A DNA stretch of 64,000 nt from Nocardiopsis ansamitocini. Lineage in GTDB: Bacteria > Actinomycetota > Actinomycetes > Streptosporangiales > Streptosporangiaceae. Shown here piece after piece: positions 1 through 64,000 of this stretch (the first letter of the stretch is position 1; the number at the start of each line of letters is the position of its first letter). The notes beneath the pieces were generated by a model. The model did no database searches. It saw only the letters and a list, made by a program, of their open reading frames with translations, and was not told where the DNA came from. The stretch lies in assembly GCF_030268225.1 (NCBI RefSeq), contig NZ_BSQG01000011.1, positions 19,751 through 83,750 of the forward strand, in the 5' to 3' direction. The position numbers and the translations under genes are program-made.

Positions 1-147
1 CATCACGCCCTGGAAGAGCATGGAGACCGCTCGTCCGACGTCGTGGAGAAAGCGGAAGATATCGCGCTGGAGGACGACCTTGACGACCCTGAGGTCGTGG
101 GAGAACCCGTAGTCCGGTGCCTGGACGGCCGTGTCCGACGATGTCAC
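1..147 (-). CDS. hypothetical protein, N-terminal fragment (gene continues past the window start); GTG start overlaps the lanKC stop codon (GTGA)
   Basis: Minus-strand frame MTSSDTAVQAPDYGFSHDLRVVKVVLQRDIFRFLHDVGRAVSMLFQGVM... has very high GC3, unlike the overlapping plus-strand ORF 43..318. The GTG sits directly on the TGA of the upstream synthetase gene. No family recognised. Confidence 0.3.
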   Translation of the reverse strand, partial: MTSSDTAVQAPDYGFSHDLRVVKVVLQRDIFRFLHDVGRAVSMLFQGVM

Positions 148-2716
148 GCGTTGCCTCCCGCAGAACTCTCGCAGCCCCGCGCGGAGAAGAAGGGCAGGAA
201 CGGCGCCCCCTGTCCGCGCGCTGTGGCCAGGGCCAGGAGTATGCCGGCGCCCCCGGTCGCCAGGTCCATCGACAAACGGATACCACGGCCGCCGGGAAAA
301 GCGACGTGGCCGCGGTAGGGCAGGGTGTAGGCGGCCAACTCGCGGGCGCGCTCCTCGACCGCCTCGGGCGCACCGCCCATTCTGGCCAGGGTGACGAGCT
401 GCCCCGCTTTGCCGAAGAACAGATCGGCCCGCACGGTCAATCGGGCCAGCGCCGAACGGCACAGGCCCGGAACGGCTTCGCGCACCCGGGCGTCCTCCCG
501 GTGGGCCAACAGGTCGCCCGCCACCAGGGCGATCCCCATGCCGCCTGCTTCCAGGTACGGCAGGGCTCGGGCCCCCTTGTCCTTGACCAGCAGGGCATCG
601 TCATCCGACGTCACGCAGTGGTCGAGGTCCCGGTGGATCGCACGGACCGCGGCGTCGAGACAGGCGGGGTCGGCGGTCTGCTCATACATACGGACGAAGA
701 AGAGCGCGATTCCCGACCACCCGCGCATGAGGCCGACGGGCAGGGCTGCGGTCCGCCCGCTGCTCGCCCGCTCCGCGCCCTCCGGGGGACCGTTCTCCAC
801 GAAGCCGGCGAGCCGGTCGGCCAGCGCCACGGCCCGCTCCCGATACCGGGCGTCCCCGTGGCTGTCCGCGAAGTGCAACAGGGTGGCACCGACCCCGGAG
901 AGGCCCGAGAAGAGGGACATGCCCCCGCTGGGAGCATCCGCGTGCCGCTCCAGCAGGTCGGCCGCCTCTTCCCCGTATCCGAGGTGGTCGAGGGCGTAGG
1001 CGAGACCGGCCACACCGTCGTAGAACCCCGGGTTGGGCCGGACCAGTCGCCGCCCCGCGTCGATCAGCCACTGTTCGTGGTCGGGGTGGCGGCCGTGGCC
1101 CGCCGTGTCCAGTGCCCAGAGGACGCCGGCCGCGCCGTGCGCGAAACCGAAGCCACCCGAGACGAACTGCTGGATGTCCCCGGGGAAGAGGCGGTCCCGA
1201 CGCTCGGGGGTCGCCGAGGCGAGAACCCCGGCGGCGATCGCCGCCGGCGACGGGGCCGCGGCGGGCGGCCACTGCCCGGAGGCGGCGGCCGTGCCTTCCG
1301 GCACCATCTCGGCTTCGATCTCGTCCGCCCACTCCGGGGGGACGGGGAAGTTGCGGCGCACGATCGCGACGAACTCCGCGGCCTTGGCCGAGTCAAGGAC
1401 CGTGATCGGACTGAACAGCATGAACACCACCAGGCGCAGGGCGGCCATTCCGTAGTCGTCGATGGCGGTCCCGCGCCGCTGCGCGACGTTGAAGCCGGGT
1501 GCGCCGAGCCCCGGCTTCCATTGGGCGTCCGCCGCGTCGAACGACTGCTCGAAGTCGATGAGCGTCACCGTGTCGTCGGCATCGACGAGCACATTGTTGA
1601 CGTGCAGGTCACCGAAGACCAGGCCGCGCTTGTGCACCTCGCCGACGATCTCCTTGAGCCGGTCCATGATCCGCAGTGCCCTGCGGGTGTAGTCGGCGAC
1701 CTCCTCGTCGTCGGGGTCCGCCTTGTTGACCCACGGGTGGAAGGCCGCACACCAGGAGTAGAGCGGGAGCCCCTCCGCGTACTCCTGCACCAGGAAGCGG
1801 TGCCCGCCCAGGGGGAAACTGTCGAGAAGGCCCGGGACGCCCGAGATCCCGTCGAGTCGGGTGAGCGCCTTCTCCTCGCGTTCCTGCCGGGCGACGGCGT
1901 CGTCGCCGTTCCCGTCCAGACCGGCATGCGGACGGGCCTCCTTCAACACGACGGTCATGCCGTCGGTGAGGCGTTCCGCGAGGTAGACGCCTCCCCCGTT
2001 GGAAAAGTGCAGCGCCTTCAGGACACGGTAGGGCTGTTGGGCCTCGCCGTTCTGCCCGGTGCGCAGGTGCGGTTTCAGGAAGTCCGGCATCTCGACCCAG
2101 GCCGGTGGGGAGAAGGCGGGTTGGCGGAGGTCGGGGACGAGGGCGCCGTCCGGGCGCCGGATCGCGGGAACCAGTTCCCCGTCCGCACCGGTGCACCGCA
2201 TCTCGGCGAACCCGCCGTAGCGAACGTAGAGGGGCCCCTGGCCCCACCGGAGGTCGCTGAGGATGTAGGGGCCCGGTTCGCCGCCGATCTTCTCGGAGAG
2301 CCCGACGAGAATCGATTCCAGTTCCTTCTCGTCACGTGGATAGATCGTGACAAGTTTCCCGCTGGATGCCCGGGGCGCATATTTGGCGGAGAAAACGAAC
2401 TGGATTCTCCGGTTCATCAGATACTTGAACGGAATTCGCCGGGCAACGCAGTACTCTCGGACCGCTTCGCAGATCTCTTCGGCGTTGTCCAGGGTTGCGG
2501 AGACGTGAATCTTCCAGCCCTGTTCCGGAAGGTCTGCGCCCTCTGGAAAGAGGTAGCGCCAGACCCCCTGATCACCGCTTACCCACCCACTGGGACAGTC
2601 AAGGCCGGAGATCGAGAACTCTCCGTCGCCGAGAAAAGCCGGGCCGCCCGTCCACCGGCGCGGGTCTTCATAGAAAAGCGGGTCCGCTTGCGTGTAGACC
2701 TCTACCCGATCGAGCA
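144..2716 (-). CDS. lanKC: class III lanthipeptide synthetase (LanKC-type: N-terminal pSer/pThr lyase, central Ser/Thr kinase, C-terminal LanC-like cyclase lacking Zn ligands)
   Basis: Kinase motifs seen: HKRGLVFGDLHVNNVLVD and LIDFEQSF. The LanC-like C-terminus has GFAHGAAGVLWAL, but the WCxG position reads RGWSGIA (no Cys) and the CHG position reads LATGGAG (no Cys/His). Loss of zinc ligands is characteristic of class III rather than class IV. Start placed at GTG 2716 (GGAGA 6 nt upstream). Upstream of that the frame has low GC3 and is not coding, so the ORF-track start at 3023 is rejected. Confidence 0.85.
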
Positions 2717-2740
2717 CGAGTGTTCTCCATTCGACAAACC

Positions 2741-2767
2741 GAAAACCCCGGCCCCGGAGCGGGGACC
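2741..2767 (-). promoter_or_regulatory. GC hairpin followed by T-tract on the minus strand about 25 nt upstream of the lanKC start (terminator/attenuator-like)
   Basis: Minus-strand reading cggtccccgctccggggccgggg then tttt. It lies between the SHOCT-domain gene and lanKC. Confidence 0.3.
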
Positions 2768-3124
2768 GATCTCTTCGGGTCGGGCACGTGAACAGTGGCC
2801 TCTTTTCAAAGAGGCGGAACGGACCGACGGGTCCTCTTGCGCATAATGCCCGCCGCAGATCCCGCGCATTATCGCCGGGCATCCGTGCGGACACCCTATT
2901 CACGTGTCCGGTGCCGCTCCAGCTCCCGGCAGCAGCCATGGCTCGGACCGGAGGTCGACCGACAGGGGGCAACCGGCCACGACGTCCCCGGAACGGTACC
3001 GGCCGGACGCTTCGGCCGGGCACACGGCGAGGAACGCTTCGCCGTGGAGCATTGCGTCGGGGACGACGACGCCGTTGCAGGGTGGCCCCGAAGGTCTGCT
3101 CCTGCGGGGCGTTCGGCGGACGGC

Positions 3125-4045
3125 TCAGAGCCGGTCGAGCAGCTCGGCCTTCTTGGCGGCGAACTCGTCGTCGGTGAGGAAACCGTCGGCGTGCAGGCGG
3201 CCCAGTCGCTCGATCTGCGCGTAGACAGCGTCCTCCTCGTCACCGTCACCGGTTCCGGGCTCCCCCGCGGGAAGGGCCTCCGGCCCGGCCCCCAACTGGC
3301 GGGCCGGTTGGGCCGTTCCGGCCCAGATGTAGGCGGTGATGGTGGCCGCCATCAGCAGTGTCGCCGCTCCCTCCCGCCCTTCCTCGCACAACAGGCAGGA
3401 GAAGTCGTGCTTGGGCTTGACCGCTTCCTTGGCCGCGAAACCGTGCTCGACCACGCGCAGGTACCCGTATTCCCACCCGTCGGAGGGCACCCATTCGGCT
3501 GCGGCCACGCGGGAGAGGGGGAACTCGCGCCGTTGTTCCTTGCGCTTGCGCGTCGTGGCCGCGGAACCGGACCACACCAGCCGCACCGACGCACCGTCGA
3601 AGGTGGCGGTTCCCTCCTCCGTCGTGATGTGCAGCGGCAGCTTGGGAACGAGGCGGGTGGCCACCTGAGCGGGGTCCGTAGCCGTTGCGTCGTCGAGGGC
3701 GTTCTCGATCGCGAAGGTGATCTGGTCGGAGTAGTACTCGGCCAACAGCTCGGTCTTCGCCGGACCGGTCAGCCGGAAGGGCTGGGCCTTCTCGTTCAGC
3801 ATCGCGCCCGCAGTGGCGTAGGGGTCGGCGTGCTCCCGCAGGTGCAGCTGAAGGACCCACCCCTTCTTCTTCCCGGCTCCTGGCCGAAAATCCACCGAGG
3901 CGATGGCCGCGATCGGCACCTCGCACTGGCCGAGCTTCTTCAACAGGGGGTCTTTGAACCACCCGGTGGCGTAGCGGATGGCGATCGACTCACTGCCAAA
4001 ACGCCAGACGGCCTGTTTCCCGCGCAATTCATCCATCGGCGCCAT
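3125..4045 (-). CDS. DUF4429-like protein with C-terminal SHOCT domain
   Basis: C-terminus GFLTDDEFAAKKAELLDRL resembles the short SHOCT oligomerisation motif; the N-terminal two-thirds resemble DUF4429. High GC3; ATG at 4045. Confidence 0.55.
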   Translation of the reverse strand: MAPMDELRGKQAVWRFGSESIAIRYATGWFKDPLLKKLGQCEVPIAAIASVDFRPGAGKKKGWVLQLHLREHADPYATAGAMLNEKAQPFRLTGPAKTELLAEYYSDQITFAIENALDDATATDPAQVATRLVPKLPLHITTEEGTATFDGASVRLVWSGSAATTRKRKEQRREFPLSRVAAAEWVPSDGWEYGYLRVVEHGFAAKEAVKPKHDFSCLLCEEGREGAATLLMAATITAYIWAGTAQPARQLGAGPEALPAGEPGTGDGDEEDAVYAQIERLGRLHADGFLTDDEFAAKKAELLDRL

Positions 4046-4165
4046 TCTAGAGGGCCACGGGGCGACGGACCGGTCCGTTCGCCGCTTCCCCGCACACCGG
4101 ACCGGCCGGCGCAGCGTCGCCGCACGCCGACCGGCAGCAGTTTCAGGGCCGGACAGACCCTCCGC

Positions 4166-4999
4166 TCATCTGGCCCATTCCGGCCGTCGGGCCACGAGGA
4201 AGGTCTCCGACGGGGCGACCGGGCGAAGCAGGAGAAGGACGAAACCGAGCGTGCCGCGGAGGTTGTGCAGCCAGCTCTCCCGATAGTCCGATGTGTAGCG
4301 CAGGATCCGGGTCCGGGCGGCCGGGTCCTGCTCGTTGAAGCCCCAGTCGACGAGACCTCGGACGCACGCCCAGAGGAAGTTGTCCCACTCCTCGGCCGTG
4401 CTCACCTGGGCGTGGACGGGCATCCATCCCGCCGCGGTGACCTGTTCGAGCACACCGTTTAGGTCGGTGTGGGGGTCCTCGTCGAGGCTGAGCGCGGCGA
4501 GGGTCTGCTCGTTCGGGGGGCGGTGCCAGAAGCTCTCCCCCAACAGGACGTAGCCGTTGGGGAGCACCTGGGCGCGGAGGTGCTTCAAGGTGCCGTCCAG
4601 GCCGCCGAAGACCTCGGTGAGTCCCACACACATCACGAGGTCGCTGGGGTCCTGGGGCGTGAACGCGCGGGCGTTGACGGCGTGTCCGCTGAACCGGTCG
4701 GCCAGACCGCGGCGTTCGGCCTCCCGGGTGGCCCGGGCGATGTGCGCCGCGGAGAGGTCCACCCCGACGCACGAGGAGCCGGGGTGCAACTCCAGTGCGC
4801 GCAGCGACCAGGCGCCCAGACCGCAACCGATGTCGAGCACGGTCGCGTCGGACTTGAGCTCGACCATGCGCAGCAGTCGGTCGATGGTGGCCCCGGACAC
4901 GGGGCCCACCACCGGATGGTCGTCACCCAACCGGTTCCAGATGGCCTCATTGTCGATCCCGGTGTAGTCCATGGCCTGCGTCCTCTCGGGGGAACCCAC
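4166..4999 (-). CDS. class I SAM-dependent methyltransferase
   Basis: Motif I VLDIGCGLGAWS. GTG start directly abuts the TGA of the upstream gene (TGAGTG), with AGGAG 7 nt upstream. Alternative ATG at 4972. Confidence 0.8.
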   Translation of the reverse strand: MGSPERTQAMDYTGIDNEAIWNRLGDDHPVVGPVSGATIDRLLRMVELKSDATVLDIGCGLGAWSLRALELHPGSSCVGVDLSAAHIARATREAERRGLADRFSGHAVNARAFTPQDPSDLVMCVGLTEVFGGLDGTLKHLRAQVLPNGYVLLGESFWHRPPNEQTLAALSLDEDPHTDLNGVLEQVTAAGWMPVHAQVSTAEEWDNFLWACVRGLVDWGFNEQDPAARTRILRYTSDYRESWLHNLRGTLGFVLLLLRPVAPSETFLVARRPEWAR

Positions 5000-6511
5000 T
5001 CATCGCTCCTGGTCTTCGTCGGTGCCGTCGACCCATCGCCGCGCGGCTGCGGCGATCGCGTCGCGGGCCGCGCGCACCTCTGCCGCCAGGGGCCGGTCCC
5101 GGTCCAGCGGTGGGCTGATCTCGGCGAGCTCGGCCCAGAGGCTGTCGGGCTCGGCCTCCTGGCCGACCAGTGCGGCGTACTGGGCGAGGCCCACCCCGAG
5201 CGATCCGATGACGAGCCAGGCGTGCCCGAGCGCCTCGGCCACGGCGTTGGCACCGTTGAGCGCCATCGGGACATGGTCCTGGTTTCCGTTGTTGCAGGGC
5301 AGGGAGGTCAGAGAGGCCGGCACGACCAACTGCCTGATCCGGGAGACGAAAGACGTCGCGCTCACCTGCACACCGGCGAGTCCGCTGCCGGCTCCGGGCC
5401 GTGGGGTGAGCATCGGGGGCAGCCCACCGTTGGTCTCGGAAGCGCACAGCAGCGCGAGCTGCCGGTCGGCCAGGTAGGCCACCTGTTGGAGGCACAGGCC
5501 CAACTGGTCGGAGCACAGACCGACCGGCATGGCATGGAAGTTGCCGCCGTGCAGGACCTCTCCCTCGTAACAGACGGGGTTGTCCGTGGTCCCGCCGGCC
5601 TCACGGACAAGGATCTCCTCTTCCGCGTCCAACCGGTCCTGCACCGCTCCGAGGACCTGGGGGGCGCACCGGAGGCTGTAGGGCTCCTGAAGCGGACGCC
5701 CCGGGCCCCGCTCGGCCCCTTCGGGAAACTGCGACCTGATCCACCGGGCCACCCGTATCTGACCGTGTTGGCCTCTGACCTCGCCGATGCCGTGGTGGTA
5801 GGCCTGCGGATCCGCTCCCAGCAGGCGCGCCATCCTGCCGGTCAGGAGGGCGGACGCGCGCACCAGACGGGAGAGTTGCCGGTGGTTGTCGATGGTGAGT
5901 GCCAGCGAGACCCCGGTGCCGTTGACGAAGGCCAGCGCCTCGCGTGCAGACCACTCGACCGGCTCGGCGCCGACCGCTTCCAGTGCGCGCTCGGCGGGCA
6001 GGCAGACCCAGGCGCCCGCGTCGTCGCGCACCCACGCCTCCCCGCTTCCGCTGAAGGCGAGCGCGGCACTGGCCAGGGGCTGGAGGTCGCCGCTCGCGCT
6101 GACCGTCCCGTCCCGGGGGATCGCCGGGGTGAAACCGCTGTTCCACAACTTGGCGAGAAGCGACCAGAACTCCGGGGAGACCGCCGAGTGGCCCAGTCGC
6201 ATCCCGGACAGGCGCAACCACACCACCAGGCGACACACGTCGGGGGGCAGGGGACTGCCCTGGGCGGTCGCCAGATGGGCGATGAGCCCGCTGCCCTGTT
6301 CCTGGGCCGATTCGGCTGCGGGGAAGGCGACCAGCGGCCCGAATCCGTTCGTGACCCCGTAGACCGGCTTCCCGTCCGCGAGCGTCTTGGCCAGGGTGGT
6401 CATCCCGCCGCGCATCCGAGCGGCGTCCTCCTCTTCGCACTCCGCGAGTTCAGCGTCCCAATCCGCAGCTCGCGCGATCGCGGCGAGATTTCGCCGGGTA
6501 CCCGTCGTCAC
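5000..6511 (-). CDS. MIO-dependent aromatic amino acid ammonia-lyase/aminomutase (HAL/PAL/TAL family)
   Basis: MIO-forming tripeptide in TVSASGDLQPLAS. Also GFGPLV, NGTGVS, QEPYSLRCAPQ, HGGNFHAMPVG and NQDHVPMALNGAN. Start assigned to GTG at 6511, overlapping the stop of the upstream adenylating-enzyme gene (GTGA). Confidence 0.85.
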   Translation of the reverse strand: MTTGTRRNLAAIARAADWDAELAECEEEDAARMRGGMTTLAKTLADGKPVYGVTNGFGPLVAFPAAESAQEQGSGLIAHLATAQGSPLPPDVCRLVVWLRLSGMRLGHSAVSPEFWSLLAKLWNSGFTPAIPRDGTVSASGDLQPLASAALAFSGSGEAWVRDDAGAWVCLPAERALEAVGAEPVEWSAREALAFVNGTGVSLALTIDNHRQLSRLVRASALLTGRMARLLGADPQAYHHGIGEVRGQHGQIRVARWIRSQFPEGAERGPGRPLQEPYSLRCAPQVLGAVQDRLDAEEEILVREAGGTTDNPVCYEGEVLHGGNFHAMPVGLCSDQLGLCLQQVAYLADRQLALLCASETNGGLPPMLTPRPGAGSGLAGVQVSATSFVSRIRQLVVPASLTSLPCNNGNQDHVPMALNGANAVAEALGHAWLVIGSLGVGLAQYAALVGQEAEPDSLWAELAEISPPLDRDRPLAAEVRAARDAIAAAARRWVDGTDEDQER

Positions 6512-7626
6512 GTTTGCACTCCCGTGTTCGAGATCGGTTGCATCTGCACCCGCCGGAGTTTGCCCGTCTCGGAGCGGTCGATCCGGTCGACGGGAACCAC
6601 CTTGCGGGGACGGCATTCCAGTTCCGCCAGGGCGGCGGCCAGGTCGAGATCGGCTCCGGTACGGCCGCCGCCGGGAACGATCAGCAGGTCGAAGTGCTCG
6701 CCGATGAGGGGGTCGGTCACCGGCGTGCAGGCCAGGTCCGCACAGGACACCGAGGACCGCAGCCGTTCCTCGATGAGTTCGAGGTCGATCCTGCGTCCAT
6801 TGACGTTGACGAGCCGGCCGCGCCGACCGGCGAAGCCGAATCTGCGTGCGTCGATGATCCGCACCCGGTCGTCCATCTCCCAGGAATCCGGTGCGCGGCC
6901 GTCCGGAAAGCGAGCCAGCCGTGGACTGCGTACAGTTAGCGGAACTTCACCCTCGGTTGTACTCTCGGGGCGGGGCAGCGCGAACTCGACGTCCGGGCAC
7001 AGCTCCCAGGGCGGGTTCCCGCCGCTCCACCTGCGGGTGGCGATGGCACCGGTCTCCGTGGAGCCGAACAGTTCCAGCAGCGAGGCGGTTTCGGGGAACT
7101 TCGCAAGCAGGTCGGCGGCGGTGGCGGGGAGCACGGACGTGCTGTGGACAACGCTGACCCGTTCGAGAGAACGAACCCAGGAGGCTCGCTGAAGCAGAAT
7201 CCGAAAGGTCCAGGGGATGGCCATGACGGCCCAGCGCCGGTGCGGTTGCGGCGGCATGGCGGCGAACTGCGGGCGGTACCAAACAGGAAGCCCGAGCTTC
7301 GCGGGGACGAGGAGGCTGACGAGTGCCCCGTAGAGATGCCGGGGCGGAGCGAACGACAGGACCGCCTCGGGTCGGTCGGGTCCGATCATGGCCGCCAGGA
7401 GCGACGCTTCCGCCCACAGTTGCTCGCGACTGCGCCGCCAGCGTCGGCGTTCTCCGGTGGTCCCCGACGTGAAGAAGTCCAGTACCGGCGGGAACCGTTT
7501 CATGACGAAGTCCTCGACCGGTTCGTCCAGTTCGTCCCAGCGCACCGTCCAGGGGCGTTCGGTGAACTCGGGCGCCTGGAAGTCGCCGGCCAACAAGTCC
7601 GCCGGCGAGAGTCGGTCGTACGTCAC
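6508..7626 (-). CDS. short adenylate-forming enzyme (AMP-binding/ANL superfamily, PaaK-like size)
   Basis: FFTSGTTGERRRW (A3 core), GSTETG (A5-like), ETGKL (A10 Lys). Only about 372 aa. Start ambiguous: GTG 7626 (GGAGG 8 nt upstream, overlaps the uORF stop) or GTG 7662. Confidence 0.75.
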   Translation of the reverse strand: MTYDRLSPADLLAGDFQAPEFTERPWTVRWDELDEPVEDFVMKRFPPVLDFFTSGTTGERRRWRRSREQLWAEASLLAAMIGPDRPEAVLSFAPPRHLYGALVSLLVPAKLGLPVWYRPQFAAMPPQPHRRWAVMAIPWTFRILLQRASWVRSLERVSVVHSTSVLPATAADLLAKFPETASLLELFGSTETGAIATRRWSGGNPPWELCPDVEFALPRPESTTEGEVPLTVRSPRLARFPDGRAPDSWEMDDRVRIIDARRFGFAGRRGRLVNVNGRRIDLELIEERLRSSVSCADLACTPVTDPLIGEHFDLLIVPGGGRTGADLDLAAALAELECRPRKVVPVDRIDRSETGKLRRVQMQPISNTGVQT

Positions 7627-7703
7627 GCGACCGACCTCCGGTGCGCACGGCCCTTCGCGCACAATCGCGGAACCACCGTCTCCCCTCGGTCGAGGCAGGT
7701 CAT
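7623..7703 (-). CDS. 26-aa upstream ORF MTCLDRGETVVPRLCAKGRAHRRSVA, translationally coupled to the adenylating-enzyme gene
   Basis: ATG preceded by AAGGAGAG at 5 nt spacing. Its TGA overlaps GTG 7626 of the downstream gene (GTGA). No homology recognised. Confidence 0.3.
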   Translation of the reverse strand: MTCLDRGETVVPRLCAKGRAHRRSVA

Positions 7704-7877
7704 GGACTCTCCTTTGTCATATCCGTCGTGCAGTGGTGCCGAGGCGAAAAGCGCAGGCACGGGAGGGGCCACACCCTTCACCGGCCCGCCCGGCGGGAGG
7801 ACGCCGCACCCGCCGAGGTGTCCCGCCAGCGGGACGGTCCCGGATGCGGCCCGGAAGCGATCCCCTGCCGTTCGGCC

Positions 7878-8870
7878 TCAAGCCGAGGTGGAACCCACCC
7901 GCTTCTTCAGCGGTTCCCACCAGCTCCGGTTGTCCACGTACCAGCGCACGGTGTCGGCCAACCCCTGCCGGAAGGGCACCTGGTCCCGGTAGCCCAACTC
8001 GGTGCGGATCCTCGTGTGGTCGAGGGAGTAGCGGTGGTCGTGTCCCTTGCGGTCCTCGACGAAGCGCACCATCGACCAGTCGTGCCCCAGCTCCTTTAGG
8101 ACCAGTGCCGTCACCTGCTCGTTGGTCATCTCCACGGCGCTGCCGATGTTGTAGATCCGCCCCGGGTCACCGTGTTGCGCGACCAGGGCGATACCGGCGC
8201 AGTGGTCGTCGACGTGCACCCACTCGCGCACGTTGCTGCCGTCCCCGTAAAGGGGGACCGTCTCGCCGTCCAGGAGGTTCGTGACGAAGAGCGGGATCAG
8301 CTTCTCGGGGAACTGGTAGGGCCCGTAGTTGTTGCAGCACCGGGTGATGCACACCGCGAGACCGTGCGTCTTGTAGAAGGCACGGGCGATGAGATCGGCC
8401 GCGCCCTTCGTTGCCGCGTAGGGGGAGTTGGGCTCCAGCAGGCCCTGCTCGTCCCAGGACTCCGACGTGATCGTCCCGTAGACCTCGTCGGTCGACACGA
8501 GGACGAATTTGTCGACCTTCGCCCTCAACGCGCTGTCGAGAAGGGCGAACGTCCCGTTCACATTGCTGCGCAGGAACTCCGAACCGTCAGCGATGGAGCG
8601 GTCGACATGCGTCTCGGCCGCGAAGTGGACGACGAGCGAGACACCGGCCATCACCTCGTCGAGCAGAGCGGTGTCACAGATGTCCCCGGAGACGAATCTG
8701 AGCCGGGGGTCCTCCATTACGCGTTCCAGGCTCCCCAATGTTCCGGCGTAGGTCAGCTTGTCCAGGACCACGACCTCGGAGGCGTCCACCCCCGGATACG
8801 CGCCCGCGAGAACGCGTCGGACGAAATTCGATCCGACAAACCCAGCGCCGCCAGTGACCAGCATTCTCAT
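7878..8870 (-). CDS. rmlB: dTDP-glucose 4,6-dehydratase
   Basis: MRMLVTGGAGFVGSNFV Rossmann N-terminus, YAATKGAAD (YxxxK), LVSTDEVYG. Typical RmlB length of 330 aa. Confidence 0.9.
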   Translation of the reverse strand: MRMLVTGGAGFVGSNFVRRVLAGAYPGVDASEVVVLDKLTYAGTLGSLERVMEDPRLRFVSGDICDTALLDEVMAGVSLVVHFAAETHVDRSIADGSEFLRSNVNGTFALLDSALRAKVDKFVLVSTDEVYGTITSESWDEQGLLEPNSPYAATKGAADLIARAFYKTHGLAVCITRCCNNYGPYQFPEKLIPLFVTNLLDGETVPLYGDGSNVREWVHVDDHCAGIALVAQHGDPGRIYNIGSAVEMTNEQVTALVLKELGHDWSMVRFVEDRKGHDHRYSLDHTRIRTELGYRDQVPFRQGLADTVRWYVDNRSWWEPLKKRVGSTSA

Positions 8871-8882
8871 GTGCTCTCACCT

Positions 8883-9764
8883 CTACCGTGTGCCATTCGA
8901 GCGCCGAGCCTTTTCCATCACGTATCGACCGTACGGCGAGTCCTTCATCTCTTCTCCCAACCTGTGACACGCCTCCGCGTCGATGAATCCCATACGCAAC
9001 GCGATCTCTTCGAGGCAGGCGATGCGCTCGCCTTGTCCCTTCAGCACCGAGTGGACATAGCAGGCGGACTCGAAGAGGGACTCCTCCGTTCCCGCGTCGA
9101 ACCACGCGACACTGTCTTCCAGCGTCACGAAACGCGCCCTTTCCTGGGCAAGGTAAGCCCGGTTGACATCGGTGATCTCAAGTTCGCCGCGCGCCGACGG
9201 ACGAACCTCCTTGGCCACCTCGACCGCATCGGCGCCGTAGAAATAGAGCCCCGTCACCGCGTAGTCGGAATCGGGGCGTTCCGGTTTTTCCTCGATCGAG
9301 ATCAACCTCCCGGACCGGTCGAACCCCCCGACCCCGTAGCGGCACGGATCAAAGACCTTGTGTCCGAAGAGGACGCATCCGTCCACCGTGCGTGCGGCCT
9401 CCTGGACGGCTTCCTCGAATCCGGGGCCGTGGAACAGGTTGTCGCCCAGTACCAGCGCACTGGGTCGGCCGTCGATATGACGTTCGCCGATGAGCAGAGC
9501 CTCCGCGATTCCTCGCGGCTCTTTTTGCTCCCGGTAACCGATATCGAGACCGAGCCGCTTTCCGTCTCCGAACACCCGTTGCAGAGGGGAAATCGATTCG
9601 GGGGCGGAGATCACCAGAATTTCACGGATTCCAGCGAGCATGAGAACCGCGATCGGATAGTAGATCATCGGCTTGTCGTAGATGGGAAACAACTGCTTAG
9701 ACGCCGCACTCGTACTCGGCCGGAGACGGCTCCCGTTTCCTCCCGCCAGAACAATACCCTTCAC
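8883..9764 (-). CDS. rmlA: glucose-1-phosphate thymidylyltransferase
   Basis: VKGIVLAGGNGSRLRP at the GTG start, with AGGAG 5 nt upstream. Also EKPERPDSDYAVTGLYFY. The longer N-terminal extension in the ORF track is rejected. Confidence 0.9.
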   Translation of the reverse strand: MKGIVLAGGNGSRLRPSTSAASKQLFPIYDKPMIYYPIAVLMLAGIREILVISAPESISPLQRVFGDGKRLGLDIGYREQKEPRGIAEALLIGERHIDGRPSALVLGDNLFHGPGFEEAVQEAARTVDGCVLFGHKVFDPCRYGVGGFDRSGRLISIEEKPERPDSDYAVTGLYFYGADAVEVAKEVRPSARGELEITDVNRAYLAQERARFVTLEDSVAWFDAGTEESLFESACYVHSVLKGQGERIACLEEIALRMGFIDAEACHRLGEEMKDSPYGRYVMEKARRSNGTR

Positions 9765-10037
9765 AGAAACTCCTGGTCGGACAGAGCGGTGGGTTTCACC
9801 GAACCGTACACGGGGTCTCTCGGGTTTTGTCCAGACTCGGCACCGTTCCTGCACGATGGTATGTTCACCGAGCCAGGGAGCTATACGCCCCCACCCCTTC
9901 CCGACCCACGCGAAAAACCTGGACCGGCAGCCCGAACTCCCCAAGTTAAAGGCGGCAACAACGCCGACGGCACTCAATGGCCGACCTTTTCATTGCGGAT
10001 GACTTTCTCCGAACGCGTACCAGGAAAAGGAAATACC

Positions 10038-11318
10038 GTGCGCATCCTCATAGCGACATACGCAGACAGGTCCTACTTCTTCAGCATGGTGCCACTGGCA
10101 TGGGCGCTGCGGGCCGCGGGTCACGAGGTGCGAGTGGCCAGCCAGCCGGAGCTGACCGACGCGGCCGCAAGCACCGGCCTGACCGTACTCCCGGTCGGCG
10201 AGGACCACATGTCCAGGAAACTGCTGCACTCGCCGGCGACCCAGCAGTACCAGGACTACCAGGAATCCGCCTTCAACCTGGCCGAGGACCGGCCGGAGGA
10301 GCTGACGTGGGACCGCCTCAAGAAGGCGCAACTCCGGTTCGTCGTCTGGTGGTGGAAGGTGATCAACGAACCGATGCTGAAAGAACTCGTGGCCTTCTGT
10401 CGGGAGTGGCGGCCGGATCTGGTGATCTGGGAGCCGATGACCTTCGCCGGGGCAGTGGCCGCCGAGGCGTGCGGTGCCGCCCACGCCCGCTTCCTGTGGA
10501 GCTACGACCTGGTCGGCCAGAATCGCCGGAACTACCTGGAGGCGATGGCGGAGCAGCCCGCGCACGAGCATGCCGACCCGCTGCGCGAATGGCTCACCTC
10601 CCGCGCCGAGCGCTACGACGTCCCCTTCTCCGAGGACCTGATCAGAGGGCAGTTCTCGATCGGCCCCATTCCCGCCTCCCTCAGGGCCGGGGAGCCCGTG
10701 GTCGAGGAGAAGGTGGGCGTGCGCCATGTCCCCTACGAGGGGGCAACCGTCCTGCCCGGATGGCTGCGCACCCCACTCGAGCAGCGACGCGTGCTCGTGG
10801 ACTGGCGGGCGCTGCGGGCCGGTGACCCCGAACGCAGCGAGGCGGTCCTGCGGGAGGTGCTGGCCGGCGCGATCGGCCTGGACGCGGAAGTGCTGCTGGT
10901 CCTTCCGCCGGCGGACCGGGAGACACTCCCCCCCTTCCCCGACCGTGTGCGCGTCATCGAAGAGGGCATCTCCCACATCGTGCTTCCCACGTGCTCCGCG
11001 GTGGTCCACCCCGGAGGGTTCGACACGTACTGCACGTCCTTGCTGCACGGGGTGCCGCAGGTGATCGTCCCCGAGCCGGACCTGTTCGACGCGACGCCAC
11101 TGGCGAGTGCCCTGGCCGACGCCTCCGCGGGCAGCGTGCTCCCCTGGGCGGGGTGCACCGCCGGGGGCGTCCGGGAGCGGCTGGACGAGGTGCTCGGTTC
11201 CGCGGAGATAGCCGCGGGCGTCCGCCGACTCCAGCAGGAGGTACTGGCCATGCCCACACCGGACCTTCTCGTGGCGGAACTGGAACGCCTCACCGTCAAG
11301 CACCGGAAAGAGGACTGA
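10038..11318 (+). CDS. GT1-family glycosyltransferase (antibiotic/macrolide-type)
   Basis: VRILIATYADRSYFFSMVPLAWALRAAGHEVRVAS N-terminal domain and HPGGFDTYCTSLLHGVPQVIVP C-terminal nucleotide-sugar domain. GTG at 10038 with AAAGGA RBS. The remaining upstream part of ORF 8172..11318 is antisense shadow of rmlA/rmlB. Confidence 0.85.
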   Translation: MRILIATYADRSYFFSMVPLAWALRAAGHEVRVASQPELTDAAASTGLTVLPVGEDHMSRKLLHSPATQQYQDYQESAFNLAEDRPEELTWDRLKKAQLRFVVWWWKVINEPMLKELVAFCREWRPDLVIWEPMTFAGAVAAEACGAAHARFLWSYDLVGQNRRNYLEAMAEQPAHEHADPLREWLTSRAERYDVPFSEDLIRGQFSIGPIPASLRAGEPVVEEKVGVRHVPYEGATVLPGWLRTPLEQRRVLVDWRALRAGDPERSEAVLREVLAGAIGLDAEVLLVLPPADRETLPPFPDRVRVIEEGISHIVLPTCSAVVHPGGFDTYCTSLLHGVPQVIVPEPDLFDATPLASALADASAGSVLPWAGCTAGGVRERLDEVLGSAEIAAGVRRLQQEVLAMPTPDLLVAELERLTVKHRKED

Positions 11319-11351
11319 GCCGACCGCGGGCACCCGCTCCGGGGCGAGACT

Positions 11352-12599
11352 TCAGCCGGTGAGGTCGTGGAGGAGGGGGACGAGGTCGGCGGGGGCGGGC
11401 ATGTCCTGCATTTCCCGGCGCAGGCGGTCGGCCGACCGGGCGAACCCCGGCTCCCCGAGCAGCCGTCGTACCCGCTCCCCCACCGTCTCCCCCGTGGCGT
11501 CGGCGGAGTCCAGCGCGAACCCCGCGCCTGCCCGCTCCACCTCCCGGGCCAACAGCGGAGCGTCGAACAACCGGTCCCTTGGGGCGATGACCTGGGGAAC
11601 CCCGTGGGTGAGCGAGGTGAACACGGTCCCCGGCCCGCCCTGGTCGACCATGGCGTGGCAGGTGGGGGTGAGTGCGTGGAGGGGGGCGTAGTCGACGAGG
11701 CGGGTGTTGGGGGGGATGGGTCCGAGGGTGTGGTGGTGGGCGGTGGGGATGGTGGCGATGATTTCGGCGTCGAGGTCGGCGAGTCCGTTGAGGATGTCGG
11801 TGACGGAGACGGTGTAGCCGCCGAAGCGTTCGGAGGCGCTGGTGCCCAGGGTGAGGCAGATGCGGGGTCGGTGGGGTGGGGTGCGCAGCCAGTGGGGGAC
11901 GACGGCGCGCCCGTTGTAGGGGACGTAGCGCATCGGCAGGTACCTGGCGTCGGACAACGGATCGATCCGCAGCGAGGGAGGAACCTGGTCGATGGTGGCC
12001 TGGCCGTGGACGAGTTCTTCGTCATAATCGAGGCCGTAGCGTGCGGCGAGGGCGGTGAGCCAGGCGGCTAGGGGGTCTTCTTGCTGGTCGGGGGGCTGCT
12101 CGCCCATCCGCCGCAGGTACAACCCCCGCATCCGGGAGAACAGGTCGAGGCTCCAGAGGAAGCGGACGTGGGCGGCCCCGCAGGCCCTGGCCGCGATCGC
12201 CCCCGCGAACGTCGTGGGCTCCCAGATCACCAGGTCCGGACGCCACTGGCGGCAGAACGCCACCAGGTCGCCCAGCATCGGCTCGTTGACCATGCGCCAC
12301 CACCAGGTCACCATCTGGCGATAGCCATCCCTCATGTAATCCCAGGTGAGAACCTCGTCGCGGTCTTCACCCATGTCGAAGACCGCGGTCCGGCCGCCGG
12401 CCGCGCGTTTGACCATCCTCGGAAAAGAGTGGTTGCGGCCCACGGGCACGAAGGGCAGTCCGGCACCGGTGACCACACCTTCGAGTTCGGGCTGACTGGC
12501 CACCCGCACCTCGTGCCCGGCCGCCCGCAACGCCCACGCCACGGGAACCATCCCCAGAAAATGCGTCCGCTCGGCCTGGGCCGCGATCACCACGCGCAC
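11352..12599 (-). CDS. GT1-family glycosyltransferase, paralog of 10038..11318, convergent
   Basis: VRVVIAAQAERTHFLGMVPVAWALRAAGHEVRVAS and HAMVDQGGPGTVFTSLTHGVPQVIAP. GTG 12599 with GAGGTGG RBS. Confidence 0.85.
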   Translation of the reverse strand: MRVVIAAQAERTHFLGMVPVAWALRAAGHEVRVASQPELEGVVTGAGLPFVPVGRNHSFPRMVKRAAGGRTAVFDMGEDRDEVLTWDYMRDGYRQMVTWWWRMVNEPMLGDLVAFCRQWRPDLVIWEPTTFAGAIAARACGAAHVRFLWSLDLFSRMRGLYLRRMGEQPPDQQEDPLAAWLTALAARYGLDYDEELVHGQATIDQVPPSLRIDPLSDARYLPMRYVPYNGRAVVPHWLRTPPHRPRICLTLGTSASERFGGYTVSVTDILNGLADLDAEIIATIPTAHHHTLGPIPPNTRLVDYAPLHALTPTCHAMVDQGGPGTVFTSLTHGVPQVIAPRDRLFDAPLLAREVERAGAGFALDSADATGETVGERVRRLLGEPGFARSADRLRREMQDMPAPADLVPLLHDLTG

Positions 12600-12660
12600 G
12601 AATCCCCACCTCTCCCGCACCTGCGCACCGCTTCCCCCGGCGGCTGCGCCCGGCACACGA

Positions 12661-13659
12661 TCATCGCGCGACTGCGCGGGCTTCCCGGCTGTGTTCCGCC
12701 TGCGCCTCGGCCGCACGGATCGTGCTGCCGGTGTACTCCAGGAAGACGTCGTCGAGGGACGGCGGCGTCACCCTGATGGAGCGGACCGGGAACTTCAGGT
12801 CGGCGAACAGGCGCGGAACGAATTCCTCGCCCTCGGCGACCGTGAAGACGACGTTCTCCCCCTCGATCTGCGGAGCGATCCCGAACCGGTCCAGCAGCAC
12901 CGCACCGAGGGCGTCGGCCTCGGCCGAGACCATCTCCACCCGGTCCTTGCCGACGCTCTCCTTGAGCGCCCGGGGGCTGTCCAGCACCGCGATGGAGCCT
13001 TCGTCGATGATGGCGATCCGCTGACAGTTCTCGGCTTCCTCCAGGTAATGCGTCGTCATGAAAACGGTCACGCCGTCGCGCTCGTTGATCTCGCGGATGC
13101 CTTCCCAGATGGCCTGTCTGGTCTGCGGGTCGAGACCGATCGTCGGCTCGTCGAGGAAGAGCACGCGGGGCGAGTGGAGCAGGCCGCGGGCGATCTCCAG
13201 GCGTCGGCGCAGGCCACCGGAATAGGTCCCCACGATCCGGTCCTTGTGGCTGCCCAGGCCGACGGTCTCGATCGCGCGGTCGATCCGCTCCTCCACCAGG
13301 TGCTTGGGAACGGCGTAGATCTCGGCGTGGAACCGGAGGTTCTGCCGTCCGGTCAGGTAGCGGTCGAGGGTCTGCTCCTGGAAGACCAGCCCGATGGTGC
13401 GGCGGACCTCCTGGCGTTGGTGCACGACGTCGTAACCCCCGACGGAAGCGGATCCGCCCGTCGGAGTGAGGAGGGTGCACAGCATCTTGATGACCGTGGA
13501 CTTGCCCGCACCGTTGGGGCCGAGAAAACCGAAGATCTCGCCCGGCTCGACCTCGAAGTCGACGCCCTTGACCGCCTCGACCTCGTCGTAGCGCTTGTGG
13601 AGGCCGCGCGCGGACACGGCAGGGGCGGCGTTTCCTCCGGGCACACCCGAGTGGGTCAC
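12661..13659 (-). CDS. ABC transporter ATP-binding protein (DrrA-like); no cognate permease in the window
   Basis: Walker A GPNGAGKST, signature YSGGLRRRLEIA, Walker B VLFLDEPT. GTG start with GAGGAGG RBS. Confidence 0.85.
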   Translation of the reverse strand: MTHSGVPGGNAAPAVSARGLHKRYDEVEAVKGVDFEVEPGEIFGFLGPNGAGKSTVIKMLCTLLTPTGGSASVGGYDVVHQRQEVRRTIGLVFQEQTLDRYLTGRQNLRFHAEIYAVPKHLVEERIDRAIETVGLGSHKDRIVGTYSGGLRRRLEIARGLLHSPRVLFLDEPTIGLDPQTRQAIWEGIREINERDGVTVFMTTHYLEEAENCQRIAIIDEGSIAVLDSPRALKESVGKDRVEMVSAEADALGAVLLDRFGIAPQIEGENVVFTVAEGEEFVPRLFADLKFPVRSIRVTPPSLDDVFLEYTGSTIRAAEAQAEHSREARAVAR

Positions 13660-13734
13660 CGGGCCAACCTCCTCAAGAGTCGGGCAACAGCTCCGGCCTC
13701 CGGCCGTTTATCGACGTGACCGGCCGTTGCGTGG

Positions 13735-14301
13735 TCAGGACGCGGGCGGACCCGCGGCGAGCGTCCGGACGAACTCAACACCTGCCGTCTCCCACTGCTC
13801 CCGGTAGACGGCGAAGACGTTCGCCGTCCTCAACTGGTCGCCGTCCTTCACGTACTCGGGGAACACGACCTCTTTGACGGCGTCGATCGGGGTGCCGTCC
13901 AGCGCGGCGATCGAGTCGTCGAGCGTCCAGAAGTAGATCTTCCTGATGTTCCACATCGAGAACGCGTAGTTGGCGGTCAGCGCGGTCGCGGCGGTCGCGG
14001 CTCCCGGCCCGCCGCGAGACGGGTCGAGCGCCACGCTGCACTTCACGTAACCGCTGTGCGGGCTGAGTTCGTGCAACGAGGTGTAGCCGACGATCCTCCC
14101 CGACTCCGGGTGCACGATCTCGAACTGGGCGCAGACCTGCTGGTGCGGACCGTTGGGCCAGAGCGACATGGACGTGAAGGCGTCGCGGCTGGGGAGCTTC
14201 TCCAACCCCAGACCGGTCAGTTCCTCGAAAACGGCGCTACCGGTACGGGTCTGAGCGGCGGTGAGCCGGATCCCGAGCGCTTCGGTGTGCGGAATTATCA
14301 C
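13735..14301 (-). CDS. GNAT-family N-acetyltransferase (RimL/acetyltransf_3-like)
   Basis: SRGGPGAATAATALTANYAF matches the acetyl-CoA-binding motif A (R-G-x-G-x-A). GTG start at 14301. The ORF-track 5-prime extension to 14505 overlaps the precursor gene and hairpin and is rejected. Confidence 0.5.
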   Translation of the reverse strand: MIIPHTEALGIRLTAAQTRTGSAVFEELTGLGLEKLPSRDAFTSMSLWPNGPHQQVCAQFEIVHPESGRIVGYTSLHELSPHSGYVKCSVALDPSRGGPGAATAATALTANYAFSMWNIRKIYFWTLDDSIAALDGTPIDAVKEVVFPEYVKDGDQLRTANVFAVYREQWETAGVEFVRTLAAGPPAS

Positions 14302-14348
14302 GTCTGGAAACCCTCGACTACGAAATATTGACTGGCACCAAAGGAGTC

Positions 14349-14378
14349 GGCGTGCGCCGCGCAACCGCGGCGCACGCC
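14349..14378. terminator. perfect 13-bp inverted repeat (GGCGTGCGCCGCG-caac-CGCGGCGCACGCC), 10 nt downstream of the precursor gene stop
   Basis: Read directly. Sits between the precursor peptide and the GNAT gene, like the attenuator hairpins common after RiPP structural genes. Confidence 0.5.
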
Positions 14379-14387
14379 GGTGACCGA

Positions 14388-14489
14388 TCAACCGCAGTTG
14401 AAGTAACTGGCCCCACTGTTGGCCAGAAAAACCTGGTCGGACTCGATTTCCAACTCCTGAAGGGAGAGGATGTCGGAAAGCGTCATCAT
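14388..14489 (-). CDS. lanA1: class III lanthipeptide precursor peptide candidate (33 aa): MMTLSDILSLQELEIESDQVFLANSGASYFNCG
   Basis: Not in the ORF track (below its size cutoff). AAAGAGGTGG Shine-Dalgarno immediately upstream. The leader carries an ILELQ-like motif (DILSLQELEIE). The core carries exactly one Ser-x-x-Ser-x-x-x-Cys motif (SGASYFNC), the labionin/lanthionine-forming pattern of class III substrates. Confidence 0.6.
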   Translation of the reverse strand: MMTLSDILSLQELEIESDQVFLANSGASYFNCG

Positions 14490-15286
14490 GCCACCTCTTT
14501 CTCAATCACTAGGACGCCGCGAAAATCGCCCGCACCCCAGGGTCCGGGCCAATAATCGAAGGCGAAAGGATAAGTTAGGAGCACACCACGCTATCGGAAG
14601 CAGACCCCTTGAGAAACCGAAGAAAGCAGAACTGCCCTTTCAGCTGCCATCAAAAGTAGGCCAATGCGTCCGAACGCGCAAGAATAGGCACCCGAAACGA
14701 AATTGGCCCTCCTCCCGACGGGTCCCGCCGGCGGGACACCCGGTCCGCCCCCGCAGCCGGTGGACCACACGTTGCCCCTGATGTCCCCACGCCTCCCCAC
14801 CAGCGGCTCCGACGCCTGGAGGCCCTTCGTCCCCGCCCGCGCACTACCGCCGGTGACCTGCCCCGAACGGCTCACCCCCGGCACCATCCGACCTTCCCGC
14901 ACACCAGTGGGCCGGCGCCGGTGTCCCCCTATTCTTGGCCACGGCACAGTCGCGTCCGGCACGATCGACGATCGTCGTGCGCACCGCCCATCCGTCCGTC
15001 TCACGTCCCCGGCATGTCCTGCGGAGGCACGCCGGAAAAGAAAGACCGGGCACCGGGGCGGGAGACACCGATCCGCCCCGAGCGCCGGGACGGCGCGGGG
15101 CCGGGAGAGCGACGGGAGACCGCTTCGCGCCGTGGCTCTCGCGGCCAGGAAGCGGGACGACGGCCCCGATGACGCCTGGCCCCGGCGGGCACCTGGTGCC
15201 GGCCTTTGACACTCTTCGGCAGGGGAGACAGCGCACAGACGGTCCTCTTCCGGGCTGACGGACCGATTCGGCAGGGAAGGATATGG

Positions 15287-16609
15287 ATGGTGATGAGCGA
15301 TCAGGCCGCGCGGATCCTCGACGAGGTCCGCGCCTACCACCGGGAGACCCAGCAGGAACAGGAGTTCATTCCGGGTGTCACCGAGATCTGGTCATCCGGC
15401 GCGGTTCTCGACGAAGAGGACCGGGTGTCTCTGGTCGAGGCCGCCCTGGAGATGCGGATCGCAGCGGGCAGGAACTCGCGCAAATTCGAGTCCATCTTCG
15501 CCCGCAGGCTGAACCGGCGCAAAGCCCACCTGACCAACTCCGGTTCGTCGGCGAACCTGCTCTCCCTGTCGGCGCTGACGTCGCACCTGTTGGAAGAACG
15601 CCGGCTCCGGCCCGGCGACGAAGTGATCACGGTCGCCGCGGGGTTCCCCACCACCGTCAACCCGATCCTGCAGAACGGGCTGATCCCGGTATTCGTGGAC
15701 GTCGAGCTGCGGACCTACAACACCACCGCCGATCGGGTGGCTCAAGCGATCGGTCCGCGCACCCGGGCGATCATGATCGCGCACGCGTTGGGCAACCCGT
15801 TCGAGGCCACCGAAATCGCCCAGTTGGCCGAGGACAACGACCTGTTCCTGATCGAGGACAACTGCGACGCCGTGGGCTCCACCTACGACGGGCGACTGAC
15901 GGGTTCCTTCGGCGACCTGTCGACGGTGAGCTTCTATCCGGCCCATCACCTCACCATGGGCGAAGGCGGCTGCGTGCTCACCTCGAACCTGGTTCTGGCC
16001 CGGATCGTGGAGTCGATGCGCGACTGGGGGCGGGACTGCTGGTGCGAACCCGGGGAGAGCAACACCTGCCACAAGCGGTTCGCCTACCAGCTGGGCACGC
16101 TGCCGGCCGGGTACGACCACAAGTACACCTTCTCCCACGTGGGCTACAACCTGAAGGGAACCGATCTTCAGGCGGCTCTCGGTCTGAGCCAACTCACCAA
16201 ACTCGACGGGTTCTCAGCGGCCCGGCGTCGCAACTGGCGCCGGCTGCGCGAGGGTCTCGACGGCCTGCCGTGGCTGCTGCTTCCCGAGGCGACACCGCGC
16301 GGCGATCCGAGCTGGTTCGGTTTCGTTATGACTGTTTCGCCAGCGGCACCGTTCAGCAGAGCGGAACTGGTCGAGTTCCTGGAGAACCGAAAGATCGGTA
16401 CCCGCCTGCTGTTTGCCGGGAATCTGACACGGCACCCCGCGTACATCGACCGCCCCCACCGCGTGGCCGACGACCTGACCAACAGTGACCTGATCACGGA
16501 GCAGACGTTCTGGACCGGTGTCTATCCGGGACTCACCGACGAGATGCTCGACTACGTCATCTCCTCCATCACCGAGTTCGTGAAGACACGCGGGGGCTCT
16601 GGCCATTGA
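15287..16609 (+). CDS. NDP-4-keto-6-deoxyhexose 3-dehydrase (E1/ColD/SpnQ-type, PMP- and [2Fe-2S]-dependent member of the DegT/DnrJ/EryC1 aminotransferase fold)
   Basis: [14 protein letters not shown] has His where aminotransferases have the PLP lysine. Exact C-X57-C-X1-C-X7-C spacing (EDNC ... [13 protein letters not shown]), the E1 iron-sulfur signature. ATG 15287 with GGAAGGA RBS. Confidence 0.85.
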
Positions 16610-16814
16610 ACACGACCGGCACGGCCTGGAAAATGATTCCCCGAGCGGTTAACAGTCGACTTCCCCAGCGGGATAAATACGGCCGGAGAACAACCCGACT
16701 TCCATTTTCGCCGCGTGGCGGGTAATTTCTGTTCACGCTGTCCGGTTAACTCGGGACAGCGACTCGCACACTGGACTATCAGATTTCGAGTAGACCTGAG
16801 GAGGTGATTATTTC

Positions 16815-16934
16815 ATGGCACTCTCGGACGTCCTGCTTCTCCAGGGAATGGAGATCGAGACGGCGGGCAACGATGTCCCCCTTCTCGGAAGTGGTTTGAG
16901 CATTACCGGCTGCACCGTACTGCAGGCCGCATAG
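16815..16934 (+). CDS. lanA2: class III lanthipeptide precursor peptide candidate (39 aa): MALSDVLLLQGMEIETAGNDVPLLGSGLSITGCTVLQAA
   Basis: Not in the ORF track. GAGGAGGTG RBS 10 nt upstream. Leader LSDVLLLQGMEIET parallels the other precursor (LSDILSLQELEIES). Core has a single S-x-x-S-x-x-x-C motif (SGLSITGC). TAG stop. Confidence 0.65.
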   Translation: MALSDVLLLQGMEIETAGNDVPLLGSGLSITGCTVLQAA

Positions 16935-17053
16935 TCCGCGATTATGCGGTCACATTGGGTTCGGACCCGTGATGATCCGTGGCACTGCTTTTCGCGGTTC
17001 GAATAGCAGGGCCGCGGGGAATGAGCGGCGAAGCGGACCCACAGGTGGGGAGC

Positions 17054-17081
17054 GGGGCCTCGCGGACGACCGCGAGGCCCC
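17054..17081. terminator. perfect 12-bp stem hairpin (GGGGCCTCGCGG-acga-CCGCGAGGCCCC) between convergent lanA2 and the hydrolase gene
   Basis: Read directly from the sequence. Confidence 0.55.
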
Positions 17082-17118
17082 GTTGCGTATGCGGGCCCCT
17101 GCCGCGTACGGCTGTGCC

Positions 17119-17979
17119 CTAGAGAAAGGCGCGCAGTGCGGCGTGGAACTCCTCCGGGCGGTCCCGGGGGAGCAGGTGGCCGGCATCCGGGACGCGCAGA
17201 AGATCCGCGCCGGGAATGAGCCGGGCCGTCTCCTCGACGGCGCTCAGCGGAACGACGGAGTCCCGGTCACCGCGCACCACCAGCGTCGGACAGGCGATGT
17301 GCCTGAGCAGTGGGCGCAGGTCGGTGCGCATTCGGCGCCACCCGTACGAGGAGATCTGCCAGTCGTCCATGACCAGTTCTCCGGCCTCGCGTTTGCTCCG
17401 CATCTCCTGCTCGGCAAGTGCGACGATCTCGGCGAAGTCGGGATGGTCCGCGCCTTCGACCAGGGCGGCTCGAAGCGAGACGCGGATCAGGGCAGGACTG
17501 TGGGCGAACAGCGCCGTGGTGAGCCGGAGCAGGCCGGGCGTGCGCAGATAGAGGTACGTCGAGCCCTGTGCCACCCGTCTGCCTTCCATCCCGCCGGGGG
17601 CGACGAGGACCAGGCGTTCGACGCGGTCGGGGTTGCGAGCCGCGAACCCCGCGGCGATACCGCCGCCGAGGGAGAGCCCCACCAGCCTGGCGCTCGCCAG
17701 GCCGCAGTGGTCCATCAGCTCGGCCACCGCCTCTTCCAGACCGGCCTGGCCGGTGGGGCCGTGCCAGGGACGGCTCCCGCCGTGGCGCGGCCAGTCCAGG
17801 GCAAACACCCGGTATCCGTCCTGGAGGGCCGGGATGGCAGCCCCCCAGACGAGCGGGGCGGTGTCGAGCATGGCGCCGTGCAGCAGGATCACAGCGGGGC
17901 CGGTGTTCCCGGCCCGGTAGTAGCGGAGCGGCCCGTGGGCGGTCGTGATGGTGTGTGCGGTCGCGCTTGTCAAAGGCAT
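17119..17979 (-). CDS. alpha/beta-fold hydrolase
   Basis: GLSLGG nucleophile elbow and HG oxyanion motif near the N-terminus (ILLHGAM). Confidence 0.8.
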   Translation of the reverse strand: MPLTSATAHTITTAHGPLRYYRAGNTGPAVILLHGAMLDTAPLVWGAAIPALQDGYRVFALDWPRHGGSRPWHGPTGQAGLEEAVAELMDHCGLASARLVGLSLGGGIAAGFAARNPDRVERLVLVAPGGMEGRRVAQGSTYLYLRTPGLLRLTTALFAHSPALIRVSLRAALVEGADHPDFAEIVALAEQEMRSKREAGELVMDDWQISSYGWRRMRTDLRPLLRHIACPTLVVRGDRDSVVPLSAVEETARLIPGADLLRVPDAGHLLPRDRPEEFHAALRAFL

Positions 17980-17997
17980 GGCTGGGGCCTCCTGGAG

Positions 17998-18684
17998 CTA
18001 CCCGGTGGGTTCGGGGGACTGGGTGCCGTCCCCGGAGAGAGGGGTGGCGATGAAATCGGTGAAAGCGCGCCGGCCCTCGGTCGGATCGGCGTCGGCGTCG
18101 CCCTCGAAGCCTCCGGCCAGCAGTGCGGCAACGGCGTCCAGCGTCGATTCCAACGGAGGCGCCGCCTCGCTGCCGACGGTGGATTCGATGCTGATCAGAC
18201 CGGTGGAGATGATGGCGAGGACGTGCGCGACGGACTGCGCGTCGAGGTCGGTGCGGATCAGTCCGGCTTCCTGCATGCGAACGACGAACGCGACTGCCCA
18301 TCGCTGCCGGGGCGCATAGCGCTCGGGGCCGTACCCGCGCACGAGGTCACCGAGGGTCTGGCTGTCAGCGGTGTAGAGCGCCCGCATGAGGGGGTCCGCA
18401 GCGAGGGCTTCCAGTGCATGCCGGTAGATCGCCGAAAGCCTGCCGCCCTGGGGGTCGGCCGTGACCGCCTCGGTGGTCGTCCGGGCCAACCGGTGGGTCT
18501 GGCGGAGCAGCAATGCCTCAAGGACCGCTTCCTTGCTGGCGAACTCCTGGTAGACGGCGCCCTTGGCGATCCCGGCGGTGCGCGCGATGTCGCTGACGCT
18601 GGTCTTGTCGTAGCCGTAGCGGGCGATCAGTCCCGCTGCCGCATCCAGGATCCGCCCGGCCCGTTCGATCCCTGCCCGCACCAT
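17998..18684 (-). CDS. TetR-family transcriptional regulator
   Basis: N-terminal HTH: YDKTSVSDIARTAGIAKGAVYQEFASKEAV. Confidence 0.85.
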   Translation of the reverse strand: MVRAGIERAGRILDAAAGLIARYGYDKTSVSDIARTAGIAKGAVYQEFASKEAVLEALLLRQTHRLARTTTEAVTADPQGGRLSAIYRHALEALAADPLMRALYTADSQTLGDLVRGYGPERYAPRQRWAVAFVVRMQEAGLIRTDLDAQSVAHVLAIISTGLISIESTVGSEAAPPLESTLDAVAALLAGGFEGDADADPTEGRRAFTDFIATPLSGDGTQSPEPTG

Positions 18685-18694
18685 ATTGACTCCA

Positions 18695-18718
18695 TGACCA
18701 ATTTAGTTTTTCTGGTCA
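18695..18718. promoter_or_regulatory. palindromic operator-like site TGACCA-n12-TGGTCA, 11 nt upstream of the tetR start
   Basis: catgaccaatttagtttttctggtcaca, read directly, in an AT-richer patch. Confidence 0.45.
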
Positions 18719-18786
18719 CAGACTAGCGCACTGTTCGTCGGACCGTCCACGCCTCGACCGGGAACGAGGCGTGGACACTCCCGTGA

Positions 18787-19680
18787 TCAGCGGGAAAGGG
18801 GCTCGCGCACTTCCAGGGTGCAGCACTTGGGGCCGCCGCCCGCCTTGGCGAGCTCGCTGGTGTCCACGAGGACGGGGTGGTATCCCCGCTCGCGCAGGTC
18901 GGCGACGAGGCCGCCGGCCTGGACCGGCAGGACGACGTTGCGACCGTCGCCGACGGCGTTGAGTCCCAGGACCGCGGCGTCTTCCTCCCCGACGGCCAGT
19001 GCATCGGGGAACAGACCGGTCAGTGCCGCACGCCCCTCAGGGGTGAACGCCCCGGGGAAGTAGGCGATGTCGGGCCGGTCCGAGGCGCGACCGTCGTCCA
19101 GGACCGCGATCGCCGTGTCCAGGTGGTAGAACCGCGGGTCCACCAGTTGGAGCGAGACCACGGGACGCCCGAACAGCTCCTGGACCTCCCGGTGTGCGGC
19201 GGGCTCGGTCCGAAAGCCGGTGCCCGCGAGAATGCAGCGCTCGGTGACCAGGAAGTCGCCCTCCCCCTCGTTCACGGCACTCGCCTGCACGGCCCTGGCC
19301 ACCCCGCCGGCCAGCCAAGCGCGATGCGCGAGGGTCTCGGGTGCACGCTCGGGGTGTCGAAAACGCGCCTCGTAGGCGACCCCGTCCACGATGGTCGCAC
19401 CGTTGGCGGTGAACACCATGTCGGGCAGGCCGGACAGTGGCTCCAGGAGACTGACCCGGTGCCCCAACCCCAGGTAGGCGTCGCGCAGCCCGTTCCACTG
19501 CGCGGCGGCGAGCCCCCGGTCGACCGGGATTCCCGGGTCCATCCAGGCGTTGATCGCGTATTGGACGTCGAAGTAGTCGGGCGGGCACATGACGTAGTGG
19601 CGGGCGACGGCGATGCGGTCGGGCGTCTCGACCAGCAGGGACGTTGGGCTCATGAGAGAAAACATAGAATCCGCCGCCAA
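18787..19680 (-). CDS. amidinotransferase-superfamily protein (dimethylarginine dimethylaminohydrolase-like)
   Basis: Length around 290 aa. C-terminal GGGPKCCTLE (catalytic Cys region) resembles DDAH/arginine deiminase-type enzymes. Confidence 0.6.
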   Translation of the reverse strand: MAADSMFSLMSPTSLLVETPDRIAVARHYVMCPPDYFDVQYAINAWMDPGIPVDRGLAAAQWNGLRDAYLGLGHRVSLLEPLSGLPDMVFTANGATIVDGVAYEARFRHPERAPETLAHRAWLAGGVARAVQASAVNEGEGDFLVTERCILAGTGFRTEPAAHREVQELFGRPVVSLQLVDPRFYHLDTAIAVLDDGRASDRPDIAYFPGAFTPEGRAALTGLFPDALAVGEEDAAVLGLNAVGDGRNVVLPVQAGGLVADLRERGYHPVLVDTSELAKAGGGPKCCTLEVREPLSR

Positions 19681-19888
19681 CGCTGAACAATAGCGATATT
19701 AAGCGTCTGACCAGCGTTTTCATGCAATTAATCAACCCAAGCAGCTTGTTCATTGCGCCCATTCGCCCGCATCGCCCCGGAGAAGCGCACCGGTGCCGCG
19801 GGACGGGCGCGACCACCGGCGTCCCCGGTGAATCGCCCGCCCCGCGGCGAACGCGGAAGCGGCCGTAGCCGCACGGGATCGTCCCTGT

Positions 19889-22015
19889 TCAGGCGGGCAC
19901 GGATGCCACGTCGCGATCCCAGACCCGGTGGGCGGCGACCAGTCGGGCGAATGCCTCGTGCAGTTCGCGGCCGTCCCCGCCCCGGAAAGTGGCCACCCCC
20001 TGGTCGACGACGACACCGTCGCCGTCGGCTGCCGTGCGCAGCCGGGGCAGTGGGAGCCGGCCCAACAGGTCGACCCCCTCGTCGAGGGCTGCCACCGGTT
20101 TGGCGTGCTTGAACGCCTCGGTCACGAAGAACAGGGCGCCGCCGTCGCTGCCCAGCGTGGCGACACTGTCGGCCCCGCCCGCCACGAGCACCGCGTCGTA
20201 GAGGACCGAAGCGACGGTACTCATGGCACGGTCCACGGCCAGGGACGAGCCATTGGACGCTCTGACCTGCCCGTCGACAGGTGCGAGCAGTTCCACCACG
20301 GCCCCGCGCCCGGTCATGGCGTCGCGGAAGGCCGCGACCGCGTCGCCGCCCACCCCGTCGGCGACCAACACGGCGATCTGGCGGCCGAACACGGTGTCGG
20401 CCGCTTGGCCGGCCTGGCTGAGCGCGGGTGAGCGGCGACCATGGTTGGTCACCTGGGCCGTGGCCGGCGGGGCGACACCGATTCCCGACGCCACCTGAAC
20501 GGCGAGTCCGTGGTCGACGCGGTTGAGGTTCTCCACGACACGCTCGCGGACCCGGAGGTCCTCGCATTTGCCGAGTTCGAAGCGGAACGCCGCCACCACG
20601 TGCGCGCGCTCCCAGTCGGCCAGGCTGTTGTAGAAGAGGGTCGCCTGCGAGTAGTGGTCCTGGAAGCTGTCGCTGCGCTTGCGGATCTTCACCCCGTCGA
20701 CCCGCTCCTGGTAATGGCGGTAGGCGTTCGCGTCGGCAAGCGCCGGGCATCCGCCGCCCAACGAATTGGGGTGGTAGCTGGTGTGCCCCCGGTGCACCAG
20801 CTGCTGCCCGGATCCGTCCCGCTGGTTGTTGCTGACCTCGTTCACCGGACGGTTGACCGGGATCTGTTGGAAGTTGGGCCCGCCGAGCCTGGTGAGCTGG
20901 GTGTCGAGATAGGAGAAGTTGCGGGCCTGGAGCAACGGGTCGTTGGTGAAGTCGATCCCCGGGACCACATTGGCGGTGTGGAAGGCGATCTGCTCGGTCT
21001 CCGCGAAATAATTGTCGGGGTTGCGGTTGAGCACCATCCTGCCCACCGGAGTGACCGCGACCTCCTCCTCGGGCAGGAGTTTGGTGGCGTCGAGCAGGTC
21101 GAAGTCGAACTTGTGCTCGTCGCTCTCGGGGACGAGTTGGACGCCGAGCTCGTATTCGGGATAGCGGCCCTGCGCGATCGCATCCCACAGGTCGCGCCGG
21201 TTGAAGTCGGGGTCCTTGCCCTGGATCTTCTGTGCCTCGTCCCAGACCAGCGAGTGCGTGCCCAGCACCGGCCTCCAGTGGAACTTCACGAAGGTGCCTT
21301 CTCCCCGGTCGTTCACCAGGCGGAAGGTGTGCACCCCGAACCCCTGCATCGTGCGGTAGCTGCGGGGAATCGAGCGGTCCGACATCATCCACATCATCAT
21401 GTGCATGGTCTCGGGTTGCAGGCCCACGAAGTCCCACAGGGTGTCGTGCGCGGACTGGGCCTGCGGGATCTCGTTGTGCGGCTCCGGCTTGACCGCGTGC
21501 ACGAAGTCGGGGAATTTGATGCCGTCCTGGATGAAGAACACCGGGATGTTGTTGCCGACCAGGTCGTAATTGCCCTCTTGGGTGTAGAACTTGGTCGCGA
21601 ATCCGCGCACGTCACGTACGGTGTCGGCCGAGCCACGGGATCCCGCGACCGTGGAGAACCGGACGAACACCGGCGTCCGCACGGCCGGATCACTGAGGAA
21701 GTGCGCCCTGGTGTGGCGGGAGAGGGACGCGTAGGGCTGGAAGTAGCCGTAGGCGCCGGCCCCGCGCGCGTGCACGACCCGCTCCGGAATCCGCTCGTGG
21801 TCGAAACGGGTCATTTTCTCCCGGAAGTGGAAGTCCTCCAGGAGCGTGGGCCCCCGCTCCCCCACGCCGAGCGAGTTGTCGGTGTCGTCGATCAACACCC
21901 CGTTGTCGGTGGTGAGGTCACCGCGCGAGTCGGTGCGTACCCCGTCGAGCTGGCGGTCCTTGGCGTCGGCGTCGTGGTCACGGAATTCGGTCATGGAGCG
22001 GCCTCGTTTCGACAT
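19889..22015 (-). CDS. katE: large-subunit catalase HPII
   Basis: [33 protein letters not shown] and the distal-His region. 708 aa with a C-terminal flavodoxin-like extension, typical of KatE. Confidence 0.9.
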
Positions 22016-22114
22016 CGTCGCGCCGGCTGCTCTCGACGCGACGGGAACGGCTGGTGCCCCGAGCCTTCTGACCCTGCCTCCGTACGGTGAAACTCCGCTG
22101 GATGCGGGGCACGG

Positions 22115-22745
22115 TCACCTGAGGCCAAGCTCCCGGCGCACCTTGCGGTAGGTGCGACCTGGCAGGGGGGAGACAAGGCCCCAGGGAAGGTGCTCGGGCA
22201 TACGGTTACCGGCCCCACCCAGCACGTACCTGGCCCGGTCGAGGTCACCGCTGTAGTAGAGGGCCGCGCCGAAGAGGTGGGCGGTACCCACGTTCGTGGG
22301 GTGCGCCCACGCCCGGCTCAACCAGCAGTCCGCCGCCCACGCCAGTTCCGCCGCGTGGGCCGGGTGGCCGAAATAGGCACTGGCGCCCTTCGACGCGGGC
22401 TCGGTGGTGTCGTCCAACCGGCGCCGAAGAATCTCGAAGTGGGCGATCGGAAGAACCACGGTCCGGGGATCGCCCGGGGCTGCCGTCTTCACGGTGTGGC
22501 GGGCAAAGCCGAGCAGTTCCCTGTGCGAACCGGCCCACTTCTCGCACTGTTCCCGGGCCCGGGAACAGTGTCCTTCCAGCAGGTGGGGCCCGGTGGCACG
22601 GCTTCGCCCAGATCCGGTCCAGTCATCGATGGCGCCCAAGGCCCAGACGAAAGCTTTTCGCACAAGCGTGAGCTGTATGGTGCGGCGCGCGCACCCTTGC
22701 CCGCACCGTTTCGTCCCGGGCAGCCAACCCAGCAGGCCGAGTCGC
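22115..22745 (-). CDS. hypothetical protein
   Basis: Very high GC3 in this frame. The 5-prime end is truncated to avoid overlap with the downstream PLD gene. No family recognised. Confidence 0.3.
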
Positions 22746-22757
22746 ACCGACCTCGGA

Positions 22758-23996
22758 TCAGAGCAGGGGGCGCAACGGGACGAGGACCAACTCGCTGAAC
22801 TTGGCCACAAGCGGACGCCTGCGCCACTCCTCCTCGGTGAGGGGACGGGCGTTGGCACTGTCCGCGGTGAACACGTCCTCCAGGTGGGAGGCAACGCCGC
22901 TGTCGAAGATCTCGACGTTGATCTCGTAGTTGCCGGTCAGACTCAGCCGGTCGACGTTGGCGGTGCCGATCGTGCTCCACTGCCCGTCGATGGTGGCGGT
23001 CTTGGCGTGCACCATGGCGTCCTGGTAGAGCCACAGGGTCACCCCGCCGCGCAGCAGCGTGGTGTAGAAACCGCGGGACAACCAGTCGGCGACGACGTGG
23101 TTGGAGATCTCCGGCACCAGGATGCGCACGTCCACTCCGCGCCGGGCTGCGGCCAGCAGCGCCCCCAGGATCTCGTGGTCGGGGATGAAGTACGCCTGGG
23201 TGATGTAGATGTGATCCCTGGCGCGGTCGATCGCCTCCAGGTAGAGCGCCCGGATGGGATAGATGAGCAGCTCGGGAATGTTGCGGTGCGCGCGGATCGT
23301 GGGGTTCCAGTCGGCGGCGCCGATCGGGTCCAGCCAGGGCTGTCCGGCTTTTCGGTGCGTGTTCCAGAAATCGGAGAAGGCGTTCTCCAGCTCCCACACT
23401 GCGGGACCGGCCACTCTCAGGTGGGTGTCGCGCCACTGCGTGGCATAGACCGAGCCCACGTTGTAGCCGCCCACGAAACCGGTGCGGCCGTCCACGGTGA
23501 GGATCTTGCGGTGGTCGCGACCGGACTTGCGCACGTTGAACAGCAGAACACCGGGGCGAAACACCGGATAGCAGATGACGTTGACCGGCCGCGGGAAACG
23601 GAAGAACTTCCGCGGCACGACGAGGTTGGCGAACCCGTCGTAGATCACGAAGACGTCGACTCCGCGCTCAGTGGCGTCGATCAGCGCACGCTTGAACTCC
23701 CGGCCCACCGCGTCGTCCTTGATGATGAACGACTCGAACAGGATCCGGCGCTGAGCACCCCTGATCGCGGCGAGCATGTCGTTGTAGACGTCCTCACCGT
23801 AGGTGTAGGTGGTGGCGACGGTCTCGCCCACCGGAAGCGACTTCGGCTTGGTTCGGGGGAAACCTCCGCGCTGCGGACGGAACCGCTTGCGCCAACTGTC
23901 GATGCCGATGAGTCCCGCGATCACTGTGATCTGAGCCGCGAACAAGCCGAGCAGCGCGCGCTTGACAATCGTCTTGATGGTGCTGCGTCTCAGCAT
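22758..23996 (-). CDS. phospholipase D-family protein (cardiolipin synthase-like, two HKD motifs)
   Basis: HRKILTVDG and HAKTATIDG. N-terminal TM helix. ATG 23996 with GGAGG RBS. The ORF-track N-terminal extension to 24623 is rejected. Confidence 0.85.
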   Translation of the reverse strand: MLRRSTIKTIVKRALLGLFAAQITVIAGLIGIDSWRKRFRPQRGGFPRTKPKSLPVGETVATTYTYGEDVYNDMLAAIRGAQRRILFESFIIKDDAVGREFKRALIDATERGVDVFVIYDGFANLVVPRKFFRFPRPVNVICYPVFRPGVLLFNVRKSGRDHRKILTVDGRTGFVGGYNVGSVYATQWRDTHLRVAGPAVWELENAFSDFWNTHRKAGQPWLDPIGAADWNPTIRAHRNIPELLIYPIRALYLEAIDRARDHIYITQAYFIPDHEILGALLAAARRGVDVRILVPEISNHVVADWLSRGFYTTLLRGGVTLWLYQDAMVHAKTATIDGQWSTIGTANVDRLSLTGNYEINVEIFDSGVASHLEDVFTADSANARPLTEEEWRRRPLVAKFSELVLVPLRPLL

Positions 23997-24139
23997 GTGA
24001 AATGACCTCCGGTGCCGCGAATGACGAAACTGCAGCCGTTCTCTGGCTTCACCCGCTCCCGCCGACGGCAGGGAATGGCCAACGCTACCGCGCGGTGACG
24101 ACTCACGGCTGCGGCATGACGGGGGGTGCCCTCCGGGTC

Positions 24140-24574
24140 TCACCCGGGCCCGGCACCGGGAGCGGGCACCGGATCCACCGGGGTTTCGAGGGCGGGTTCC
24201 TCCTGGGGTCCGGGTGCGGGAGCGACAGGAGGCGCCGGGGTCGCTCCGCAGAGCAGCGTCGGCCGTTTGACCCGGTCGCGCAGAGCGCTTGCGCTGACCG
24301 GGTCGTCGGACAGGAGCAGATCGCGCAGATCGTTCAGGTCGGGACCGGTGATCGTGCAGGGTACTTTGCCCCGAGGCGTCCAGACCTCGAACCCCTGACC
24401 GTCCCCTTCCGGTTGGGAAGCGGTGGGCTCGTCGGCCACCGCCTCGCCCGCCTCGGGTCCGGTGGTGTCGGCGGCCACCGGACCCACGCAGCAAAGGGAC
24501 AGGGTCGTCGCAGCCACGGCCGTTGCCGCCGCACCGAAGAGACGACCGGTGGGCCGTACCCGGCGGCCGGTCAC
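24140..24574 (-). CDS. secreted Pro/Ala-rich hypothetical protein (signal peptide)
   Basis: N-terminal hydrophobic signal AAATAVAATTLSLCCVGP. ATGA overlap with the upstream small gene. Confidence 0.45.
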   Translation of the reverse strand: MTGRRVRPTGRLFGAAATAVAATTLSLCCVGPVAADTTGPEAGEAVADEPTASQPEGDGQGFEVWTPRGKVPCTITGPDLNDLRDLLLSDDPVSASALRDRVKRPTLLCGATPAPPVAPAPGPQEEPALETPVDPVPAPGAGPG

Positions 24575-24822
24575 CGGGCAGCGCTCTTGACGCTCGTGAC
24601 GGTCGCGCCGGAGCGACCCGCACGGTAGGTGACCTCGTAGAAGGAGACGGTGCCGTCTGCGGCGACCGAGCTGCGCAGGACGGTCAGCGATGCCCCGTTC
24701 CGGTCCGCTTTGCTGGACTTGGTCTCGAACGACGCTTGGGCCATGGCCGCTGCCGGGGCAACGAAGGTGAAGGTCAAAACGGCGAGGGAAACGGCGAAAA
24801 CCCTGGTCAGGGCTGCGGTCAT
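24571..24822 (-). CDS. small secreted hypothetical protein
   Basis: Signal peptide LAVLTFTFVAPAAAMA. 83 aa. Confidence 0.45.
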   Translation of the reverse strand: MTAALTRVFAVSLAVLTFTFVAPAAAMAQASFETKSSKADRNGASLTVLRSSVAADGTVSFYEVTYRAGRSGATVTSVKSAAR

Positions 24823-24981
24823 GGCTGTCTGCTTTCTACTGGTGCGGCTCGGCCCCGAGAAAAGGTCCCGGAACAGAAAGTCCGGCCGTCGCGGATGCGA
24901 CGGTCGGTAGGGCGATGCAAAGACCGAGCGGACACGGTGACCGACGTGGCGGCCACCGTGTCCGCATCAGTGCTACTTCAG

Positions 24982-25299
24982 TTAACGGGCAAAGCTGGTG
25001 ACACCGAAGGTTGCCGCGCCGCGAGGGCCGGCCTTGGTGCCCGACTCGTGGAAGTAGGATCCGCCGCGGCCGCCACCCCAACGGTCGTTGTCCCAGCCGC
25101 CTCCCCAGCCGCCGCCACCCCAGCTGTTGCCGGACTTGGCGTAGGCGGTGACGTTGTGGGAGTAGGCCCCGCCCCGTCCGGCGCCGGTGGCGTCCTGGTT
25201 GAAGAAGCTGTCGGCCATGGCCAGCGCCGGCGCACCGAAGGCCAGCGTGGGAACGGTGATAGCGGTGAAGGCGATGCGGGCCAGAGTCTTACGGTTCAT
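24982..25299 (-). CDS. secreted Gly/Trp-rich small protein
   Basis: Signal peptide ending ALAMA, then GGGGWGGGWDNDRWGGGRGGSYF. Confidence 0.5.
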   Translation of the reverse strand: MNRKTLARIAFTAITVPTLAFGAPALAMADSFFNQDATGAGRGGAYSHNVTAYAKSGNSWGGGGWGGGWDNDRWGGGRGGSYFHESGTKAGPRGAATFGVTSFAR

Positions 25300-25890
25300 T
25301 ACTGGTGTTTCCCTTCTTTCGCGGGCTGACTATCTGTCATCCCGTTGTGCGCCTCCTGCGCTCCGACTCCACCGGAGCGGTACGGCGGCGATCACCAATG
25401 GAGTAAATGACCTCGAACCGCAGAATTAACCCTTCGCATCCAAGAAAGCACTGAAAGTAATAATTACCTTCGTTGGCGGCTTATTGGACAACCTCGACCC
25501 GAGAGGAAGTGACGCCTGCGCCAGGTCAGGCCACAGTCCTTTGACCTACTGCCTTTTCGACCGATCATGGCCGCCGCCCTCTCGGTCAGGTAGGTGAAAT
25601 GCGAACCATCCGACCGCCCACCGAGAAGCCGCTCCCCCGCCCGCAGGTGACAGCCGCCCGCTCCGCCCCCACTGCCCAGGGGCGATCAGGGGACACCCGC
25701 CAAGGCGCAATCGGGCACCGCAGCCGCCGTCGAATCAGCCGGACCGCACGACCAAAGAAGCAAAGTGATCAGACCAATTGTGGATAGAAGCATGATTTTC
25801 TGCCTGATCATGTGCTTAACTACCAATGTTTTTGATAATGATCCGATGACTTTGCGAAACGCGTCGGTTCCCGCACCGGCGAGGAGGCCC

Positions 25891-26628
25891 ATGCGCATCG
25901 CTCTTTTCATCACCTGCGTCAACGACACCCTGTTTCCCGGAACCGGGAAGGCCGTCGTGCGGCTACTGGAGCGACTGGGCCACGAGGTGGTCTTCCCCGC
26001 TGCCCAGACCTGCTGCGGGCAGATGCACTACAACACCGGCTACCGTCGCGACGCCCAGAGACTGGCCGTGCGTTTCGTCGAGACTTTCGCCGACTACGAC
26101 GTGATCCTGGCGCCGTCGGGCTCGTGCGCGGCGATGGTGCGCGACAACTACCCGCGTATCGGCGCACCGGGCAGTCGCCTGGACACCGCGGCCACGGCTG
26201 TGGCACCACGGGTGCTGGACCTGTCGGAACTGCTGGTGGACGTGCTCGGGGTGACCGACGTCGGCGCCTACTTCCCACACCGCGTCACCTACCACCCCAC
26301 CTGCCACGGCCTGCGCATGCTGGGCCTGGGGGACCGACCGACCCGGCTCCTGCGTGCGGTGCGCGGCCTGGAACTGGTGGAACTGGAGGGGGCCGAGGAG
26401 TGCTGCGGGTTCGGCGGCACGTTCGCGATGAAGAACGAGGCCGTATCAGCGGCGATGGGCTCGGACAAGGCCCGCCACGTCACCGCCACCGGCGCCGAGG
26501 TGCTGTGCGCCGTGGACAACTCCTGTCTCATGCATGTCGGCGGCACCCTCGACCGCCAGCGCGCGGGCGTGCGGGTCATGCACCTCGCCGAGATCCTCGC
26601 CTCGACAGAGAAGGAGCCCGCACTGTGA
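25891..26628 (+). CDS. lutA: L-lactate utilisation protein A ((Fe-S)-binding, CCG domains)
   Basis: MRIALFITCVND, two CCG motifs (TCCGQMHYN; ECCGFGGTF). GAGGAGG RBS. Confidence 0.85.
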   Translation: MRIALFITCVNDTLFPGTGKAVVRLLERLGHEVVFPAAQTCCGQMHYNTGYRRDAQRLAVRFVETFADYDVILAPSGSCAAMVRDNYPRIGAPGSRLDTAATAVAPRVLDLSELLVDVLGVTDVGAYFPHRVTYHPTCHGLRMLGLGDRPTRLLRAVRGLELVELEGAEECCGFGGTFAMKNEAVSAAMGSDKARHVTATGAEVLCAVDNSCLMHVGGTLDRQRAGVRVMHLAEILASTEKEPAL

Positions 26629-28055
26629 GCGGAACGTTCGTCGGCATGCCCGCTTTCCCCGAGGCGGCCTCCGCCGCCACGCAGAACGCCCAACTGCGCC
26701 ACAATCTCCGCAAGGCCACCCACACGATCCGCGGCAAGCGGGCAGCGGTGGTGAGCGAACTCGACGACTGGGCCGAACTCCGCGCGGCGGGCAAGGCGAT
26801 CAAGGACCGCACCCTGCGCCACCTGGATGTCTATCTGGAACAGCTGGAGGAGGCGGTTACGGCCGCCGGCGGTCACGTGCACTGGGCCGCCGATGCCGCC
26901 GAGGCCAACGCCATCGTCACCCGACTGGTCCGGGCGACCGGCGAAACCGAGGTCGTCAAGGTCAAGTCGATGGCCACCCAGGAGATCGAACTCAACGAAG
27001 CCCTGGCCGAAGCCGGGATCACCGCCTACGAGACCGACCTCGCCGAACTGATCGTGCAGCTGGGAGAGGACCGCCCCTCCCACATCCTCGTTCCCGCGAT
27101 CCACCGCAACCGCGCAGAGATCCGGGAGATCTTCAACCGCACCATGGCCGAGTGGGGGGTTCCGGCCCCCGCGAACCTCAGCGACGAGCCACGTGCGCTC
27201 GCCGAGGCCGCACGTGTGCACCTGCGCGACAAGTTCCTCAACGCCAAAGTGGCGGTGTCGGGGGCCAACTTCGCCGTGGCCGAGACCGGAACCCTGGTCG
27301 TACTGGAGTCCGAGGGAAACGGGCGGATGTGCCTGACCCTGCCCGAGACGCTGATCTCGGTGGTGGGAATCGAGAAACTCGTCCCCACCTGGCAGGACCT
27401 GGAGGTGTTCATGCAACTGCTGCCGCGCTCCTCCACCGGGGAGCGGATGAACCCCTACACCTCCACCTGGACCGGGAGCACACCCGGCGACGGTCCCGGC
27501 GACTTCCACCTGGTGCTTCTGGACAACGGACGCACCGACGTCCTGGCCGACGAGGTCGGGCGCCAGTCGCTGCGCTGTATCCGCTGTTCGGCCTGCCTCA
27601 ACATCTGCCCCGTCTACGAACGGGCGGGCGGGCACGCCTACGGCTCGGTGTATCCGGGGCCGATCGGCGCGATCCTCACCCCACAGCTGCGCGGGACGTC
27701 GTCGGAACTGGATGCCTCTCTGCCCTATGCCTCCTCCTTGTGCGGCGCCTGCTACGAGGTCTGCCCGGTTGCCATCGACATCCCCGAGGTGCTGGTTCAC
27801 CTGCGCGGAAAGGTCGTCGAGGGCAAGGGCACCACCGTTGAACGCGTTGCCATGGGAGCGGCCGGGTGGGTTCTCGGCGACGAGAAACGGCTGGGTCTGG
27901 CCCAGCGGGCCGCCGGCAAGGCCCGCGGGCTCGTTCCCAAACGCCACCTGCCGGGACCGGGGGCGGCCTGGACCGACACCCGGGACATCCCCGACATCCC
28001 GGAGGAGTCGTTCCGGGACTGGTGGGCCGGGCGCGGACGGGGGCAGCAGCGGTGA
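26625..28055 (+). CDS. lutB: L-lactate utilisation protein B (4Fe-4S ferredoxin-type)
   Basis: CIRCSACLNICPVY and CGACYEVCPV cluster motifs. DUF162 region. GTGA overlap with lutA. Confidence 0.85.
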   Translation: MSGTFVGMPAFPEAASAATQNAQLRHNLRKATHTIRGKRAAVVSELDDWAELRAAGKAIKDRTLRHLDVYLEQLEEAVTAAGGHVHWAADAAEANAIVTRLVRATGETEVVKVKSMATQEIELNEALAEAGITAYETDLAELIVQLGEDRPSHILVPAIHRNRAEIREIFNRTMAEWGVPAPANLSDEPRALAEAARVHLRDKFLNAKVAVSGANFAVAETGTLVVLESEGNGRMCLTLPETLISVVGIEKLVPTWQDLEVFMQLLPRSSTGERMNPYTSTWTGSTPGDGPGDFHLVLLDNGRTDVLADEVGRQSLRCIRCSACLNICPVYERAGGHAYGSVYPGPIGAILTPQLRGTSSELDASLPYASSLCGACYEVCPVAIDIPEVLVHLRGKVVEGKGTTVERVAMGAAGWVLGDEKRLGLAQRAAGKARGLVPKRHLPGPGAAWTDTRDIPDIPEESFRDWWAGRGRGQQR

Positions 28056-28684
28056 GCGACGGGGCGCGGGAGCGCATCCTGGCCAAGGTGCGTGCGGCGT
28101 TGGCGGACGTGCCGCGCGGGGAGGAACCCGAGGACGTCGTGGTGACGCGCGGATACGTCCGGGCACACACCGGGGGCGAACTGATCGGGCTACTGGTGGA
28201 CCGGCTGACCGACTATCGAGCGGTGGTGCACCGGGTGCCCGCCGCGGAAGTGGCCGAGGCCGTCGCCCAGGCCCTGAAACGCCGGGGAGTGCGGCGGATC
28301 GTGGTCCCGCCCGACCTGCCCACGCGTTGGACGGCCGCCTCGTCGGTCGTCGCTGTCGCCGACGAGGCGCTGGCGGTCGCGGAACTGGACGGGGTGGACG
28401 GAGTGGTCACCGGCTGTGCGCTGGCGGTCGCCGAGACCGGGACGATCGTGCTGGACGCCGGCGTCGCGCAGGGGCGGCGCGCCATCAGCCTGGTGCCCGA
28501 CTACCACCTGTGCGTAGTGCGCGCCGACCAGGTGGTGGGCGACGTACCCGACGCCGTGGCCCTACTCGACCCGGGCAGGCCCCTCACCTGGATCAGTGGG
28601 CCGTCGGCAACCAGCGACATCGAACTGGACCGGGTGGAGGGGGTGCACGGTCCGCGCACCCTGGAGGTGGTGATCGCGGAGTGA
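28052..28684 (+). CDS. lutC: L-lactate utilisation protein C
   Basis: Operon position and LUD-domain-like sequence. GTGA overlap with lutB. Confidence 0.75.
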   Translation: MSDGARERILAKVRAALADVPRGEEPEDVVVTRGYVRAHTGGELIGLLVDRLTDYRAVVHRVPAAEVAEAVAQALKRRGVRRIVVPPDLPTRWTAASSVVAVADEALAVAELDGVDGVVTGCALAVAETGTIVLDAGVAQGRRAISLVPDYHLCVVRADQVVGDVPDAVALLDPGRPLTWISGPSATSDIELDRVEGVHGPRTLEVVIAE

Positions 28685-29120
28685 GGAGGGACGGTTCCCC
28701 GCCACTTCGACCCGACCGCCCCTCCTGTGCCGTCGGGGACGGGTCGTCGTCCTGCGTTGAGTCGACGACCGCGGTGGCTTCGACCTCGGCGAGCATGTCG
28801 GGCTCGGCCAGCGCGGCGACACCCACCCCGGTGAGCGGCGGGAACGCGGTGACGCCCAGCTTCGCCACGGCCCGCGCGGCTCCCTCGACGAACAAGGGCA
28901 TCTTGTCGGGGGTGAGCTCGACGACGTAGACGGTCAGTTTCGCGACGTCGTCGAAGGAGGCACCGACCTCGGCCAGCACGATACCGACGTTGAGGGAGCA
29001 CTGCTCGACCTGGGCGGCGTAGTCGCCTTCGCCGGCTCTGCCGCCGCCGGCATCACGGGCGACCTGGCCGGCGACGAACACCAGCTTCGTTCCGGTGGCG
29101 ACCGACACCTGTCGGTAGAG
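28593..29120 (-). CDS. RidA/YjgF-family protein with an approximately 55-aa C-terminal extension
   Basis: KLVFVAGQVA ... VELTPDKMPLFVEGAARAVAKLGVTAFPPLTGVGVAALAEPDMLAEVEATAVV matches the RidA fold. 5-prime end approximate (non-ATG start). The 3-prime end overlaps the convergent lutC by about 90 nt. Confidence 0.6.
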   Translation of the reverse strand, partial: LYRQVSVATGTKLVFVAGQVARDAGGGRAGEGDYAAQVEQCSLNVGIVLAEVGASFDDVAKLTVYVVELTPDKMPLFVEGAARAVAKLGVTAFPPLTGVGVAALAEPDMLAEVEATAVVDSTQDDDPSPTAQEGRSGRSGGEPSLLTPRSPPPGCADRAPPPPGPVRCRWLPTAH

Positions 29121-29233
29121 GTCGACCTTAGGCAGTTTTTCGCCACCGGACCGGGCTCCGGCGCTACGCCCGAGGATCGGGCACCGGTGAGCAACCGGAG
29201 CACCCCGGGGAAAGGCGGTGCGGCACACCCGCG

Positions 29234-29719
29234 TCAGGAAGGCTGGAGTTCGCGCACGAGATCCTCTTCGTTCTCCTTGCTGAGGTTGGTCTGGATAACG
29301 GCGGGATTCAGCGGCCGGAACGCCTCGACCACCCGGTCGACCGTGGCGGAGCGCGCCAGGAGGAACACCGCGGCCCTGCCCTGATCCAGTTGACCGCCGA
29401 TCTGTTTGATCAGGTCGTCGTTGATCCCGATGTCGGTGAGCCTGCCCGCAACGGCACCGGATGCGGCGCCGACGGCCAGGCCGAGGAGCGGGTTGAGGAA
29501 GAGCAGGCCGATCAGCGTCCCCCAGAGTGCGCCACCGGCGGCCCCCACTCCGGTGGTGTTGAGAGTCTGGTGGACCCGCGGTTTGCCCTTGTCGTCCTTG
29601 AAGACGTAGGCGGCGTCCTCCAACTGGAGCAGTTCCTGCTGGGACAGGTCCCCTGCGATGTCCAGCGCCCGCTCCGCGGTCTCCTTGTCGGCCACGCCCA
29701 ACACGACGAGGTGGGTCAT
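29234..29719 (-). CDS. DUF1269-family membrane protein
   Basis: MTHLVVLGVADKETAERALDIAGDL ... GVGAAGGALWGTLIGLLFLNPLLGLAVGAASGAVAGRL glycine-zipper core. Confidence 0.7.
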   Translation of the reverse strand: MTHLVVLGVADKETAERALDIAGDLSQQELLQLEDAAYVFKDDKGKPRVHQTLNTTGVGAAGGALWGTLIGLLFLNPLLGLAVGAASGAVAGRLTDIGINDDLIKQIGGQLDQGRAAVFLLARSATVDRVVEAFRPLNPAVIQTNLSKENEEDLVRELQPS

Positions 29720-30249
29720 AACGCGGTCCTCCCGTTTGGCGGCCCGGACGGGCCTGATCGGATTTCCTTGAGCGCTCCTGCCCGTCGGCGCACGGGGCTA
29801 GCACCACGGCCTTTCCCCGAACGGGCAAAACCCGTCCCCTCTCCGGACCGGGGCGGCGGTCCGGCCTTCCCAGCGCACGGAGCCTGCGGTGTCCACATGC
29901 CGGCACCGTCCGATGGCCGGCAGGCGTACCGAACTGTGCCGATTTGCCGGCCTTGATCGGATTTACGAAGCAATCTGGATTTTTCCCGGAACCAAGCGGC
30001 ACACTCCGGCGTCATAAGGAGTGTGTAAACGTCACCGAGCAATTCGCGGGGACGGAAAATGCGGGCGCTGTCCGCTCGGTCCGGGGTCGTTGGTTCGATC
30101 GGCCCCGACCGGGCGGATGACCACTTCCACTCCCGGACCGCGGAGCGGTTCTCGGCAGGGACCCCCTTCCCGGGTACGGCCGACCCGGAACTGGAAACGC
30201 GAAAGGCCCAATGGTCCGACCAACGCGGTAGAGGGGCTGACAGGTCTGT

Positions 30250-30891
30250 ATGCGTGACTTCTTCACGGCCGCCCTAGGCTTCCCTACTGTCCTGTTCAGC
30301 TTCGCCCTGCTCGTCGTCATCGGCTATTGGGCACTCGTGGTCCTGGGCGGACTCGGCGTGGACTCACTGGATCCCGACACCGAGGGGTTGGCCGACGGCG
30401 GCCTCACCGGTTTCCTGTCGGGCATCGGCCTCGGAGGGGTACCGATCACCGTGACTTTGTCCCTCGTCATCTCCGTGGCGTGGTTCGCCAGCCTGAGTGG
30501 CACCGCGCTCTTGGACGGCATCGACCTCGGCTCCCCGTTGACGCTGGCCGCCGCGGTACTCGTCCTGGTGATCGCGCTGGTCTGCGCTTGGGCGGCCGCC
30601 GCTGCACTGGGGGTACTGTGGCGACGCTTCGTCCCCGACGGACGCGAACCCTCCAAACGCGACTTCATCGGCCGGATGTGCGTGATCCGCACCGGGCGGG
30701 TGGACCGCGCGTTCGGTCAGGCAGAAGTCACCGCCTCCGATGGCTCCTCGGCCCTGATCCAGGTACGCCAGAACGGCGACGACCCCCTGACCGCCGGCTC
30801 GTCCGCGCTCATCTTCGAGTACGACCGCGAGGGCGCGTTCTTCTGGGTCACGGCCTACGACGCCGAACTCGACCCGCACCGCGCGACCTGA
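30250..30891 (+). CDS. NfeD-like/YqiJ-family membrane protein (partner of flotillin)
   Basis: Multi-TM N-terminus plus C-terminal beta-rich soluble domain. Sits immediately upstream of the flotillin gene, as in yqiJK-type operons. Confidence 0.6.
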   Translation: MRDFFTAALGFPTVLFSFALLVVIGYWALVVLGGLGVDSLDPDTEGLADGGLTGFLSGIGLGGVPITVTLSLVISVAWFASLSGTALLDGIDLGSPLTLAAAVLVLVIALVCAWAAAAALGVLWRRFVPDGREPSKRDFIGRMCVIRTGRVDRAFGQAEVTASDGSSALIQVRQNGDDPLTAGSSALIFEYDREGAFFWVTAYDAELDPHRAT

Positions 30892-30976
30892 GCGCCCCGG
30901 CTTGGCGCGGCCCGCCCACCGCACGGCCCGCCCACCGGCCCCGAAATCCCCTGACCACCGATCGCAAGGACCACGG

Positions 30977-33025
30977 ATGGAAACCATCACCACCGGGATC
31001 GGCGTGCTGATCGCCGTCCTCCTGCTCGTCCTCCTGGGGCTGCTGTTCGCCATCAGCCGACTGTTTCGCAAGGTCGAACAGGGCAAGGCCCTGATCGTCT
31101 CGAAGGTCAAGAAGGTGGACGTCACCTTCACCGGCGCCGTCGTCCTTCCGGTCCTGCACAAGGCCGAGACGATGGACATCTCGGTCAAGACGATGGAGAT
31201 CACGCGCACCGCCCACGAGGGTCTGATCTGCCGGGACAACATCCGCGCCGACATCCGCGTCACCTTCTTCGTGCGGGTCAACAAGACCACCGAGGACGTC
31301 ATCAAGGTGGCCCAGGCGATCGGCACCGAGCGCGCCAGCGACCAGTCCACCCTGCAGGAACTGTTCAACGCGAAGTTCTCCGAGGCGCTCAAGACCGTCG
31401 GCAAGCACCTGGACTTCGAGGAGCTCTACACCGAACGCGGGCAGTTCCGCGACCGGATCATCGAGTTCATCGGCACCGACCTCAACGGTTACAGCCTTGA
31501 GGACGCCGCGATCGACTATCTCGAACAGACTCCGATGGCCCAGCTCGACGCGGCCAACATCCTGGACGCTCAGGGCATCCGCAAGATCACCGAGCTGACC
31601 GCGGCGCAGAACATCCGCACCAACGAGCACAAGCGCCACGAAGAGAAGGAGATCGAGCGCCAGAACGTCGAGGCGCGCGAGGCCATCTACGCGCAGAAGC
31701 GCCGCGACGCGGAGAACGCCGCCAACAGCAAGCGCGACATCGAGACCAAGAACGCCACGACCGAGGCCGAGACCGAGATCGTGCGCGCCGACGAGCAGCT
31801 GCGGGCGCACGGTGCACGCATCCGCTCCGAACAGGAACTCGGCGTGCAGCGTGAGAACCGGGACCGTGAGATCGCGGTGGCCGAGAAGAACCGCGAACGG
31901 GTCATCGCCATCGAGACCGAGCGCATCGAGAAGGACCGCATGCTGGAGGTCATCTCCCGCGAACGCGAAACCGAGCTGTCGCGCATCTCCAAGGACAAGG
32001 AACTGGAGGCCGAGAAGCGCGAGATCGCCGAAGCCATCCGGGAGCGCATCGCGGTCGACAAGACCGTGGCCGAGCAGGAAGAGAACATCAAGAAGCTGCG
32101 GGTCGTGGAGGAGGCCGAGCGCCAGCGCCAGGCCACCATCATCCTGGCCGAGGGCGAGGCCCAGGAGCAGCTGGTGAAGGACATCAAGGCGGCCGAGGCA
32201 GCCGAACAGGCCGCCACACACAAGGCGCGCGAGGAACTCACCCTGGCAGAGGCGCGCCGGCAGGCCGCCGAGATGGACGCCGCAGCCAGTGTCCGCCTGG
32301 CCGAGGGCCGTCAGGCCGAGGCAGCCGCCGACGGACTTGCCGAGGTCCAGGTGCGCGAACGCGACGCCGAGGCCCTTGAGAAGATCGGCCGCGCCGAGGC
32401 CACGGTCAACCGCGAGAAGGCACTGGCCGAGGCGGAGGAGATCGAGAAGGTCGGTCGTGCCCGGGCTGTCGCCGACCGCGAGAAGCTGCGCTCCGAGGCA
32501 GAAGGTATCACCGAGAAGGCCGAAGCCATGGCCACGCTGGACGCCGCCACCCGTGAACACGAGGAGTACCGCCTGCGCCTGGACGCGGAGAAGGAGATCC
32601 GCCTCGCCGGGATCGACGTGCAGCGCCAGGTCGCCGAAGCGCAGGCCGGTGTGCTGGGCAAGGGCCTGGAGAGCGCCGACATCGACATCGTCGGTGGCGA
32701 CGGGATGTTCTTCGACCGGATCGTCAACTCCATCGGCATGGGCAAGGCCGTGGACGGGTTCGTCGCGCACTCCGAGGTCGCCCAGTCCCTGGCCGGCCCG
32801 TGGATGAACGGTTCCGCCGACCTGCCCGCCGACCTTTCCCGGCTACTGGGATCGGTGGACACCGGCGACATCAAGAACCTCACCGTGTCCGCCCTGCTGC
32901 TGAAGCTGATCAACGCGGGCGGCCCCAACACGGACGGGCTCCAGGACCTTCTGAAGTCCGCTCGGCGCATCGGCGTCGCCGATGCGCCCCTGTCCGAACT
33001 CGACACCCGCGCCGTGAAACGGTGA
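30977..33025 (+). CDS. flotillin-family SPFH-domain protein
   Basis: N-terminal TM helix, SPFH domain (ALIVSKVKKVDVTFTGAVVLPVLHKAE...), then a long EA-rich coiled coil with ERQ/AEA repeats. Confidence 0.85.
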   Translation: METITTGIGVLIAVLLLVLLGLLFAISRLFRKVEQGKALIVSKVKKVDVTFTGAVVLPVLHKAETMDISVKTMEITRTAHEGLICRDNIRADIRVTFFVRVNKTTEDVIKVAQAIGTERASDQSTLQELFNAKFSEALKTVGKHLDFEELYTERGQFRDRIIEFIGTDLNGYSLEDAAIDYLEQTPMAQLDAANILDAQGIRKITELTAAQNIRTNEHKRHEEKEIERQNVEAREAIYAQKRRDAENAANSKRDIETKNATTEAETEIVRADEQLRAHGARIRSEQELGVQRENRDREIAVAEKNRERVIAIETERIEKDRMLEVISRERETELSRISKDKELEAEKREIAEAIRERIAVDKTVAEQEENIKKLRVVEEAERQRQATIILAEGEAQEQLVKDIKAAEAAEQAATHKAREELTLAEARRQAAEMDAAASVRLAEGRQAEAAADGLAEVQVRERDAEALEKIGRAEATVNREKALAEAEEIEKVGRARAVADREKLRSEAEGITEKAEAMATLDAATREHEEYRLRLDAEKEIRLAGIDVQRQVAEAQAGVLGKGLESADIDIVGGDGMFFDRIVNSIGMGKAVDGFVAHSEVAQSLAGPWMNGSADLPADLSRLLGSVDTGDIKNLTVSALLLKLINAGGPNTDGLQDLLKSARRIGVADAPLSELDTRAVKR

Positions 33026-33032
33026 CGCGCCG

Positions 33033-36000
33033 GTGACCGACCTCGTCCAGGAGACAAACAACGACGACCGGGCCGGGCTCGACATGGGCACCTTCGAGGT
33101 GCTCCGGGCCCGGCTGGGCGAGCAGGCGGCCGAGCTCGCCCGGCGTGCCGAGTCCCTCAACGAACGACGTCTGGAGGTCTTCGGCGGGACCGAGCTGAAG
33201 CTGCTGGGCACCGAGCGCATCCGCACCGAGCACAACTGCGTGCCGCGCGACATCGTGTCGGTGGGCGGCGGTCTCATGCTGTTCGGCTACAACGTCTACA
33301 TCGGACTCAAGACCGGCACGCACGTCGAGGACGTCTTCTCGCTGCACCGTTTCGAGTCCGGTGCGGACGGCTTCTCCTTCGACGACCCCGGTCCGGGCGA
33401 GATGCCGGAACTGCTCGGCGACGAACGGTTCCGGCGCGACTTCTTCGACCTCTACACCTACTTCCGCGATACCCGACTGATCCAGCTGCGCCAGGTGGAA
33501 GGAAGGCTGCTGGCGGTTTTCCAGACCGGGCCCAGCCGCTCCGACGTCAAGGTGCTGCGGTGGCGCCTGGATCCCGAAGGAGCGGTCTCCTATCTGGACA
33601 ACCAGGGCGAACGCGACCACGTGTTCCCACCCCAGCAGGACTTCTCCTGGGTGGAGGCCACCCGGGAGGACCACGTCACCGGACGGCACCCGCACATCTC
33701 CATCGACGACGAGTTGTTCGTGGAGACGGTGGGGGGCGACCTCACCGTGAAGGTGGAGAACAACACCGAGACCGGCGAGGGCATCTACAGCGAGCCGGTG
33801 GACGAGGCGTTGCAGAGCCTCGCCGACGCCGACGTGTTCCACGCCCGGGTGGGGCCGCTCATCCTGCTGCGGATCCGGCCCTACAAGGAGACCGAGTGGC
33901 GCCACCTGGTGTTCAACACCAGGACCAAGGACGTGGCGCGCCTGGACGGCATCGGGCGGGCCTGCCAGCGGCTCCCCGAGGACCAGGGGCTGATCTTCCC
34001 CGGGGGCTACTACCTGTCCACCGGCCTGGCCCGGACGTTCGACACCGACGTCACGGACCTGGAGTTCAAGCGCCTGATCCGCTCCCCCAACGGGGAGGAC
34101 GTGCTCTACGTCTTCCACTCCCCCGCGGACGGCCGCATCCTGCTGCTGCCCTACAACGTGATCCGCAAAGAGGTCGCCGCCCCGGTCTCCTGCCACGGTT
34201 ACTCGATCTTCGACGACGGCACCATGGTGGTCTTTCGCTCCGCTTCCCAGGAGCCCACCCGGGTGCACCCGATGCAGGTGTGGCAGTCGCCGTACCAGTC
34301 CGACTCCTTTGCCGCGGCGCAGCCCAGCGGCACCGGGCCGCTGGAACGGGTGGGCAACGCCGACCTGGTGCGGGGCATCTCCGACGCCCTGTCGGTCACC
34401 CGCATGGTCGACGACATGGCCCCCTCGACCCCGGTGTTCGAGGGGTTGATCGCGGCCTGTCGGCGCACCGCGGACCAGTACCACTGGCTGGGCGAGGAGG
34501 AACTGCACGATCTCGGCGAACCGCTCGCCGAGGTGCGCACCACCGCCGAGCAGGTGCTGGACGAGTTCGAGAAGGTCCAGACGCTCACCGCGCAGGCCGC
34601 GCAGTCCCTGGAAGCGGCCGAGTCGACGGTCGCCGCCCTCGTGCGCCGCGTACGCGGCGAGGCACCCGCCAGCGCCGACGAATGGGTACGCCGGCTCGCC
34701 GAACTGCGCCGCGCCCAAGGACACCTGGAGACACTGCGCGAACTGCGCTACGTGGACGTCGACCGGCTGGACGGCATGGCCGCCCAACTCACCGGGGACC
34801 TGTCCGCTGCGGGGAAGCGGGCGGTGGAATTCCTGCAGGGCGAGGACGCCTTCACCGGCTACCACCGGGACGTGGATCTGCTCGTCGAGGAGGCGGGAGC
34901 GATCGCGACGGTCGCCGACGCCGCCCCCGTCCAGGAGCGCCTGGCCGAGCAGACCGAGGGCCTGGAGATCGTCACCGAGGTGGTGGGCTCCCTCGACATC
35001 GCCGACGCCACGGCGCGCACGCACATTCTGGAGCGCATCGGGGAGGTCCTGGGGTCGGTCAACCGGGCTCGTGCGACCCTGGCCGCCCGTCGCCGCGAGC
35101 TGCTGTCCACGGAAGGCCGCGCCCAGTTCGCAGCGGAGTTCGCGCTACTGGGCCAGTCGGTCACCGGGGCGATCGCCGCGGCCGACACCCCTGACGCCTG
35201 CGACGAGCAGCTGGGCCGGTTGATGCTCCAGGTGGAGAACCTGGAGTCGCGCTTCGGGGAGTTCGACGACTTCCTCGACGAGTTGGAGGCCAAACGCGAG
35301 GACGTCTACGAGGCGTTCTCCGCGCGCAAGCAGGCCCTGCTGGACGAGCGCACCCGCCGGGCCGACCGGCTCGCGGAGTCCGCCGAACGCATCCTGGGCA
35401 GCGTGGGCCGCCGGGTCGCGGGCCTGGGGTCCATCGACGAGGTGAACACCTACTTCGCCTCCGACGCGATGGTGGCCAAGCTGCGTTCGACGGCCGGTGA
35501 ACTGCGCGCGCTCGGCGACCAGGTACGTGCCGAGGAGATCGAGGGGCGGATCAAGTCGGCTCGCCAGGAGGCCGGGCGGGCACTGCGTGACCAGCTCGAC
35601 CTGTTCACCGACGGTGGGGAGGCGATCCGCCTGGGCAGCCACCGCTTCGCCGTCAACACCCAGCCCCTGGACCTCACGCTGGTCCCGCACAACGGGCGCA
35701 TGGCCTTCACCATCACCGGGACCGACTACCGGTCGCCGGTACGAGCGGAGGGCTTCGACGCGACCCGGCCGTTCTGGGAGCAGCACCTCGTCTCGGAGAC
35801 CCCCGAGGTCTACCGGGCGGAGTTCCTGGCCGCCTCCGTCCTGGCCGACGCCGAGGCAGGAGAGGGCGAGCACGACCTCGCGGCACTGCACGAGGCCGCC
35901 GCGAGCGGCGAACTGGCGGCGGTGGTGCGTCGGGCCGCTGAATCCCGCTACGACGAAGGCTACGAGCGGGGTGTGCACGACCATGACGCCACCGTGATCC

Positions 36001-38012
36001 TGACCGTCCTGCTCGACCTGCACGCCTCGGCCGGGCTGCTGCGCTACCCGCGCGGCGCCAGAGCCGCCGCCCAGCTGTTCTGGGCGTTCGGCACCGAAGA
36101 AACCGTCAGGCAGGGGTGGACGGTGCGGGCACGCTCGCTGGCGCGTGCCCGCGCGGTGTTCGGATTCGGCCGGTCGAACGCCATCGCGGAACTGTCCGCG
36201 GAACTGTCCGCGGCGGTCGAGGTGTTCCTGGACGCACAAGCGCTGACCGGTTACCGCTCCGACACCGCCCAGGCGGGCGAGTACCTGTTCGAGGAGCTGG
36301 CCGCGGACCCGTCCGGGTTCGCCACCGGGACCGGCGCCCGTTCACTGCTGGAAAGGTTCGACCGGGCATTGGGCGGTGCGTCCTCGGCAGCACGGCGGGA
36401 CTACGAGGCCGACCTGGCCTCGCTGGAGTCCGACCTGGCCTCCCGGCATCAGCTGGTGGAGGCGTGGTTGAGCGCCTACCTGGCTGCCAAGGGCGAACCG
36501 GGCGAAGAGGTCGACCTGGCCGAGGCCGTGGCCGTACAGCTGACCGGAGACGCGCTGGAGCGTCATGAGCAGACGGGTGCACTGGGTGCCCGGGCCGAGG
36601 GGCTGCTGGGCGCGCATCCTCGTGTGCACGAGCGGTGCATCGCGCTGCGGTTGGACGAGACGCTCTCCCGCACCCGGGCGTTTCGCACCGAACGGGTCCC
36701 GGCCTACCGTGCCTACCAGCGGCTTCGCAACGAGTTGGTGGCGGCTGAGCGGACGCGGTTGCGCCTGGAGGAGTTCCAGCCCGCTGTGTTGAGCGCGTTC
36801 GTGCGCAACCAGTTGCTGGACGAGGTGTACCTGCCGCTGATCGGCGACAATCTCGCCAAGCAGTTGGGGGCGGCCGGTGACGCCAAGCGCACCGACCAGA
36901 TGGGGTTGCTGTTGCTCATCTCCCCGCCCGGCTACGGCAAGACCACGCTCATGGAGTACGTGGCCAGTCGGCTGGGCCTGGTGTTCGTGAAGGTGAACGG
37001 ACCGTCGCTGGGGTATGCGGTCACCTCGGTGGACCCTGCCGAGGCGCCCAACGCCACGGCGCGCCAGGAGGTCGAGAAGATCTCCTTCGCCTTGGAGGCC
37101 GGCAACAACGTGCTGCTGTACCTGGACGACATCCAGCACACCTCACCGGAGCTGCTGCAGAAGTTCATCTCGCTGTGCGACGGCCAGCGCCGGATGGAAG
37201 GCGTCTGGGAGGGGCGCACCCGCACCTACGACCTGCGGGGCAAACGCTTCGCGGTGTGCATGGCCGGCAACCCCTACACCGAGGCGGGCAAGCGTTTCCG
37301 GGTGCCCGACATGCTCGCCAACCGCGCCGACGTGTGGAACCTGGGCGACGTGTTGAGCGGACGGGAGGAACTGTTCGCGTTGAGTTACATCGAGAACGCG
37401 CTCACCTCCAACCCGGTGCTGGCACCGTTGTCCACCCGAGAGCGCGAGGACGTACGGCTTCTGGTCCGGCTGGCCCGCGGGGACGAGGGGGTGCGCCCGG
37501 ACCGGCTGGCGCACCCCTACTCCTCGGTGGAGCTGGACCAGATCCTTTCGGTACTGCGCAAACTGTTGCGGGTGCAAGAGGTGGTGCTGGCCAACAACCG
37601 GGCCTACATCGCCTCTGCGGCACAGGCCGACTCCGCGCGGACCGAGCCGCCGTTCCAGTTGCAGGGCTCCTACCGCAACATGAACAAACTGGCGGAGCGC
37701 ATCGTGCCCGTGATGAACGACGCCGAGCTGGAGGCGGCGATCGACGACCACTACCTGGGCGAGGCGCAGACCCTGGCCTCGGGTGCGGAGGCCAACCTGT
37801 TGAAACTGGCGGAGCTGCGCGGCCGGCTGGACCCGGAGCAGCAGGCCCGCTGGTCGGAGGTGAAGGCCGGATTCCTGCGCGCGCAGGCCCTGGGCGGCGC
37901 CGAGGACGACCCGATGACCCGCGCGGTGGGCGCGGTGGGTCTGCTGGCCGACCGTGTGGGCGGGGTGGAGACGGCCATCGATCGGGCGTCCCGGCACTTC
38001 AACGCCGAGTAG
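33033..38012 (+). CDS. giant (1659 aa) P-loop ATPase-domain protein, flotillin-associated (often annotated DNA repair ATPase)
   Basis: Walker A LLLISPPGYGKTTLMEYV around residue 1305 and Walker B-like VLLYLDDIQH. GTG start 8 nt after the flotillin stop. High GC3 throughout. Confidence 0.7.
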   Translation: MTDLVQETNNDDRAGLDMGTFEVLRARLGEQAAELARRAESLNERRLEVFGGTELKLLGTERIRTEHNCVPRDIVSVGGGLMLFGYNVYIGLKTGTHVEDVFSLHRFESGADGFSFDDPGPGEMPELLGDERFRRDFFDLYTYFRDTRLIQLRQVEGRLLAVFQTGPSRSDVKVLRWRLDPEGAVSYLDNQGERDHVFPPQQDFSWVEATREDHVTGRHPHISIDDELFVETVGGDLTVKVENNTETGEGIYSEPVDEALQSLADADVFHARVGPLILLRIRPYKETEWRHLVFNTRTKDVARLDGIGRACQRLPEDQGLIFPGGYYLSTGLARTFDTDVTDLEFKRLIRSPNGEDVLYVFHSPADGRILLLPYNVIRKEVAAPVSCHGYSIFDDGTMVVFRSASQEPTRVHPMQVWQSPYQSDSFAAAQPSGTGPLERVGNADLVRGISDALSVTRMVDDMAPSTPVFEGLIAACRRTADQYHWLGEEELHDLGEPLAEVRTTAEQVLDEFEKVQTLTAQAAQSLEAAESTVAALVRRVRGEAPASADEWVRRLAELRRAQGHLETLRELRYVDVDRLDGMAAQLTGDLSAAGKRAVEFLQGEDAFTGYHRDVDLLVEEAGAIATVADAAPVQERLAEQTEGLEIVTEVVGSLDIADATARTHILERIGEVLGSVNRARATLAARRRELLSTEGRAQFAAEFALLGQSVTGAIAAADTPDACDEQLGRLMLQVENLESRFGEFDDFLDELEAKREDVYEAFSARKQALLDERTRRADRLAESAERILGSVGRRVAGLGSIDEVNTYFASDAMVAKLRSTAGELRALGDQVRAEEIEGRIKSARQEAGRALRDQLDLFTDGGEAIRLGSHRFAVNTQPLDLTLVPHNGRMAFTITGTDYRSPVRAEGFDATRPFWEQHLVSETPEVYRAEFLAASVLADAEAGEGEHDLAALHEAAASGELAAVVRRAAESRYDEGYERGVHDHDATVILTVLLDLHASAGLLRYPRGARAAAQLFWAFGTEETVRQGWTVRARSLARARAVFGFGRSNAIAELSAELSAAVEVFLDAQALTGYRSDTAQAGEYLFEELAADPSGFATGTGARSLLERFDRALGGASSAARRDYEADLASLESDLASRHQLVEAWLSAYLAAKGEPGEEVDLAEAVAVQLTGDALERHEQTGALGARAEGLLGAHPRVHERCIALRLDETLSRTRAFRTERVPAYRAYQRLRNELVAAERTRLRLEEFQPAVLSAFVRNQLLDEVYLPLIGDNLAKQLGAAGDAKRTDQMGLLLLISPPGYGKTTLMEYVASRLGLVFVKVNGPSLGYAVTSVDPAEAPNATARQEVEKISFALEAGNNVLLYLDDIQHTSPELLQKFISLCDGQRRMEGVWEGRTRTYDLRGKRFAVCMAGNPYTEAGKRFRVPDMLANRADVWNLGDVLSGREELFALSYIENALTSNPVLAPLSTREREDVRLLVRLARGDEGVRPDRLAHPYSSVELDQILSVLRKLLRVQEVVLANNRAYIASAAQADSARTEPPFQLQGSYRNMNKLAERIVPVMNDAELEAAIDDHYLGEAQTLASGAEANLLKLAELRGRLDPEQQARWSEVKAGFLRAQALGGAEDDPMTRAVGAVGLLADRVGGVETAIDRASRHFNAE

Positions 38013-38027
38013 CTGCCAGTCGGACCG

Positions 38028-38062
38028 CTGGTCCCGCGCCCGTGGCGCGGGCGCGGGACCAG
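38028..38062. terminator. 15-bp perfect inverted repeat (CTGGTCCCGCGCCCG-tggcg-CGGGCGCGGGACCAG) between the convergent ATPase and P450 genes
   Basis: Read directly. Confidence 0.5.
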
Positions 38063-38072
38063 CCGGTGCGAG

Positions 38073-39284
38073 CTAGCGGGAGTAGGTGACCGGAAGGGTC
38101 TGGACGGTGTTGGTCATGATGGAGGCCACCGGGTCCAGGCGGGCGGGATCGCCGTGCAGGGCCAGGTCGGGGAACTCCTCGAAGAGGCGGGGCAGCGCGA
38201 TGGTCATCTCCTTGCGCGCCAGCGGGGCGCCCATGCAATGGTGCGGTCCGCGACCGAAGGCGAGATGGCGGCTAGGCGGCCGGGTGACGTCGAAGGTGTC
38301 GGCGGCGGAGCCGTGGTGCTGCTCGTCGCGTCCGGCCGATCCGTAGCACAGGAGGATGGCGTCGCCCTTGGCCACGTGCACGCCGCCCAGGTCGGTGTCC
38401 TCCAGCGCGTAGGAGAAGGGCAGGGTGAACAGGCTGGTGTCCCAGCGCAGCACCTCCTCCACGACCGCGTCCCAGCCGACCTTCCCGCTGCGGACGAGTT
38501 CGAGCTGTTCGGGATGGGTGAGCAGTGCGCGAACCGTGTTGCAGATCGCGCCCTCCGTGGTCTCGAACCCCGCGGCCACGAACAGGAACAGCATGTCCAC
38601 CAACTCGGCGTCGGTGAGCTGGTCGCCCTCGTCGCGCGCCGCGATGAGGGCGGAGGCGAGGTCGTCGGTGGGCGCGGCCCGACGGGCCTCGATGAGCGAG
38701 CTGAACACGGAATGGATCTCGCCGTAGAAGGCGGCCCCCTCCTCCGGGGTCATCACCGCCGACCCGAACCCCTTGCGTACGAGGGCGACCAGGCGGGGCC
38801 GGTCCTGCTCGCCGATGCCGAACAGTTCCGACAGCACCAGCATCGGCAGCGGGAACGCGAACTCCGCCCGCAGGTCGACCGGACCGTCCGCGGCGCGCAG
38901 CTGTTCGATCAGCCGGGTGACGATGGACTCGATGGCCGGTTCCATCTCCTCGATCCGTCTGGGGGTGAACGCCTTGGCGACGAGACCGCGCAGCCGACGA
39001 TGGTCGAGATTGTCGGAGGTGAGCATGTTGCGCAGCAGGACGTTGCCCATCATCGGCCAGTCCTCGGGGATCTCCCCCTCCTGAAGCGCCCGCCAGTTGT
39101 CCGACGAACGGGAGAAGGACCGACTGGTGAGGACGGTCTCCAGCTCGGCATGGCCGGTTACCGCCCAGACCACCACCCCTGAAGGAAGCTGAACAGGGAC
39201 GAGCGGCCCGAGCTCTCGGAGCTCGCGGGCTTGGGCCTGGATGTCGAGGGAGCGGGTGTCGAGGACGTAGGGGAGGCGTCCCAT
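38073..39284 (-). CDS. cytochrome P450
   Basis: Heme loop FGRGPHHCMGAPLAR, EXXR (EEVLRWD), I-helix AGFETT. ATG 39284. The ORF-track N-terminal extension is rejected. Confidence 0.85.
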   Translation of the reverse strand: MGRLPYVLDTRSLDIQAQARELRELGPLVPVQLPSGVVVWAVTGHAELETVLTSRSFSRSSDNWRALQEGEIPEDWPMMGNVLLRNMLTSDNLDHRRLRGLVAKAFTPRRIEEMEPAIESIVTRLIEQLRAADGPVDLRAEFAFPLPMLVLSELFGIGEQDRPRLVALVRKGFGSAVMTPEEGAAFYGEIHSVFSSLIEARRAAPTDDLASALIAARDEGDQLTDAELVDMLFLFVAAGFETTEGAICNTVRALLTHPEQLELVRSGKVGWDAVVEEVLRWDTSLFTLPFSYALEDTDLGGVHVAKGDAILLCYGSAGRDEQHHGSAADTFDVTRPPSRHLAFGRGPHHCMGAPLARKEMTIALPRLFEEFPDLALHGDPARLDPVASIMTNTVQTLPVTYSR

Positions 39285-40576
39285 TGCTGTTCTCCAGTGG
39301 TTTCTCGGGGGGTGACGGGGGTGAAGGTGACGGGAAGGCTCTGCGGTCCGCGCGAGTACAACGACGGGCCGAGCGTGATCTCCTCCGCGGGGACGGCGAG
39401 CCGGACGTCGGGCAGACGCCGGAGCAGCGCCCAGATCGCCGAGGTGACGATTCCGCGCCCGGTGTCGCGGGCCGGGCAGGCGTGGACGCCCTTGCCGAAC
39501 GAGAGGTACGCCTGGTTGACGCTGTCGAGCTGATGGCTCCCCAGCTTGGGGTCGCGGTTGGCGGCGAGATAGCAGGGCACGAGCCCCTCGCCTGCGCGCA
39601 CGGGCTGGCCGGCGACCTCGACGTCCTTGGTGGGGAAGCGTCCGGGCATGGCCGCGATCGGGGGGTCGCGCCACAGGGCCTGGTCGATCGCCGCCTCGAC
39701 CGGGGTGTAGGCCGAGGCGACCTCGGCGCGGGCCGCGTGGTCGGTGAGCAGCAGGCGCAGCACGCTCGCGGTCAGGTTCTTGACCGGCTCGAAGGCCGCG
39801 CCGATGAGCAGTTCGAGGTCAAAGGCGATTTCGATGTCGCTCAGGCCCTGTGGTGCCGAGATGAGTGCCGCGATCAGGTCGTCGTGCGGTCCCACCTCGC
39901 CCTTGGCCAGTGCGGCGCGTTTGGCTGCGGCGACCTTCGTCCCGTGCTTGACCAGGCGCTGCTGGGCCTGGGTCGAATCGGCTCCGGCGTTCCACTGCTC
40001 GGTCATCGACTGCACGACCTGGCCGAACTCCTGCTCGGTCATGCCGAACCAGCGGTTGAGGATGAGGCCGGGAACGACCGCTGCGAAGTCCGCGACGAGG
40101 TCGGCCTGGCCGCGCTCGCTGAAGGCGTCGATGGCGTTGTTGGCGAGCCGGGCGGCATCGGTGGTGACACGCTTGGGGGTGAGGACCCGCAGTGCCCAGT
40201 CGATCGCTTCGCGGCGGCGTTCGTGTTTGGCGCCGTCCAGGCACAGGGCGTTGAGCCCGCCCCGGTCGGAGAACATCGGGTGGATGGCCATGCCGGGCCG
40301 GAAGCGGCCTTCGACCTGTTCGGTCCACTTTCCCGAAGCGCGGGGGAAGTCGACGTGGTCGCCCAGGACTTGGCTGAGGGCCTCGTAGTCCAGGACGAGC
40401 CAGGCCGCGACGTCATCCTCGAACAGCACGGGGGCGAGGGGGCCGAACGTCGCTCTCAGCCCTTCGACGAAATCGGCGGGGTCACCCCCTTTGGAGAAGT
40501 CGGGCATTGGAACGGCGTTCTGGTGCAGGGGACTGTCGAGGTCCTTTGAAACAGACGATTCGGCATTCTGATTCAT
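39158..40576 (-). CDS. cytochrome P450-like protein with atypical heme-binding loop
   Basis: FGKGVHACPARDTGRGI (Cys present, non-canonical context), ALWRDPP (EXXR-like). The 3-prime end overlaps the start of the downstream P450 by about 126 nt. Confidence 0.65.
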   Translation of the reverse strand: MNQNAESSVSKDLDSPLHQNAVPMPDFSKGGDPADFVEGLRATFGPLAPVLFEDDVAAWLVLDYEALSQVLGDHVDFPRASGKWTEQVEGRFRPGMAIHPMFSDRGGLNALCLDGAKHERRREAIDWALRVLTPKRVTTDAARLANNAIDAFSERGQADLVADFAAVVPGLILNRWFGMTEQEFGQVVQSMTEQWNAGADSTQAQQRLVKHGTKVAAAKRAALAKGEVGPHDDLIAALISAPQGLSDIEIAFDLELLIGAAFEPVKNLTASVLRLLLTDHAARAEVASAYTPVEAAIDQALWRDPPIAAMPGRFPTKDVEVAGQPVRAGEGLVPCYLAANRDPKLGSHQLDSVNQAYLSFGKGVHACPARDTGRGIVTSAIWALLRRLPDVRLAVPAEEITLGPSLYSRGPQSLPVTFTPVTPRETTGEQQWDASPTSSTPAPSTSRPKPASSESSGRSSLFSFLQGWWSGR

Positions 40577-40882
40577 AGAGGAGAGGAGATCCTGTTCGTT
40601 TGGCCGGGGACGGACCCACCTTTCCCTAACTCAGGCTGTTTGACTGCACAGAGTGACCGATTATGGCCGCGTTCGGTCATTTTTCGCCGCATGGGCGATT
40701 ACTGCGATATGGGGCTGAGAAGCGTCGCGATCCGTCCACGAATCCCCCTGTTCAGGGACCTTTGCGGATAAAAGCCGGGGGACGGCTCCATCCCCGGCCC
40801 GGGTTCTCCGGTGCGCTCCCGCCCGAGCGGAGAAGACCCCGCCGCGTGGAAGGGCGGCGGGGTCTCCTGCCGGCGGGGCGGC

Positions 40883-41781
40883 CTACTTGACCGCGCCCAT
40901 GGACAGTCCGCGTACCAGTTGGCGCTGGGCGACCCAGCCGATGACGACGATGGGCAGCGAGGCCAGCGTGGCAGCGGCGGCGAGCTGAGCCCAGAACAGT
41001 CCTTCGCTGGTGATGAAACCGACCATGAAGACCGGAACGGTGGCGGCTTGGGAAGCCGTCAGGTTCACCGCGAAGAAGAACTCGTTCCAGGAGAAGATCA
41101 TGCAAATAAGCGCGGTCGCCGCGACACCTGGCGCCATGATCGGCAGCATGACCGACCACAGCACGCGGGGCAGCCCCGCCCCCTCCAGTTGCGCCGCCTC
41201 GATGATGCCCTTGGGGACCTCGAGGAAGAAGGAGCGCAGCATCCACACCGCGATGGGCAGGTTCATGGCGGTGTAAAGGATGACCAGGGTCCAGACGGTG
41301 TCCAGCATCGAGAGTCGGGCGGCCGCCACGTACAGCGGGACCACCACCGCGACCACCGGCAGCATCTTGGTGGAGATGAAGAAGAACAGCACGTCCTGGG
41401 TCCGCTTCACCGGCCGGATGGAGAGCGCGTAGGCGGCCGGTACCCCCAGCAGCAGTACCAGCAGGGTGGAGACCAACGTCGCGACGAGGGAGTTGCCCAG
41501 ATAGGGCAGGAAGTCCGACGCGAACACCGTACGGAACTGGTCGAGGGTCGGCTCGAAGAAGAACGTGGGCGGATCGGTGGCCGCATCGCTCTCCTGCTTG
41601 AAGGCGGTCAGCACCAGCCACAACGCGGGGGACACGAAAAGCAGGGCGATCGCCCACGTCAGGATGGTCAGAGCTGCTGGGCCCAGGCCGCCACGGCGGC
41701 GCGGCCGGGCCGGGGTCGGCGCGGACGCACCGGACTTCCGGGCCGGCGTCGCGGTGGGCGGAGCGGGAGCGGCGGTCGTCA
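40883..41781 (-). CDS. carbohydrate ABC transporter permease (MalG-like)
   Basis: EAAQLEGAG ... EFFFAVNL EAA-loop region, 6 TM helices. GTG start overlapping the upstream permease stop. Confidence 0.85.
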
Positions 41782-42711
41782 CGAGATCCCCTCCTGTGCG
41801 AACATGAACGAGCGGAAGATGAGCCGCAGTGCGAGCGTGGCCACGATGATGGTGCCCACGACCACGACCACGCCCATGGCCGCCGACTGGCCGATGTCGA
41901 ACCCGAGGAAGGTCCGCTGGTAGATGTAGAAGGGCAGGTTGGCGCTGGCCGTACCGGGACCGCCCTGGGTCATCATGTAGATCGTGTCGAAGGTGTTGAC
42001 CACGTAGATCGAGCCCAGCAGCACGCCCAGCTCGATGTAGCGGCGCAGGTGCGGCAGGGTGATCCCGACGAACATCTGCCACCGGCCCGCACCGTCCACC
42101 TGCCCGGCCTCGATGACGTCGCGCCCCTGGCTCTGGAGTCCGGCCAGCACCAGCAGCATCATGAACGGGGTCCACTGCCAGACCAGGGCGGTGACCACCG
42201 CGACGATCGGATACTGCGACACCCAGTCCACATCACCCAGTCCGAACGGCGTCAGGACGAACCCGATCAGGCCGAAGACCGGATCGAACATGGTGGTCTT
42301 CCACAACAGCGCGGTGGCTACCGGGATGATCAGGAACGGCGTGATCAGCAGGGTTCTGGCCACCCCGCGGCCGAGGAACTTGCGGTCCAGCAGCAGGGCC
42401 AGGCCGATGCCCAGCGCCATGGCGACCAGGACGCAGGCCGACGTGAACACGATGGTGTTGAGCGCCGCACCGAGGAACTGGGCGTCGGTGAAGACCGCCA
42501 GGTAGTTGGCCAGGCCGACGAAGGTCTGGGAGTCGGGGCGCAGCAGGTTCCAGGACTGGAGCGAGTAGAAGATCGTGACCAGGAACGGCAGCTGGGTGAC
42601 CAGGATGGTGAAGATCAGCGCGGGCAGCAGCGGTGCACGCAGCGCCCAGCCCTGGGCTCGCTGGGTGGCGCGGGTCCGCCGGGCGGGCTCCGTGTCGGTC
42701 GCGGCGCTCAT
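41779..42711 (-). CDS. carbohydrate ABC transporter permease (MalF-like)
   Basis: EAGQVDGAGRWQMFVGITLP EAA loop. ATG 42711 with AGGAAGG RBS. ATGA overlap with the SBP gene. Confidence 0.85.
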   Translation of the reverse strand: MSAATDTEPARRTRATQRAQGWALRAPLLPALIFTILVTQLPFLVTIFYSLQSWNLLRPDSQTFVGLANYLAVFTDAQFLGAALNTIVFTSACVLVAMALGIGLALLLDRKFLGRGVARTLLITPFLIIPVATALLWKTTMFDPVFGLIGFVLTPFGLGDVDWVSQYPIVAVVTALVWQWTPFMMLLVLAGLQSQGRDVIEAGQVDGAGRWQMFVGITLPHLRRYIELGVLLGSIYVVNTFDTIYMMTQGGPGTASANLPFYIYQRTFLGFDIGQSAAMGVVVVVGTIIVATLALRLIFRSFMFAQEGIS

Positions 42712-44063
42712 CGGCCTTCCTCCCGGTAGCTGTCGCCCACGGTCTGGGCGTAGCGCTGGCTCTGCTCGAGCGCCTCGTCGACGGTGACGCGTCCGGCGAT
42801 GGCCGCGCTGAGCTGCTGGCTGACCCGGGTGCCCAGGTCCTGGAACTCGGGAATGGCCAGGAAGCCGATGCCGGTGTAGGGAACCGGCCGGACCGACGGG
42901 TTCTCGGGGTCGGCGTTCTCGATGCCCTGAAGCATGGGGTCGGCGTAGGCTGCGGCGACATCCTGGTACTCGGGTGTCTTGAACGTGGAGAGCCGGTTGC
43001 CCGGCGGGACCCGCTGCCAGCCGTACTCCTCGCCGACGGTGCGGATGTACTCCTTGTCGGTCATCCAGGACAGGAACTCCCATGCCTCGTCCTTGTGCTC
43101 GGACGTGGCCGGGATCCCGAGGGACCAGGCGTAGAGCCAGCCGCCGTAGTCGCTCCTGGCCACCGGGGCCGGGACGTAGGCGCTGCGGCCCACGACGGTG
43201 CTGGACGCCTCGTCCTCGACCGTGCTGACCATGGAGGTGGAGTCGTAGAACATGGCGGCCCGCCCCTGGCTGTAGCGGTTCAGGCAGTCGCCGAACCCGC
43301 TGTTGGCCGCGCCGGCCTGGCCGTGGTCGCGGACCAGGTCCACGTAGAAGTTCGCGGCCTCGCGAAACTCCGGGGAGTCGAGTTGGGCGTTCCAGTCCTC
43401 GTCGTACCAGCGTCCGCCGAAGGTGTTGAGCACGCTGTTGAAGGGCGCCAGGACCTCGCCCCAGCCCGACAGCCCGCGCAGGCAGATGCCGGCCACGCCC
43501 GCCTCCGGGTCGTCGAGTTCGGCGGCGAGCGCCGCCACCTCCTCCCAGGTGGGATTCTCGGGCATCGTCACTCCGGCCTCGTCAAAGAGGTCGGTGCGAT
43601 AGGCGACGAAGGAGGACTCCCCGTAGAAGGGGACGGAGTACATGTCGCCCTCGTAGGACAGGTCCTCCCGGATGGAGGGGATGAAGTCGGCGTCGTCGTA
43701 GCCCTCGGTGGCGTCGATTCGGGGCTGGAGGTTCTCCAGCCAGCCGAACTCCGCCCATTGGCGGGTCTCGTAGTTGCTGATCATGACCGCGTCGAACTCG
43801 CCTCCGCCGGTGGCGATCGAGGTGGTGATCTTGGCGCGGGCCTCGTTCTCGGGCAGGCTGACGAACTTCACCGAGACGCCCGGGTTGGCGGCCTCGAACT
43901 CCGACTGCAACGAAATGGCGTCCTGCATCTGCGGGTTGGCGACGATGGCGACGACCAGCGTGGTGCCGTCCGATCCCGCGGAGAGCGCGCCGGCGCCTGC
44001 GCAGCCGGAGAGCAACACGGCTCCGGTGCCCAGCGCGGCGAGCGAGCGCAGCGTGGTGCGCAT
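42708..44063 (-). CDS. ABC transporter extracellular sugar-binding lipoprotein
   Basis: Signal peptide plus lipobox LLSGCAG. Family 1 SBP length. Confidence 0.85.
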   Translation of the reverse strand: MRTTLRSLAALGTGAVLLSGCAGAGALSAGSDGTTLVVAIVANPQMQDAISLQSEFEAANPGVSVKFVSLPENEARAKITTSIATGGGEFDAVMISNYETRQWAEFGWLENLQPRIDATEGYDDADFIPSIREDLSYEGDMYSVPFYGESSFVAYRTDLFDEAGVTMPENPTWEEVAALAAELDDPEAGVAGICLRGLSGWGEVLAPFNSVLNTFGGRWYDEDWNAQLDSPEFREAANFYVDLVRDHGQAGAANSGFGDCLNRYSQGRAAMFYDSTSMVSTVEDEASSTVVGRSAYVPAPVARSDYGGWLYAWSLGIPATSEHKDEAWEFLSWMTDKEYIRTVGEEYGWQRVPPGNRLSTFKTPEYQDVAAAYADPMLQGIENADPENPSVRPVPYTGIGFLAIPEFQDLGTRVSQQLSAAIAGRVTVDEALEQSQRYAQTVGDSYREEGR

Positions 44064-44099
44064 CGGGTACTCCTTCTTCCAGGGGGCGGGCGGTACGGG

Positions 44100-45101
44100 T
44101 CAGCCGGCGAAACCCGGAACGACCTGGACCTTCACGCCGGCCCCGGAACGCATGAGGTCCAGCGCCGCGGGGAATTCGGCCAAGGGCAGGGCGTGGCTGA
44201 GCAGCGGTTCCGCACTCACCTGCCCTGAGGCGAGGAGGTCGCGGGCGGCACCGTAGCTGTGGAGCACGGCCATCGAGCCCACGACGGTGATCTCGTCGTT
44301 GTAGATGCGGAACGGGGAAAGGTCCACGCGCGCGTCGTCGGCGGCGACTCCGAAGATGAGCAGGCGACCGCCGCGCTGGAGCGCGCCGAAGGCGGCCTCG
44401 ATCGCGGGCGGGGCACCCGTGACGTCGACGGCCGCGTCGAAGCGCTCGTCGTGCAGGTCGGCGACGTCGGTGGCGGTCGCGGTTGCGCCGAATTCCGCGG
44501 CGAGCTTGAGGCGGTCGCGGTTGCGGTCCACCATGGTGACATCGGCGCCGCCGCGCTGGAGCAGTTGTTGCAGGAGCAGTCCCATGGTCCCGGCGCCGAC
44601 CAGGAGGAAGCGTTCTCCGGGCCGCACCCCGATGCGGCGCACACCGTGCACCGCGCAGGACAGCGGTTCGATCACCGCCGCCTGACGGTAGGTCATCTCT
44701 TCGGGGATCCGGTAGCAGTTCACCGCGGGAGCGGCGACGTACTCGGCGAAGGCGCCGTCCACGGTGTCCCCGATGGCCCCCCAGTTGGCGCAGAGGTTGC
44801 CGCGCCCCGCCCGGCAGAACGGGCAGTGGCCGCAGAAGAGGGACGGGTCCACCGCGACTCGGTCGCCGATGCGCAGGTCGCCGGGCGCGTGCTCGCCGAC
44901 CGCGACGACCTCGCCGGCGAACTCGTGCCCGGGCACCAGCGGGTAGGGGCTGGGCGGGAACTCGCCGTCCGCGATGTGCAGGTCGGTACCGCAGATGCCG
45001 CAGGCTCCCACCCGCAGCACCACCCCGTCGGGTGCGGGCGAGGGGTCGGGGCGTTCGCCGACCGTGATGGAACCGGGCTGCTGGATGATCGCTGCGCGCA
45101 C
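44100..45101 (-). CDS. zinc-dependent alcohol/polyol dehydrogenase (MDR family)
   Basis: GACGICGTDLH, GHEFAGEV, LFCGHCPFCRAGRGNLC structural-zinc motif, GAGTMG Rossmann. Confidence 0.85.
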   Translation of the reverse strand: MRAAIIQQPGSITVGERPDPSPAPDGVVLRVGACGICGTDLHIADGEFPPSPYPLVPGHEFAGEVVAVGEHAPGDLRIGDRVAVDPSLFCGHCPFCRAGRGNLCANWGAIGDTVDGAFAEYVAAPAVNCYRIPEEMTYRQAAVIEPLSCAVHGVRRIGVRPGERFLLVGAGTMGLLLQQLLQRGGADVTMVDRNRDRLKLAAEFGATATATDVADLHDERFDAAVDVTGAPPAIEAAFGALQRGGRLLIFGVAADDARVDLSPFRIYNDEITVVGSMAVLHSYGAARDLLASGQVSAEPLLSHALPLAEFPAALDLMRSGAGVKVQVVPGFAG

Positions 45102-45119
45102 GTCTACTCCCGACTAGAT

Positions 45120-45135
45120 CCGCTCATATGAGCGG
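45120..45135. promoter_or_regulatory. perfect 16-bp palindrome CCGCTCATATGAGCGG in the divergent adh/sorC promoter region; half-site ATGAGCGG recurs at about 45204 and 45224
   Basis: Read directly. AT-richer intergenic region 45102..45223. Confidence 0.45.
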
Positions 45136-45223
45136 TAGATCACACATATGATTAATGCCATTGAAAACCCATCCGAAACGCGATGTCAACGTATGATTCA
45201 CGAATGAGCGGCTTGGTTAACAA

Positions 45224-46222
45224 ATGAGCGCAACTGATCCACAGCGGCCCGAGCCCCCGGGCGAGCCCGTCCAGAAAGCGGAGAAAGCCAAGGCCAAAGG
45301 CCCGGCGGAGATCATCCAGGTCTCCACGATCGCCCGCCGGTTCTATCTCGACGGACGCTCCAAGGTGGAGATCGCCGACGAGTTCGGGCTGAGCCGGTTC
45401 AAGGTGGCCCGCGCACTGGACATCGCCCGCGAGAGCGGCATCGTGCGCATCTCCATCCAGCTGCCCGCCCAGATCGACGCCGACCTCTCCGACCGGGTGC
45501 GCGCCGCCTACGGCCTGGACCGCGCCATCGTCGTGGCCGGCTCCGACGACCCCGCCCAGACCCACCGGCAACTGGGAAGCGTGGCTGCCGACCTTCTCGG
45601 GGAGATCGTCGAGGAGGGCGACGTCCTCGGTCTGGCCTGGGGACGCACCATCAACGTCATGGGAGCGGAACTGACCCGCCTCGCCCCCTGCACGACCGTG
45701 CAACTCGGCGGGGTCTTCTCCCACCGCACTGGGGACGAGGGTTCGGTGGAGACCGTCCGACGCGCCGCCCAGTTGTCGGGGGGCACGGCCTACCCGATCT
45801 ACGCACCGCTGATCGTCCCCGACGCCACGACCGCCCGGGCCCTGCGCGAGGACCCCGGAATCGCGTCCGCCCTCTCCCGTTTCGCGCTGCTGACCAAGGC
45901 GGTCGTGGCCATAGGCGGCTGGGACGAACAGAGCTCCACGGTCTACCAGAGCCTCGGTCCGCGACTGCGCGAGGAGTACCGGGCCCTCGGTGTACGCGCC
46001 GAGATCTCCGGCCGGCTGTTCGACGCCGAAGGAGCTTCGGTACGCACCGATCTCGAAGACCGGCTGATCGGCGTCAGCGCCGATCAACTGCGTGCCGTTC
46101 CGGAGGTCATCGCGGTGGCCGGCGGGCCGGGCAAGGCCGAGGCGGTCGCGGTGATGCTGCGCAGCGGTCTGGTCTCCACCATGGTGACCGACGCGGCCAC
46201 GGCGCGGACCCTGGTCGGTTGA
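45224..46222 (+). CDS. SorC/DeoR-family sugar-binding transcriptional regulator
   Basis: N-terminal HTH (KVEIADEFGLSRFKVARAL) plus C-terminal sugar-binding domain (LGLAWGRT, AVAGGPGKAEA). Confidence 0.85.
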   Translation: MSATDPQRPEPPGEPVQKAEKAKAKGPAEIIQVSTIARRFYLDGRSKVEIADEFGLSRFKVARALDIARESGIVRISIQLPAQIDADLSDRVRAAYGLDRAIVVAGSDDPAQTHRQLGSVAADLLGEIVEEGDVLGLAWGRTINVMGAELTRLAPCTTVQLGGVFSHRTGDEGSVETVRRAAQLSGGTAYPIYAPLIVPDATTARALREDPGIASALSRFALLTKAVVAIGGWDEQSSTVYQSLGPRLREEYRALGVRAEISGRLFDAEGASVRTDLEDRLIGVSADQLRAVPEVIAVAGGPGKAEAVAVMLRSGLVSTMVTDAATARTLVG

Positions 46223-46390
46223 CGGCCGCGTGCGCGCCGCCCCCGCGCGGCACCGCCCGCGCATCCCCCCGCCGACCTGGGCGGGCGGAAAAGGCAGACA
46301 AACGGGTGGTTCGGCCCCTCGTAATCGGTCCGCGACGCGGGGTAGGTTGATGCGCGCCGGACCCCCACTCGTCGATGGAAATGGTGAGCC

Positions 46391-47782
46391 ATGGCGCTGG
46401 TTGCCGGGGTGGACTCCTCCACCCAGTCCTGCAAGGTCGTGATCCGCGACGCCGAGACCGGCCGGCTGGTGCGCCAGGGGCGGGCGAACCACCCCGACGG
46501 AACCGAGGTCGACCCCGAACTGTGGTGGACCGCGCTGGGCGAAGCACTGGCCGAGGCCGGCGGGATCGAGGACGTCGACGCCGTGAGCATCGCCGGCCAG
46601 CAGCACGGCATGGTCTGCCTCGACGAGCAGGGCCGGGTCGTGCGCCCCGCACTGTTGTGGAACGACACCCGCTCGGCCGGAGCTGCCGCCGACCTCGTCA
46701 CCGAGTTGGGCCCGGAGTTCTGGTCCGGGGCCGTGGGCAGCGTCCCGGTGGCCTCCTTCACCGTCACGAAGCTGCGCTGGCTGGCCGAACACGAGCCGGA
46801 AGCCGCGGCCAGGACCACCGCGGTGTGCCTGCCGCACGACTGGCTGACCTGGAAGCTGTCGGGCTCCACCGACCTCGCCGCCCTCGTCACCGACCGCTCC
46901 GACGCATCGGGGACCGGCTACTTCGACGGGCGCACCAACCAGTACCGCCGTGACCTGCTGGAGCGGGCCTTGGGCCACGACGCCCTGCTGCCGCGGGTGG
47001 CGGGCCCCGTCGCAGCCGTGGGACGTGTCGGCGACGCGATGATCGGACCGGGCGCCGGCGACAACGCGGCGGCCTCCCTGGGCCTGTCCGCCGGCGACGA
47101 CGTGGTGGTCTCGCTGGGGACATCGGGCACCGTCTTCGCCCGTTCGGCGCAGCAGGCCGACGACGCCAGCGGCCTCGTGGCGGGGTTCGCCGACGCAACC
47201 GGCGCGTTCCTGCCCCTGGTGTGCACCCTCAACGCGGCCCGGGTCCTGGACGCTGCCGCGCGGATGCTCGGCGTCAGCCTGGACGAACTCAGCAATCTGG
47301 CGCTGAAGGCCGCGGCCGGCGCGCAAGGAGTGGTGTTCGTCCCCTACCTGGAGGGAGAGCGGACCCCCAACCTGCCCGATTCCTCCGGTGCACTGCACGG
47401 GCTGACCCTGGCCAACTCCACCCGGGAGAACCTTGCGCGGGCCGCGGTCGAAGGGATGCTGTGCGGTATGGCGGCCTGCCTGGACGCGCTGAGCGCGCAA
47501 GGGGTCGCGGTGGAGAAGGTACGCCTGATCGGCGGGGCGGCTCGCTCAGAGGCGGTACGCCAGATCGCGCCCAGCGTGTTCGGGGTACCGGTGCTCGCCC
47601 TGGAACCCGGTGAACGCGTTGCCGACGGGGCGGCCCGCCAGGCGGCATGGGTGCTGAACGGCGACACCGCACCGCCGCTCTGGACCGAACAGTTGGCACC
47701 CCCGAAGTGTTTCGAGGCCCCCGCCAGCCCTTGGGTCCGCGAACGCTACGCGGAGGCGTCGGTGAAGTACCTCAACCGCTGA
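46391..47782 (+). CDS. xylB: xylulokinase (FGGY carbohydrate kinase)
   Basis: [39 protein letters not shown]. Confidence 0.85.
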
Positions 47783-47825
47783 TGCGTGCCCGCCGCCCCG
47801 GCCGCCTCCGTGAACCGGACACCGC

Positions 47826-48680
47826 TCACGGGGCGGCGGTGAAGCTGTGGCGCACGCATTCCAGGTAGACGGCGGAGGCACGCTCGGCGTACTCGGGGCT
47901 GAACCGACTGAAGCGCTCCAACGTGATCATGCTGTTGACCTCCAACACCCGCAGCCCACGCGGAGTACTGACCACGTCCACGGCCGCCAGCCGCAGGTCC
48001 AGCGCGGACATCGCCCGCCCCGCCATCTCCACCAGCGGCGCCGTCTCACCGGGGTCGTCCACGATCTCCGGGTATGCCCCCAGACCGAGGTTGTGGCGCC
48101 ATTCCCCTGCCGCAGCCGCCTCGTCGCGGACCTTGCGGAAGACGAGCCGCACCGACCCGTCGAGCATGACCACCCGGTACTCCTCGGCGATCTCCTCGAA
48201 GGGCGACACCGCGACCGAGCGGTAACGCTCCTGCAGAAGGCTCAATGCCGCGGTGAGCTCCCCGACACCGCCAGCGCGGACGACACCGTTGCCACCGCAC
48301 TCGGAGTTGGGTTTGACCACGACCGGGAAGCGGTCGTCGCCCAGCGCTCGGAGCAGGAACCCGTCCGGTTCGGTCTGGGCGAAACGCAGCAGGCGGTGCG
48401 CAACCGCCGGAACCCCTGCCTCGGCGAGGAGCAGGGAGCACGCCGCCTTGTCCCCGGCGAGCTGGGCGGAGGCGGCGTTGTTGACGGGGAAGTGGTAACC
48501 GATGACGTACCTGGTCGTCCCCTCTGCGCTCAACCGGGCGATCCAGGAGTCGGAGCGCCACTCCAACCGGACTCCCAGCGTGTCCGCGGCCGCCTGGAGC
48601 TGCGCGGTGAACAAGGGGCGGCGCACGGCGGGCGTCGCGGGGCCGCCTGTGCCGGAGGTGTGGGTCGGCTGCGAGGTCAT
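47826..48680 (-). CDS. ATP-grasp domain protein (RimK-like)
   Basis: FPVVVKPNSECGGNGV, EEYRVVMLDG, LEVNS; fold-level call only. Confidence 0.55.
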   Translation of the reverse strand: MTSQPTHTSGTGGPATPAVRRPLFTAQLQAAADTLGVRLEWRSDSWIARLSAEGTTRYVIGYHFPVNNAASAQLAGDKAACSLLLAEAGVPAVAHRLLRFAQTEPDGFLLRALGDDRFPVVVKPNSECGGNGVVRAGGVGELTAALSLLQERYRSVAVSPFEEIAEEYRVVMLDGSVRLVFRKVRDEAAAAGEWRHNLGLGAYPEIVDDPGETAPLVEMAGRAMSALDLRLAAVDVVSTPRGLRVLEVNSMITLERFSRFSPEYAERASAVYLECVRHSFTAAP

Positions 48681-48733
48681 GTCCGCATCATGCAGGGCCG
48701 GTCCGGCCGTGTCGAGGCCGGGCCAGGGCCGGA

Positions 48734-50446
48734 TCAGGCCGCAGGTTCGAACGACCGCGACATCTCGTCGAGCATCTTTGCACCGGTGTCCCAGTCGTCG
48801 TCGGGGTGGACCAGGAACAGCGAATAGCCCTTCTCCTTGGTGTGGAAACCGCGGTTGACGGCGTGCATCCGACCGCCGTTGCCGTTGAAGGTGAACTCCC
48901 AGTCCGAAGCGCTCTCGTAGCGGTCCATGGCGTCCAGGTCCACCCGGCCGATACCGATCTCCTCATAACCGGAGAACCCGCGCGAACCGATCGGCGCGTA
49001 CTCCTCCCAGTCGTCCTGGGCATCGGTCTGCGGGTTGTCCACCTGGGCGACCTGAAGGTAACCGCCGTCGGGGTTGCGGAAGAAGACGTCGCTTCCCCGG
49101 CGCTCCTGTGCCCAGCCTCGGGGCACGTCGACGGCGAAACCGGTCTGGTCGTCATGGCGCACCAGTTCGGGGCCGTCGTAGCCGTCGTCGGGCTCCGCCG
49201 TCCGCTCCGCTTCGGCTTCCCCTTCCTCCCCAGCGGCACTCGCGGGCGGGGACCCCTCGTCGTCCCCCGCAGAGGCCTCCGGCGGCACCCCGGAGGCGTC
49301 GGCCGGGGCCGACACCGACGAACCGGCGGTACCGGGAAGCCCCGCGCCCTCGGGCACGGCGGGGGAACCGCCGTCGGGCACCAGGAACAGGATCGCGGCG
49401 ATGACCCCGGCGACCACGAGCAGGACGAGCACCAGCAGCCCCGTGGTGCGCAGACTGCCGTCGCCTCGCCGGGCGGGCTTGGCGGACGTGGTCGGCTCGA
49501 CCGGCTCGGGCTCCGGCGGCGGGAGCGGCAGGGCCGTGGTGGCCTCGGCCGGCTCGAACGTCACGGGTTCCGCGGCGGGGGCGGGGGCGGGCAGAGGTTC
49601 GGGTTCGTCCCGGGGGGTGCTCTGCACCACCTCCTGAAGGATCTCGGCTGCCTCGTGGACGGTGGGACGGTTGCCCGGGTTCTTGTCCAGCAGCGCCTCC
49701 AGCAAGGGGCGCAGCGGACCGGCGGCGAGCGCGGGCGGAACGTCCTCGGTGACCACGGCGGTGAGCGTGGCCATCGGGCTGCTGCGCTGGAACGGCGGGG
49801 AACCGTGCAGGGCCGCGTACAGCGTGGTGCCCAGCGACCACATGTCGGTGTAGGGGGCGGCCGCCTCCCCACGCGCCTGTTCGGGCGCCAAGTAGCTGGG
49901 GGAACCAAGGAGGTTCCCGGTCCGGGTGAGGCTGCTGGCACCTTCGAGCCGCGCGATGCCGAAGTCCGTGAGAACCGCACGGTCGCCCTTGGCGACGAGG
50001 ACGTTGCCGGGCTTGATGTCGCGGTGCACGATGCCACGCTGGTGGGCGACGGCAAGCGCGGAGACCATCTGCAGACCGATGCCCGCTGCACGCGCGGGAG
50101 AGATCGTGCCGCGCGTCTTGATGATCTCGCTGAGCGAGTTGCCCCGGACCAGCTCCATCACGATCCACGGAAAGCCCTCGTATTCGACCACGTCGAACAC
50201 GGTGATGATCGAGGGGTGGCTGAGCTGGGCCGCACTTCGGGCCTCACGCATCATCCTGGTGCGCAGGATCTCGATCTCCTGCTGCGGCAGGTGCTCGTTG
50301 ATGGTGAGTTCCTTGATGGCGACCGGACGGTCCAGCAGCTCGTCGGTCCCCTCCCAGACACGCCCCATGCCGCCCTCGCCGATGAGCCGGGACAGCCGGT
50401 ACCGACCGACGAGGAGAAGGTCCGGCTCGGGGTGCTCAGTACTCAT
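48734..50446 (-). CDS. Ser/Thr protein kinase with TM helix and extracellular C-terminal domain
   Basis: GEGGMGRVW, VAIKEL, HRDIKPGNVLV, DFGIA, SPSYLAPE. Pro-rich linker, one TM helix. Confidence 0.85.
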   Translation of the reverse strand: MSTEHPEPDLLLVGRYRLSRLIGEGGMGRVWEGTDELLDRPVAIKELTINEHLPQQEIEILRTRMMREARSAAQLSHPSIITVFDVVEYEGFPWIVMELVRGNSLSEIIKTRGTISPARAAGIGLQMVSALAVAHQRGIVHRDIKPGNVLVAKGDRAVLTDFGIARLEGASSLTRTGNLLGSPSYLAPEQARGEAAAPYTDMWSLGTTLYAALHGSPPFQRSSPMATLTAVVTEDVPPALAAGPLRPLLEALLDKNPGNRPTVHEAAEILQEVVQSTPRDEPEPLPAPAPAAEPVTFEPAEATTALPLPPPEPEPVEPTTSAKPARRGDGSLRTTGLLVLVLLVVAGVIAAILFLVPDGGSPAVPEGAGLPGTAGSSVSAPADASGVPPEASAGDDEGSPPASAAGEEGEAEAERTAEPDDGYDGPELVRHDDQTGFAVDVPRGWAQERRGSDVFFRNPDGGYLQVAQVDNPQTDAQDDWEEYAPIGSRGFSGYEEIGIGRVDLDAMDRYESASDWEFTFNGNGGRMHAVNRGFHTKEKGYSLFLVHPDDDWDTGAKMLDEMSRSFEPAA

Positions 50447-50683
50447 GATTTCCTCTACTGGGAGGCCGGGGGGCGCGGCAGCGCTGTGACGACGCCACCA
50501 TCGGAGTGTAAAAGGCCGCAAGGCATGACAAGAGCCCCAGAAGTCGGGACGCCGTCCGCCCGCAGCCGTCCGACGGCTCGGCAGTTAGGCGGTGAACTGC
50601 GACTTTGGCAGCCGAAGAGGTACGGCGGGGAGGACTTCGCGATCCTTAACCAGAGGCGACAACCGACTCCCTACGATGGCGCC

Positions 50684-51013
50684 GTGATTTGTCCCAAGTG
50701 CCAGAACCACATGCGTACCTTTGACCGCATGGGAATCCACATCGACCAGTGCGAGCGCTGTCGTGGGATCTTCCTCGACGCCGGCGAGCTGGAGCAGATC
50801 GTCTCCGCCGAGCAGCGCCACTACACGCCGCCCCCTCCCCCGCCCTACGGCGGAGCGGCCCAGGGGTACCGGCCCGACTCCCCCGGCCCCTACCGCGGAC
50901 GCCCCGACTCCCCCGGCCCCTACAAGGGCGGCGGCTACGGTTACTCCGACTCCCCGCGGCCCTACGGGCACAAGAACCGCCGCAAGGGCTTCCTGGAAAA
51001 CCTGTTCGACTGA
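50684..51013 (+). CDS. zinc-ribbon (zf-TFIIB-like) domain protein with Pro/Gly/Tyr-rich tail
   Basis: VICPKCQNHM ... CERCRGIFLDAGELE. GTG start. Confidence 0.55.
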   Translation: MICPKCQNHMRTFDRMGIHIDQCERCRGIFLDAGELEQIVSAEQRHYTPPPPPPYGGAAQGYRPDSPGPYRGRPDSPGPYKGGGYGYSDSPRPYGHKNRRKGFLENLFD

Positions 51014-51019
51014 CCGATC

Positions 51020-51664
51020 GTGAACCTGTTGATCTGCGCGCGCTGCGGCGCGCGCACCGACATCCCCGTCGTGGATCCGGACGGCCCGGTGGTCTGCTGC
51101 ATCGACTGCGGCCACCGCCAGCCGTTTCTTCGGCGTCCCCTGCATTGTGTGACCGGGCCCAGCGGCACCGGCAAGTCCACCATCGCCCGGTTGCTCACGC
51201 CGTGGCTGGCGGACCGCTACGTCGTCCTCGAACAGGACGTCCTGTGGCTGGGGGGCTTGCGTGATCCGGCCGACGACCACCGGTTGTTCCGCTCGACCTG
51301 GCTGCGGATGATCTCGATGATCCACCAGAGCGGGCGCCCGGCCGTGTTGTGCGGAACGGTCGTCCCCCCGGAGTTCGAGCCATTGCCCGAACGCGCACTG
51401 TTCTCCGAGATCCGCTACCTGTCGTTGACCTGCGACCCCGAAGTCCTGGCCGAGCGGCTGCGGGTCCGCCCCGCCTGGCGTGGCTGGGACGAACCCCGGA
51501 TCGCGGAGATGCTCGACTACGCGGCCTGGATCGACGAGGCCGCAGCGGAGATGGCCCCGCCGATGGCACTGCTGGACACCACGCGCACCCCGGTGGAGGC
51601 CACTGCGGCGGCCGTCTACACCTGGATCACCGGCGAGGACCGGCCCCCTGGTCAATCGGTTTGA
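51020..51664 (+). CDS. P-loop NTPase with N-terminal CxxC...CxxC zinc ribbon
   Basis: CARCGARTD ... CCIDCGHRQ, then Walker [12 protein letters not shown]. Confidence 0.6.
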
Positions 51665-53903
51665 AGCCCCTCAACCGCAGGCTGTTGCTGACCACGAAGA
51701 CGCTGGAGAAGGCCATGGCGGCGCCCGCGATCATCGGGTTGAGCAGCCCGGCCGCAGCCAGCGGCAGAGCCGCGACGTTGTAGGCGAAGGCCCAGAACAA
51801 GTTGCCCTTGATCGTGGCGAGCGTGCGCCGCGCCAACCGGATCGCGTCGGCCGCGGCGCGCAGGTCGCCCCGGACCAGGACGAGGTCACCGGCCTCGATC
51901 GCGACGTCCGTGCCGGTGCCCATGGCCAGTCCGAGATCGGCCTCGGCCAGCGCGGCCGCGTCGTTCACACCGTCGCCCACCATGGCCACGGTCCTGCCCT
52001 CGGACCGCAGCCGCTTGACCACGTCGACCTTGTCGGCGGGGAGAACCTGGGCGATCACCTCGTCGATGCCCACTTCAGCAGCCACCGCACGTGCCACGGC
52101 CTCGTTGTCGCCGGTGAGCAGGATCGGGGTGAGGCCCAGCGCACGCAGCCTCCGCACGGCCTCGGCGCTGGTGGGCTTGACGGCGTCGGCGACCACGAGA
52201 ACGGCACGGGCCCGACCGTCCCAACCGACCGCGACGGCGGTTCGCCCCGCGGCCTCGGCCTCGGCCTTCGCGCGCTCCAGGTCCGCGGGCAGCTCCTGCC
52301 CCGACTCCGCCAGCAACGCGGCGCGGCCGGCGACGACGGCGTGGCCGCGCACCGTTGCCCGCACGCCCAGCCCCTCGATGCCGACGAACTCCTGTACCGG
52401 GCCCAGTTCCCCCGTACGGTCGACCGCCGCCCGGGCGATGGCACGGGCGATGGGGTGCTCGGAGGCGTTCTCCACCGCGCCGGCCAGGGCCAGCACCTCC
52501 TCGGCCGTCTCTCCCCGGGTGACGTGGACGTCGACCAGTGTCATCTGCCCGGTGGTGACGGTGCCGGTCTTGTCCAGCACCACGGTGTCGATACCGCGGG
52601 TGGTCTCCAGGACTTCCGGGCCCTTGATGAGAATGCCCAGTTGGGCACCGCGCCCGGTCCCCACGAGCAGGGCGGTGGGAGTGGCCAGGCCCAAAGCGCA
52701 CGGGCAGGCGATGATGAGGACCGCGACAGCCGCGGTGAACGCGACGTCCGCCGACCCTCCCACCCCCAGCCAGAAACCCAGGGTGGCCAGGGCCAGGACG
52801 ATCACCACCGGCACGAATACGCCCGACACCCGGTCGGCCAGTCGCTGCACCTCCGCCTTGCCGCTCTGGGCGTCCTCGACGAGTTTGGCCATCTGCGCCA
52901 ACTGGGTGTCGGAACCGACCCTGGACGCGCGCACGACGAGCCGTCCGCCCGCATTGACGGTGGCACCGGCGACGGTGGCACCGGGACCGGCCTCGACCGG
53001 GACCGACTCACCGGTCAGCATGCTCATGTCGATCGACGAGGTCCCCTCCTCGACAACGCCGTCGGTGGCGATCTTCTCGCCGGGACGGACCACGAAACGG
53101 TCGCCGACGACCAGGGAATCCGCCGGTACCCGTTCCTCGATGCCGCCGCGAAGAACCGAGACCTCTTTGGCCCCCAGTTCGAGCAGGGTGCGCAGCGCGG
53201 CCCCTGCCCTGCGCTTGGAACGGACCTCGAAGTAGCGGCCGAGCAGGATGAACGTGGTGACGCCGGCGGCGACCTCCAGGTAGATGTTGGCGCTGCCGTC
53301 CGTCCGGGCGACGGTGAACTCGAAGGGGTGGATCATTCCCGGCTCGCCCGCGGTGCCCAGGAAGAGCGCGTACAGCGACCACAGGAACGCCGCGATGGTG
53401 CCCATGGAGACCAGGGTGTCCATGGTCGCCGCGCCGAGCCGGAGGTTCTTCCAGGCGGCGATGTGGAAGGGAAGCGCGCCCCAGACCAGCACGGGCGCGG
53501 CCAGGGTGAGCGACGCCCATTGCCAGTAGGTGAACTGCCAGGCCGGCACCATCGCCATGGCGATGACGGGCACGCTCAGGACGGCGCTGACGATGACACG
53601 GGTACGCAGCGCGTGCGTGGGGTCGTCCTCAGCAGCGGAGGCGTCCGTGTCAGGAGCGGGCGGGCTGGGCAATTCGGCGGTGTACCCGGCTTTCTCGACC
53701 TGGGTGACCAGGTCCCGGGGGGTGATGTCGTCGCCGTACTGCACGCTCGCCTTCTCGGTGGCGTAGTTGACGCTGGCGGTCACCCCGTCGAGCTTGTTGA
53801 GGCGGCGTTCGATCCGGTTGGCGCAGGAGGCACAGGTCATGCCGCCGATCGCCAACTCGATCCGCGTGGCGGGGTGCTGCCGGGTAGCAGAATCGCTGCT
53901 CAT
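51627..53903 (-). CDS. copA: copper-translocating P-type ATPase
   Basis: HMA domain [15 protein letters not shown] motif [28 protein letters not shown]. Confidence 0.9.
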
Positions 53904-54787
53904 CGGCTCTCCTCTGTGTCGGCGGACACCACGAACTCCGCGGTGTGCACCTTGTTCTCGTGCGTGAAGTCCAGGTAGAGCAGGTAGTCGCCGGCAGAGG
54001 GGGCCTGCACGGCCATCGCGATCTCCGGTCCGGGATCGGCATCGGGGCCGGGGTGGACGTGAAGATAGCCGAGGTCCCCGACGCGCAGGGCCACCAGGTG
54101 GCCGTAGGCGCCCAGGTGGGGCTGGAGGTCGGTGACCGGCTCGCCGTCGCGGTTGACGGTGAAGGCAAGCGTGTTCTCGGCATCGGTGGCCAGTTCCCCG
54201 TCCAGTTCGACGGTGTAATCGCCGACGCGCGTCGTAGGAGCGGGTTCGGGCCGGGATGCGGGCCGGTAGTCGCCCGGCAGGGCGAGGTCGGCGCCCAGGA
54301 CGAGGCCTTCGTGACCGGTCGGGCGGAAGTCGGCGAAGACACGGTAGGGGCCGGCCTCTTCCAGGGTCAGCGCAACGCTCCAGACCCCGGAGGGATCGAG
54401 TTCGGGGTGCAGGTGCTGGTAGCCCGTGCCGTCCCTGGCGACGACGACGAGGTGGAGCCGTTTCTCGTGGACCTCGGCGAAATCGGTGACGGGGGCGCCG
54501 TCGGGACCGGTGATCCGGATTTGCAGCGGGGCTGATTCGCCGACCGTGTCCGGAGCTCCGACGAGGTCGAGGGCGTAGCCGTCGACAGCCGTCTGGAGGC
54601 CCACGGCTGCGGAGTGCTCGCCACTGTCGCCCGCGGTGTCGGACTCGACGTGGGAGCCCTGGTGCGCGGGCTCACTCGTGCTGACGGCGGGCAACGCCGG
54701 AGCGAGCAGCCGACCCGCTCCGAACGCCCCGCCGAACGCGACGACGAGCCCCACCCCGTACACCCCCAGTCTGACCGCGACATTCAT
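53900..54787 (-). CDS. membrane-anchored secreted protein co-transcribed with copA (possible copper-handling periplasmic protein)
   Basis: N-terminal TM/signal, His-rich patches ([18 protein letters not shown]). ATGA overlap with copA. Confidence 0.5.
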
Positions 54788-54850
54788 GACGCTTCCTCAC
54801 CCTCTCTGTGCGCAACACCCGGCGACGTCTCATTCATCCGAGTCAACCGT

Positions 54851-54867
54851 ATACCCCCAAGGGGTAT
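54851..54867. promoter_or_regulatory. CsoR-type operator-like inverted repeat ATACCCC-caa-GGGGTAT upstream of the cop operon
   Basis: Read directly. Resembles the ATACCCC..GGGGTAT boxes bound by CsoR-family copper repressors. Confidence 0.5.
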
Positions 54868-54998
54868 TCCAGAAAGAGGGAGGTGCCATGCACCAAATCG
54901 ATCAGGGTACGCAAAACAGCAGGTAGACGCATCGCGCGCACGAAAAGTCAGATTCGGGGCGAGCGGCGGACGCCGCTCCGGGGAACGGTTCCGGGGCC

Positions 54999-55796
54999 TC
55001 ACGCACTCCGGCGCAGCTCGGCCACCTCGGAGCGCAACGCACGCAGTTCGGCGAGGATGGCGTCCTGTTGGTCCTCGGGATCCGCCTCGCGAACGGCCCT
55101 CTTGCGCGGATGGGCTTCGGACTCGTGCTCCAACGCCTCGACGGCGACTGCGATGAACAGGTTGAGGGCGATGAAGGTGGACGCCAGGATGTAGCCGACG
55201 AAGAAGATCCAGGCGAGCGGATGCGAATCGGTCACCGTCTTGGCGATCTCCCCCCAGCTGTCACCGGTCATGATCTGAAACAGCGTGATCAGGGAAGTCG
55301 CGAGGTCACCGAAGTACTCCGGCGAGATGTCGCTGAACAACCGGGTGGCCATCACAGCCGCCACATAGAGCAGGAGCGCCACCAGCAGCGCGATCGAGGC
55401 CATCCCGGGCAGTGCCTTCAGCAGTCCCGCGACGACGTGTCTGAGAGTGGGAATCACGGAGAGCAACCGCAGTACCCGAAGGACGCGCAGCACCCGAAGA
55501 ACCGCGAAAGGACCGGACGTGGGCAGCAGGGCGATGCACACGATGATGAGATCGAACCAGTTCCAGGGATCACGGAAGAAGTCGCCGCGGTAGGCGAACA
55601 TCCGCAGCGCCAGCTCGACGACGAACACCCCGAGGACGAAAAAGTCCACCATGTGCAACAGATCGCCGTGCCTGCCCATTAGCCCGGGCGAGGTTTCGAC
55701 CCCAAGAAGGACCCCGTTGACCAGGATGAGCGTAATAATGCTCGACTGGAACCAGCGCGCATCGACGAGCTTTCGGACACGTTCCCGCGCGGTCAA
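54999..55796 (-). CDS. voltage-gated cation channel family protein (single-domain, NaChBac-like)
   Basis: S4 voltage sensor VLRVLRVLRVLRLL. Pore region TLFQIMTGDSWGEI. Confidence 0.8.
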   Translation of the reverse strand: MTARERVRKLVDARWFQSSIITLILVNGVLLGVETSPGLMGRHGDLLHMVDFFVLGVFVVELALRMFAYRGDFFRDPWNWFDLIIVCIALLPTSGPFAVLRVLRVLRVLRLLSVIPTLRHVVAGLLKALPGMASIALLVALLLYVAAVMATRLFSDISPEYFGDLATSLITLFQIMTGDSWGEIAKTVTDSHPLAWIFFVGYILASTFIALNLFIAVAVEALEHESEAHPRKRAVREADPEDQQDAILAELRALRSEVAELRRSA

Positions 55797-56206
55797 GGGG
55801 TCTCCGCTTCAATATCACCGAAAGTCACCGAAAAAAGCCTACTTGCGCTCTTGACAACCCGATACGCACTTATCCCGAAAAGGCAATTTTCGGCCACTCC
55901 GATATAGGCACCCCGGACCGACCGGCCGGACTCTCGACCCCCTCCGCGCCACCCGCCACACAAGCCCCGTTGGTCTGCAAGGACACGGGAAGCAACAGGG
56001 GACCGGGGCGAACCGGGCCGACCGACACCTTCCAAGAAAGTAACGGATTGCTAACGGTGCCCGGTCCGATGTTAATCGTCGCCACCACCGGGCAGGCGCG
56101 CTCAGCGGTACGCCCCGGTCGTGCTCGGCCCGCCCCGGTCCCCCGTTCCCACCGACGGCGCCACAGCCCGGCGGATGCGCTCCGACCCCCATTGTGACGG
56201 AGGCAC

Positions 56207-57823
56207 ATGAACTACTCCGACTCTTCCAAGACGACTCCTCCGAGCCATGCCAGGGACTCGGTCGACCCGATCGGTCCACGCGTCGACCACGCCCGTCTGG
56301 GAGCCGTAGCCCCCCGCATCCTCAACGAAGTGCTGTCGGGGGTCAGCGACGCGGTCGTTGTGTGCGACCGGCGCGGAGTGGTGCAGAGCCTGCACGGGAC
56401 CGCCCCGGAACTGCTGCCCTCGGTACACATCGGCGGCGACGTGCACCGCAGCCTGCTGGGACACCTCAGCGGCGGCCCGGACGTCTTCCACGGCGTGCTC
56501 GACGGCGTTTCCCTGACCGCACGGCAGCGCCCCCTCAACGGCGGACGCAGCGCCTGGTACCTGCGGGCCTCCGAGTCGCATCGGACCGGACCGCCGAGCG
56601 CGGAGTTCCTGAGCGAGTCCGCCCGTCGCCTCAACGCCTCCCTCCAGTACGAGCGCGTCGTGCAGCACTCCGTACAGATCCCGGTCCCCGAGATCGCCAC
56701 CACCTGCCTGCACTTCACCGTCGAACCCGGTTTCGGCGTCGGCTGGTCGCGCTGGAGCGCCTCGGACACCGCAAGCACCCCGGCCTCGGGACACCTCCGC
56801 GTGAGCGCAGCGGACCGGCTGGAGTGGCTGGCGGCGGTACTGAGCGGTGACGCACCCCTGACCGAGCCGTGGCCCAGCGACACCGCCGACCTGCTCCCCG
56901 AATCCTCCACCCCTCCCGGGGCGATGGTGGCACTGCCGGTGCACGGCAGCACCGGGGTGATCGGAGCAATGCTGTTCGTCCGCGCGTTCGGGCACGCCGG
57001 TTTCGACGACCACGACATCGGCCTGTTGCGCGAGTACTGCGACCGGGTCGGTGCCGCGGTGAGCGCCGCCCTGCTCTACCGTTACCAGTCGCGTACCGCC
57101 GAGACCCTGCGGGCGAGCCTGATCCCGCTCCCCCTGCCCCGGGCCCACGGTGTTTCCCTGGGGTCGGCGTACCGTTGCGCGCTCGGCGCGGAACTGATCG
57201 GCGGCGACTACTACGAGGTCTCCGCCTCGCCCGAAGGCATCGACTTCCTCCTCGGCGACGTGTGCGGCAAAGGCGTCGAGGCCGCCGCGCTGTCCGGCCT
57301 GGTCCGCCAGTCGCTGAACGCCCTCAAACTGGTGGAGCGGCGACCTCGCGCACTCGTGGAAATGCTCAACCAGGTCCTCGTGGACAACGCGAACGAACGG
57401 TTCACCACCCTGGCGCTCGGCCAGGCAACCCACAACGGCTCCGGCGGGCTCGATGTCGTCCTGGCCGGCGGCGGACATCTGCCGGCGCTGGTGCTGCACG
57501 CCGACGCCACCGTGGAGGAGATCGCGGTTCCCGGGATGATCGTCGGCGCGATCCCCGACGCCGTGTTCGCGACCACCTCCTTCACGCTCGCCCCCGGCGA
57601 CATGCTGCTGCTGTACAGCGACGGTGTGACCGAGGCCCGCAACGACCTGCCGGAGCGGGAGATGTTCGGCGAAGAACGTCTGCACGCGCTGTTGGCCGAC
57701 TGCGCCGGGATGCCCGCGGGCGCGGTGGCCGAGCGAATCGAACAGGTCGTCGGGGACTGGCTGCGCGACGGTGTGCACGACGACATAGCGATCCTGGCCA
57801 TCCAGGCGGACGGGACCCATTGA
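56207..57823 (+). CDS. PP2C-type phosphatase (SpoIIE/RsbU-like) with N-terminal PAS/GAF sensory domains
   Basis: GGDYYEV ... GDVCGKGVEAA ... YSDGVTEA ... DDIAILAIQ. Confidence 0.8.
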   Translation: MNYSDSSKTTPPSHARDSVDPIGPRVDHARLGAVAPRILNEVLSGVSDAVVVCDRRGVVQSLHGTAPELLPSVHIGGDVHRSLLGHLSGGPDVFHGVLDGVSLTARQRPLNGGRSAWYLRASESHRTGPPSAEFLSESARRLNASLQYERVVQHSVQIPVPEIATTCLHFTVEPGFGVGWSRWSASDTASTPASGHLRVSAADRLEWLAAVLSGDAPLTEPWPSDTADLLPESSTPPGAMVALPVHGSTGVIGAMLFVRAFGHAGFDDHDIGLLREYCDRVGAAVSAALLYRYQSRTAETLRASLIPLPLPRAHGVSLGSAYRCALGAELIGGDYYEVSASPEGIDFLLGDVCGKGVEAAALSGLVRQSLNALKLVERRPRALVEMLNQVLVDNANERFTTLALGQATHNGSGGLDVVLAGGGHLPALVLHADATVEEIAVPGMIVGAIPDAVFATTSFTLAPGDMLLLYSDGVTEARNDLPEREMFGEERLHALLADCAGMPAGAVAERIEQVVGDWLRDGVHDDIAILAIQADGTH

Positions 57824-58944
57824 GCTCCTCGGGAGCAGCGCTTCACCCATCGGACGGACTCGACGAGGCCGGCCGGCTCTCCGTGCGATACCTGGAACGC
57901 CTGGGCGAGGCCGACGAGGCCGGAGCCCTCGCACTGTTGCGCGACTCCCTGGCACAAGGGTGGCCGATCGAGTCGATCCTGTTGGACGTCATCGCTTCCG
58001 CACAATTGAGCGTGGGCTGGCTGTGGCAGACCAACGAATGGTCGGTGGCCCGTGAACACGCGGCCACTCACGTGAGCGAACGGGTACTCGACACACTCGT
58101 GGCCGAGGTGCTGCACCAGCGCGTGCCGCCACCCAGCCTCGGCCGGATCGTCGTGGCCTGCGTGGACGGCGAGTGGCACGCGCTCCCCGCCCGCTTGGTG
58201 GCCGATGTACTGCGCCTGCGCGGCTGGGAGGTGGCCTTTCTCGGTACGAGCGTTCCGGAGGGAAGGCTCATCACCTACCTCCAGGAACACAATCCGCAGG
58301 TCGTCGCGCTGAGCTGTTCGCTGTCCACCCGGCTGCCCAAAGCGCACCGGATGATCCAGGCATGCCGGCGGATGGGCCTGCCGGTACTGGTGGGCGGACG
58401 GGGCTTCGGTCCCGACGACACCTGGGCCCGCCTGCTGGACGCCGACGCCTGGGCGGGAAGCGCCCGCGAGGCCGCCCAGGTGCTGGAACGGGGCGTGCAT
58501 CCCCGCACCAACGTGCACACCTCCCCCACGGTGCTTCCTTCGCATTCGGAGTACGCCAGTCTGCTGCGCCGCCGCGGCGAGCTGATCGCCCAAACCGTCC
58601 AGCGGTTGACAGAGGACCACCCGGAGCTGGGGCTCCACCGGGTAGAGGCCCGGGACCGCACCGTCGAGGACCTGGGGCACCTCGTGGACTTCCTCGCCGT
58701 TTCGCTCTACGTCGCCAACACCGAGCTCTTCGTGCGGTTCCTGCACTGGATGCACGACGTACTGGAACCCCGGGGCATCCCGTTCACGACGGTGCTGGAG
58801 ACCCTGGGGCACTACGAAACGCTGCTGTACGACTACCCGTTGACCGTGGAAACCCTGCGCGCGGCCCGCTTGCGTATGACCGGGGTGACCCGACCGCGAC
58901 GGACCGGACGCGCCCCTGCCCCCGCCGCCCTCGACAACCATTGA
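57820..58944 (+). CDS. cobalamin (B12)-binding domain protein
   Basis: B12-binding Rossmann region VVACVDGEWHALPARLVADVLRLRGWEVAFLGTSVP ... VVALSCSLS. TTG start overlapping the phosphatase stop (TTGA). Confidence 0.65.
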   Translation: MSSSGAALHPSDGLDEAGRLSVRYLERLGEADEAGALALLRDSLAQGWPIESILLDVIASAQLSVGWLWQTNEWSVAREHAATHVSERVLDTLVAEVLHQRVPPPSLGRIVVACVDGEWHALPARLVADVLRLRGWEVAFLGTSVPEGRLITYLQEHNPQVVALSCSLSTRLPKAHRMIQACRRMGLPVLVGGRGFGPDDTWARLLDADAWAGSAREAAQVLERGVHPRTNVHTSPTVLPSHSEYASLLRRRGELIAQTVQRLTEDHPELGLHRVEARDRTVEDLGHLVDFLAVSLYVANTELFVRFLHWMHDVLEPRGIPFTTVLETLGHYETLLYDYPLTVETLRAARLRMTGVTRPRRTGRAPAPAALDNH

Positions 58945-58983
58945 CACGGCACCCGGGAAGGCCACCGCGCCCACGGCCCGGGA

Positions 58984-59709
58984 TCACCGCAGTTCCGCCG
59001 CGCGCACCAGAACCGCGGCCCGATTGCCCACCCGTATCCGTTCCAGGGCGGCGACGCCTTCGGGAAGGACGATCTTGCGCGTCCGGGCGGTGACGACGAC
59101 GACCGCGTGACCGGGCAGGACGGTGGCGAGCGCACGCAACAGCGCGGTGACGGGGTCGGCACCGGACGGCACCGCGGACCAATGGGTGAGGTCGCCGTAG
59201 GGCACGTCGGTGAGGACCAGGTCCACGGGCCCGCCGGGGGACGGCGGAGCGAAGGCATCCGCCTCGAACACCGTATGTGCGAGATCACCGCCGCGCTCCA
59301 CGAGGTCGCGGGCCAACCGCTCGGCACTCTCGGCGGTGGCCAGGTAACCGGGCTTGTCGAAGGCGGCCGCCCGCTCCCTTGCCTGGGTCGCACGCCGGGC
59401 CAGCCCTTCCTCCGACAGCAGCCCCAGGTTCTCCCCCGCGAGCGCCACAGCGTCGGAAGAGATGTCGGAAGCGAGCACTCGCCCCAAGCGGGCACGATGC
59501 AGTAGACCGGTGACCGTGGCGAGGTAGCCGCCCCCGCAGCAGGGGTCCCACAGCGTCAGCGGGCGCTCCGGCAAGCGGGCCATGGCCCGCTGGGCCAGCT
59601 CCGAGGCCAGCCTCACCGGGAAACCGGGGTAGCCGGGAGCCGAACGGAGAACCCGGCCACCGGCCAGGTCACCGTGGTCGGCGCGCTCGGTCGCATATCG
59701 ATAGCTCAA
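58984..59709 (-). CDS. SAM-dependent methyltransferase (N6-adenine/rRNA-MTase-like, DVPYG motif)
   Basis: LWDPCCGGGYL (motif I), LVLTDVPYG (DPPY-like motif IV). Confidence 0.65.
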   Translation of the reverse strand: MSYRYATERADHGDLAGGRVLRSAPGYPGFPVRLASELAQRAMARLPERPLTLWDPCCGGGYLATVTGLLHRARLGRVLASDISSDAVALAGENLGLLSEEGLARRATQARERAAAFDKPGYLATAESAERLARDLVERGGDLAHTVFEADAFAPPSPGGPVDLVLTDVPYGDLTHWSAVPSGADPVTALLRALATVLPGHAVVVVTARTRKIVLPEGVAALERIRVGNRAAVLVRAAELR

Positions 59710-59842
59710 TTTCCCCTACTCCACCGGTCGTCTGGACACGATGCTGCCCGCTGGCCCGGCCCGGAGCAACCTCGATGCAACCGTTCTGCTGGTCAGGGCG
59801 TCGGAGACAGGTGGAAGCCGGCTACGAGAAAGAACAGGCGAA

Positions 59843-60016
59843 ATGGCGAAGAACCAGGCGCTCGGCGTCGGAATGCTCCTGGGGGTGGCCATCGGGATCG
59901 CCCTGGGAACCGCCCTGGACAGCATCGGCATCGGGATCGCTCTCGGAGCAGGGATCGGTATCGCGCTCGGCGCCGCGATGACCGGGAAGCAGGGCGACGA
60001 CGACCCCGCCGAATGA
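59843..60016 (+). CDS. small glycine-zipper membrane protein (58 aa)
   Basis: MAKNQALGVGMLLGVAIGIALGTALDSIGIGIALGAGIGIALGAAMTGK. Confidence 0.4.
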   Translation: MAKNQALGVGMLLGVAIGIALGTALDSIGIGIALGAGIGIALGAAMTGKQGDDDPAE

Positions 60017-60417
60017 CCGGACCGGCTCGCAGCGCGGCCCCGGTGGGGCCTCCACCCGGAAATGACGACGGCCTCGGAGGGGCCACCGGCCTGTCTGGGA
60101 GTCGCAGGGGACCGTGACGCCGCACCGAGCACGGTGCACCGGAGGACGAGGCAGCCCGACCATCCGGGTATCCGTCCGATGCCCCTCTGCCTCTCGAACT
60201 GACCTCCGAGCTCCTGTTGCCGGGCACGCCACCGCCTGCTCCCCCTCACGAAGGCTCTCTCCTCCCGACCGGTGCCCGCGAATTCGGCTCCGGCCTCCAC
60301 CGCCTCCAACCGTCCGGTTGTGGCCAGGACAGCATGGCGGACGGGACGGGCGCCTGCTCTCAGGTGCCTGTCGCCAGGGACGTGGTTGGATTGTCGAAAA
60401 ACCCGGAAAGGGTGCAG

Positions 60418-60915
60418 ATGGTCAGCATTGAACAGGACGACGTGCAGAGTCCGCAGTTCGACGTGGTGCTGCGCGGCTACGACCGCAACCAGGTCACCAC
60501 CGCCGTCGCCGCGGTTCTGGACTCCCGGAGCAACGAACCCGCCGAATCCTCCGAGTGGGCGCACTATCTCCACGGCCGGATCGAGTTCGACGTAGTGTTG
60601 CGCGGTTTCGACCGCGGCCAGGTCGAAGCGTGGTTCGCCGCCAACACCGGCGCACACGCGACCGAGGAAGAACCAGCCGCGCCGCGCCCGAAACGGGAGC
60701 CCCCGGGCTTCGACGTGGTCCTGCGCGGCTACGACCGCAACCAGGTCGACGAGTTCGTCCAGCGCGCCCAGGACACCGTCGACGCGGCCTCCGACGTCCC
60801 CCCGCTCGGCCGTGCCGAGGCCGCGGACACGACATTCGACGTGGTGCTGCGCGGCTACGACCGTAGCCAGGTCACGACGTGGATCGGCCAGATCTCCGAG
60901 CAGCTGCCCGACTAG
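60418..60915 (+). CDS. protein with four tandem DivIVA-domain repeats
   Basis: FDVVLRGYDRNQV repeated four times (variants RGFDRGQV, RGYDRSQV), each followed by an acidic linker. Confidence 0.65.
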   Translation: MVSIEQDDVQSPQFDVVLRGYDRNQVTTAVAAVLDSRSNEPAESSEWAHYLHGRIEFDVVLRGFDRGQVEAWFAANTGAHATEEEPAAPRPKREPPGFDVVLRGYDRNQVDEFVQRAQDTVDAASDVPPLGRAEAADTTFDVVLRGYDRSQVTTWIGQISEQLPD

Positions 60916-61268
60916 CCCACGGACGCGAGCAGCACCCCCCACAGCCGCACGCGCAAACACCCCGCACCACTGGTGGACACCGACCGCCAACGGTCCCGCC
61001 GCACCACTGCCGCCCCACGCCCGTCCGGCACCGGTACATGCCCCTACCGGCACCGTCGGCGTCCCGGTGGACACGACCACCGCTGCCCGCGCCGACTCGG
61101 CCGGGTTTCCCGGAGGTCGACAGCACTCGGATTCCACGCCCGAAACGGGGTAGGGGACGAGCCGTTGAAACACGACACGACGAGAACCGCGCGGTCGGGC
61201 CCCGGGAGCAGCCTGCGGTGCAGCCGGGACCACGACAGTGGACACCCCCGAAGAAACGAGGAACCGCG

Positions 61269-61736
61269 ATGCCCAGTTCCACGCGCCCCGACCCCGGATA
61301 CCACCTCGCCCATACCGTGTCCTCCGGACCGGGGCCGACCGTCGCCCTACCGCAGCCAGAGATCTGGCCCATCCCCATCACCCGTGAGCCCGGACGGACG
61401 GCACGGGCGGAGGCCACGTGCGGAACCTGCGGGATGACCCTGGAGTACCGACTGTTCAGCACAAGCCGCACCCGGGCCCTTCGCGCGATGTGGGCGGTAC
61501 TCCTCATCGTGACCGCCCTGTGCTGCGCGGTCACCGCTTACCTCGCCCTGGCCCCGGGACCGGACGGCCGACCGAGCGGCGCCCTACTCTTCCTGGGACT
61601 GCTGGCAGCTCCCGGGATCGCCTTCCTCAGCGGTCGCCAGTTCTTCCGGGAGACCGGGCTCAGAGGGCCGGGACGGTGGATCGGGCACAAGGGTCACGCC
61701 CTCCACACCGGGACGATCGCAAAGAACGACACGTGA
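61269..61736 (+). CDS. hypothetical membrane protein with CxxC pair
   Basis: ATCGTCGMTLEY, then two predicted TM helices. Weak evidence. Confidence 0.3.
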   Translation: MPSSTRPDPGYHLAHTVSSGPGPTVALPQPEIWPIPITREPGRTARAEATCGTCGMTLEYRLFSTSRTRALRAMWAVLLIVTALCCAVTAYLALAPGPDGRPSGALLFLGLLAAPGIAFLSGRQFFRETGLRGPGRWIGHKGHALHTGTIAKNDT

Positions 61737-62098
61737 CCGTGGGGCGGCGGTTTCGTCCGAACAGTTCGCCGCCCCACCTGTTACAGACCCAACAAACACG
61801 ATCTGTTCTGCGGAAACCTCCTCATCAGGCGACGATGAGCGTAGTGTCGGAGTAGACAGGAGACGTCGGCGATCCCCGGCTGGGACCCGCCGCACCGATC
61901 CGCTTTGAAGGGGGCGTCATGCTCCACGGTCGCAGGACTTCCCACCGTGGTCCCGCACCCGCGGACGCCCCCACGCACAACCGGCCACCAGGCCCCCGAC
62001 CAGAACCTCCGGGCCACTGGTCTCTCTTCCCCCGTTGGTCGACGACCACAGCGAAGCTGTCCCTGCACGGACAATTTCCAGACGACGGGAGGAACACT

Positions 62099-62662
62099 GT
62101 GAACAGCACAGTCGCAGAACACACGTCAACGGGCTCCGGGCCGGCACCGTCGGCCCCCAGGCTGTGGCTGGAGCCGGCGACATCGCACCGGCCCCTGTTG
62201 GACGGAAGCTGGTGGCCCCGCTCCCGCCGACTGGACACCGAACTCCCCGGCCTTGTGCGCGCCCTGGACGACCGGCTCGATTCGACCACCCACATCCTCG
62301 TGGGCCCCGACGACTGGGACGATCACCCCAAGGTTGTGGAGGTCGCCGGCCACACCGTCCGCGTCTTCTGGTTCACCGGTTTTCCGCACGACCTGTTGAT
62401 CGCGACCTCCCTCTCCGGTGACCGACTCGACCTGATGGTCGTTCCTGCCACCACCGAGCCGGCAACCGCACACGCGGCCGCGGCCATGGCAGGCATGAAC
62501 GGCAACACCGTCCACGCACCGGACATCCTGGCCAACGTCAACCGCCTCCGGGACGCCGCGACCGCAGAAGAGACGGCATGGGAATCCGAAGGCGGACACC
62601 TGGGGAGCAACGGCTCCACCGGAGGTTCGTCGGCCCTACCGCGTCCTCGGGAAGCGCTGTGA
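62099..62662 (+). CDS. DUF5994-family protein
   Basis: LWLEPATSHRPLLDGSWWPRSRRLDTELPGLVRALDDRL matches the DUF5994 signature (LDGAWWPRSRDL). GTG with GGGAGG RBS. Confidence 0.6.
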   Translation: MNSTVAEHTSTGSGPAPSAPRLWLEPATSHRPLLDGSWWPRSRRLDTELPGLVRALDDRLDSTTHILVGPDDWDDHPKVVEVAGHTVRVFWFTGFPHDLLIATSLSGDRLDLMVVPATTEPATAHAAAAMAGMNGNTVHAPDILANVNRLRDAATAEETAWESEGGHLGSNGSTGGSSALPRPREAL

Positions 62663-63111
62663 AGGTCCTCGAATCCACGAAGGGCACCGGGTACTTCTGC
62701 ACGGCGCGGCTGTCGGTCACGCGCCGCCCCGGTCGCACCGTCGCCAGGATCGAAGGAGAGATCGACAACGGCACCGCCCCGGCGCTGCGCAGACGTCTGG
62801 CGAACCTCCTGCGCCCCGACACCGGACTGCTGGTCCTGGATCTGTCCGGCGTGCTGTTCTGCGACGCATCCGGCCTCTCGGTCCTGGTCACCACGCAGAA
62901 CCGCGCCTCCGAACTGGGCGTGCGGCTGCGCCTGGCCGAACCCCCCGCCCAAACGGCCCTGGTCCTGCGCATCACCAATCTGGACCTCAGCCTCTCCGTC
63001 TACCCCACGGTCCGGGCCGCGCTGGCCGACGAGGGAAAGCACCAGCGGGCGGCCCCGGCATATCCGCCGTTCTCGCCGCCCCCGGCCACAAGCACTTCGC
63101 CCTCCCGGTGA
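62659..63111 (+). CDS. STAS-domain anti-sigma factor antagonist (SpoIIAA-like)
   Basis: LLVLDLSGVLFCDASGLSVLV. GTGA overlap with the DUF5994 gene. Confidence 0.75.
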   Translation: MKVLESTKGTGYFCTARLSVTRRPGRTVARIEGEIDNGTAPALRRRLANLLRPDTGLLVLDLSGVLFCDASGLSVLVTTQNRASELGVRLRLAEPPAQTALVLRITNLDLSLSVYPTVRAALADEGKHQRAAPAYPPFSPPPATSTSPSR

Positions 63112-63237
63112 ACGGCGGCTTTTCTCCCGAACCGTCACCGCTGCTCAGCGGGCGTGACCACTCGTCGTCGGCAGTGGGCGCGAGACGCGGCCCCGGCGCA
63201 TTGGGCGACCGTTGCCCCGGGCCCGGTACAGCGCCGC

Positions 63238-63489
63238 TCATGTGTCCGGGAGCGTTGCCTCTTCCCTGAGCGCCCGGGCTTCGCGGCGGTGCCGCTCGGC
63301 TTCGGCTCGGACCTGCTCCTGAACGGCCGGGGGTCCGTAGCGGGCAAGTCGAGTACAGATGTCGACCACCTGGTCGAGGGACCGCGCGCGTTCCTCTGCG
63401 GATGCGGTCTCAACCGGTCGGGTTCTTCGCCACTGACGCAGCTCCAGGAGAGCGGCTTTGGCTTCGGGGGAGAGAGCAGGTGAAGTCAC
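63238..63489 (-). CDS. hypothetical small protein (83 aa)
   Basis: ORF with moderate GC3 only; no family recognised. Confidence 0.3.
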   Translation of the reverse strand: MTSPALSPEAKAALLELRQWRRTRPVETASAEERARSLDQVVDICTRLARYGPPAVQEQVRAEAERHRREARALREEATLPDT

Positions 63490-63669
63490 ATCATCTTTTT
63501 CTGTCGGCGTGATGTGGGGGGAGACTTTACCGATCCGCCCTGAAGGGTGCCAGTGATGCCGTATCCGCCGTCAAGAGACTGGGGCCGGCCCCGCCGCGGC
63601 ACGTGGCCCTGGAGCGGAGCTGCTTCTGCCGGAAACCGGGTACACCCCGGGTTGACCACGCCCTCATCA

Positions 63670-63704
63670 AAAAAGCCCGAGACCGCAATGGTCTCGGGCT
63701 TTTC
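63670..63704. terminator. bidirectional rho-independent terminator (AAAAA-GCCCGAGACC-gcaatg-GGTCTCGGGC-TTTT)
   Basis: Read directly. Lies 3-prime of the minus-strand tRNA pair. Confidence 0.6.
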
Positions 63705-63719
63705 GCATGTTCTTCTGTG

Positions 63720-63793
63720 TGGCCAGGGCCGGGGTCGAACCGGCGACCTTCCGCTTTTCAGGCGGACGCTCGTACCGACTGAGCTACCTGGCC
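63720..63793 (-). tRNA. tRNA-Phe (GAA)
   Basis: Reverse complement GGCCAGGTAGCTCAGTCGGTACGAGCGTCCGCCTGAAAAGCGGAAGGTCGCCGGTTCGACCCCGGCCCTGGCCA: 7-bp acceptor stem, anticodon loop CT-GAA-AA, T-loop GGTTCGA. Confidence 0.85.
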
Positions 63794-63819
63794 TCAGGTA
63801 CACCACACGGTGTATCAAG

Positions 63820-63894
63820 CGGTCCTGACGGGATTTGAACCCGCGGCCTCCACCTTGACAGGGTGGCGAGCACTCCAAGCTGCTCCACAGGACC
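63820..63894 (-). tRNA. tRNA-Asp (GTC)
   Basis: Reverse complement GGTCCTGTGGAGCAGCTTGGAGTGCTCGCCACCCTGTCAAGGTGGAGGCCGCGGGTTCAAATCCCGTCAGGACCG: anticodon loop CT-GTC-AA, T-loop GGTTCAA. Confidence 0.85.
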
Positions 63895-64000
63895 TTGCTA
63901 TTCTTTTTTTCCGCTTTGTTCGCGTTAACCCGATTCTATCAGGTGTTTCGCGTCCTTCGCTCTGTTCTCTATTCTGCCAGACCCTCAGCAGTACTTCGAA

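Follow-up and report, generated by a model that had tools for sequence, protein, structure and literature searches.

A probable single gene cluster of Nocardiopsis ansamitocini combining mini-lanthipeptide, deoxysugar and aryl-acid genes

We report that, in Nocardiopsis ansamitocini, genes for mini-lanthipeptides, for deoxysugars and glycosyltransferases (GTs), and for an aryl acid probably form a single biosynthetic gene cluster. To the fuller reading, in which this cluster makes a one-ring peptide with a p-coumarate cap and deoxysugars, we assign a probability of about 70%. The left end of the cluster is cut by the window, by which we mean the whole 64-kb stretch of DNA analyzed. The literature that we searched contained no published product for such a combination, and what this set of RiPP, sugar and tyrosine-derived-acid genes makes has not yet been described. 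Gene calls were based on third-position GC together with Pfam and NCBIfam scans; they recovered every gene listed in the initial annotation at or near its given position, and the locus reads as follows.

1..147, minus strand: ABC-2 permease gene, of which the first 49 codons lie within the window (tblastn)
144..2717, minus strand: lanKC, 857-aa class III lanthipeptide synthetase (NF038151, 961 bits, cutoff 575)
3125..4045, minus strand: DUF4429 and SHOCT protein (Pfam)
4166..4999, minus strand: class I SAM methyltransferase, MT (Pfam, PDB sequence search)
5000..6511, minus strand: predicted MIO-dependent tyrosine ammonia-lyase, Sam8-like (Pfam Lyase_aromatic, 363 bits)
6508..7662, minus strand: short adenylating enzyme (ANL), Sam7-like, about 372-384 aa (Pfam AMP-binding)
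7878..8870, minus strand: rmlB, dTDP-glucose 4,6-dehydratase (TIGR01181, 409 bits, cutoff 365)
8883..9770, minus strand: rmlA, glucose-1-phosphate thymidylyltransferase (TIGR01207, 367.5 bits, cutoff 360.65)
10038..11318, plus strand: GTb, GT1 of the EryCIII-like family (TIGR04516, 429 bits, just under the cutoff of 440)
11352..12596, minus strand: GTa, EryCIII-like GT1, last gene of the A1 operon (TIGR04516, 493 bits, cutoff 440)
12661..13659, minus strand: DrrA-type ABC transporter ATPase (TIGR01188, 336 bits, cutoff 312)
13735..14301, minus strand: GNAT-fold protein of a rare family (AlphaFold pLDDT 81.5, Foldseek)
14348..14379, minus strand: G+C-rich hairpin of 14 bp immediately 3' of the stop codon of A1 (-35.7 kcal/mol; z = -3.5 relative to shuffled sequences)
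14388..14489, minus strand: precursor A1, 33 aa, core ending NSGASYFNCG (MMTLSDILSLQELEIESDQVFLANSGASYFNCG)
15287..16609, plus strand: E1/RfbH-type PMP- and Fe-S-dependent NDP-4-keto-6-deoxyhexose 3-dehydrase (NF011936, 670 bits, cutoff 423)
16815..16934, plus strand: precursor A2, 39 aa, core ending GSGLSITGCTVLQAA (MALSDVLLLQGMEIETAGNDVPLLGSGLSITGCTVLQAA)
17051..17084, plus strand: hairpin of 15 bp between A2 and a convergent hydrolase gene (-39 kcal/mol, z = -5.2)

LanKC has the RamC_N, Pkinase and LANC_like domains of Pfam, and its GTG start at 2717 agrees with the N-termini of homologues; the gene had been called correctly before, with an end coordinate (2716) that lay one base off frame and is corrected here. 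The two precursors proposed earlier also stand: a leader LxLQ followed by S-x-x-S-x-x-x-C matches exactly A1 and A2 in the six frames of the window, while 60 Markov-simulated sequences gave a mean of 0.017 matches. Both genes have strong Shine-Dalgarno sequences (AAGAGGTGG for A1, GAGGAGGTG for A2), and homologues of the peptides occur in four related genomes. Among 15 precursors, taken from the window and nine other loci, no residues are invariant except L-Q in the leader and S, S and C in the ring; the cores span 8-17 residues with one ring motif each, and every precursor identified in the LanKC clade described below carries a single S-x-x-S-x-x-x-C ring. A search for a precursor in three Nonomuraea loci found none. 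Because of the SxxSxxxC spacing and the residues that follow the Cys, a labionin or lanthionine would be expected rather than an avionin. The hairpin after A1 is attenuator- or terminator-like.

The strongest evidence for one cluster comes from comparison with 80 LanKC loci of other species. In a neighbor-joining tree of the 81 LanKCs, the one studied here falls together with those of L001, L002, L006 and L018, from Nocardiopsis and Glycomyces; L003, L004, L005 and L007 (Sinosporangium, Nonomuraea) form the sister group. In the monophyletic clade that holds the window LanKC, all eight loci have a GNAT-like gene and a match to the ABC ATPase (orthologues of 58-63% identity in seven of them, and in L007 a short and weak match of just 116 aa at 38%), and seven have TIGR04516-type GTs of the GTa/GTb type; MIO, ANL, rmlA and rmlB recur in the relatives viewable in full. 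None of the other 72 LanKC loci has these genes, L026 (GT fragment, MIO and ANL) being the single exception. Orthologues of GTa, 54-68% identical, occur in seven clade loci, and those of GTb (in L001, L006, L082 and L083) form a clade of their own. Both GTs belong to lineages of their own that are specific to these LanKC loci, and neither is a recent import. Gene order has been reshuffled between genera, and a precursor-GNAT-GT operon has been retained. L001 and L006 share the order MIO-ANL-rmlB-rmlA / GTb / GTa-GNAT-A1-like / GNAT2-LanKC, G. fuscus has an identical gene set divided between two contigs, and N. alba has, in this order, GTb, rmlA, rmlB, ANL, MIO, MT, LanKC and permease, beyond which lie genes for a sugar C-methyltransferase, an SDR, a nucleotide-sugar dehydrogenase and a further GT. 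Within the window, A1, GNAT, ABC and GTa are co-directional with gaps of 64-86 bp, as are E1 and A2 with one another; ANL/MIO and lanKC/permease overlap as GTGA, and MIO and MT abut as TGAGTG.

These arrangements bear on whether the locus might instead be two independent neighboring clusters, one for a plain class III mini-lanthipeptide and one for a saccharomicin-like glycoside (a hydroxycinnamoyl amide of a small amine), as the initial annotation had cautioned. Such a partition is suggested by Prauserella and Saccharothrix, where ANL-MIO-rmlA and GTs 46-50% identical to GTa occur with no LanKC within 10 kb, by the small-molecule aglycones of the closest solved relatives of GTa, and by Nonomuraea indica, where part of the sugar/ANL set lies ~24 kb from lanKC. 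However, the genes are interleaved, a co-directional array of precursor and GTa is conserved in five genomes, the E1 gene sits between both precursor genes, and lanKC of N. alba has sugar genes on either side. The association also holds clade-wide in several genera despite rearrangement, is missing from all but one of the 72 other LanKC loci and involves GT lineages specific to LanKC loci, and no other encoded source is seen for an aglycone or amine partner. We therefore regard two clusters as improbable, and a single cluster as well supported by comparison.

The acid genes point to a tyrosine-derived product. Sam8 is a characterized tyrosine ammonia-lyase and Sam7 its acyl-CoA-synthetase-like partner (PMC3469384), and ANL and MIO here are homologous to their paired counterparts in saccharomicin-like clusters. 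The MIO reading frame is open up to 6616, with a likely GTG start at 6511 that overlaps the ANL stop. The enzyme has the ASG triad, His-Leu at the position of HAL Ser82-His83 and Gln where HAL has Glu414, and its identity to MIO enzymes from related clusters and from saccharomicin-like ones is 61-72%, including 65.7% to its homologue in a saccharomicin-like rmlA-ANL-MIO-multi-GT cluster of Saccharothrix australiensis. The His-Leu tyrosine switch, the Gln and this homology support a predicted tyrosine ammonia-lyase; lyase and mutase look alike at the sequence level here, and a beta-amino acid in place of a coumaroyl-type acid is conceivable. The ANL (372 aa in the NCBI annotation) best matches, below cutoff, the PYP-type 4-coumarate-CoA ligase family TIGR02372, with which it shares a 386-aa architecture, and its homologues, more than 120, are short in every case; we predict a p-coumarate-activating ligase. 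In Nonomuraea relatives, ANL lies ~24 kb from lanKC and the MIO enzyme is lacking; not every member of the clade would therefore have the acid.

The GNAT-fold protein matches, at 100%, an N. ansamitocini protein that NCBI annotates as "GNAT family protein". Its Pfam matches are weak, and its top Foldseek matches are Rv0802c, SpeG and RimJ. A family HMM finds one to four copies per locus in every clade locus; the gene is absent from saccharomicin-like clusters that have ANL and MIO, and in S. atratus the GNAT, ANL and MIO genes adjoin one another. We predict an N-acyltransferase; its CoA-pyrophosphate loop is degenerate (GPGAAT, versus QRGIGA in a related GNAT), and acyl-CoA may not be its substrate, or it may have no acyltransferase activity at all.

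For the sugar, rmlA has a start and Shine-Dalgarno sequence that were read from the DNA. Both GT1 genes of the initial annotation are present, and the second lies on the plus strand; a 447-aa minus-strand frame opposite GTb is antisense noise. GTa has PDB sequence matches to 7yp3, EryCIII, VinC and SpnP, and its nearest solved relatives glycosylate macrolactones, not peptides. The 3-dehydrase scores 499 bits to the E1 crystal structures 3bcx and 3bb8 and shows the Lys-to-His change (SFYPAHH) along with one 12-residue motif. It is absent from the visible stretches of related loci, and C-3 deoxygenation may therefore be peculiar to the cluster as found in this strain. The visible part lacks a 4-ketoreductase, an E3 reductase partner of E1 and further tailoring genes.

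Taken together, the cluster would fuse two known kinds of module, a lipolanthine-like RiPP and a saccharomicin-like aryl-glycoside. In the pathway that we propose, LanKC would phosphorylate and dehydrate both invariant serines in the A1 and A2 cores, which are very short, and close one labionin or lanthionine ring onto the invariant Cys, and peptidases not encoded in the visible part would remove the leader. The MIO enzyme would convert tyrosine to p-coumarate, the short ANL would activate it, and the GNAT-fold protein, whose gene adjoins a precursor, could then acylate the ring peptide with it at the free N-terminal amine, so that the peptide would occupy the position held by taurine in saccharomicin. 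RmlA and RmlB would supply dTDP-4-keto-6-deoxyglucose, from which the E1-type enzyme would remove the 3-hydroxyl, and GTa and GTb would add 6-deoxy or 3,6-dideoxy sugars to the cap phenol or a ring tyrosine. Thus, we infer a one-ring peptide with a p-coumarate N-cap and such sugars. The analysis establishes what the genes are, that they co-occur in the clade and how the operons are built; the order of steps, the cap and the identity and acceptor of the sugars are the conjectural parts. Against a peptide acceptor speaks that no one residue able to take a sugar is shared by all cores, Tyr being missing from A2 and from one Nocardiopsis precursor type. The small, sugar-decorated one-ring peptides with a possible coumaroyl-type cap envisaged earlier gain support from the clade co-occurrence, the operons and the MIO/ANL features.

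An alternative that keeps one cluster places the sugars directly on the peptide, at the ring Tyr phenol or at Ser/Thr beside the Cys, and uses the acid otherwise: as a sugar ester, as the starter of an acyl chain made by KASIII, ACAD and a second ANL, or as beta-tyrosine made by an aminomutase, an activity that the sequence does not tell apart from a lyase. In most A1-type cores, the ring still contains S-Y, and cluster-encoded GTs O-glycosylate Tyr in cacaoidin and lipoavitide; yet A2 and one type of precursor in each Nocardiopsis locus lack Tyr. A longer acyl chain would fit the KASIII-like gene directly after MIO in G. fuscus and N. ganjiahuensis, the acyl-CoA dehydrogenase, full-length ANL and 91-aa carrier-protein-like frame of G. 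fuscus, and the ACP before ANL-MIO in Streptomyces CB00316, but neither KASIII nor ACP lies in the visible part of the window. The closest MIO homologues, moreover, belong to saccharomicin-like clusters, the products of which are cinnamate-type acids joined to an amine by an amide bond and bearing their sugars on the phenol. We consider this alternative unlikely, if less so than two separate clusters, and favor the capped and glycosylated ring peptide.

Known systems share parts of this design. The clade branches beside lipolanthine-type LanKCs, and the next-nearest branches (L008, L009, L010, L014 and L026) have C-terminal SxxSxxC mini-cores (SxxSxxxC in L014), with a type I PKS and LanD in L009 and FAAL, KS and GNAT upstream of lanKC in L008. 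Lipolanthines and goadvionins (microvionin, nocavionin, goadvionin) likewise have a very short single-motif core, a nearest-neighbor LanKC, a RiPP joined to a separately made acyl unit and, in L008, a GNAT gene beside lanKC. These N-acylated class III peptides contradict the earlier statement that the class is almost never acylated. N-acylation of RiPPs by GNATs is known from the goadvionin and lipoavitide pathways, GdvG being the known GNAT that joins acyl and peptide; the GNAT-like protein here is only remotely related to the lipolanthine type (19-22% identity). Unlike those systems, the visible part has no PKS, FAS, guanidino-fatty-acid or LanD decarboxylase genes; its cores have SxxSxxxC spacing and residues after the Cys, its acyl source is a predicted tyrosine ammonia-lyase and short ligase, and it has two GTs of its own as well as genes for dTDP-deoxysugars. 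Wiebach et al. 2020 had already defined a "subtype III" that lacks LanD and has residues following the Cys, and had listed GTs as tailoring genes. The saccharomicin (sam) cluster of Saccharothrix espanaensis shares Sam8- and Sam7-type enzymes, the ANL-MIO order, the adjoining rmlA, GT1 enzymes of the EryCIII-like kind (46-50% identity to GTa) and genes for dTDP-6-deoxysugars, but makes a taurine amide with 17 sugars from ten GTs and no ribosomal peptide, whereas here two GTs are in view, the 3-hydroxylase Sam5 is missing, and LanKC, precursors and GNAT-like gene are interleaved. NAI-112 of Actinoplanes, the one characterized glycosylated class III lanthipeptide, also combines a class III synthetase with a GT from its own cluster that attaches a 6-deoxyhexose once the rings have formed; however, it is larger, has labionin and methyllabionin motifs, is N-glycosylated on Trp and lacks an aryl-acid module, whereas the cores here have a single ring motif and no Trp. 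The Actinoplanes LanKC loci L040 and L042 contained no GTa/GTb homologue. Lipoavitides and cacaoidin (class V-type RiPPs) resemble the proposed product in a Tyr-O-linked deoxysugar from cluster-encoded NDP-sugar genes and GT and, for lipoavitide, in N-terminal acylation by an acyl-CoA-using GNAT, but differ in LanKY/LanD-type ring enzymes with AviMeCys, a FabH-type fatty-acid acyl source and the lack of a MIO enzyme.

The ABC ATPase had been described as permease-less, which the left edge of the window shows to be wrong. An ABC-2 permease gene starts, with GTG, at 147; its fragment is 62% identical over 37 aa to an ABC2_membrane protein (L006:17515-18372, tblastn), and the lanKC-permease order recurs in N. 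alba. Since this gene runs off the left edge, the cluster is truncated by the window and larger than the block 1-17081 assigned to it before. Homologues of the DUF4429/SHOCT protein, probably a transport or immunity accessory, occur in LanKC loci L001, L006 and L018 and in the lipolanthine-type locus L008. In L006 and L018 they adjoin the gene for the ABC ATPase, and in L001 they lie two genes from it. The ATPase, the permease and possibly the DUF4429 protein may export the product or protect the producer. The methyltransferase has an orthologue, 47% identical, in the same position in N. alba. On the right, genes for an alpha/beta hydrolase, TetR, dimethylargininase and catalase follow the second hairpin; they are not conserved neighbors in the related loci, where merely scattered weak TetR-family matches occur, and the hairpin at 17051..17084 is likely the right-hand end of the cluster.

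Between positions 1 and 22 kb of the window, we picked ORFs by third-position GC, because the DNA is about 68% G+C, and identified them with Pfam and NCBIfam. The genes of the cluster are as follows.

1-147, minus strand: first 49 codons of an ABC-2 permease gene, cut by the window edge
144-2717, minus strand: lanKC, class III lanthipeptide synthetase
3125-4045, minus strand: DUF4429/SHOCT protein (Pfam/NCBIfam)
4166-4999, minus strand: SAM methyltransferase, MT (Pfam/NCBIfam)
5000-6511, minus strand: MIO-dependent ammonia-lyase-type enzyme, MIO (ORF open to 6616)
6508-7662, minus strand: short adenylate-forming enzyme, ANL (Pfam/NCBIfam)
7878-8870, minus strand: rmlB (TIGR01181, 409 bits, cutoff 365)
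8883-9770, minus strand: rmlA (TIGR01207, 367.5 bits, cutoff 360.65)
10038-11318, plus strand: GT1 glycosyltransferase GTb, convergent with GTa
11352-12596, minus strand: GT1 glycosyltransferase GTa
12661-13659, minus strand: DrrA-type ABC ATPase
13735-14301, minus strand: GNAT-like gene
14388-14489, minus strand: precursor gene A1
15287-16609, plus strand: E1/RfbH-type 3-dehydrase, E1 (670 bits, cutoff 423; 499 bits to E1 crystal structures)
16815-16934, plus strand: precursor gene A2, on the same strand as E1

In order of transcription, one minus-strand array runs from rmlA through rmlB, ANL, MIO, MT, DUF4429/SHOCT and lanKC to the permease, with GTGA overlaps at the ANL/MIO and lanKC/permease junctions and with MIO and MT abutting as TGAGTG. 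The second is headed by A1 and continues through the GNAT-like gene and the ABC ATPase to GTa, with intergenic gaps of 64-86 bp. The initial annotation had called the ATPase permease-less, a description that falls with the permease start overlapping the lanKC stop; since that gene is cut at the window edge, the cluster extends past the given sequence. The genes to the right of A2, for an alpha/beta hydrolase, a TetR regulator, a dimethylargininase and a catalase, are not kept beside related clusters, which gave no more than scattered weak TetR-family matches; the cluster probably ends at a strong hairpin (17051-17084). We rejected a minus-strand ORF at 9990-11333 (447 aa) as the antisense of GTb, given its lack of a family match, its Arg/Gly-rich translation and its wrong GC3 phase. 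The GNAT-like and ANL proteins match NCBI proteins of Nocardiopsis ansamitocini at 100% identity. The four long intergenic regions contained no convincing regulatory repeats, and a sigma-70 promoter scan gave no match. Across rmlA and the rmlA-GTb intergenic region (8000-10000), G+C is 0.626 and third-position GC is weaker than in neighbouring genes, which may reflect a different origin or relaxed selection. The DUF4429 protein of the window (3125-4045) recurs beside an ABC ATPase or lanKC in other mini-core class III loci, at L006:13404-14249 in a related locus and at L008:14566-15426 in a lipolanthine-type one.

The identification of LanKC as a class III synthetase is borne out by its match to NF038151, which covers model positions 2-833 of 833 at 961 bits (cutoff 575), against 368 bits for the class IV model (cutoff 650); its Pfam domains are RamC_N, Pkinase and LANC_like, corresponding to lyase, kinase and LanC-like cyclase. 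The two proposed precursor genes with S-x-x-S-x-x-x-C cores stand as well. Their leaders carry the hydrophobic LxLQ-type motif of class III (ILSLQ in A1, VLLLQ in A2), their ring motifs are SGASYFNC and SGLSITGC, and their cores, NSGASYFNCG and SGLSITGCTVLQAA, both extend past the Cys. Both ORFs have strong ribosome-binding sites, and a 14-bp G+C hairpin (-35.7 kcal/mol, z = -3.5) lies directly 3' of A1. In six frames of the 64 kb window, only A1 and A2 match the combination of class III leader and S-x-x-S-x-x-x-C pattern, compared with a mean of 0.017 matches in 60 simulated sequences, and N. ganjiahuensis, N. tropica, N. codii and Glycomyces fuscus encode homologues of the two peptides. Across 15 aligned precursors, nothing is invariant except the leader L-Q and the ring S, S and C, and no acceptor residue is universally conserved across the family cores. 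Three ever looser patterns found no precursor within 10 kb in three Nonomuraea loci; a 97-aa ORF there, with a carrier-protein-like DSFS motif (identified by eye) and no NCBIfam match, was judged not to be one.

A LanKC scan of one genome per species yielded 80 loci, which we compared by tblastn with every window protein and by a neighbour-joining tree. In this tree, which has no bootstrap values, the window LanKC groups with L001 (N. ganjiahuensis), L002, L006 and L018 at 57-59% identity, and L003 and the Nonomuraea loci L004, L005 and L007 form a sister group at 53%. All 8 of these clade loci contain a GNAT-like gene, in one to four copies, and an ABC ATPase match, short and weak in L007; GTa/GTb-type glycosyltransferases are found in 7/8, and L001 and L006 additionally have MIO, ANL, rmlA and rmlB. 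A second contig of the G. fuscus cluster carries GTb, rmlA, rmlB, ANL and MIO, then a KASIII-like gene, an acyl-CoA dehydrogenase gene and a second ANL. N. alba has GTb, rmlA, rmlB, ANL, MIO, MT, LanKC and permease in this order and, beyond them, genes for a sugar C-methyltransferase, an SDR, a nucleotide-sugar dehydrogenase and a further glycosyltransferase, so that lanKC is embedded in sugar genes there; with N. alba synteny as a proxy for the cluster part left of the window, this order probably shows what that part contains. By this proxy, that part would comprise the remainder of the permease gene and genes for an NDP-hexose C-methyltransferase, a 4-ketoreductase/epimerase, a nucleotide-sugar dehydrogenase and a third glycosyltransferase, perhaps with another GNAT-like gene, a KASIII gene or an ACP gene. 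In the remaining 72 loci, two-ring precursors of the ordinary kind, SapB-, AmfS- or labyrinthopeptin-like, lie a short way downstream of lanKC, and 71 of these loci are devoid of the clade-specific tailoring genes, the exception being L026 (Streptomyces sp. CB00316), which has ACP-ANL-MIO, a glycosyltransferase fragment and a mini precursor ending in STVSNGC. These observations of gene identity, co-occurrence and operon structure bear on the caveat, raised in the initial annotation, that a lanthipeptide cluster and a glycosylated small-molecule cluster might simply adjoin here. The gene set is tied to the LanKC clade, the precursor-GNAT-GT array is retained although gene order varies between genera, and GTa and GTb each represent lineages specific to these LanKC loci; together with the N. 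alba order, this argues strongly against two unrelated neighbouring clusters.

RmlA and RmlB yield dTDP-4-keto-6-deoxyglucose, from which the E1-type enzyme would be expected to remove the 3-hydroxyl. In E1, as read from its sequence, His replaces the PLP lysine and a CxC...C iron-sulfur motif is present. Neither a 4-ketoreductase nor an E3 partner of E1 was found in the visible part, and tblastn located no E1 in the visible stretches of related loci. GTa passes the 'activator-dependent GT' model and GTb falls just under its cutoff, with no P450-like activator in view; an identity as macrolide-resistance glycosyltransferases was rejected, the MGT, OleI and Mgt models scoring far below their cutoffs. 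NAI-112 carries an N-glycosylated Trp, installed by an AplG-type glycosyltransferase, whereas Trp is missing from A1, A2 and every family core; moreover, the Actinoplanes loci L040 and L042, from the NAI-112 host genus, have no GTa/GTb homologue. Instead of E1, several relatives have next to lanKC a gene for a dTDP-aminosugar N,N-dimethyltransferase of the DesVI/TylM1 type (L006:12627-13397, L002:5529-6254, L004:6712-7566 and L007:7166-7873), assigned in L006 by a score of 203 bits against DesVI and in the other three by N-terminal sequence similarity only. The Nocardiopsis and Glycomyces loci have no DegT-family aminotransferase within 10 kb.

The best profile and PDB scores of the MIO enzyme are with histidine ammonia-lyase (HAL), with no NCBIfam equivalog cutoff passed, but its specificity residues contradict a HAL identity, which we rejected: in alignment with Pseudomonas putida HAL, His-Leu stands at Ser82-His83 and Gln at Glu414, and the ASG triad is intact. 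The His-Leu pair, the Tyr-specific switch of RsTAL His89-Leu90, is common to all MIO homologues compared. The enzyme shares 65.7% identity with its counterpart in a saccharomicin-like cluster of Saccharothrix australiensis and, by these residues and this comparison, has the features of a Sam8-type tyrosine ammonia-lyase (TAL). Directly upstream of the lyase, ANL is compact (about 372-384 aa) in the manner of the Sam7-type short acyl-CoA-synthetase-like enzyme; its best NCBIfam match, below cutoff, is an equally short PYP-type 4-coumarate-CoA ligase. It has more than 120 homologues in actinomycetes and is 55% identical to P0064 of S. australiensis, where the same ANL-MIO overlap occurs; no ACP adjoins ANL in the window.

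The same ANL-MIO pair, next to rmlA and without a LanKC within 10 kb, lies in clusters of Prauserella and S. australiensis. These clusters are saccharomicin-like, with aminosugar genes and five to ten EryCIII-like glycosyltransferase genes or fragments in view that are 46-50% identical to GTa. In the saccharomicin cluster itself, Sam8 is a proven tyrosine ammonia-lyase, and the role proposed for the acyl-CoA-synthetase-like Sam7 is to activate the acid so that it can form an amide with taurine (PMC3469384). The saccharomicin glycan is attached to the aglycone. Saccharomicin involves ten glycosyltransferases, whereas two are in view in the window (N. alba has at least one more beyond the permease), and no HpaB-type counterpart of the 3-hydroxylase Sam5 is encoded in the visible cluster; in these respects, and in its taurine partner, saccharomicin differs from what is in view here.

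Variants of this module are found elsewhere. In G. fuscus (L082:6660-10617), MIO is followed by the KASIII-like and acyl-CoA dehydrogenase genes, with the additional ANL full-length, and by a 91-aa carrier-like ORF; a KASIII-like gene is likewise present in N. ganjiahuensis (L001:1-933), and these are the only two contexts with such a gene after MIO. In some members, the acid derived from tyrosine may undergo further elaboration. On a Streptomyces atratus plasmid (L085:9374-12675), a member of the GNAT-like family immediately precedes ANL-MIO; the triad has a fused ABC transporter, glycosyltransferases and sugar genes at its side, a group II intron reverse transcriptase inserted nearby and no LanKC within 10 kb. 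The ACP-ANL-MIO genes of L026 (1557-4538) accompany a LanKC that is less closely related (43% identity) and a precursor of 27 aa (12655-12732), and this locus could be an aryl-acid lipolanthine version from a separate LanKC lineage.

The GNAT-like family is rare, with four relatives in a word-indexed search. A GNAT fold is confirmed at the level of the AlphaFold model (pLDDT 81.5), which aligns with the GNATs Rv0802c, SpeG and RimJ (TM-scores about 0.6), and the CoA-pyrophosphate loop is degenerate. The GNATs GdvG and LpvE are known to N-acylate RiPPs; the family HMM matches the GNAT of lipolanthine-type L008 weakly (35.5 bits, 19-22% identity), and GNAT-like genes are absent from the saccharomicin-like loci. 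L001, L002, L006 and L018 have two to four GNAT-like genes each, in two subtypes about 28% identical to each other, one adjoining the precursor genes and the other a short way upstream of either lanKC or the ABC-2 permease gene; the products may form hetero-oligomers or each serve particular precursors.

The same tree, again without bootstrap values, places the window clade next to L008, L009, L010, L014 and L026, whose cores have a C-terminal Cys and SxxSxxC, or SxxSxxxC in L014. PKS/FAAL genes are present in L008 and L009, the two neighbour loci checked. L009 combines a type I PKS with a LanD-like flavoprotein, lanKC of L008 lies downstream of FAAL, KS and GNAT genes, and this is the lipolanthine architecture of Wiebach et al. 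These authors also describe a LanD-less 'subtype III' with residues after the Cys and name glycosyltransferases among the tailoring genes, and the window, with cores that run past the Cys, resembles this subtype. No LanD-type flavoprotein decarboxylase occurs in window positions 1-22 kb, which in this respect and in the lack of a C-terminal Cys differ from avionin-forming lipolanthines. Neither the visible cluster part nor the L001, L006 and L083 (N. alba) contexts contain a PKS, FAS or NRPS gene, and the genes for the N-terminal fatty acyl chain of lipolanthines are thus absent from the visible cluster. The Nonomuraea relatives, from which MIO is absent, keep a LanD-like gene, directly before lanKC, and the 97-aa carrier-like ORF, directly after the GNAT-like gene (L004:4458-5351 and L004:9271-9978; equivalent positions in L005 and L007).

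In our model, LanKC would act on a core of about 9-15 residues and close one ring in it, of the labionin or lanthionine type. Once the leader is gone, a p-coumarate cap would be placed on the N-terminus by TAL, ANL and the GNAT-like protein, GTa and GTb would add 6-deoxy or 3,6-dideoxy sugars to the cap phenol or the ring Tyr, and the ABC system would export the product. The monoisotopic neutral masses calculated after loss of two H2O are 982.360 Da for the A1 core NSGASYFNCG and 1283.654 Da for the A2 core SGLSITGCTVLQAA; a p-coumaroyl group brings them to 1128.397 and 1429.691 Da, and coumaroylated A1 would reach 1274.455 Da with a deoxyhexose, 1258.460 Da with a 3,6-dideoxyhexose and 1404.518 Da with both sugars. 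We infer the p-coumarate cap, the sugar acceptor and the step order; the model is weakest in four respects, namely the left flank outside the window, the atypical GNAT, the lack of a universal acceptor residue and the Nonomuraea versions without MIO. In its fullest form, to which we assign a probability of about 0.35, the locus would define a previously undescribed hybrid class in which a one-ring labionin peptide takes taurine's place on a saccharomicin-type hydroxycinnamoyl unit and a deoxysugar chain sits on the cap phenol. Such a RiPP-phenylpropanoid-oligosaccharide hybrid would be without precedent both as a RiPP with a phenylpropanoid cap and as a class III lanthipeptide bearing an aryl-O-glycoside, and the rare GNAT-fold family, together with a Sam7-type ligase, would then serve generally to join cinnamate-type acids to amines through an amide bond.

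In the open-access literature, which leaves subscription journals largely outside, we found no study of these Nocardiopsis clusters or their class III peptides and no description of a lanthipeptide tied to a tyrosine ammonia-lyase or saccharomicin-type genes. We place the locus among known kinds, namely glycosylated or acylated class III lanthipeptides and RiPP hybrids, and not as a categorically new system. Among known class III peptides, one is glycosylated (NAI-112) and a handful are acylated (lipolanthines, goadvionins), several with strong antinociceptive or anti-MRSA activity. The locus and its relatives occur at least in Nocardiopsis and Glycomyces; Nonomuraea has versions with glycosyltransferase and GNAT-like genes, Sinosporangium has GNAT-like genes along with other sugar genes, and one Streptomyces has a related version with ACP-ANL-MIO. 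Together these loci form a conserved uncharacterised family that combines a lipolanthine-like mini-peptide with a saccharomicin-like aryl-sugar module, an evolutionary link between two natural-product families thought unrelated. The family offers discovery targets with small products of predictable mass, candidate enzymes for putting hydroxycinnamoyl groups and deoxysugars on peptides, and a pointer to where the amide-forming step of saccharomicin biosynthesis may be sought. Outside the cluster, the 64 kb window contains unrelated genes, among them, at 30791-38012, a gene for an SPFH/Band-7 protein (744 aa) followed by an overlapping gene for a 1664-aa DUF3686/DUF7902/AAA ATPase.

What the first reader, a model, noticed from the sequence alone, without database searches (positions are those of the whole stretch)
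144..2716. Synthetase has the class III signature (zinc ligands lost) and a compositionally atypical N-terminal lyase domain
The LanC-like domain keeps GFAHGAAG, but the conserved Cys-containing WCxG and CHG positions read RGWSGIA and LATGGAG. That is the class III (labionin-capable) pattern rather than class IV (LanL).

The first ~450 nt of the gene (about 2250-2716) have visibly lower third-position GC (many GAA, TAT, AAA, ATT, GTT codons) than every other gene in the window. This hints at recent acquisition or recombination of the lyase-domain segment.
Basis: seen in the sequence. Interest (0 to 1): 0.55.

Follow-up and report, generated by a model that had tools for sequence, protein, structure and literature searches.

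The report
Class III lanthipeptide synthetase, AT-rich start
This is an ordinary, intact class III lanthipeptide synthetase gene of Nocardiopsis ansamitocini whose first ~410 bases use unusually many A/T-ending codons, a real oddity that also occurs in about 30% of related synthetase genes I sampled and shows no sign of being a swapped-in domain.

Summary
The gene (window 144-2717, minus strand, 857 aa) is already named 'class III lanthionine synthetase LanKC [Nocardiopsis ansamitocini]' by NCBI. It scores 961 bits on the class III model (cut-off 575) and 368 bits on the class IV model (cut-off 650).

Using the ThurKC structure paper, the NisC Cys284/Cys330/His331 positions correspond to E723, F767 and F768. 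They are not RGWSG or LATGGAG, and GFAHG is not the catalytic-His motif.

The GC3 dip is real:
- Codons 1-150 have GC3 0.71, against 0.89 for the rest (Fisher p 2e-7, change point at codon 136).
- Only the rmlA-like gene in the window is as low.

Recent acquisition of the lyase segment is not supported:
- All three domains have the same nearest relatives at 62-65% identity.
- First- and second-position GC matches the orthologues.
- No closer donor was found.

The same 5'-anchored A/T3-rich tract occurs in 23 of 75 other actinobacterial LanKC genes and in 0 of 123 neighbouring long genes. Its length varies from 91 to 247 codons. This suggests a promoter-anchored, possibly regulatory feature; its mechanism is unproven.

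Two candidate precursor peptides lie at 14388-14489 and 16815-16934.

The parts
144..2717 (-). lanKC gene, 857 aa, class III lanthipeptide synthetase (GTG start at 2717, TGA stop at 144-146)
   Evidence: NCBIfam NF038151 scores 961 bits. The protein is 100% identical to NCBI LanKC of Nocardiopsis ansamitocini.
2055..2603 (-). Phospho-Ser/Thr lyase domain (RamC_N, residues 39-221). The eight residues equivalent to the ThurKC catalytic set are present: K69, H71, K98, K112, K121, D155, R166, R198.
   Evidence: Pfam PF25816 E 6e-76. Residue mapping from the alignment to 8sao plus PMC10604976. All eight are invariant in A1.
1278..2042 (-). Ser/Thr kinase-like domain (about residues 226-480), with K259, D370, N375 and D388 conserved
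   Evidence: Pfam Pkinase/APH hits. PDB 7wj6 CurKC kinase domain, E 3e-56. Invariant columns.
198..1250 (-). Metal-independent LanC-like cyclase domain (about residues 490-840). Positions equivalent to the NisC zinc ligands are E723 (nt 549-551) and F767/F768 (nt 414-419). The His212 equivalent is R665 (nt 723-725).
   Evidence: The hhalign registers place no Cys or His on the ligand positions in any register.
2310..2717 (-). A/T3-rich tract: codons 1-136, A/T-ending codons 31% against 11% downstream, GC 0.59
2718..2900 (-). Low-GC (0.62) promoter-proximal non-coding stretch, continuous with the tract. It includes a terminator-like hairpin at 2748-2769 and short palindromes.
14388..14489 (-). 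Candidate class III precursor peptide MMTLSDILSLQELEIESDQVFLANSGASYFNCG. It has an ILSLQ leader motif, an S-x-x-S-x-x-x-C core and an upstream AAGAGG.
   Evidence: The only NCBIfam hits are class III lanthipeptide families, and they fall below the cut-off.
16815..16934 (+). Candidate class III precursor peptide MALSDVLLLQGMEIETAGNDVPLLGSGLSITGCTVLQAA. It has a VLLLQ leader motif, an S-x-x-S-x-x-x-C core and an upstream GGAGG.
1..147 (-). Start of the next gene. Its GTG overlaps the lanKC stop (GTGA). It runs off the window. In the orthologous loci this position holds an ABC-2 type permease.
   Evidence: There was no Pfam hit for the 49-aa fragment.
3125..4045 (-). DUF4429 + SHOCT gene. It occupies the place of the KAS III gene that precedes lanKC in the two nearest orthologous clusters.

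Best explanation
WHAT IT IS. The gene encodes a complete, vertically coherent class III lanthipeptide synthetase (LanKC).

HOW IT SHOULD WORK.
- The kinase domain phosphorylates Ser/Thr in a precursor peptide.
- The N-terminal OspF/SpvC-like lyase domain eliminates the phosphate to give dehydro-amino acids.
- The zinc-free LanC-like domain closes lanthionine or labionin rings.
- The likely substrates are the two S-x-x-S-x-x-x-C peptides encoded 12-14 kb away in the same sugar-rich cluster.

THE COMPOSITIONAL ODDITY.
- It is a lower-GC tract of about 600 nt (window about 2310-2900) that runs from the promoter-proximal spacer into the first 136 codons.
- It changes only synonymous sites.
- It is not a scar of domain swapping.
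- It is one instance of a 5'-anchored, variable-length A/T3-rich tract that recurs specifically in LanKC genes that sit behind a low-GC upstream region.

MOST LIKELY ROLE (INFERRED). The tract acts on expression. It may be an AT-rich landing pad for an Lsr2-type nucleoid silencer, a run of rare codons that throttles synthesis of the enzyme, or both.

SHOWN AND INFERRED.
- Shown: class, domain integrity, reality of the dip, lack of mosaicism, and recurrence in the family.
- Inferred: the regulatory role and its mechanism.
For: CLASS AND INTEGRITY. establish the class and the conserved catalytic residues.

DIP AND ITS EXTENT..

NO MOSAIC.
- Same nearest relatives and the same identity in every segment.
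- No closer N-terminal hit.
- DNA similarity to the same orthologues runs through the whole 5' CDS and stops 17 nt upstream of the start codon.
- GC1/GC2 are unchanged.

RECURRENCE.
- 21 of 78 LanKC genes have an A/T3 excess above 0.1 in codons 1-150. Any other 150-codon segment shows this in only 0-3 genes.
- The dips fall in at least 7 identity clusters, and some have close relatives without a dip.
- With starts called independently of GC3, 23/75 LanKC genes have the dip against 0/123 other long genes in the same loci. The single flagged 'other' gene was a mis-started LanKC.
- With annotated starts, 0/32 neighbouring genes have it.

NATURE OF THE TRACT.
- Tracts are always 5'-anchored and end between codons 91 and 247.
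- The A/T3 positions are not shared site by site.
- All amino acids are affected, with A- and T-ending codons alike.
- All dip loci have upstream-150-nt GC of 0.68 or less. The correlation of dip size with upstream GC is rho -0.45.

PRECEDENTS.
- Rare-codon control in this gene family: most Streptomyces amf clusters carry a TTA codon in ramR or ramC (PMC4255298).
- Lsr2 binds AT-rich DNA and represses biosynthetic clusters, including lanthipeptide clusters (PMC12667793).

SUBSTRATES.
Against: - No experiment or binding-site evidence links the tract to Lsr2 or to translation rate.
- The window gene has no TTA codon.
- Many LanKC genes with a low-GC upstream region have no dip, so promoter proximity alone does not explain it.
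- The dip loci are dominated by Pseudonocardiaceae, so the count of independent origins (about 7) is modest.
- The two nearest orthologues lack a clear dip, so the tract arose or was lost recently relative to the gene's age. That is also what a recombination event would produce.
- Only 64 kb of this genome was available as the background for composition.
Confidence: 0.6

Rival explanations
1. Recent homologous recombination or partial gene replacement. The event that replaced the upstream KAS III gene with the DUF4429-SHOCT gene and a 407-nt spacer also brought in the first ~136 codons of lanKC from a related cluster in a lower-GC3 background. This is essentially the reader's idea.
For: - Synteny breaks exactly upstream of lanKC relative to both nearest orthologous clusters.
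- Those orthologues have no dip (L081, 0.89 against 0.90) or only a slight one (L082, 0.82 against 0.88).
- The composition shift is sharp, with a change point at codon 136 and LLR 15.9.
Against: - The N-terminal segment has the same nearest relatives at the same distance as the rest. A donor would therefore have to be as far from the P0002 clade as the recipient is.
- No closer protein or DNA match exists for the segment.
- Homology to the orthologues continues to 17 nt upstream of the start, so the visible breakpoint lies outside the CDS.
- GC1/GC2 are unchanged.
- The DUF4429 gene itself has native GC3 of 0.87.
- The same kind of tract in 23/75 other LanKC genes would require many parallel events, all with the same polarity.
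Confidence: 0.2
2. Neutral local decay. After lanKC became promoter-proximal, whatever keeps GC3 high (selection on codon usage or GC-biased gene conversion) was locally relaxed. The universal GC-to-AT mutation bias then eroded GC3 near the new junction. The tract has no function.
For: - Only synonymous sites are affected, and A- and T-ending codons are equally enriched.
- A/T3 positions are not conserved between lineages.
- Tract length varies.
- Dips are gained and lost among close relatives.
Against: - It does not explain why only LanKC genes show it: 0/123 and 0/32 for other long genes in the same loci, some of which must also be first in their operons.
- It does not explain why the tract never passes the lyase-kinase boundary at about codon 247.
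Confidence: 0.15
3. Chance fluctuation or normal within-genome variance of GC3.
For: One other gene in the window, the rmlA-like gene, is equally low.
Against: - Fisher p 1.9e-7 within the gene.
- About 4 SD below the window's other genes.
- The codon-usage model trained on the window prefers to start the gene at codon 101.
- The pattern recurs in homologues.
Confidence: 0.02

Closest known systems
Class III lanthipeptide synthetases (LanKC): ThurKC (PDB 8SAO), LabKC, RamC/AmfT, CurKC, AciKC
   Same: - Same lyase-kinase-cyclase order.
- All eight ThurKC lyase catalytic residues are conserved, as are the kinase catalytic residues.
- The cyclase lacks the Cys-Cys-His zinc site. Phe767 corresponds to ThurKC Phe770.
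- The candidate precursors have an ILELQ-like leader motif and an S-x-x-S-x-x-x-C core.
   Different: - Only 62-65% identical to its nearest database relatives, and far from any characterised enzyme (best PDB match E 1.7e-107).
- ThurKC Asp771 is Phe768 here, Ser726 is Glu723, and the Arg610-Asp667 salt bridge is replaced by Phe603/Arg665.
- The precursors lie 12-14 kb away rather than adjacent.
- The gene sits in a cluster rich in deoxysugar, glycosyltransferase, aromatic ammonia-lyase, AMP-binding, methyltransferase and GNAT genes.
Class IV lanthipeptide synthetases (LanL: VenL, SgbL)
   Same: Same three-domain layout, with homologous lyase and kinase domains.
   Different: LanL keeps Asp/His and the Cys-Cys-His zinc ligands (SgbL D642, H710, C769, C814, H815). 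This protein has S601, R665, E723, F767 and F768 at those positions. It scores below the class IV cut-off (368 against 650 bits).
NAI-112 (glycosylated class III lanthipeptide) and lipolanthines (N-acylated class III-type peptides)
   Same: A class III synthetase is combined with a glycosyltransferase (NAI-112) or with acyl-activating and acyltransferase genes (lipolanthines) in one cluster (PMC8341899).
   Different: - This cluster has at least two EryCIII-like glycosyltransferases, dTDP-sugar genes and a sugar aminotransferase.
- It also has an aromatic amino-acid lyase/mutase, an AMP-binding enzyme and a GNAT.
- No product is known, and I tested nothing about these genes beyond Pfam hits.
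bldA/TTA-codon control of amf/ram (SapB) clusters; Lsr2 silencing of AT-rich DNA in actinomycetes
   Same: Both are known ways in which rare A/T-rich codons or AT-rich tracts set the expression of developmental or specialised-metabolite genes in high-GC actinomycetes. TTA codons occur in 19 of 78 LanKC genes sampled, mostly in the first 210 codons.
   Different: The window gene has no TTA codon. No Lsr2 binding data exist for it. The tract is a diffuse composition shift, not a defined site.

Membership tests
Class III lanthipeptide synthetase (LanKC) | Three domains in the order lyase (RamC_N), Ser/Thr kinase, LanC-like cyclase | tested here: met
   Pfam PF25816 (residues 39-221), PF00069 and PF05147. 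NCBIfam NF038151 aligns residues 6-831 to model positions 2-833 of 833.
Class III lanthipeptide synthetase (LanKC) | Score above the curated equivalog cut-off for class III and below that for class IV | tested here: met
   961 bits against a cut-off of 575 for class III. 368 bits against a cut-off of 650 for class IV.
Class III lanthipeptide synthetase (LanKC) | No Cys-Cys-His zinc ligands at the positions of NisC C284/C330/H331 | tested here: met
   E723, F767 and F768, from the alignment to ThurKC 8sao plus the structural equivalences in PMC10604976. The spacing agrees with SgbL. No register of the profile alignment to LtnM1/M2 puts Cys or His there.
Class III lanthipeptide synthetase (LanKC) | Lyase catalytic residues (ThurKC K65, H67, K94, K108, K117, D152, R163, R191) | tested here: met
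   K69, H71, K98, K112, K121, D155, R166 and R198. All are invariant in 27 homologues.
Class III lanthipeptide synthetase (LanKC) | Cognate precursor with a hydrophobic ILELQ-type leader motif and a Ser/Ser/Cys (S-x-x-S-x-x-x-C) core | tested here: met
   Two small ORFs with ribosome-binding sites at 14388-14489 (-) and 16815-16934 (+). Their only NCBIfam hits are class III lanthipeptide families, below the cut-off. This is in silico evidence only.
Class III lanthipeptide synthetase (LanKC) | Metal-independent formation of lanthionine or labionin rings | not testable with these tools
   Needs enzyme assays and mass spectrometry or NMR of the product.
Class IV lanthipeptide synthetase (LanL) | Conserved catalytic His and Cys-Cys-His zinc site in the cyclase domain | tested here: not met
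   R665, E723, F767 and F768. NF038150 scores below its cut-off.
Mosaic (recombinant) gene with a foreign lyase segment | The segment has different nearest relatives, or a different distance to them, than the rest of the gene | tested here: not met
   Identity to P0002/P0003/P0004 is 64/63/63% in residues 1-150, 64/65/61% in the kinase and 62/61/59% in the cyclase. The ranking is the same by BLAST.
Mosaic (recombinant) gene with a foreign lyase segment | A closer donor sequence exists for the segment alone | tested here: not met
   The N-terminal 169-aa search found at best 56% identity, in fragments. blastn against 87 loci matched the same orthologues best, at 70-74%. The databases hold no close relative of this gene, so the test has limited power.
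Mosaic (recombinant) gene with a foreign lyase segment | Composition shift with a sharp boundary, next to a synteny break | tested here: met
   Change point at codon 136. The upstream KAS III gene is replaced by DUF4429-SHOCT plus a 407-nt spacer.

The most novel reading that the evidence does not exclude
A 5'-anchored tract of A/T-ending codons, 270-740 nt long and confined to the lyase-domain coding region, is a selected expression-control feature of a sizeable subset of actinobacterial class III lanthipeptide synthetase genes. It could be a nucleation site for Lsr2-type silencing or a rare-codon throttle related to the known TTA/bldA control of ramC. It is gained when the gene sits directly behind its promoter, as here.
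Probability: 0.3. Interest if true: 0.5.

Novelty: new member of a known kind. Interest (0 to 1): 0.3.

Why it matters
The class assignment adds nothing new, because the protein is already annotated as LanKC.

Three things are useful:
- The corrected map of the zinc-ligand-equivalent residues (E723, F767, F768, R665) gives the right targets for mutagenesis.
- The enzyme can be linked to two candidate precursors in a glycosylation-rich cluster. That cluster may make a decorated class III lanthipeptide.
- The A/T3-rich 5' tract turned out to be family-specific and recurrent (23/75 LanKC genes against 0/123 neighbours). If it controls expression, recoding it would be a simple way to raise yields when such clusters are expressed. 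It would also be a defined case of intragenic composition acting as a regulatory signal in high-GC bacteria.

Tried and rejected
- FRAME ERROR. The coordinates 144-2716 gave 12 stops. The start is at 2717.
- RFAM. A search of 1-18000 at E up to 0.1 found nothing.
- PROMOTER SCAN. The sigma-70 consensus scan of 2000-3400 found no site. This is not informative for actinomycete promoters.
- EXACT-PROTEIN LOOK-UP. The look-up of the window protein in the contig index found nothing.
- ZINC-DEPENDENT CYCLASES IN PLASMIDS. tblastn of the cyclase domain against plasmids returned only class III genes. I therefore fetched LtnM1/M2 from pMRC01 by accession.
- PROFILE ALIGNMENT TO LtnM1/M2. The global hhalign failed. 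The local one gave three mutually shifted registers. Sequence alone cannot fix the register in this repeat fold, so I used the published structural superposition.
- FIRST CONTROL FOR 5' DIPS. The first control in neighbouring genes was swamped by mis-started ORFs reading out of frame. I repeated it with GC1/GC2 frame filters and with annotated starts.
- SHARED A/T3 POSITIONS. I tested whether A/T3 positions are shared between lineages, which would indicate a conserved nucleotide element. They are not.
- TTA CODONS. The window gene has none.
- DUF4429 NEXT TO LanKC ELSEWHERE. I looked for this as a possible donor arrangement. There was one weak hit, downstream of the gene in L003, and nothing upstream.
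Full report
WHAT IS AT THE COORDINATES

The long minus-strand ORF ends at 144 and can be read back to 3023. Homologues and the NCBI model begin at the GTG at 2717, which is preceded by GGAGAA.

The 857-aa product is 100% identical to an NCBI protein named 'class III lanthionine synthetase LanKC [Nocardiopsis ansamitocini]'. The window is high-GC (0.69) actinomycete DNA.

CLASS

- Pfam finds RamC_N (residues 39-221, E 6e-76), a protein-kinase region and LANC_like.
- NCBIfam gives 961 bits on the class III equivalog (cut-off 575) and 368 bits on the class IV one (cut-off 650).
- The best solved structures are all class III enzymes: 9wop, ThurKC 8sao, SalKC, and the PneKC-type 8w7a.

The class III call is therefore correct, and it was already public.

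The cyclase fold is a seven-fold alpha/alpha toroid with a Gly-rich motif in every repeat, so motif matching by eye is risky. A profile alignment of 27 class III cyclase domains to the zinc-dependent LtnM1/LtnM2 domains gave three different registers with low probability.

I used the published superposition of ThurKC on NisC instead (PMC10604976):

| NisC | ThurKC | This protein |
|---|---|---|
| Cys284 | Ser726 | Glu723 (YLEAGG) |
| Cys330 | Phe770 | Phe767 (DLFFGKAG) |
| His331 | Asp771 | Phe768 (DLFFGKAG) |
| His212 | Asp667 | Arg665 (RGWSG) |
| Asp141 | Ser608 | Ser601 |

- The paper's numbering equals the 8sao_B chain index plus 3. This is checked by five residues in the phmmer alignment.
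- I verified the codons.
- The spacing 58/44 between these positions matches the 59/45 of class IV SgbL (His710, Cys769, Cys814/His815; PMC8341899).

- RGWSG is the His212 repeat, not WCxG.
- LATGGAG is the last repeat, not CHG.
- GFAHG lies in repeat 1, and its His527 is not conserved in the family.

The conclusion that there is no zinc site holds in every register. The stated correspondences do not.

All eight lyase residues shown to matter in ThurKC are present (K69, H71, K98, K112, K121, D155, R166, R198). The kinase catalytic residues are invariant. The enzyme looks functional.

THE GC3 DIP IS REAL

- In 50-codon windows GC3 is 0.68-0.72 over codons 1-150 and 0.82-0.96 afterwards.
- A/T-ending codons are 43/150 against 77/707 (Fisher p 1.9e-7). 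A two-segment model puts the change at codon 136, about nt 2310 (31% against 11%).
- All amino acids contribute, and A- and T-endings are equal (21 against 22).
- Against 150-codon windows of the other genes I called in the window (mean 0.89, SD 0.042), the segment is about 4 SD low.
- Only the rmlA-like gene (8883-9761, GC3 0.72-0.74) and one spurious ORF call are comparable.
- A codon-usage model trained on the window prefers to start the gene at codon 101.
- At DNA level the low-GC patch runs from about 2310 to 2900 (GC 0.59 in the CDS part, 0.62 in the first 180 nt upstream). The distal spacer and the rest of the gene are 0.72-0.74.

IS IT A FOREIGN OR RECOMBINED SEGMENT?

I tested this in five ways.
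1. Per-segment identity to the 40 best homologues. Residues 1-150, 151-225, kinase and cyclase all have P0002, P0003 and P0004 as nearest relatives, at 63-64, 65-67, 61-65 and 59-62%. The N-terminal part groups with that clade at least as clearly as the other domains do.
2. A database search with the N-terminal 169 aa alone gave nothing better than 56%.
3. blastn of 2250-3124 against all fetched loci matched the same orthologues best (70-74%). The homology runs through the whole 5' CDS and stops 17 nt upstream of the start codon.
4. GC1/GC2 of codons 1-150 (0.65/0.45) equal those of the orthologues (0.61/0.45 and 0.59/0.43). Only synonymous sites are shifted.
5. The DNA of the two nearest orthologues shows no dip (L081, Nocardiopsis sp. 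ATB16-24, 0.89 against 0.90) or only a slight one (L082, 0.82 against 0.88).

In both relatives the order is rmlA, rmlB, AMP-binding, aromatic lyase, methyltransferase, KAS III, lanKC, ABC-2 permease, with 56 nt before lanKC. In the window KAS III is replaced by a DUF4429-SHOCT gene and a 407-nt spacer.

A rearrangement did therefore happen next to the gene. The detectable breakpoint lies outside the CDS. A donor would also have to be exactly as diverged from the P0002 clade as the rest of the gene is. I rate recombination at about 0.2.

THE SAME TRACT RECURS IN THE FAMILY

I fetched 80 LanKC loci from one genome per species and threaded codons onto a protein alignment.

| Test | LanKC genes | Comparison |
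|---|---|---|
| A/T3 excess above 0.1 in codons 1-150 | 21 of 78 | 0-3 of 78 for any other 150-codon segment |
| Starts called from GC1-GC2 only, independent of GC3 | 23 of 75 | 0 of 123 other long genes in the same loci; Fisher p 3e-10 |
| PGAP-annotated starts in four plasmid loci | three Streptomyces near 0; Amycolatopsis +0.08 | 0 of 32 neighbours above 0.07 |

- The genes with dips fall in at least seven clusters at 60% identity: many Amycolatopsis and other Pseudonocardiaceae, Actinomadura, Actinoallomurus, one Streptomyces, and the window gene. Some have close relatives without a dip.
- In the control, the single 'other' gene flagged was a mis-started LanKC.
- The tract always starts at the 5' end. 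It ends anywhere between codons 91 and 247 and never passes the lyase-kinase boundary.
- A/T3 positions are not shared between lineages, so it is a regional composition effect, not a conserved nucleotide element.
- All dip loci have a low-GC upstream region (0.68 or less). Dip size correlates with upstream GC (rho -0.45), though many low-GC-upstream loci have no dip.

HOW IT MOST LIKELY WORKS

The enzyme mechanism follows the established class III scheme: kinase, then lyase, then metal-independent cyclase (PMC10604976, PMC8341899). The likely substrates are two small ORFs with ribosome-binding sites:
- 14388-14489 (-): MMTLSDILSLQELEIESDQVFLANSGASYFNCG
- 16815-16934 (+): MALSDVLLLQGMEIETAGNDVPLLGSGLSITGCTVLQAA

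Both carry an ILELQ-like hydrophobic leader motif and an S-x-x-S-x-x-x-C core. Their only family hits are class III lanthipeptide models, below the cut-off.

For the tract, the best-supported reading is a promoter-anchored feature under some form of selection on DNA or mRNA. There are two precedents in these organisms:
- Lsr2 binds AT-rich DNA and represses biosynthetic clusters (PMC12667793).
- Rare-codon control exists in amf/ram clusters, which carry TTA in ramR or ramC (PMC4255298).

In my sample 19 of 78 LanKC genes contain TTA, and 15 of the 25 TTA codons lie in the first 210 codons (binomial 1.5e-4). The window gene has none.

This step is inference; nothing here measures binding or translation. 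Neutral decay after the gene became promoter-proximal is a live alternative, but it does not explain the restriction to LanKC genes.

COMPARISON AND NOVELTY

The protein is a member of the class III LanKC family on every testable criterion, and it is not class IV. It is 62-65% identical to its nearest database relatives and sits in an uncharacterised, sugar-rich cluster. The cluster contains:
- two EryCIII-like glycosyltransferases, rmlA/rmlB and a DegT aminotransferase;
- an aromatic amino-acid lyase, an AMP-binding enzyme and a methyltransferase;
- a GNAT and an ABC transporter.

It recalls NAI-112 (glycosylated) and the lipolanthines (acylated).

I file it as a new member of a known kind. 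The finding as written is mostly ordinary. The family-wide 5' tract is the only unexpected result, and it is a modest one.

Noticed in passing
window 14388-14489 (-) and 16815-16934 (+): Two small ORFs with ribosome-binding sites look like class III precursor peptides. Both have an ILSLQ/VLLLQ leader motif and an S-x-x-S-x-x-x-C core. They sit in low-GC patches 12-14 kb from lanKC rather than next to it.
   Followed up: partly
window 1-18700: The cluster around lanKC is conserved in order with Nocardiopsis sp. ATB16-24 (L081) and a metagenome contig (L082). It contains a methyltransferase, an aromatic amino-acid lyase, an AMP-binding enzyme, rmlB and rmlA, two EryCIII-like glycosyltransferases, an ABC ATPase, a GNAT, a DegT aminotransferase, an alpha/beta hydrolase and TetR. 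This suggests a glycosylated and perhaps acylated class III lanthipeptide.
   Followed up: partly
window 3125-4045 (-) and 2718-3124: A DUF4429 + SHOCT gene and a 407-nt spacer occupy the place where both orthologous clusters have a KAS III gene 56 nt upstream of lanKC. This is a lineage-specific rearrangement right next to the composition anomaly.
   Followed up: partly
window 8883-9761 (-): The rmlA-like glucose-1-phosphate thymidylyltransferase gene has GC3 of 0.72-0.74 over its whole length, as low as the lanKC 5' tract. In the orthologous cluster L081 both rmlA and rmlB have GC3 0.77, so low GC3 in the sugar genes persists across old divergence.
   Followed up: partly
window 2748-2769 (-): A terminator-like GC-rich hairpin followed by GGTTTTCGGTTTG lies about 20 nt upstream of the lanKC ribosome-binding site. 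It could terminate or attenuate read-through from the upstream gene.
   Followed up: no
window 2781-2795, 2896-2910, 2498-2510; 2843-2872: Three copies of an ACGTGAA(C/T)-type motif are present. Two form a 15-nt inverted repeat 100 nt apart in the spacer, and one lies inside the CDS. There is also an ATAATGC...GCATTAT palindrome. These may be operator sites, or they may be chance.
   Followed up: no
loci L003-L076 (LanKC genes of other actinomycetes): TTA codons, rare in high-GC actinomycetes, occur in 19 of 78 LanKC genes. 15 of the 25 TTA codons lie in the first 210 codons. This is consistent with the published note that amf clusters carry TTA in ramR or ramC.
   Followed up: partly
window 144-147: The lanKC stop overlaps the GTG start of the next gene (GTGA). 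That gene is an ABC-2 permease in the orthologous loci and runs off the window, which indicates translational coupling.
   Followed up: partly
window 39737-40549 (+): My codon-usage gene caller produced a weak ORF here (score 17) with GC3 0.73. It is probably a false call opposite a real minus-strand gene (39158-40630). It is the only other low-GC3 'gene' in the window.
   Followed up: no

Follow-up and report, generated by a model that had tools for sequence, protein, structure and literature searches.

In the saccharomicin cluster of Saccharothrix espanaensis, a tyrosine ammonia-lyase of experimentally proven function, Sam8, is encoded together with Sam7, which is proposed to form caffeoyl-CoA, and the order and sizes of sam6-sam7-sam8-sam9 match the locus of Nocardiopsis ansamitocini described here (PMC3469384, supplement 3; also locus L053). 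For Sam7, no enzyme assay was found in the accessible literature. A further point of reference is the lincomycin regulator LmbU, the binding core of which is CGCCGGCG (PMC6510168). In the window, i.e., the entire 64-kb stretch of N. ansamitocini DNA that was analyzed, gene content and sequence similarity suggest that a Sam7/Sam8 coumarate cassette probably lies within a co-regulated lanthipeptide cluster, and that a 26-codon open reading frame (ORF) upstream of it is incidental (Table 1). The enzyme pair as such adds one more example of a cassette already familiar from the saccharomicin studies, and the finding as initially written matters little. More importantly, the cassette sits inside a class III lanthipeptide cluster with which it appears to share its regulation, and this leads to a concrete prediction: a new aromatic-acylated, glycosylated lanthipeptide.

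Table 1. Coordinates of genes and sequence elements in the window (strand "." for palindromes).
Feature	Position	Strand	Basis or remark
Class III lanthionine synthetase LanKC, start near 2705-2717	144..2717	-	NF038151, Pfam RamC_N
SAM-dependent methyltransferase	4166..4999	-	Pfam methyltransferase domains; start directly after lyase stop
MIO-dependent tyrosine ammonia-lyase (predicted), Sam8 homologue, 503 aa	5000..6511	-	Pfam, Sam8 identity
Sam7-type short ANL ligase (predicted)	6508..7626	-	372 aa, N. ansamitocini
Upstream ORF, 26 codons, encodes MTCLDRGETVVPRLCAKGRAHRRSVA	7623..7703	-	ATG 7703-7701, read directly
GGAGG, ligase's own Shine-Dalgarno sequence	7635..7639	-	8 nt before GTG 7626
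Shine-Dalgarno-like AAGGAGAG before upstream ORF	7707..7714	-	AAAGGAG, 7-nt match to anti-Shine-Dalgarno complement
Perfect 16-bp palindrome GTCCCGCCAGCGGGAC, predicted LmbU-type box	7820..7835	.	Upstream of ligase operon
dTDP-glucose 4,6-dehydratase	7878-8870	-	Within 7878..9977
Glucose-1-phosphate thymidylyltransferase	8883 to about 9780	-	Within 7878..9977
EryCIII-like glycosyltransferase 1	10038-11318	+	Convergent with second
EryCIII-like glycosyltransferase 2	11352-12599	-	Pair spans 10038..12599
GNAT-like acyltransferase, 188 aa	13735..14301	-	Immediately downstream of A1; weak Pfam Acetyltransf_3, Acetyltransf_1
Class III precursor A1, MMTLSDILSLQELEIESDQVFLANSGASYFNCG	14388..14489	-	RefSeq WP_285761587.1, "SapB/AmfS family lantipeptide"
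Second perfect palindrome GTCCCGCCGGCGGGAC	14722..14737	.	Divergent promoter region, precursor A1 / DegT gene
Class III precursor A2, MALSDVLLLQGMEIETAGNDVPLLGSGLSITGCTVLQAA	16815..16934	+	Unannotated, absent from protein collection

The ligase, lyase, and methyltransferase genes form a tightly packed operon that starts about 200 nt downstream of an LmbU-type box. The initial annotation, made from the sequence alone, had correctly described the lyase gene product as an MIO enzyme with an ASG triad, and its gene as GTGA-coupled to that of a 372-aa ANL enzyme: the ligase stop, TGA 6510-6508, overlaps GTG 6511, at which the RefSeq protein of 503 aa begins (471 aa in the GenBank original). The MIO enzyme matches Pfam Lyase_aromatic (PF00221) with 363.8 bits (cut-off 27.3), and its triad, A139-S140-G141 at 6097-6089, aligns with that of Sam8, for which the reference sequence was verified as CCH33126.1, the S. 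espanaensis tyrosine ammonia-lyase. The two proteins are identical at 311 of 498 positions (62% over the full length, 600 bits), and His79-Leu80 (6272-6277) aligns with the His-Leu pair of Sam8 (LIAHLATAQG vs. LISHLGTGQG); the enzyme thus combines the two marks of a Sam8-type tyrosine ammonia-lyase, the His-Leu pair and similarity to an assayed enzyme. From work on the R. sphaeroides tyrosine ammonia-lyase, this pair is said to govern selectivity. Given how closely it matches Sam8, the activity of which is experimentally proven, and that the ASG and His-Leu residues are retained, the enzyme is predicted to deaminate L-tyrosine to p-coumaric acid. A catabolic histidase of the hut type (HutH), which the initial annotation had named as the contrary case, was rejected: the protein reaches 296.3 bits with TIGR01225 (cut-off 539), and its neighbors are biosynthetic genes in a secondary-metabolite setting.

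The ligase had been called undersized, which does not hold: its homologues mostly have about 360-390 aa among the 120 matches listed, and Sam7 has 374 aa. Judged by these relatives, a size of about 370 aa is normal for a widespread family of actinomycete ligases. The protein aligns with Sam7 from residue 1 and over the full length (189/375 identical, 50%), it matches Pfam AMP-binding (PF00501; 34.8 bits, cut-off 29.9), and its predicted structure has the ANL fold (pLDDT 84.7; Foldseek probability 1.0 to many ANL structures). The motifs TSGTTG, STE, DD, GRR..NG.R, and GK are conserved; in the family alignment, S54, G55, T57, G58, T190, E191, D252/D253, and R268 are invariant, and K356 is kept in at least 90% of the sequences. 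AMP-binding profile, core motifs, and two-domain fold place the protein in the ANL superfamily, while its length, the full-length similarity to Sam7, and a gene that lies upstream of and overlaps a Sam8-like lyase gene place it among the Sam7-like short ligases. These constitute a large family of predicted enzymes with at least 235 proteins, the genes of which almost always overlap a Sam8-like lyase gene. The best NCBIfam match is the PYP-type 4-coumarate-CoA ligase model TIGR02372, the sole curated model for short coumarate ligases; the score of 60.7 bits against a cut-off of 334.7 counts against the coumarate reading, and the ligase is therefore not a member of the PYP-type pCL family.

The start of the ligase at GTG 7626, and not at 7662, was rightly assumed by the initial annotation and is also that of the RefSeq call (P0001, 372 aa); it is fixed by the N-termini of the homologues, since the Trp of a conserved motif is found at position 26 in 59 and at positions 25-27 in 74 of the 94 homologues with this motif. 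ATG 7703 as the real start, reached via a frameshift, was rejected: it would add about 26 residues that are missing in the great majority of homologues. The ligase would adenylate p-coumaric acid and hand the acid to a thiol. The likely acceptor is CoA, because no ACP or other carrier-protein gene was found in the 64-kb window; in 21 related loci (about 40% of the fetched loci), a dedicated ACP is encoded directly upstream of the ligase. Both choices, lyase over mutase and CoA over another acceptor, are assignments by homology. Of the 54 fetched loci, 45 have the ligase and lyase genes together, mostly accompanied by genes for glycosyltransferases and deoxysugars, and methyltransferase homologues take the same position in Nocardiopsis loci.

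The surrounding genes point to lanthipeptide biosynthesis. LanKC scores 961.4 bits with NF038151 (cut-off 575), and its gene is GTGA-coupled to that of an ABC-2 permease running off the window. Two precursor genes were recognized by an (I/L)L-x-LQ leader motif followed by an S-x-x-S-x-x-x-C core: A1 (leader ILSLQEL, core SGASYFNC), which has homologues in two of the related loci (L011 and L013), and A2 (leader VLLLQ, core SGLSITGC). The NCBIfam models for class III precursors gave matches only below cut-off (16.5 bits vs. 30). The product of the gene downstream of A1 is labeled "GNAT family protein" (188 aa) in RefSeq; a homologue search returned only four matches, and in S. atratus a homologue is encoded directly upstream of the ligase. 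Amino-deoxysugar genes are present in the cluster as well. An "unknown 447-aa protein" (9990-11333, minus strand) was discarded as a shadow ORF of the plus-strand glycosyltransferase.

Evidence for common regulation comes from two palindromes, the only perfect ones in the 64 kb, both of which lie in promoter regions of the cluster. The LmbU core is found exactly in the palindrome near A1, and with one mismatch, as CGCCAGCG, in that upstream of the ligase operon. The sam locus has a box of this type as well, as do 46 of 52 fetched loci, and LmbU-family genes occur in 16 related loci including the sam locus, where Sam4 is the family member (234.7 bits, cut-off 125). No gene for an LmbU-family regulator was found in the 64-kb window, and an alignment of the two box regions revealed no shared element besides the box. 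A TetR gene (17998-18684) was rejected as the regulator of the palindromes, being conserved in no related locus. As a conserved, predicted 16-bp element, the LmbU-type box might offer a handle to activate such silent clusters.

How the two sets of genes could act together may be sketched by analogy with goadvionin biosynthesis. An activated p-coumaroyl group may come from the tyrosine ammonia-lyase and the short ligase. In a step modeled on that of GdvG, the GNAT-like protein would attach it to the core peptide once LanKC has cyclised the latter and the leader is gone, and tailoring by the methyltransferase and both glycosyltransferases would follow. Tentatively, this would yield a class III lanthipeptide with a phenylpropanoid cap and amino-deoxysugars, a hybrid type of which no description was found in the searchable literature. 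The combination of cassette and LanKC recurs in Nocardiopsis and Streptomyces: 12 of 54 fetched loci, from two genera and with differing gene orders, have LanKC alongside the cassette, and precursors were found in 9 of these 12. Such recurrence argues against two independent, interleaved pathways, one for a small saccharomicin-like coumaroyl glycoside and one for a SapB-like morphogen peptide, as do the location of the lyase, ligase, and sugar genes between LanKC (144-2717) and the precursors (14.4 and 16.8 kb), and the same type of LmbU box ahead of the precursor-GNAT operon and the ligase operon. Two pathways are somewhat unlikely on these grounds, but the saccharomicin gene list is free of LanKC, most ligase loci have no LanKC within 10 kb, a member of the same GNAT family accompanies the ligase in a LanKC-less locus, and the RefSeq label of A1 refers to the SapB/AmfS family.

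The initial annotation had further drawn attention to the ORF that begins at ATG 7703, preceded by AAGGAGAG, and ends on the ligase start, and in these respects its reading of the sequence is accurate: TGA 7625-7623 overlaps GTG 7626-7624. The ORF lies downstream of the LmbU box and hence probably within the transcript, inside the probable 5' leader of the ligase, which thus would hold both a Shine-Dalgarno sequence and a start codon. It is intergenic and on the same strand as the ligase, its 7-nt Shine-Dalgarno match is well spaced, and the position of its stop would permit termination-reinitiation; translation might then bring ribosomes up to the GTG or open up the leader, tuning expression of ligase, lyase, and methyltransferase. 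ORFs of this kind (Shine-Dalgarno sequence, ATG, at least 20 codons) arose in just 40 of 2000 dinucleotide-preserving shuffles (2%) of the 251-nt leader. A regulatory role is nevertheless improbable. Across the whole window, chance alone would yield 8.0 ± 2.0 such ORFs, with 24 observed. An ideally spaced GGAGG already serves the ligase gene itself, and the stop/start overlap is automatic, because a GTG followed by A creates a TGA, at which any upstream ORF in this frame ends. Neither in the sam locus nor in 48 related loci was a counterpart found; there, either a full gene or no ORF at all ends at the ligase start. This non-conservation is weak evidence against a lineage-specific function, however, since even the closest ligase homologue with a known sequence shares only 62% identity. 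The encoded peptide is Arg-rich, as is typical of random high-GC translation.

Searches for other signs of function in the upstream ORF gave a uniform picture: no annotation in the protein collection, no NCBIfam match, no Rfam match in positions 1-20000 at E ≤ 1, and a folding z-score of the leader of -0.24, which is no better than shuffles and without attenuator-like structure. Between 7550 and 7950, scans revealed neither a sigma-70-like promoter nor a terminator. A decayed ACP gene was rejected, as similarity to ACP was found nowhere in the window, and so was a lanthipeptide precursor, the ORF having neither a leader motif nor a family match. The proposals of a leader peptide, small protein, acceptor, or carrier consequently lack support for an ORF that is unconserved, unannotated, and without family or structured leader. 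Nor does it have the strongest ribosome-binding site in the window: this is AGGAGGTGAT (16799-16808), a 10-nt match to the anti-Shine-Dalgarno sequence before ATG 16815, which precedes a real small gene, precursor A2. The small, strongly translated peptide genes that could provide acyl acceptors are those of A1 and A2. Ribosomes may scan the upstream ORF, but most likely it is incidental and serves neither as a conserved regulator nor as a product.

A tyrosine 2,3-aminomutase as the MIO enzyme, with a ligase that activates β-tyrosine to be incorporated as it is in the enediyne and chondramide pathways, is very improbable: mutases do occur within the MIO family, the tyrosine aminomutase in PDB entry 2ohy is a clear relative (1e-46), and the enzyme scores under all NCBIfam equivalog cut-offs, but it matches the lyase Sam8 far better (600 vs. 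163 bits to the solved aminomutase), reaches 199.7 bits against a cut-off of 501 with the mutase model TIGR03832, and is encoded in a window without NRPS or peptidyl carrier gene. Of the products initially proposed, coumaric acid is therefore upheld by the similarity to Sam8 and the His-Leu pair, while a β-amino acid is disfavored by the mutase score. Overall, the initial annotation is confirmed in part as an observation and supported in part as an interpretation.

Several known systems resemble a tyrosine ammonia-lyase and short ligase pair of the predicted kind in one aspect or another. A solved short ANL protein, the 350-residue "acyl-CoA synthetase-like" protein of Dyadobacter fermentans (PDB 4gs5), is the second-best Foldseek match of the ligase (E 6e-16), but only 18% identical. 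PYP systems likewise join a tyrosine ammonia-lyase with a short ANL ligase (pCL; the TIGR02372 model has 386 positions), but belong to phototrophic proteobacteria instead of actinomycetes, and no PYP gene is present here. With the lincomycin LmbU regulon, the locus shares palindromes that contain or nearly contain the published core; the conserved motif here is longer (16 bp, GTCYCGC-NN-GCGRGAC), and the window holds no LmbU gene.

The saccharomicin cluster shares the order of nucleotidyltransferase, ligase, lyase, and methyltransferase genes, a 4-nt overlap of ligase and lyase genes, the protein sizes (Sam7/Sam8 374/510 aa vs. 372/503 aa here), an upstream LmbU box, and nearby genes for EryCIII-type glycosyltransferases and deoxysugars. 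It also encodes Sam5 (4-coumarate 3-hydroxylase), Sam10 (sulfotransferase), and Sam36 (amidase), homologues of which are absent here; on comparison, a 256-aa ORF was rejected as a Sam10 orthologue and the methyltransferase as a Sam9 orthologue. The locus in N. ansamitocini has only two glycosyltransferases and adds LanKC, two precursors, and the GNAT-like protein. In this respect, it resembles the clusters for N-acylated class III-type lanthipeptides such as lipolanthines and goadvionins, which likewise combine LanKC with short precursors whose single core reads S-x-x-S-x-x(-x)-C, a GNAT-like gene (GdvG) next to that of the precursor, and genes for acyl activation; in the Streptomyces relatives of the present locus, an ACP is encoded as well. 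Compared to these clusters, a LanD-type decarboxylase was not seen here, and genes for glycosylation are added.

The assignment of the MIO enzyme (the lyase) as a tyrosine ammonia-lyase is well supported by homology. [quoted passage not shown] Residues H79-L80 of the lyase (6277-6272) align with the His-Leu pair of Sam8, and a solved tyrosine aminomutase is much more distant (163 bits versus 600 bits for Sam8); together, these observations argue for the tyrosine ammonia-lyase reading. The initial annotation had allowed for a lyase or an aminomutase: the first half of this proposal is supported, the second is not. The lyase scores below every NCBIfam equivalog cut-off, namely those for histidase, PAL, flexirubin TAL and the aminomutases of tyrosine and phenylalanine. 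The Ala-Ser-Gly triad (6097-6089) and the GTGA coupling, in which the TGA of the preceding ligase gene (6510-6508) overlaps GTG 6511, are both present as described, and the coordinates and sequences given for the lyase, the ligase and a short upstream ORF are right on a minus-strand reading. In GenBank (GLU50035.1), the lyase begins at a later ATG, 6415, 32 codons after the RefSeq start, and has 471 aa; the coupled RefSeq start is favored because homologues have about 500 aa.

The ligase, a short ANL enzyme, was initially called undersized, but its length is typical of its family: at least 235 homologues were found, and the best 120 of these, from many actinomycete genera, mostly have 360-390 aa, while Sam7 of the saccharomicin cluster has 374 aa. 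The Pfam domain AMP-binding covers residues 60-210 only, and the best sequence match in the PDB, an acyl-CoA synthetase of 569 aa, pairs its residues 212-555 with residues 63-373 of the ligase. Compared with a canonical ANL enzyme, the ligase therefore lacks some 150 residues at the N-terminus. The adenylation and thioester motifs are kept throughout the family. An AlphaFold model (pLDDT 84.7) matches ANL structures at probability 1.0, among them 4gs5, a solved short ANL protein of 350 residues. Identity to Sam7 is 50% and begins at residue 1 (MGYAELSPEELL versus MTYDRLSPADLL). For 94 of the 120 best homologues, the position of a conserved motif can be determined, and its Trp is at position 26 in 59 of the 94, as a start at GTG 7626 gives, and at positions 25-27 in 74. 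Since these positions fit and the ligase has its own GGAGG 8 nt 5' of GTG 7626, the start is placed there rather than at 7662, in agreement with the original call.

The upstream ORF of 26 codons (minus strand, product MTCLDRGETVVPRLCAKGRAHRRSVA) starts at ATG 7703 behind AAGGAGAG (7714-7707), and its TGA (7625-7623) overlaps the ligase GTG, an overlap that any ORF in this frame would show, given that A is the first base of the second ligase codon. The suggestion that it encodes a leader peptide or an unrecognized small protein found no backing. No comparable Shine-Dalgarno-led short ORF ends at the ligase start in 48 loci of ligase relatives or in the saccharomicin locus, where any ORF that does end at this point is a full-length upstream gene (glycosyltransferase or ACP); this is weak evidence, since identity to the nearest relative is no higher than 62%. 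The peptide is absent from a collection of 15 billion proteins and matches no family, the leader has no Rfam match, and it folds no better than shuffled sequences (z = -0.24). Shine-Dalgarno-led ATG ORFs of at least 20 codons number 24 in the window compared to 8.0 +/- 2.0 in shuffles, so that about eight chance cases are expected window-wide, and the chance of such an ORF in the 251-nt leader alone is 2%. If the palindromic box described below marks the promoter, the ORF would probably lie inside the transcript. The reading frame is real, but no evidence points to a function; that ribosomes translate it is conceivable yet rather doubtful, and a regulatory role is improbable.

The box is a perfect 16-bp palindrome, GTC(C/T)CGC-NN-GCG(G/A)GAC, which occurs twice in the 64-kb window. 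Of the 52 loci fetched, 46, belonging to more than 10 actinomycete genera, carry 1-4 copies, and a copy is also present in the saccharomicin locus (L053, 7560-7575). The motif usually lies 50-230 nt 5' of the ligase or the first gene of its operon. The half-sites vary independently of each other, which fits the site of a dimeric protein and not an RNA hairpin. The palindrome to which LmbU, the regulator of the lincomycin cluster, binds, CGCCGGCG (PMC6510168), forms the core of the conserved motif. Sam4 is an LmbU-family regulator (NF038070, 234.7 bits; cut-off 125), and homologues are encoded in 15 further loci (16 including Sam4), often adjoining a box; the 64-kb window itself contains no LmbU-family gene.

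Genes for a dTDP-glucose 4,6-dehydratase and a glucose-1-phosphate thymidylyltransferase lie upstream of the ligase, and the cluster further encodes two convergent EryCIII-type glycosyltransferases, a DrrA-like ABC ATPase and a DegT aminotransferase. The minus-strand frame at 9990-11333, opposite one of the glycosyltransferase genes, was rejected as a shadow ORF (GC peaks at codon position 1, no Pfam match). Downstream of the ligase-lyase cassette follow a methyltransferase, a DUF4429/SHOCT protein and the class III lanthionine synthetase LanKC. None of the related loci encodes a counterpart of the DUF4429/SHOCT protein (3125-4045, minus strand). Elsewhere, at 30902-38012 (plus strand), an unrelated pair encodes an SPFH/Band-7 protein (707 aa) and a 1659-aa DUF3686/DUF7902/AAA ATPase. 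The cluster probably extends past the left edge of the window, since the ABC-2 permease gene next to LanKC is cut off there. There are two precursor genes, A1, which overlaps the 5' end of a mechanically called 256-aa ORF, and A2. The latter is fronted, at 16799-16808, by the 10-nt Shine-Dalgarno sequence AGGAGGTGAT, which is stronger than any other in the window; this rank had previously been given to the site ahead of ATG 7703.

Features of the cassette and the lanthipeptide genes (window coordinates)
Feature	Position	Strand	Description
ABC-2 permease	1-147	-	GTG overlapped by LanKC stop (GTGA); runs off left end
LanKC	144-2717	-	NF038151, 961 bits (cut-off 575); bona fide
Lyase	5000-6511	-	RefSeq start GTG 6511; WP_285761579.1, 503 aa
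Ligase	6508-7626	-	RefSeq call from GTG 7626, 372 aa
Palindrome	7820-7835	both	promoter region of cluster
EryCIII-like glycosyltransferase	10038-11318	+	real gene opposite shadow ORF
GNAT-like gene	start GTG 14301	-	188 aa; directly after A1
A1, MMTLSDILSLQELEIESDQVFLANSGASYFNCG	14388-14489	-	33 aa; RefSeq SapB/AmfS family lantipeptide
Palindrome	14722-14737	both	promoter region of cluster
A2, MALSDVLLLQGMEIETAGNDVPLLGSGLSITGCTVLQAA	16815-16934	+	unannotated class III precursor, 39 aa

By homology, the lyase would convert tyrosine to p-coumarate, which the ligase would activate as acyl-adenylate and then convert to a thioester. In 21 related loci (L018, L022, L025-L027, L029, L031-L041, L048-L050 and L054 of the fetched set), a small ACP gene immediately precedes the ligase, in some cases with stop/start overlap, and ketosynthase genes and a FAAL-like ligase are each found in 15 loci; this points to loading of a carrier protein by the short ligase in these clusters. 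The acceptor would be ACP in such loci and CoA here. The product may be an aglycone glycosylated on its phenol, by analogy to saccharomicin. Alternatively, as in goadvionin, the GNAT may use the activated acyl group to cap a modified class III-type peptide at its N-terminus.

A single pathway integrating cassette and lanthipeptide genes is favored, because the gene order is interleaved, the LmbU boxes are shared and the combination recurs in two genera: LanKC lies within 10 kb of the cassette in 12 of 54 fetched loci (Nocardiopsis, Streptomyces), and nine of these 12 have homologous short precursors. Against integration, the same GNAT family accompanies the cassette in a locus without LanKC, and the saccharomicin cluster lacks LanKC as well. 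A coumaroyl-capped, glycosylated class III lanthipeptide, which the product may be, would apparently be new, since no paper was found in the searchable literature that connects lanthipeptides with a tyrosine ammonia-lyase; the enzyme pair itself is a further Sam7/Sam8-type cassette, of a kind already known.
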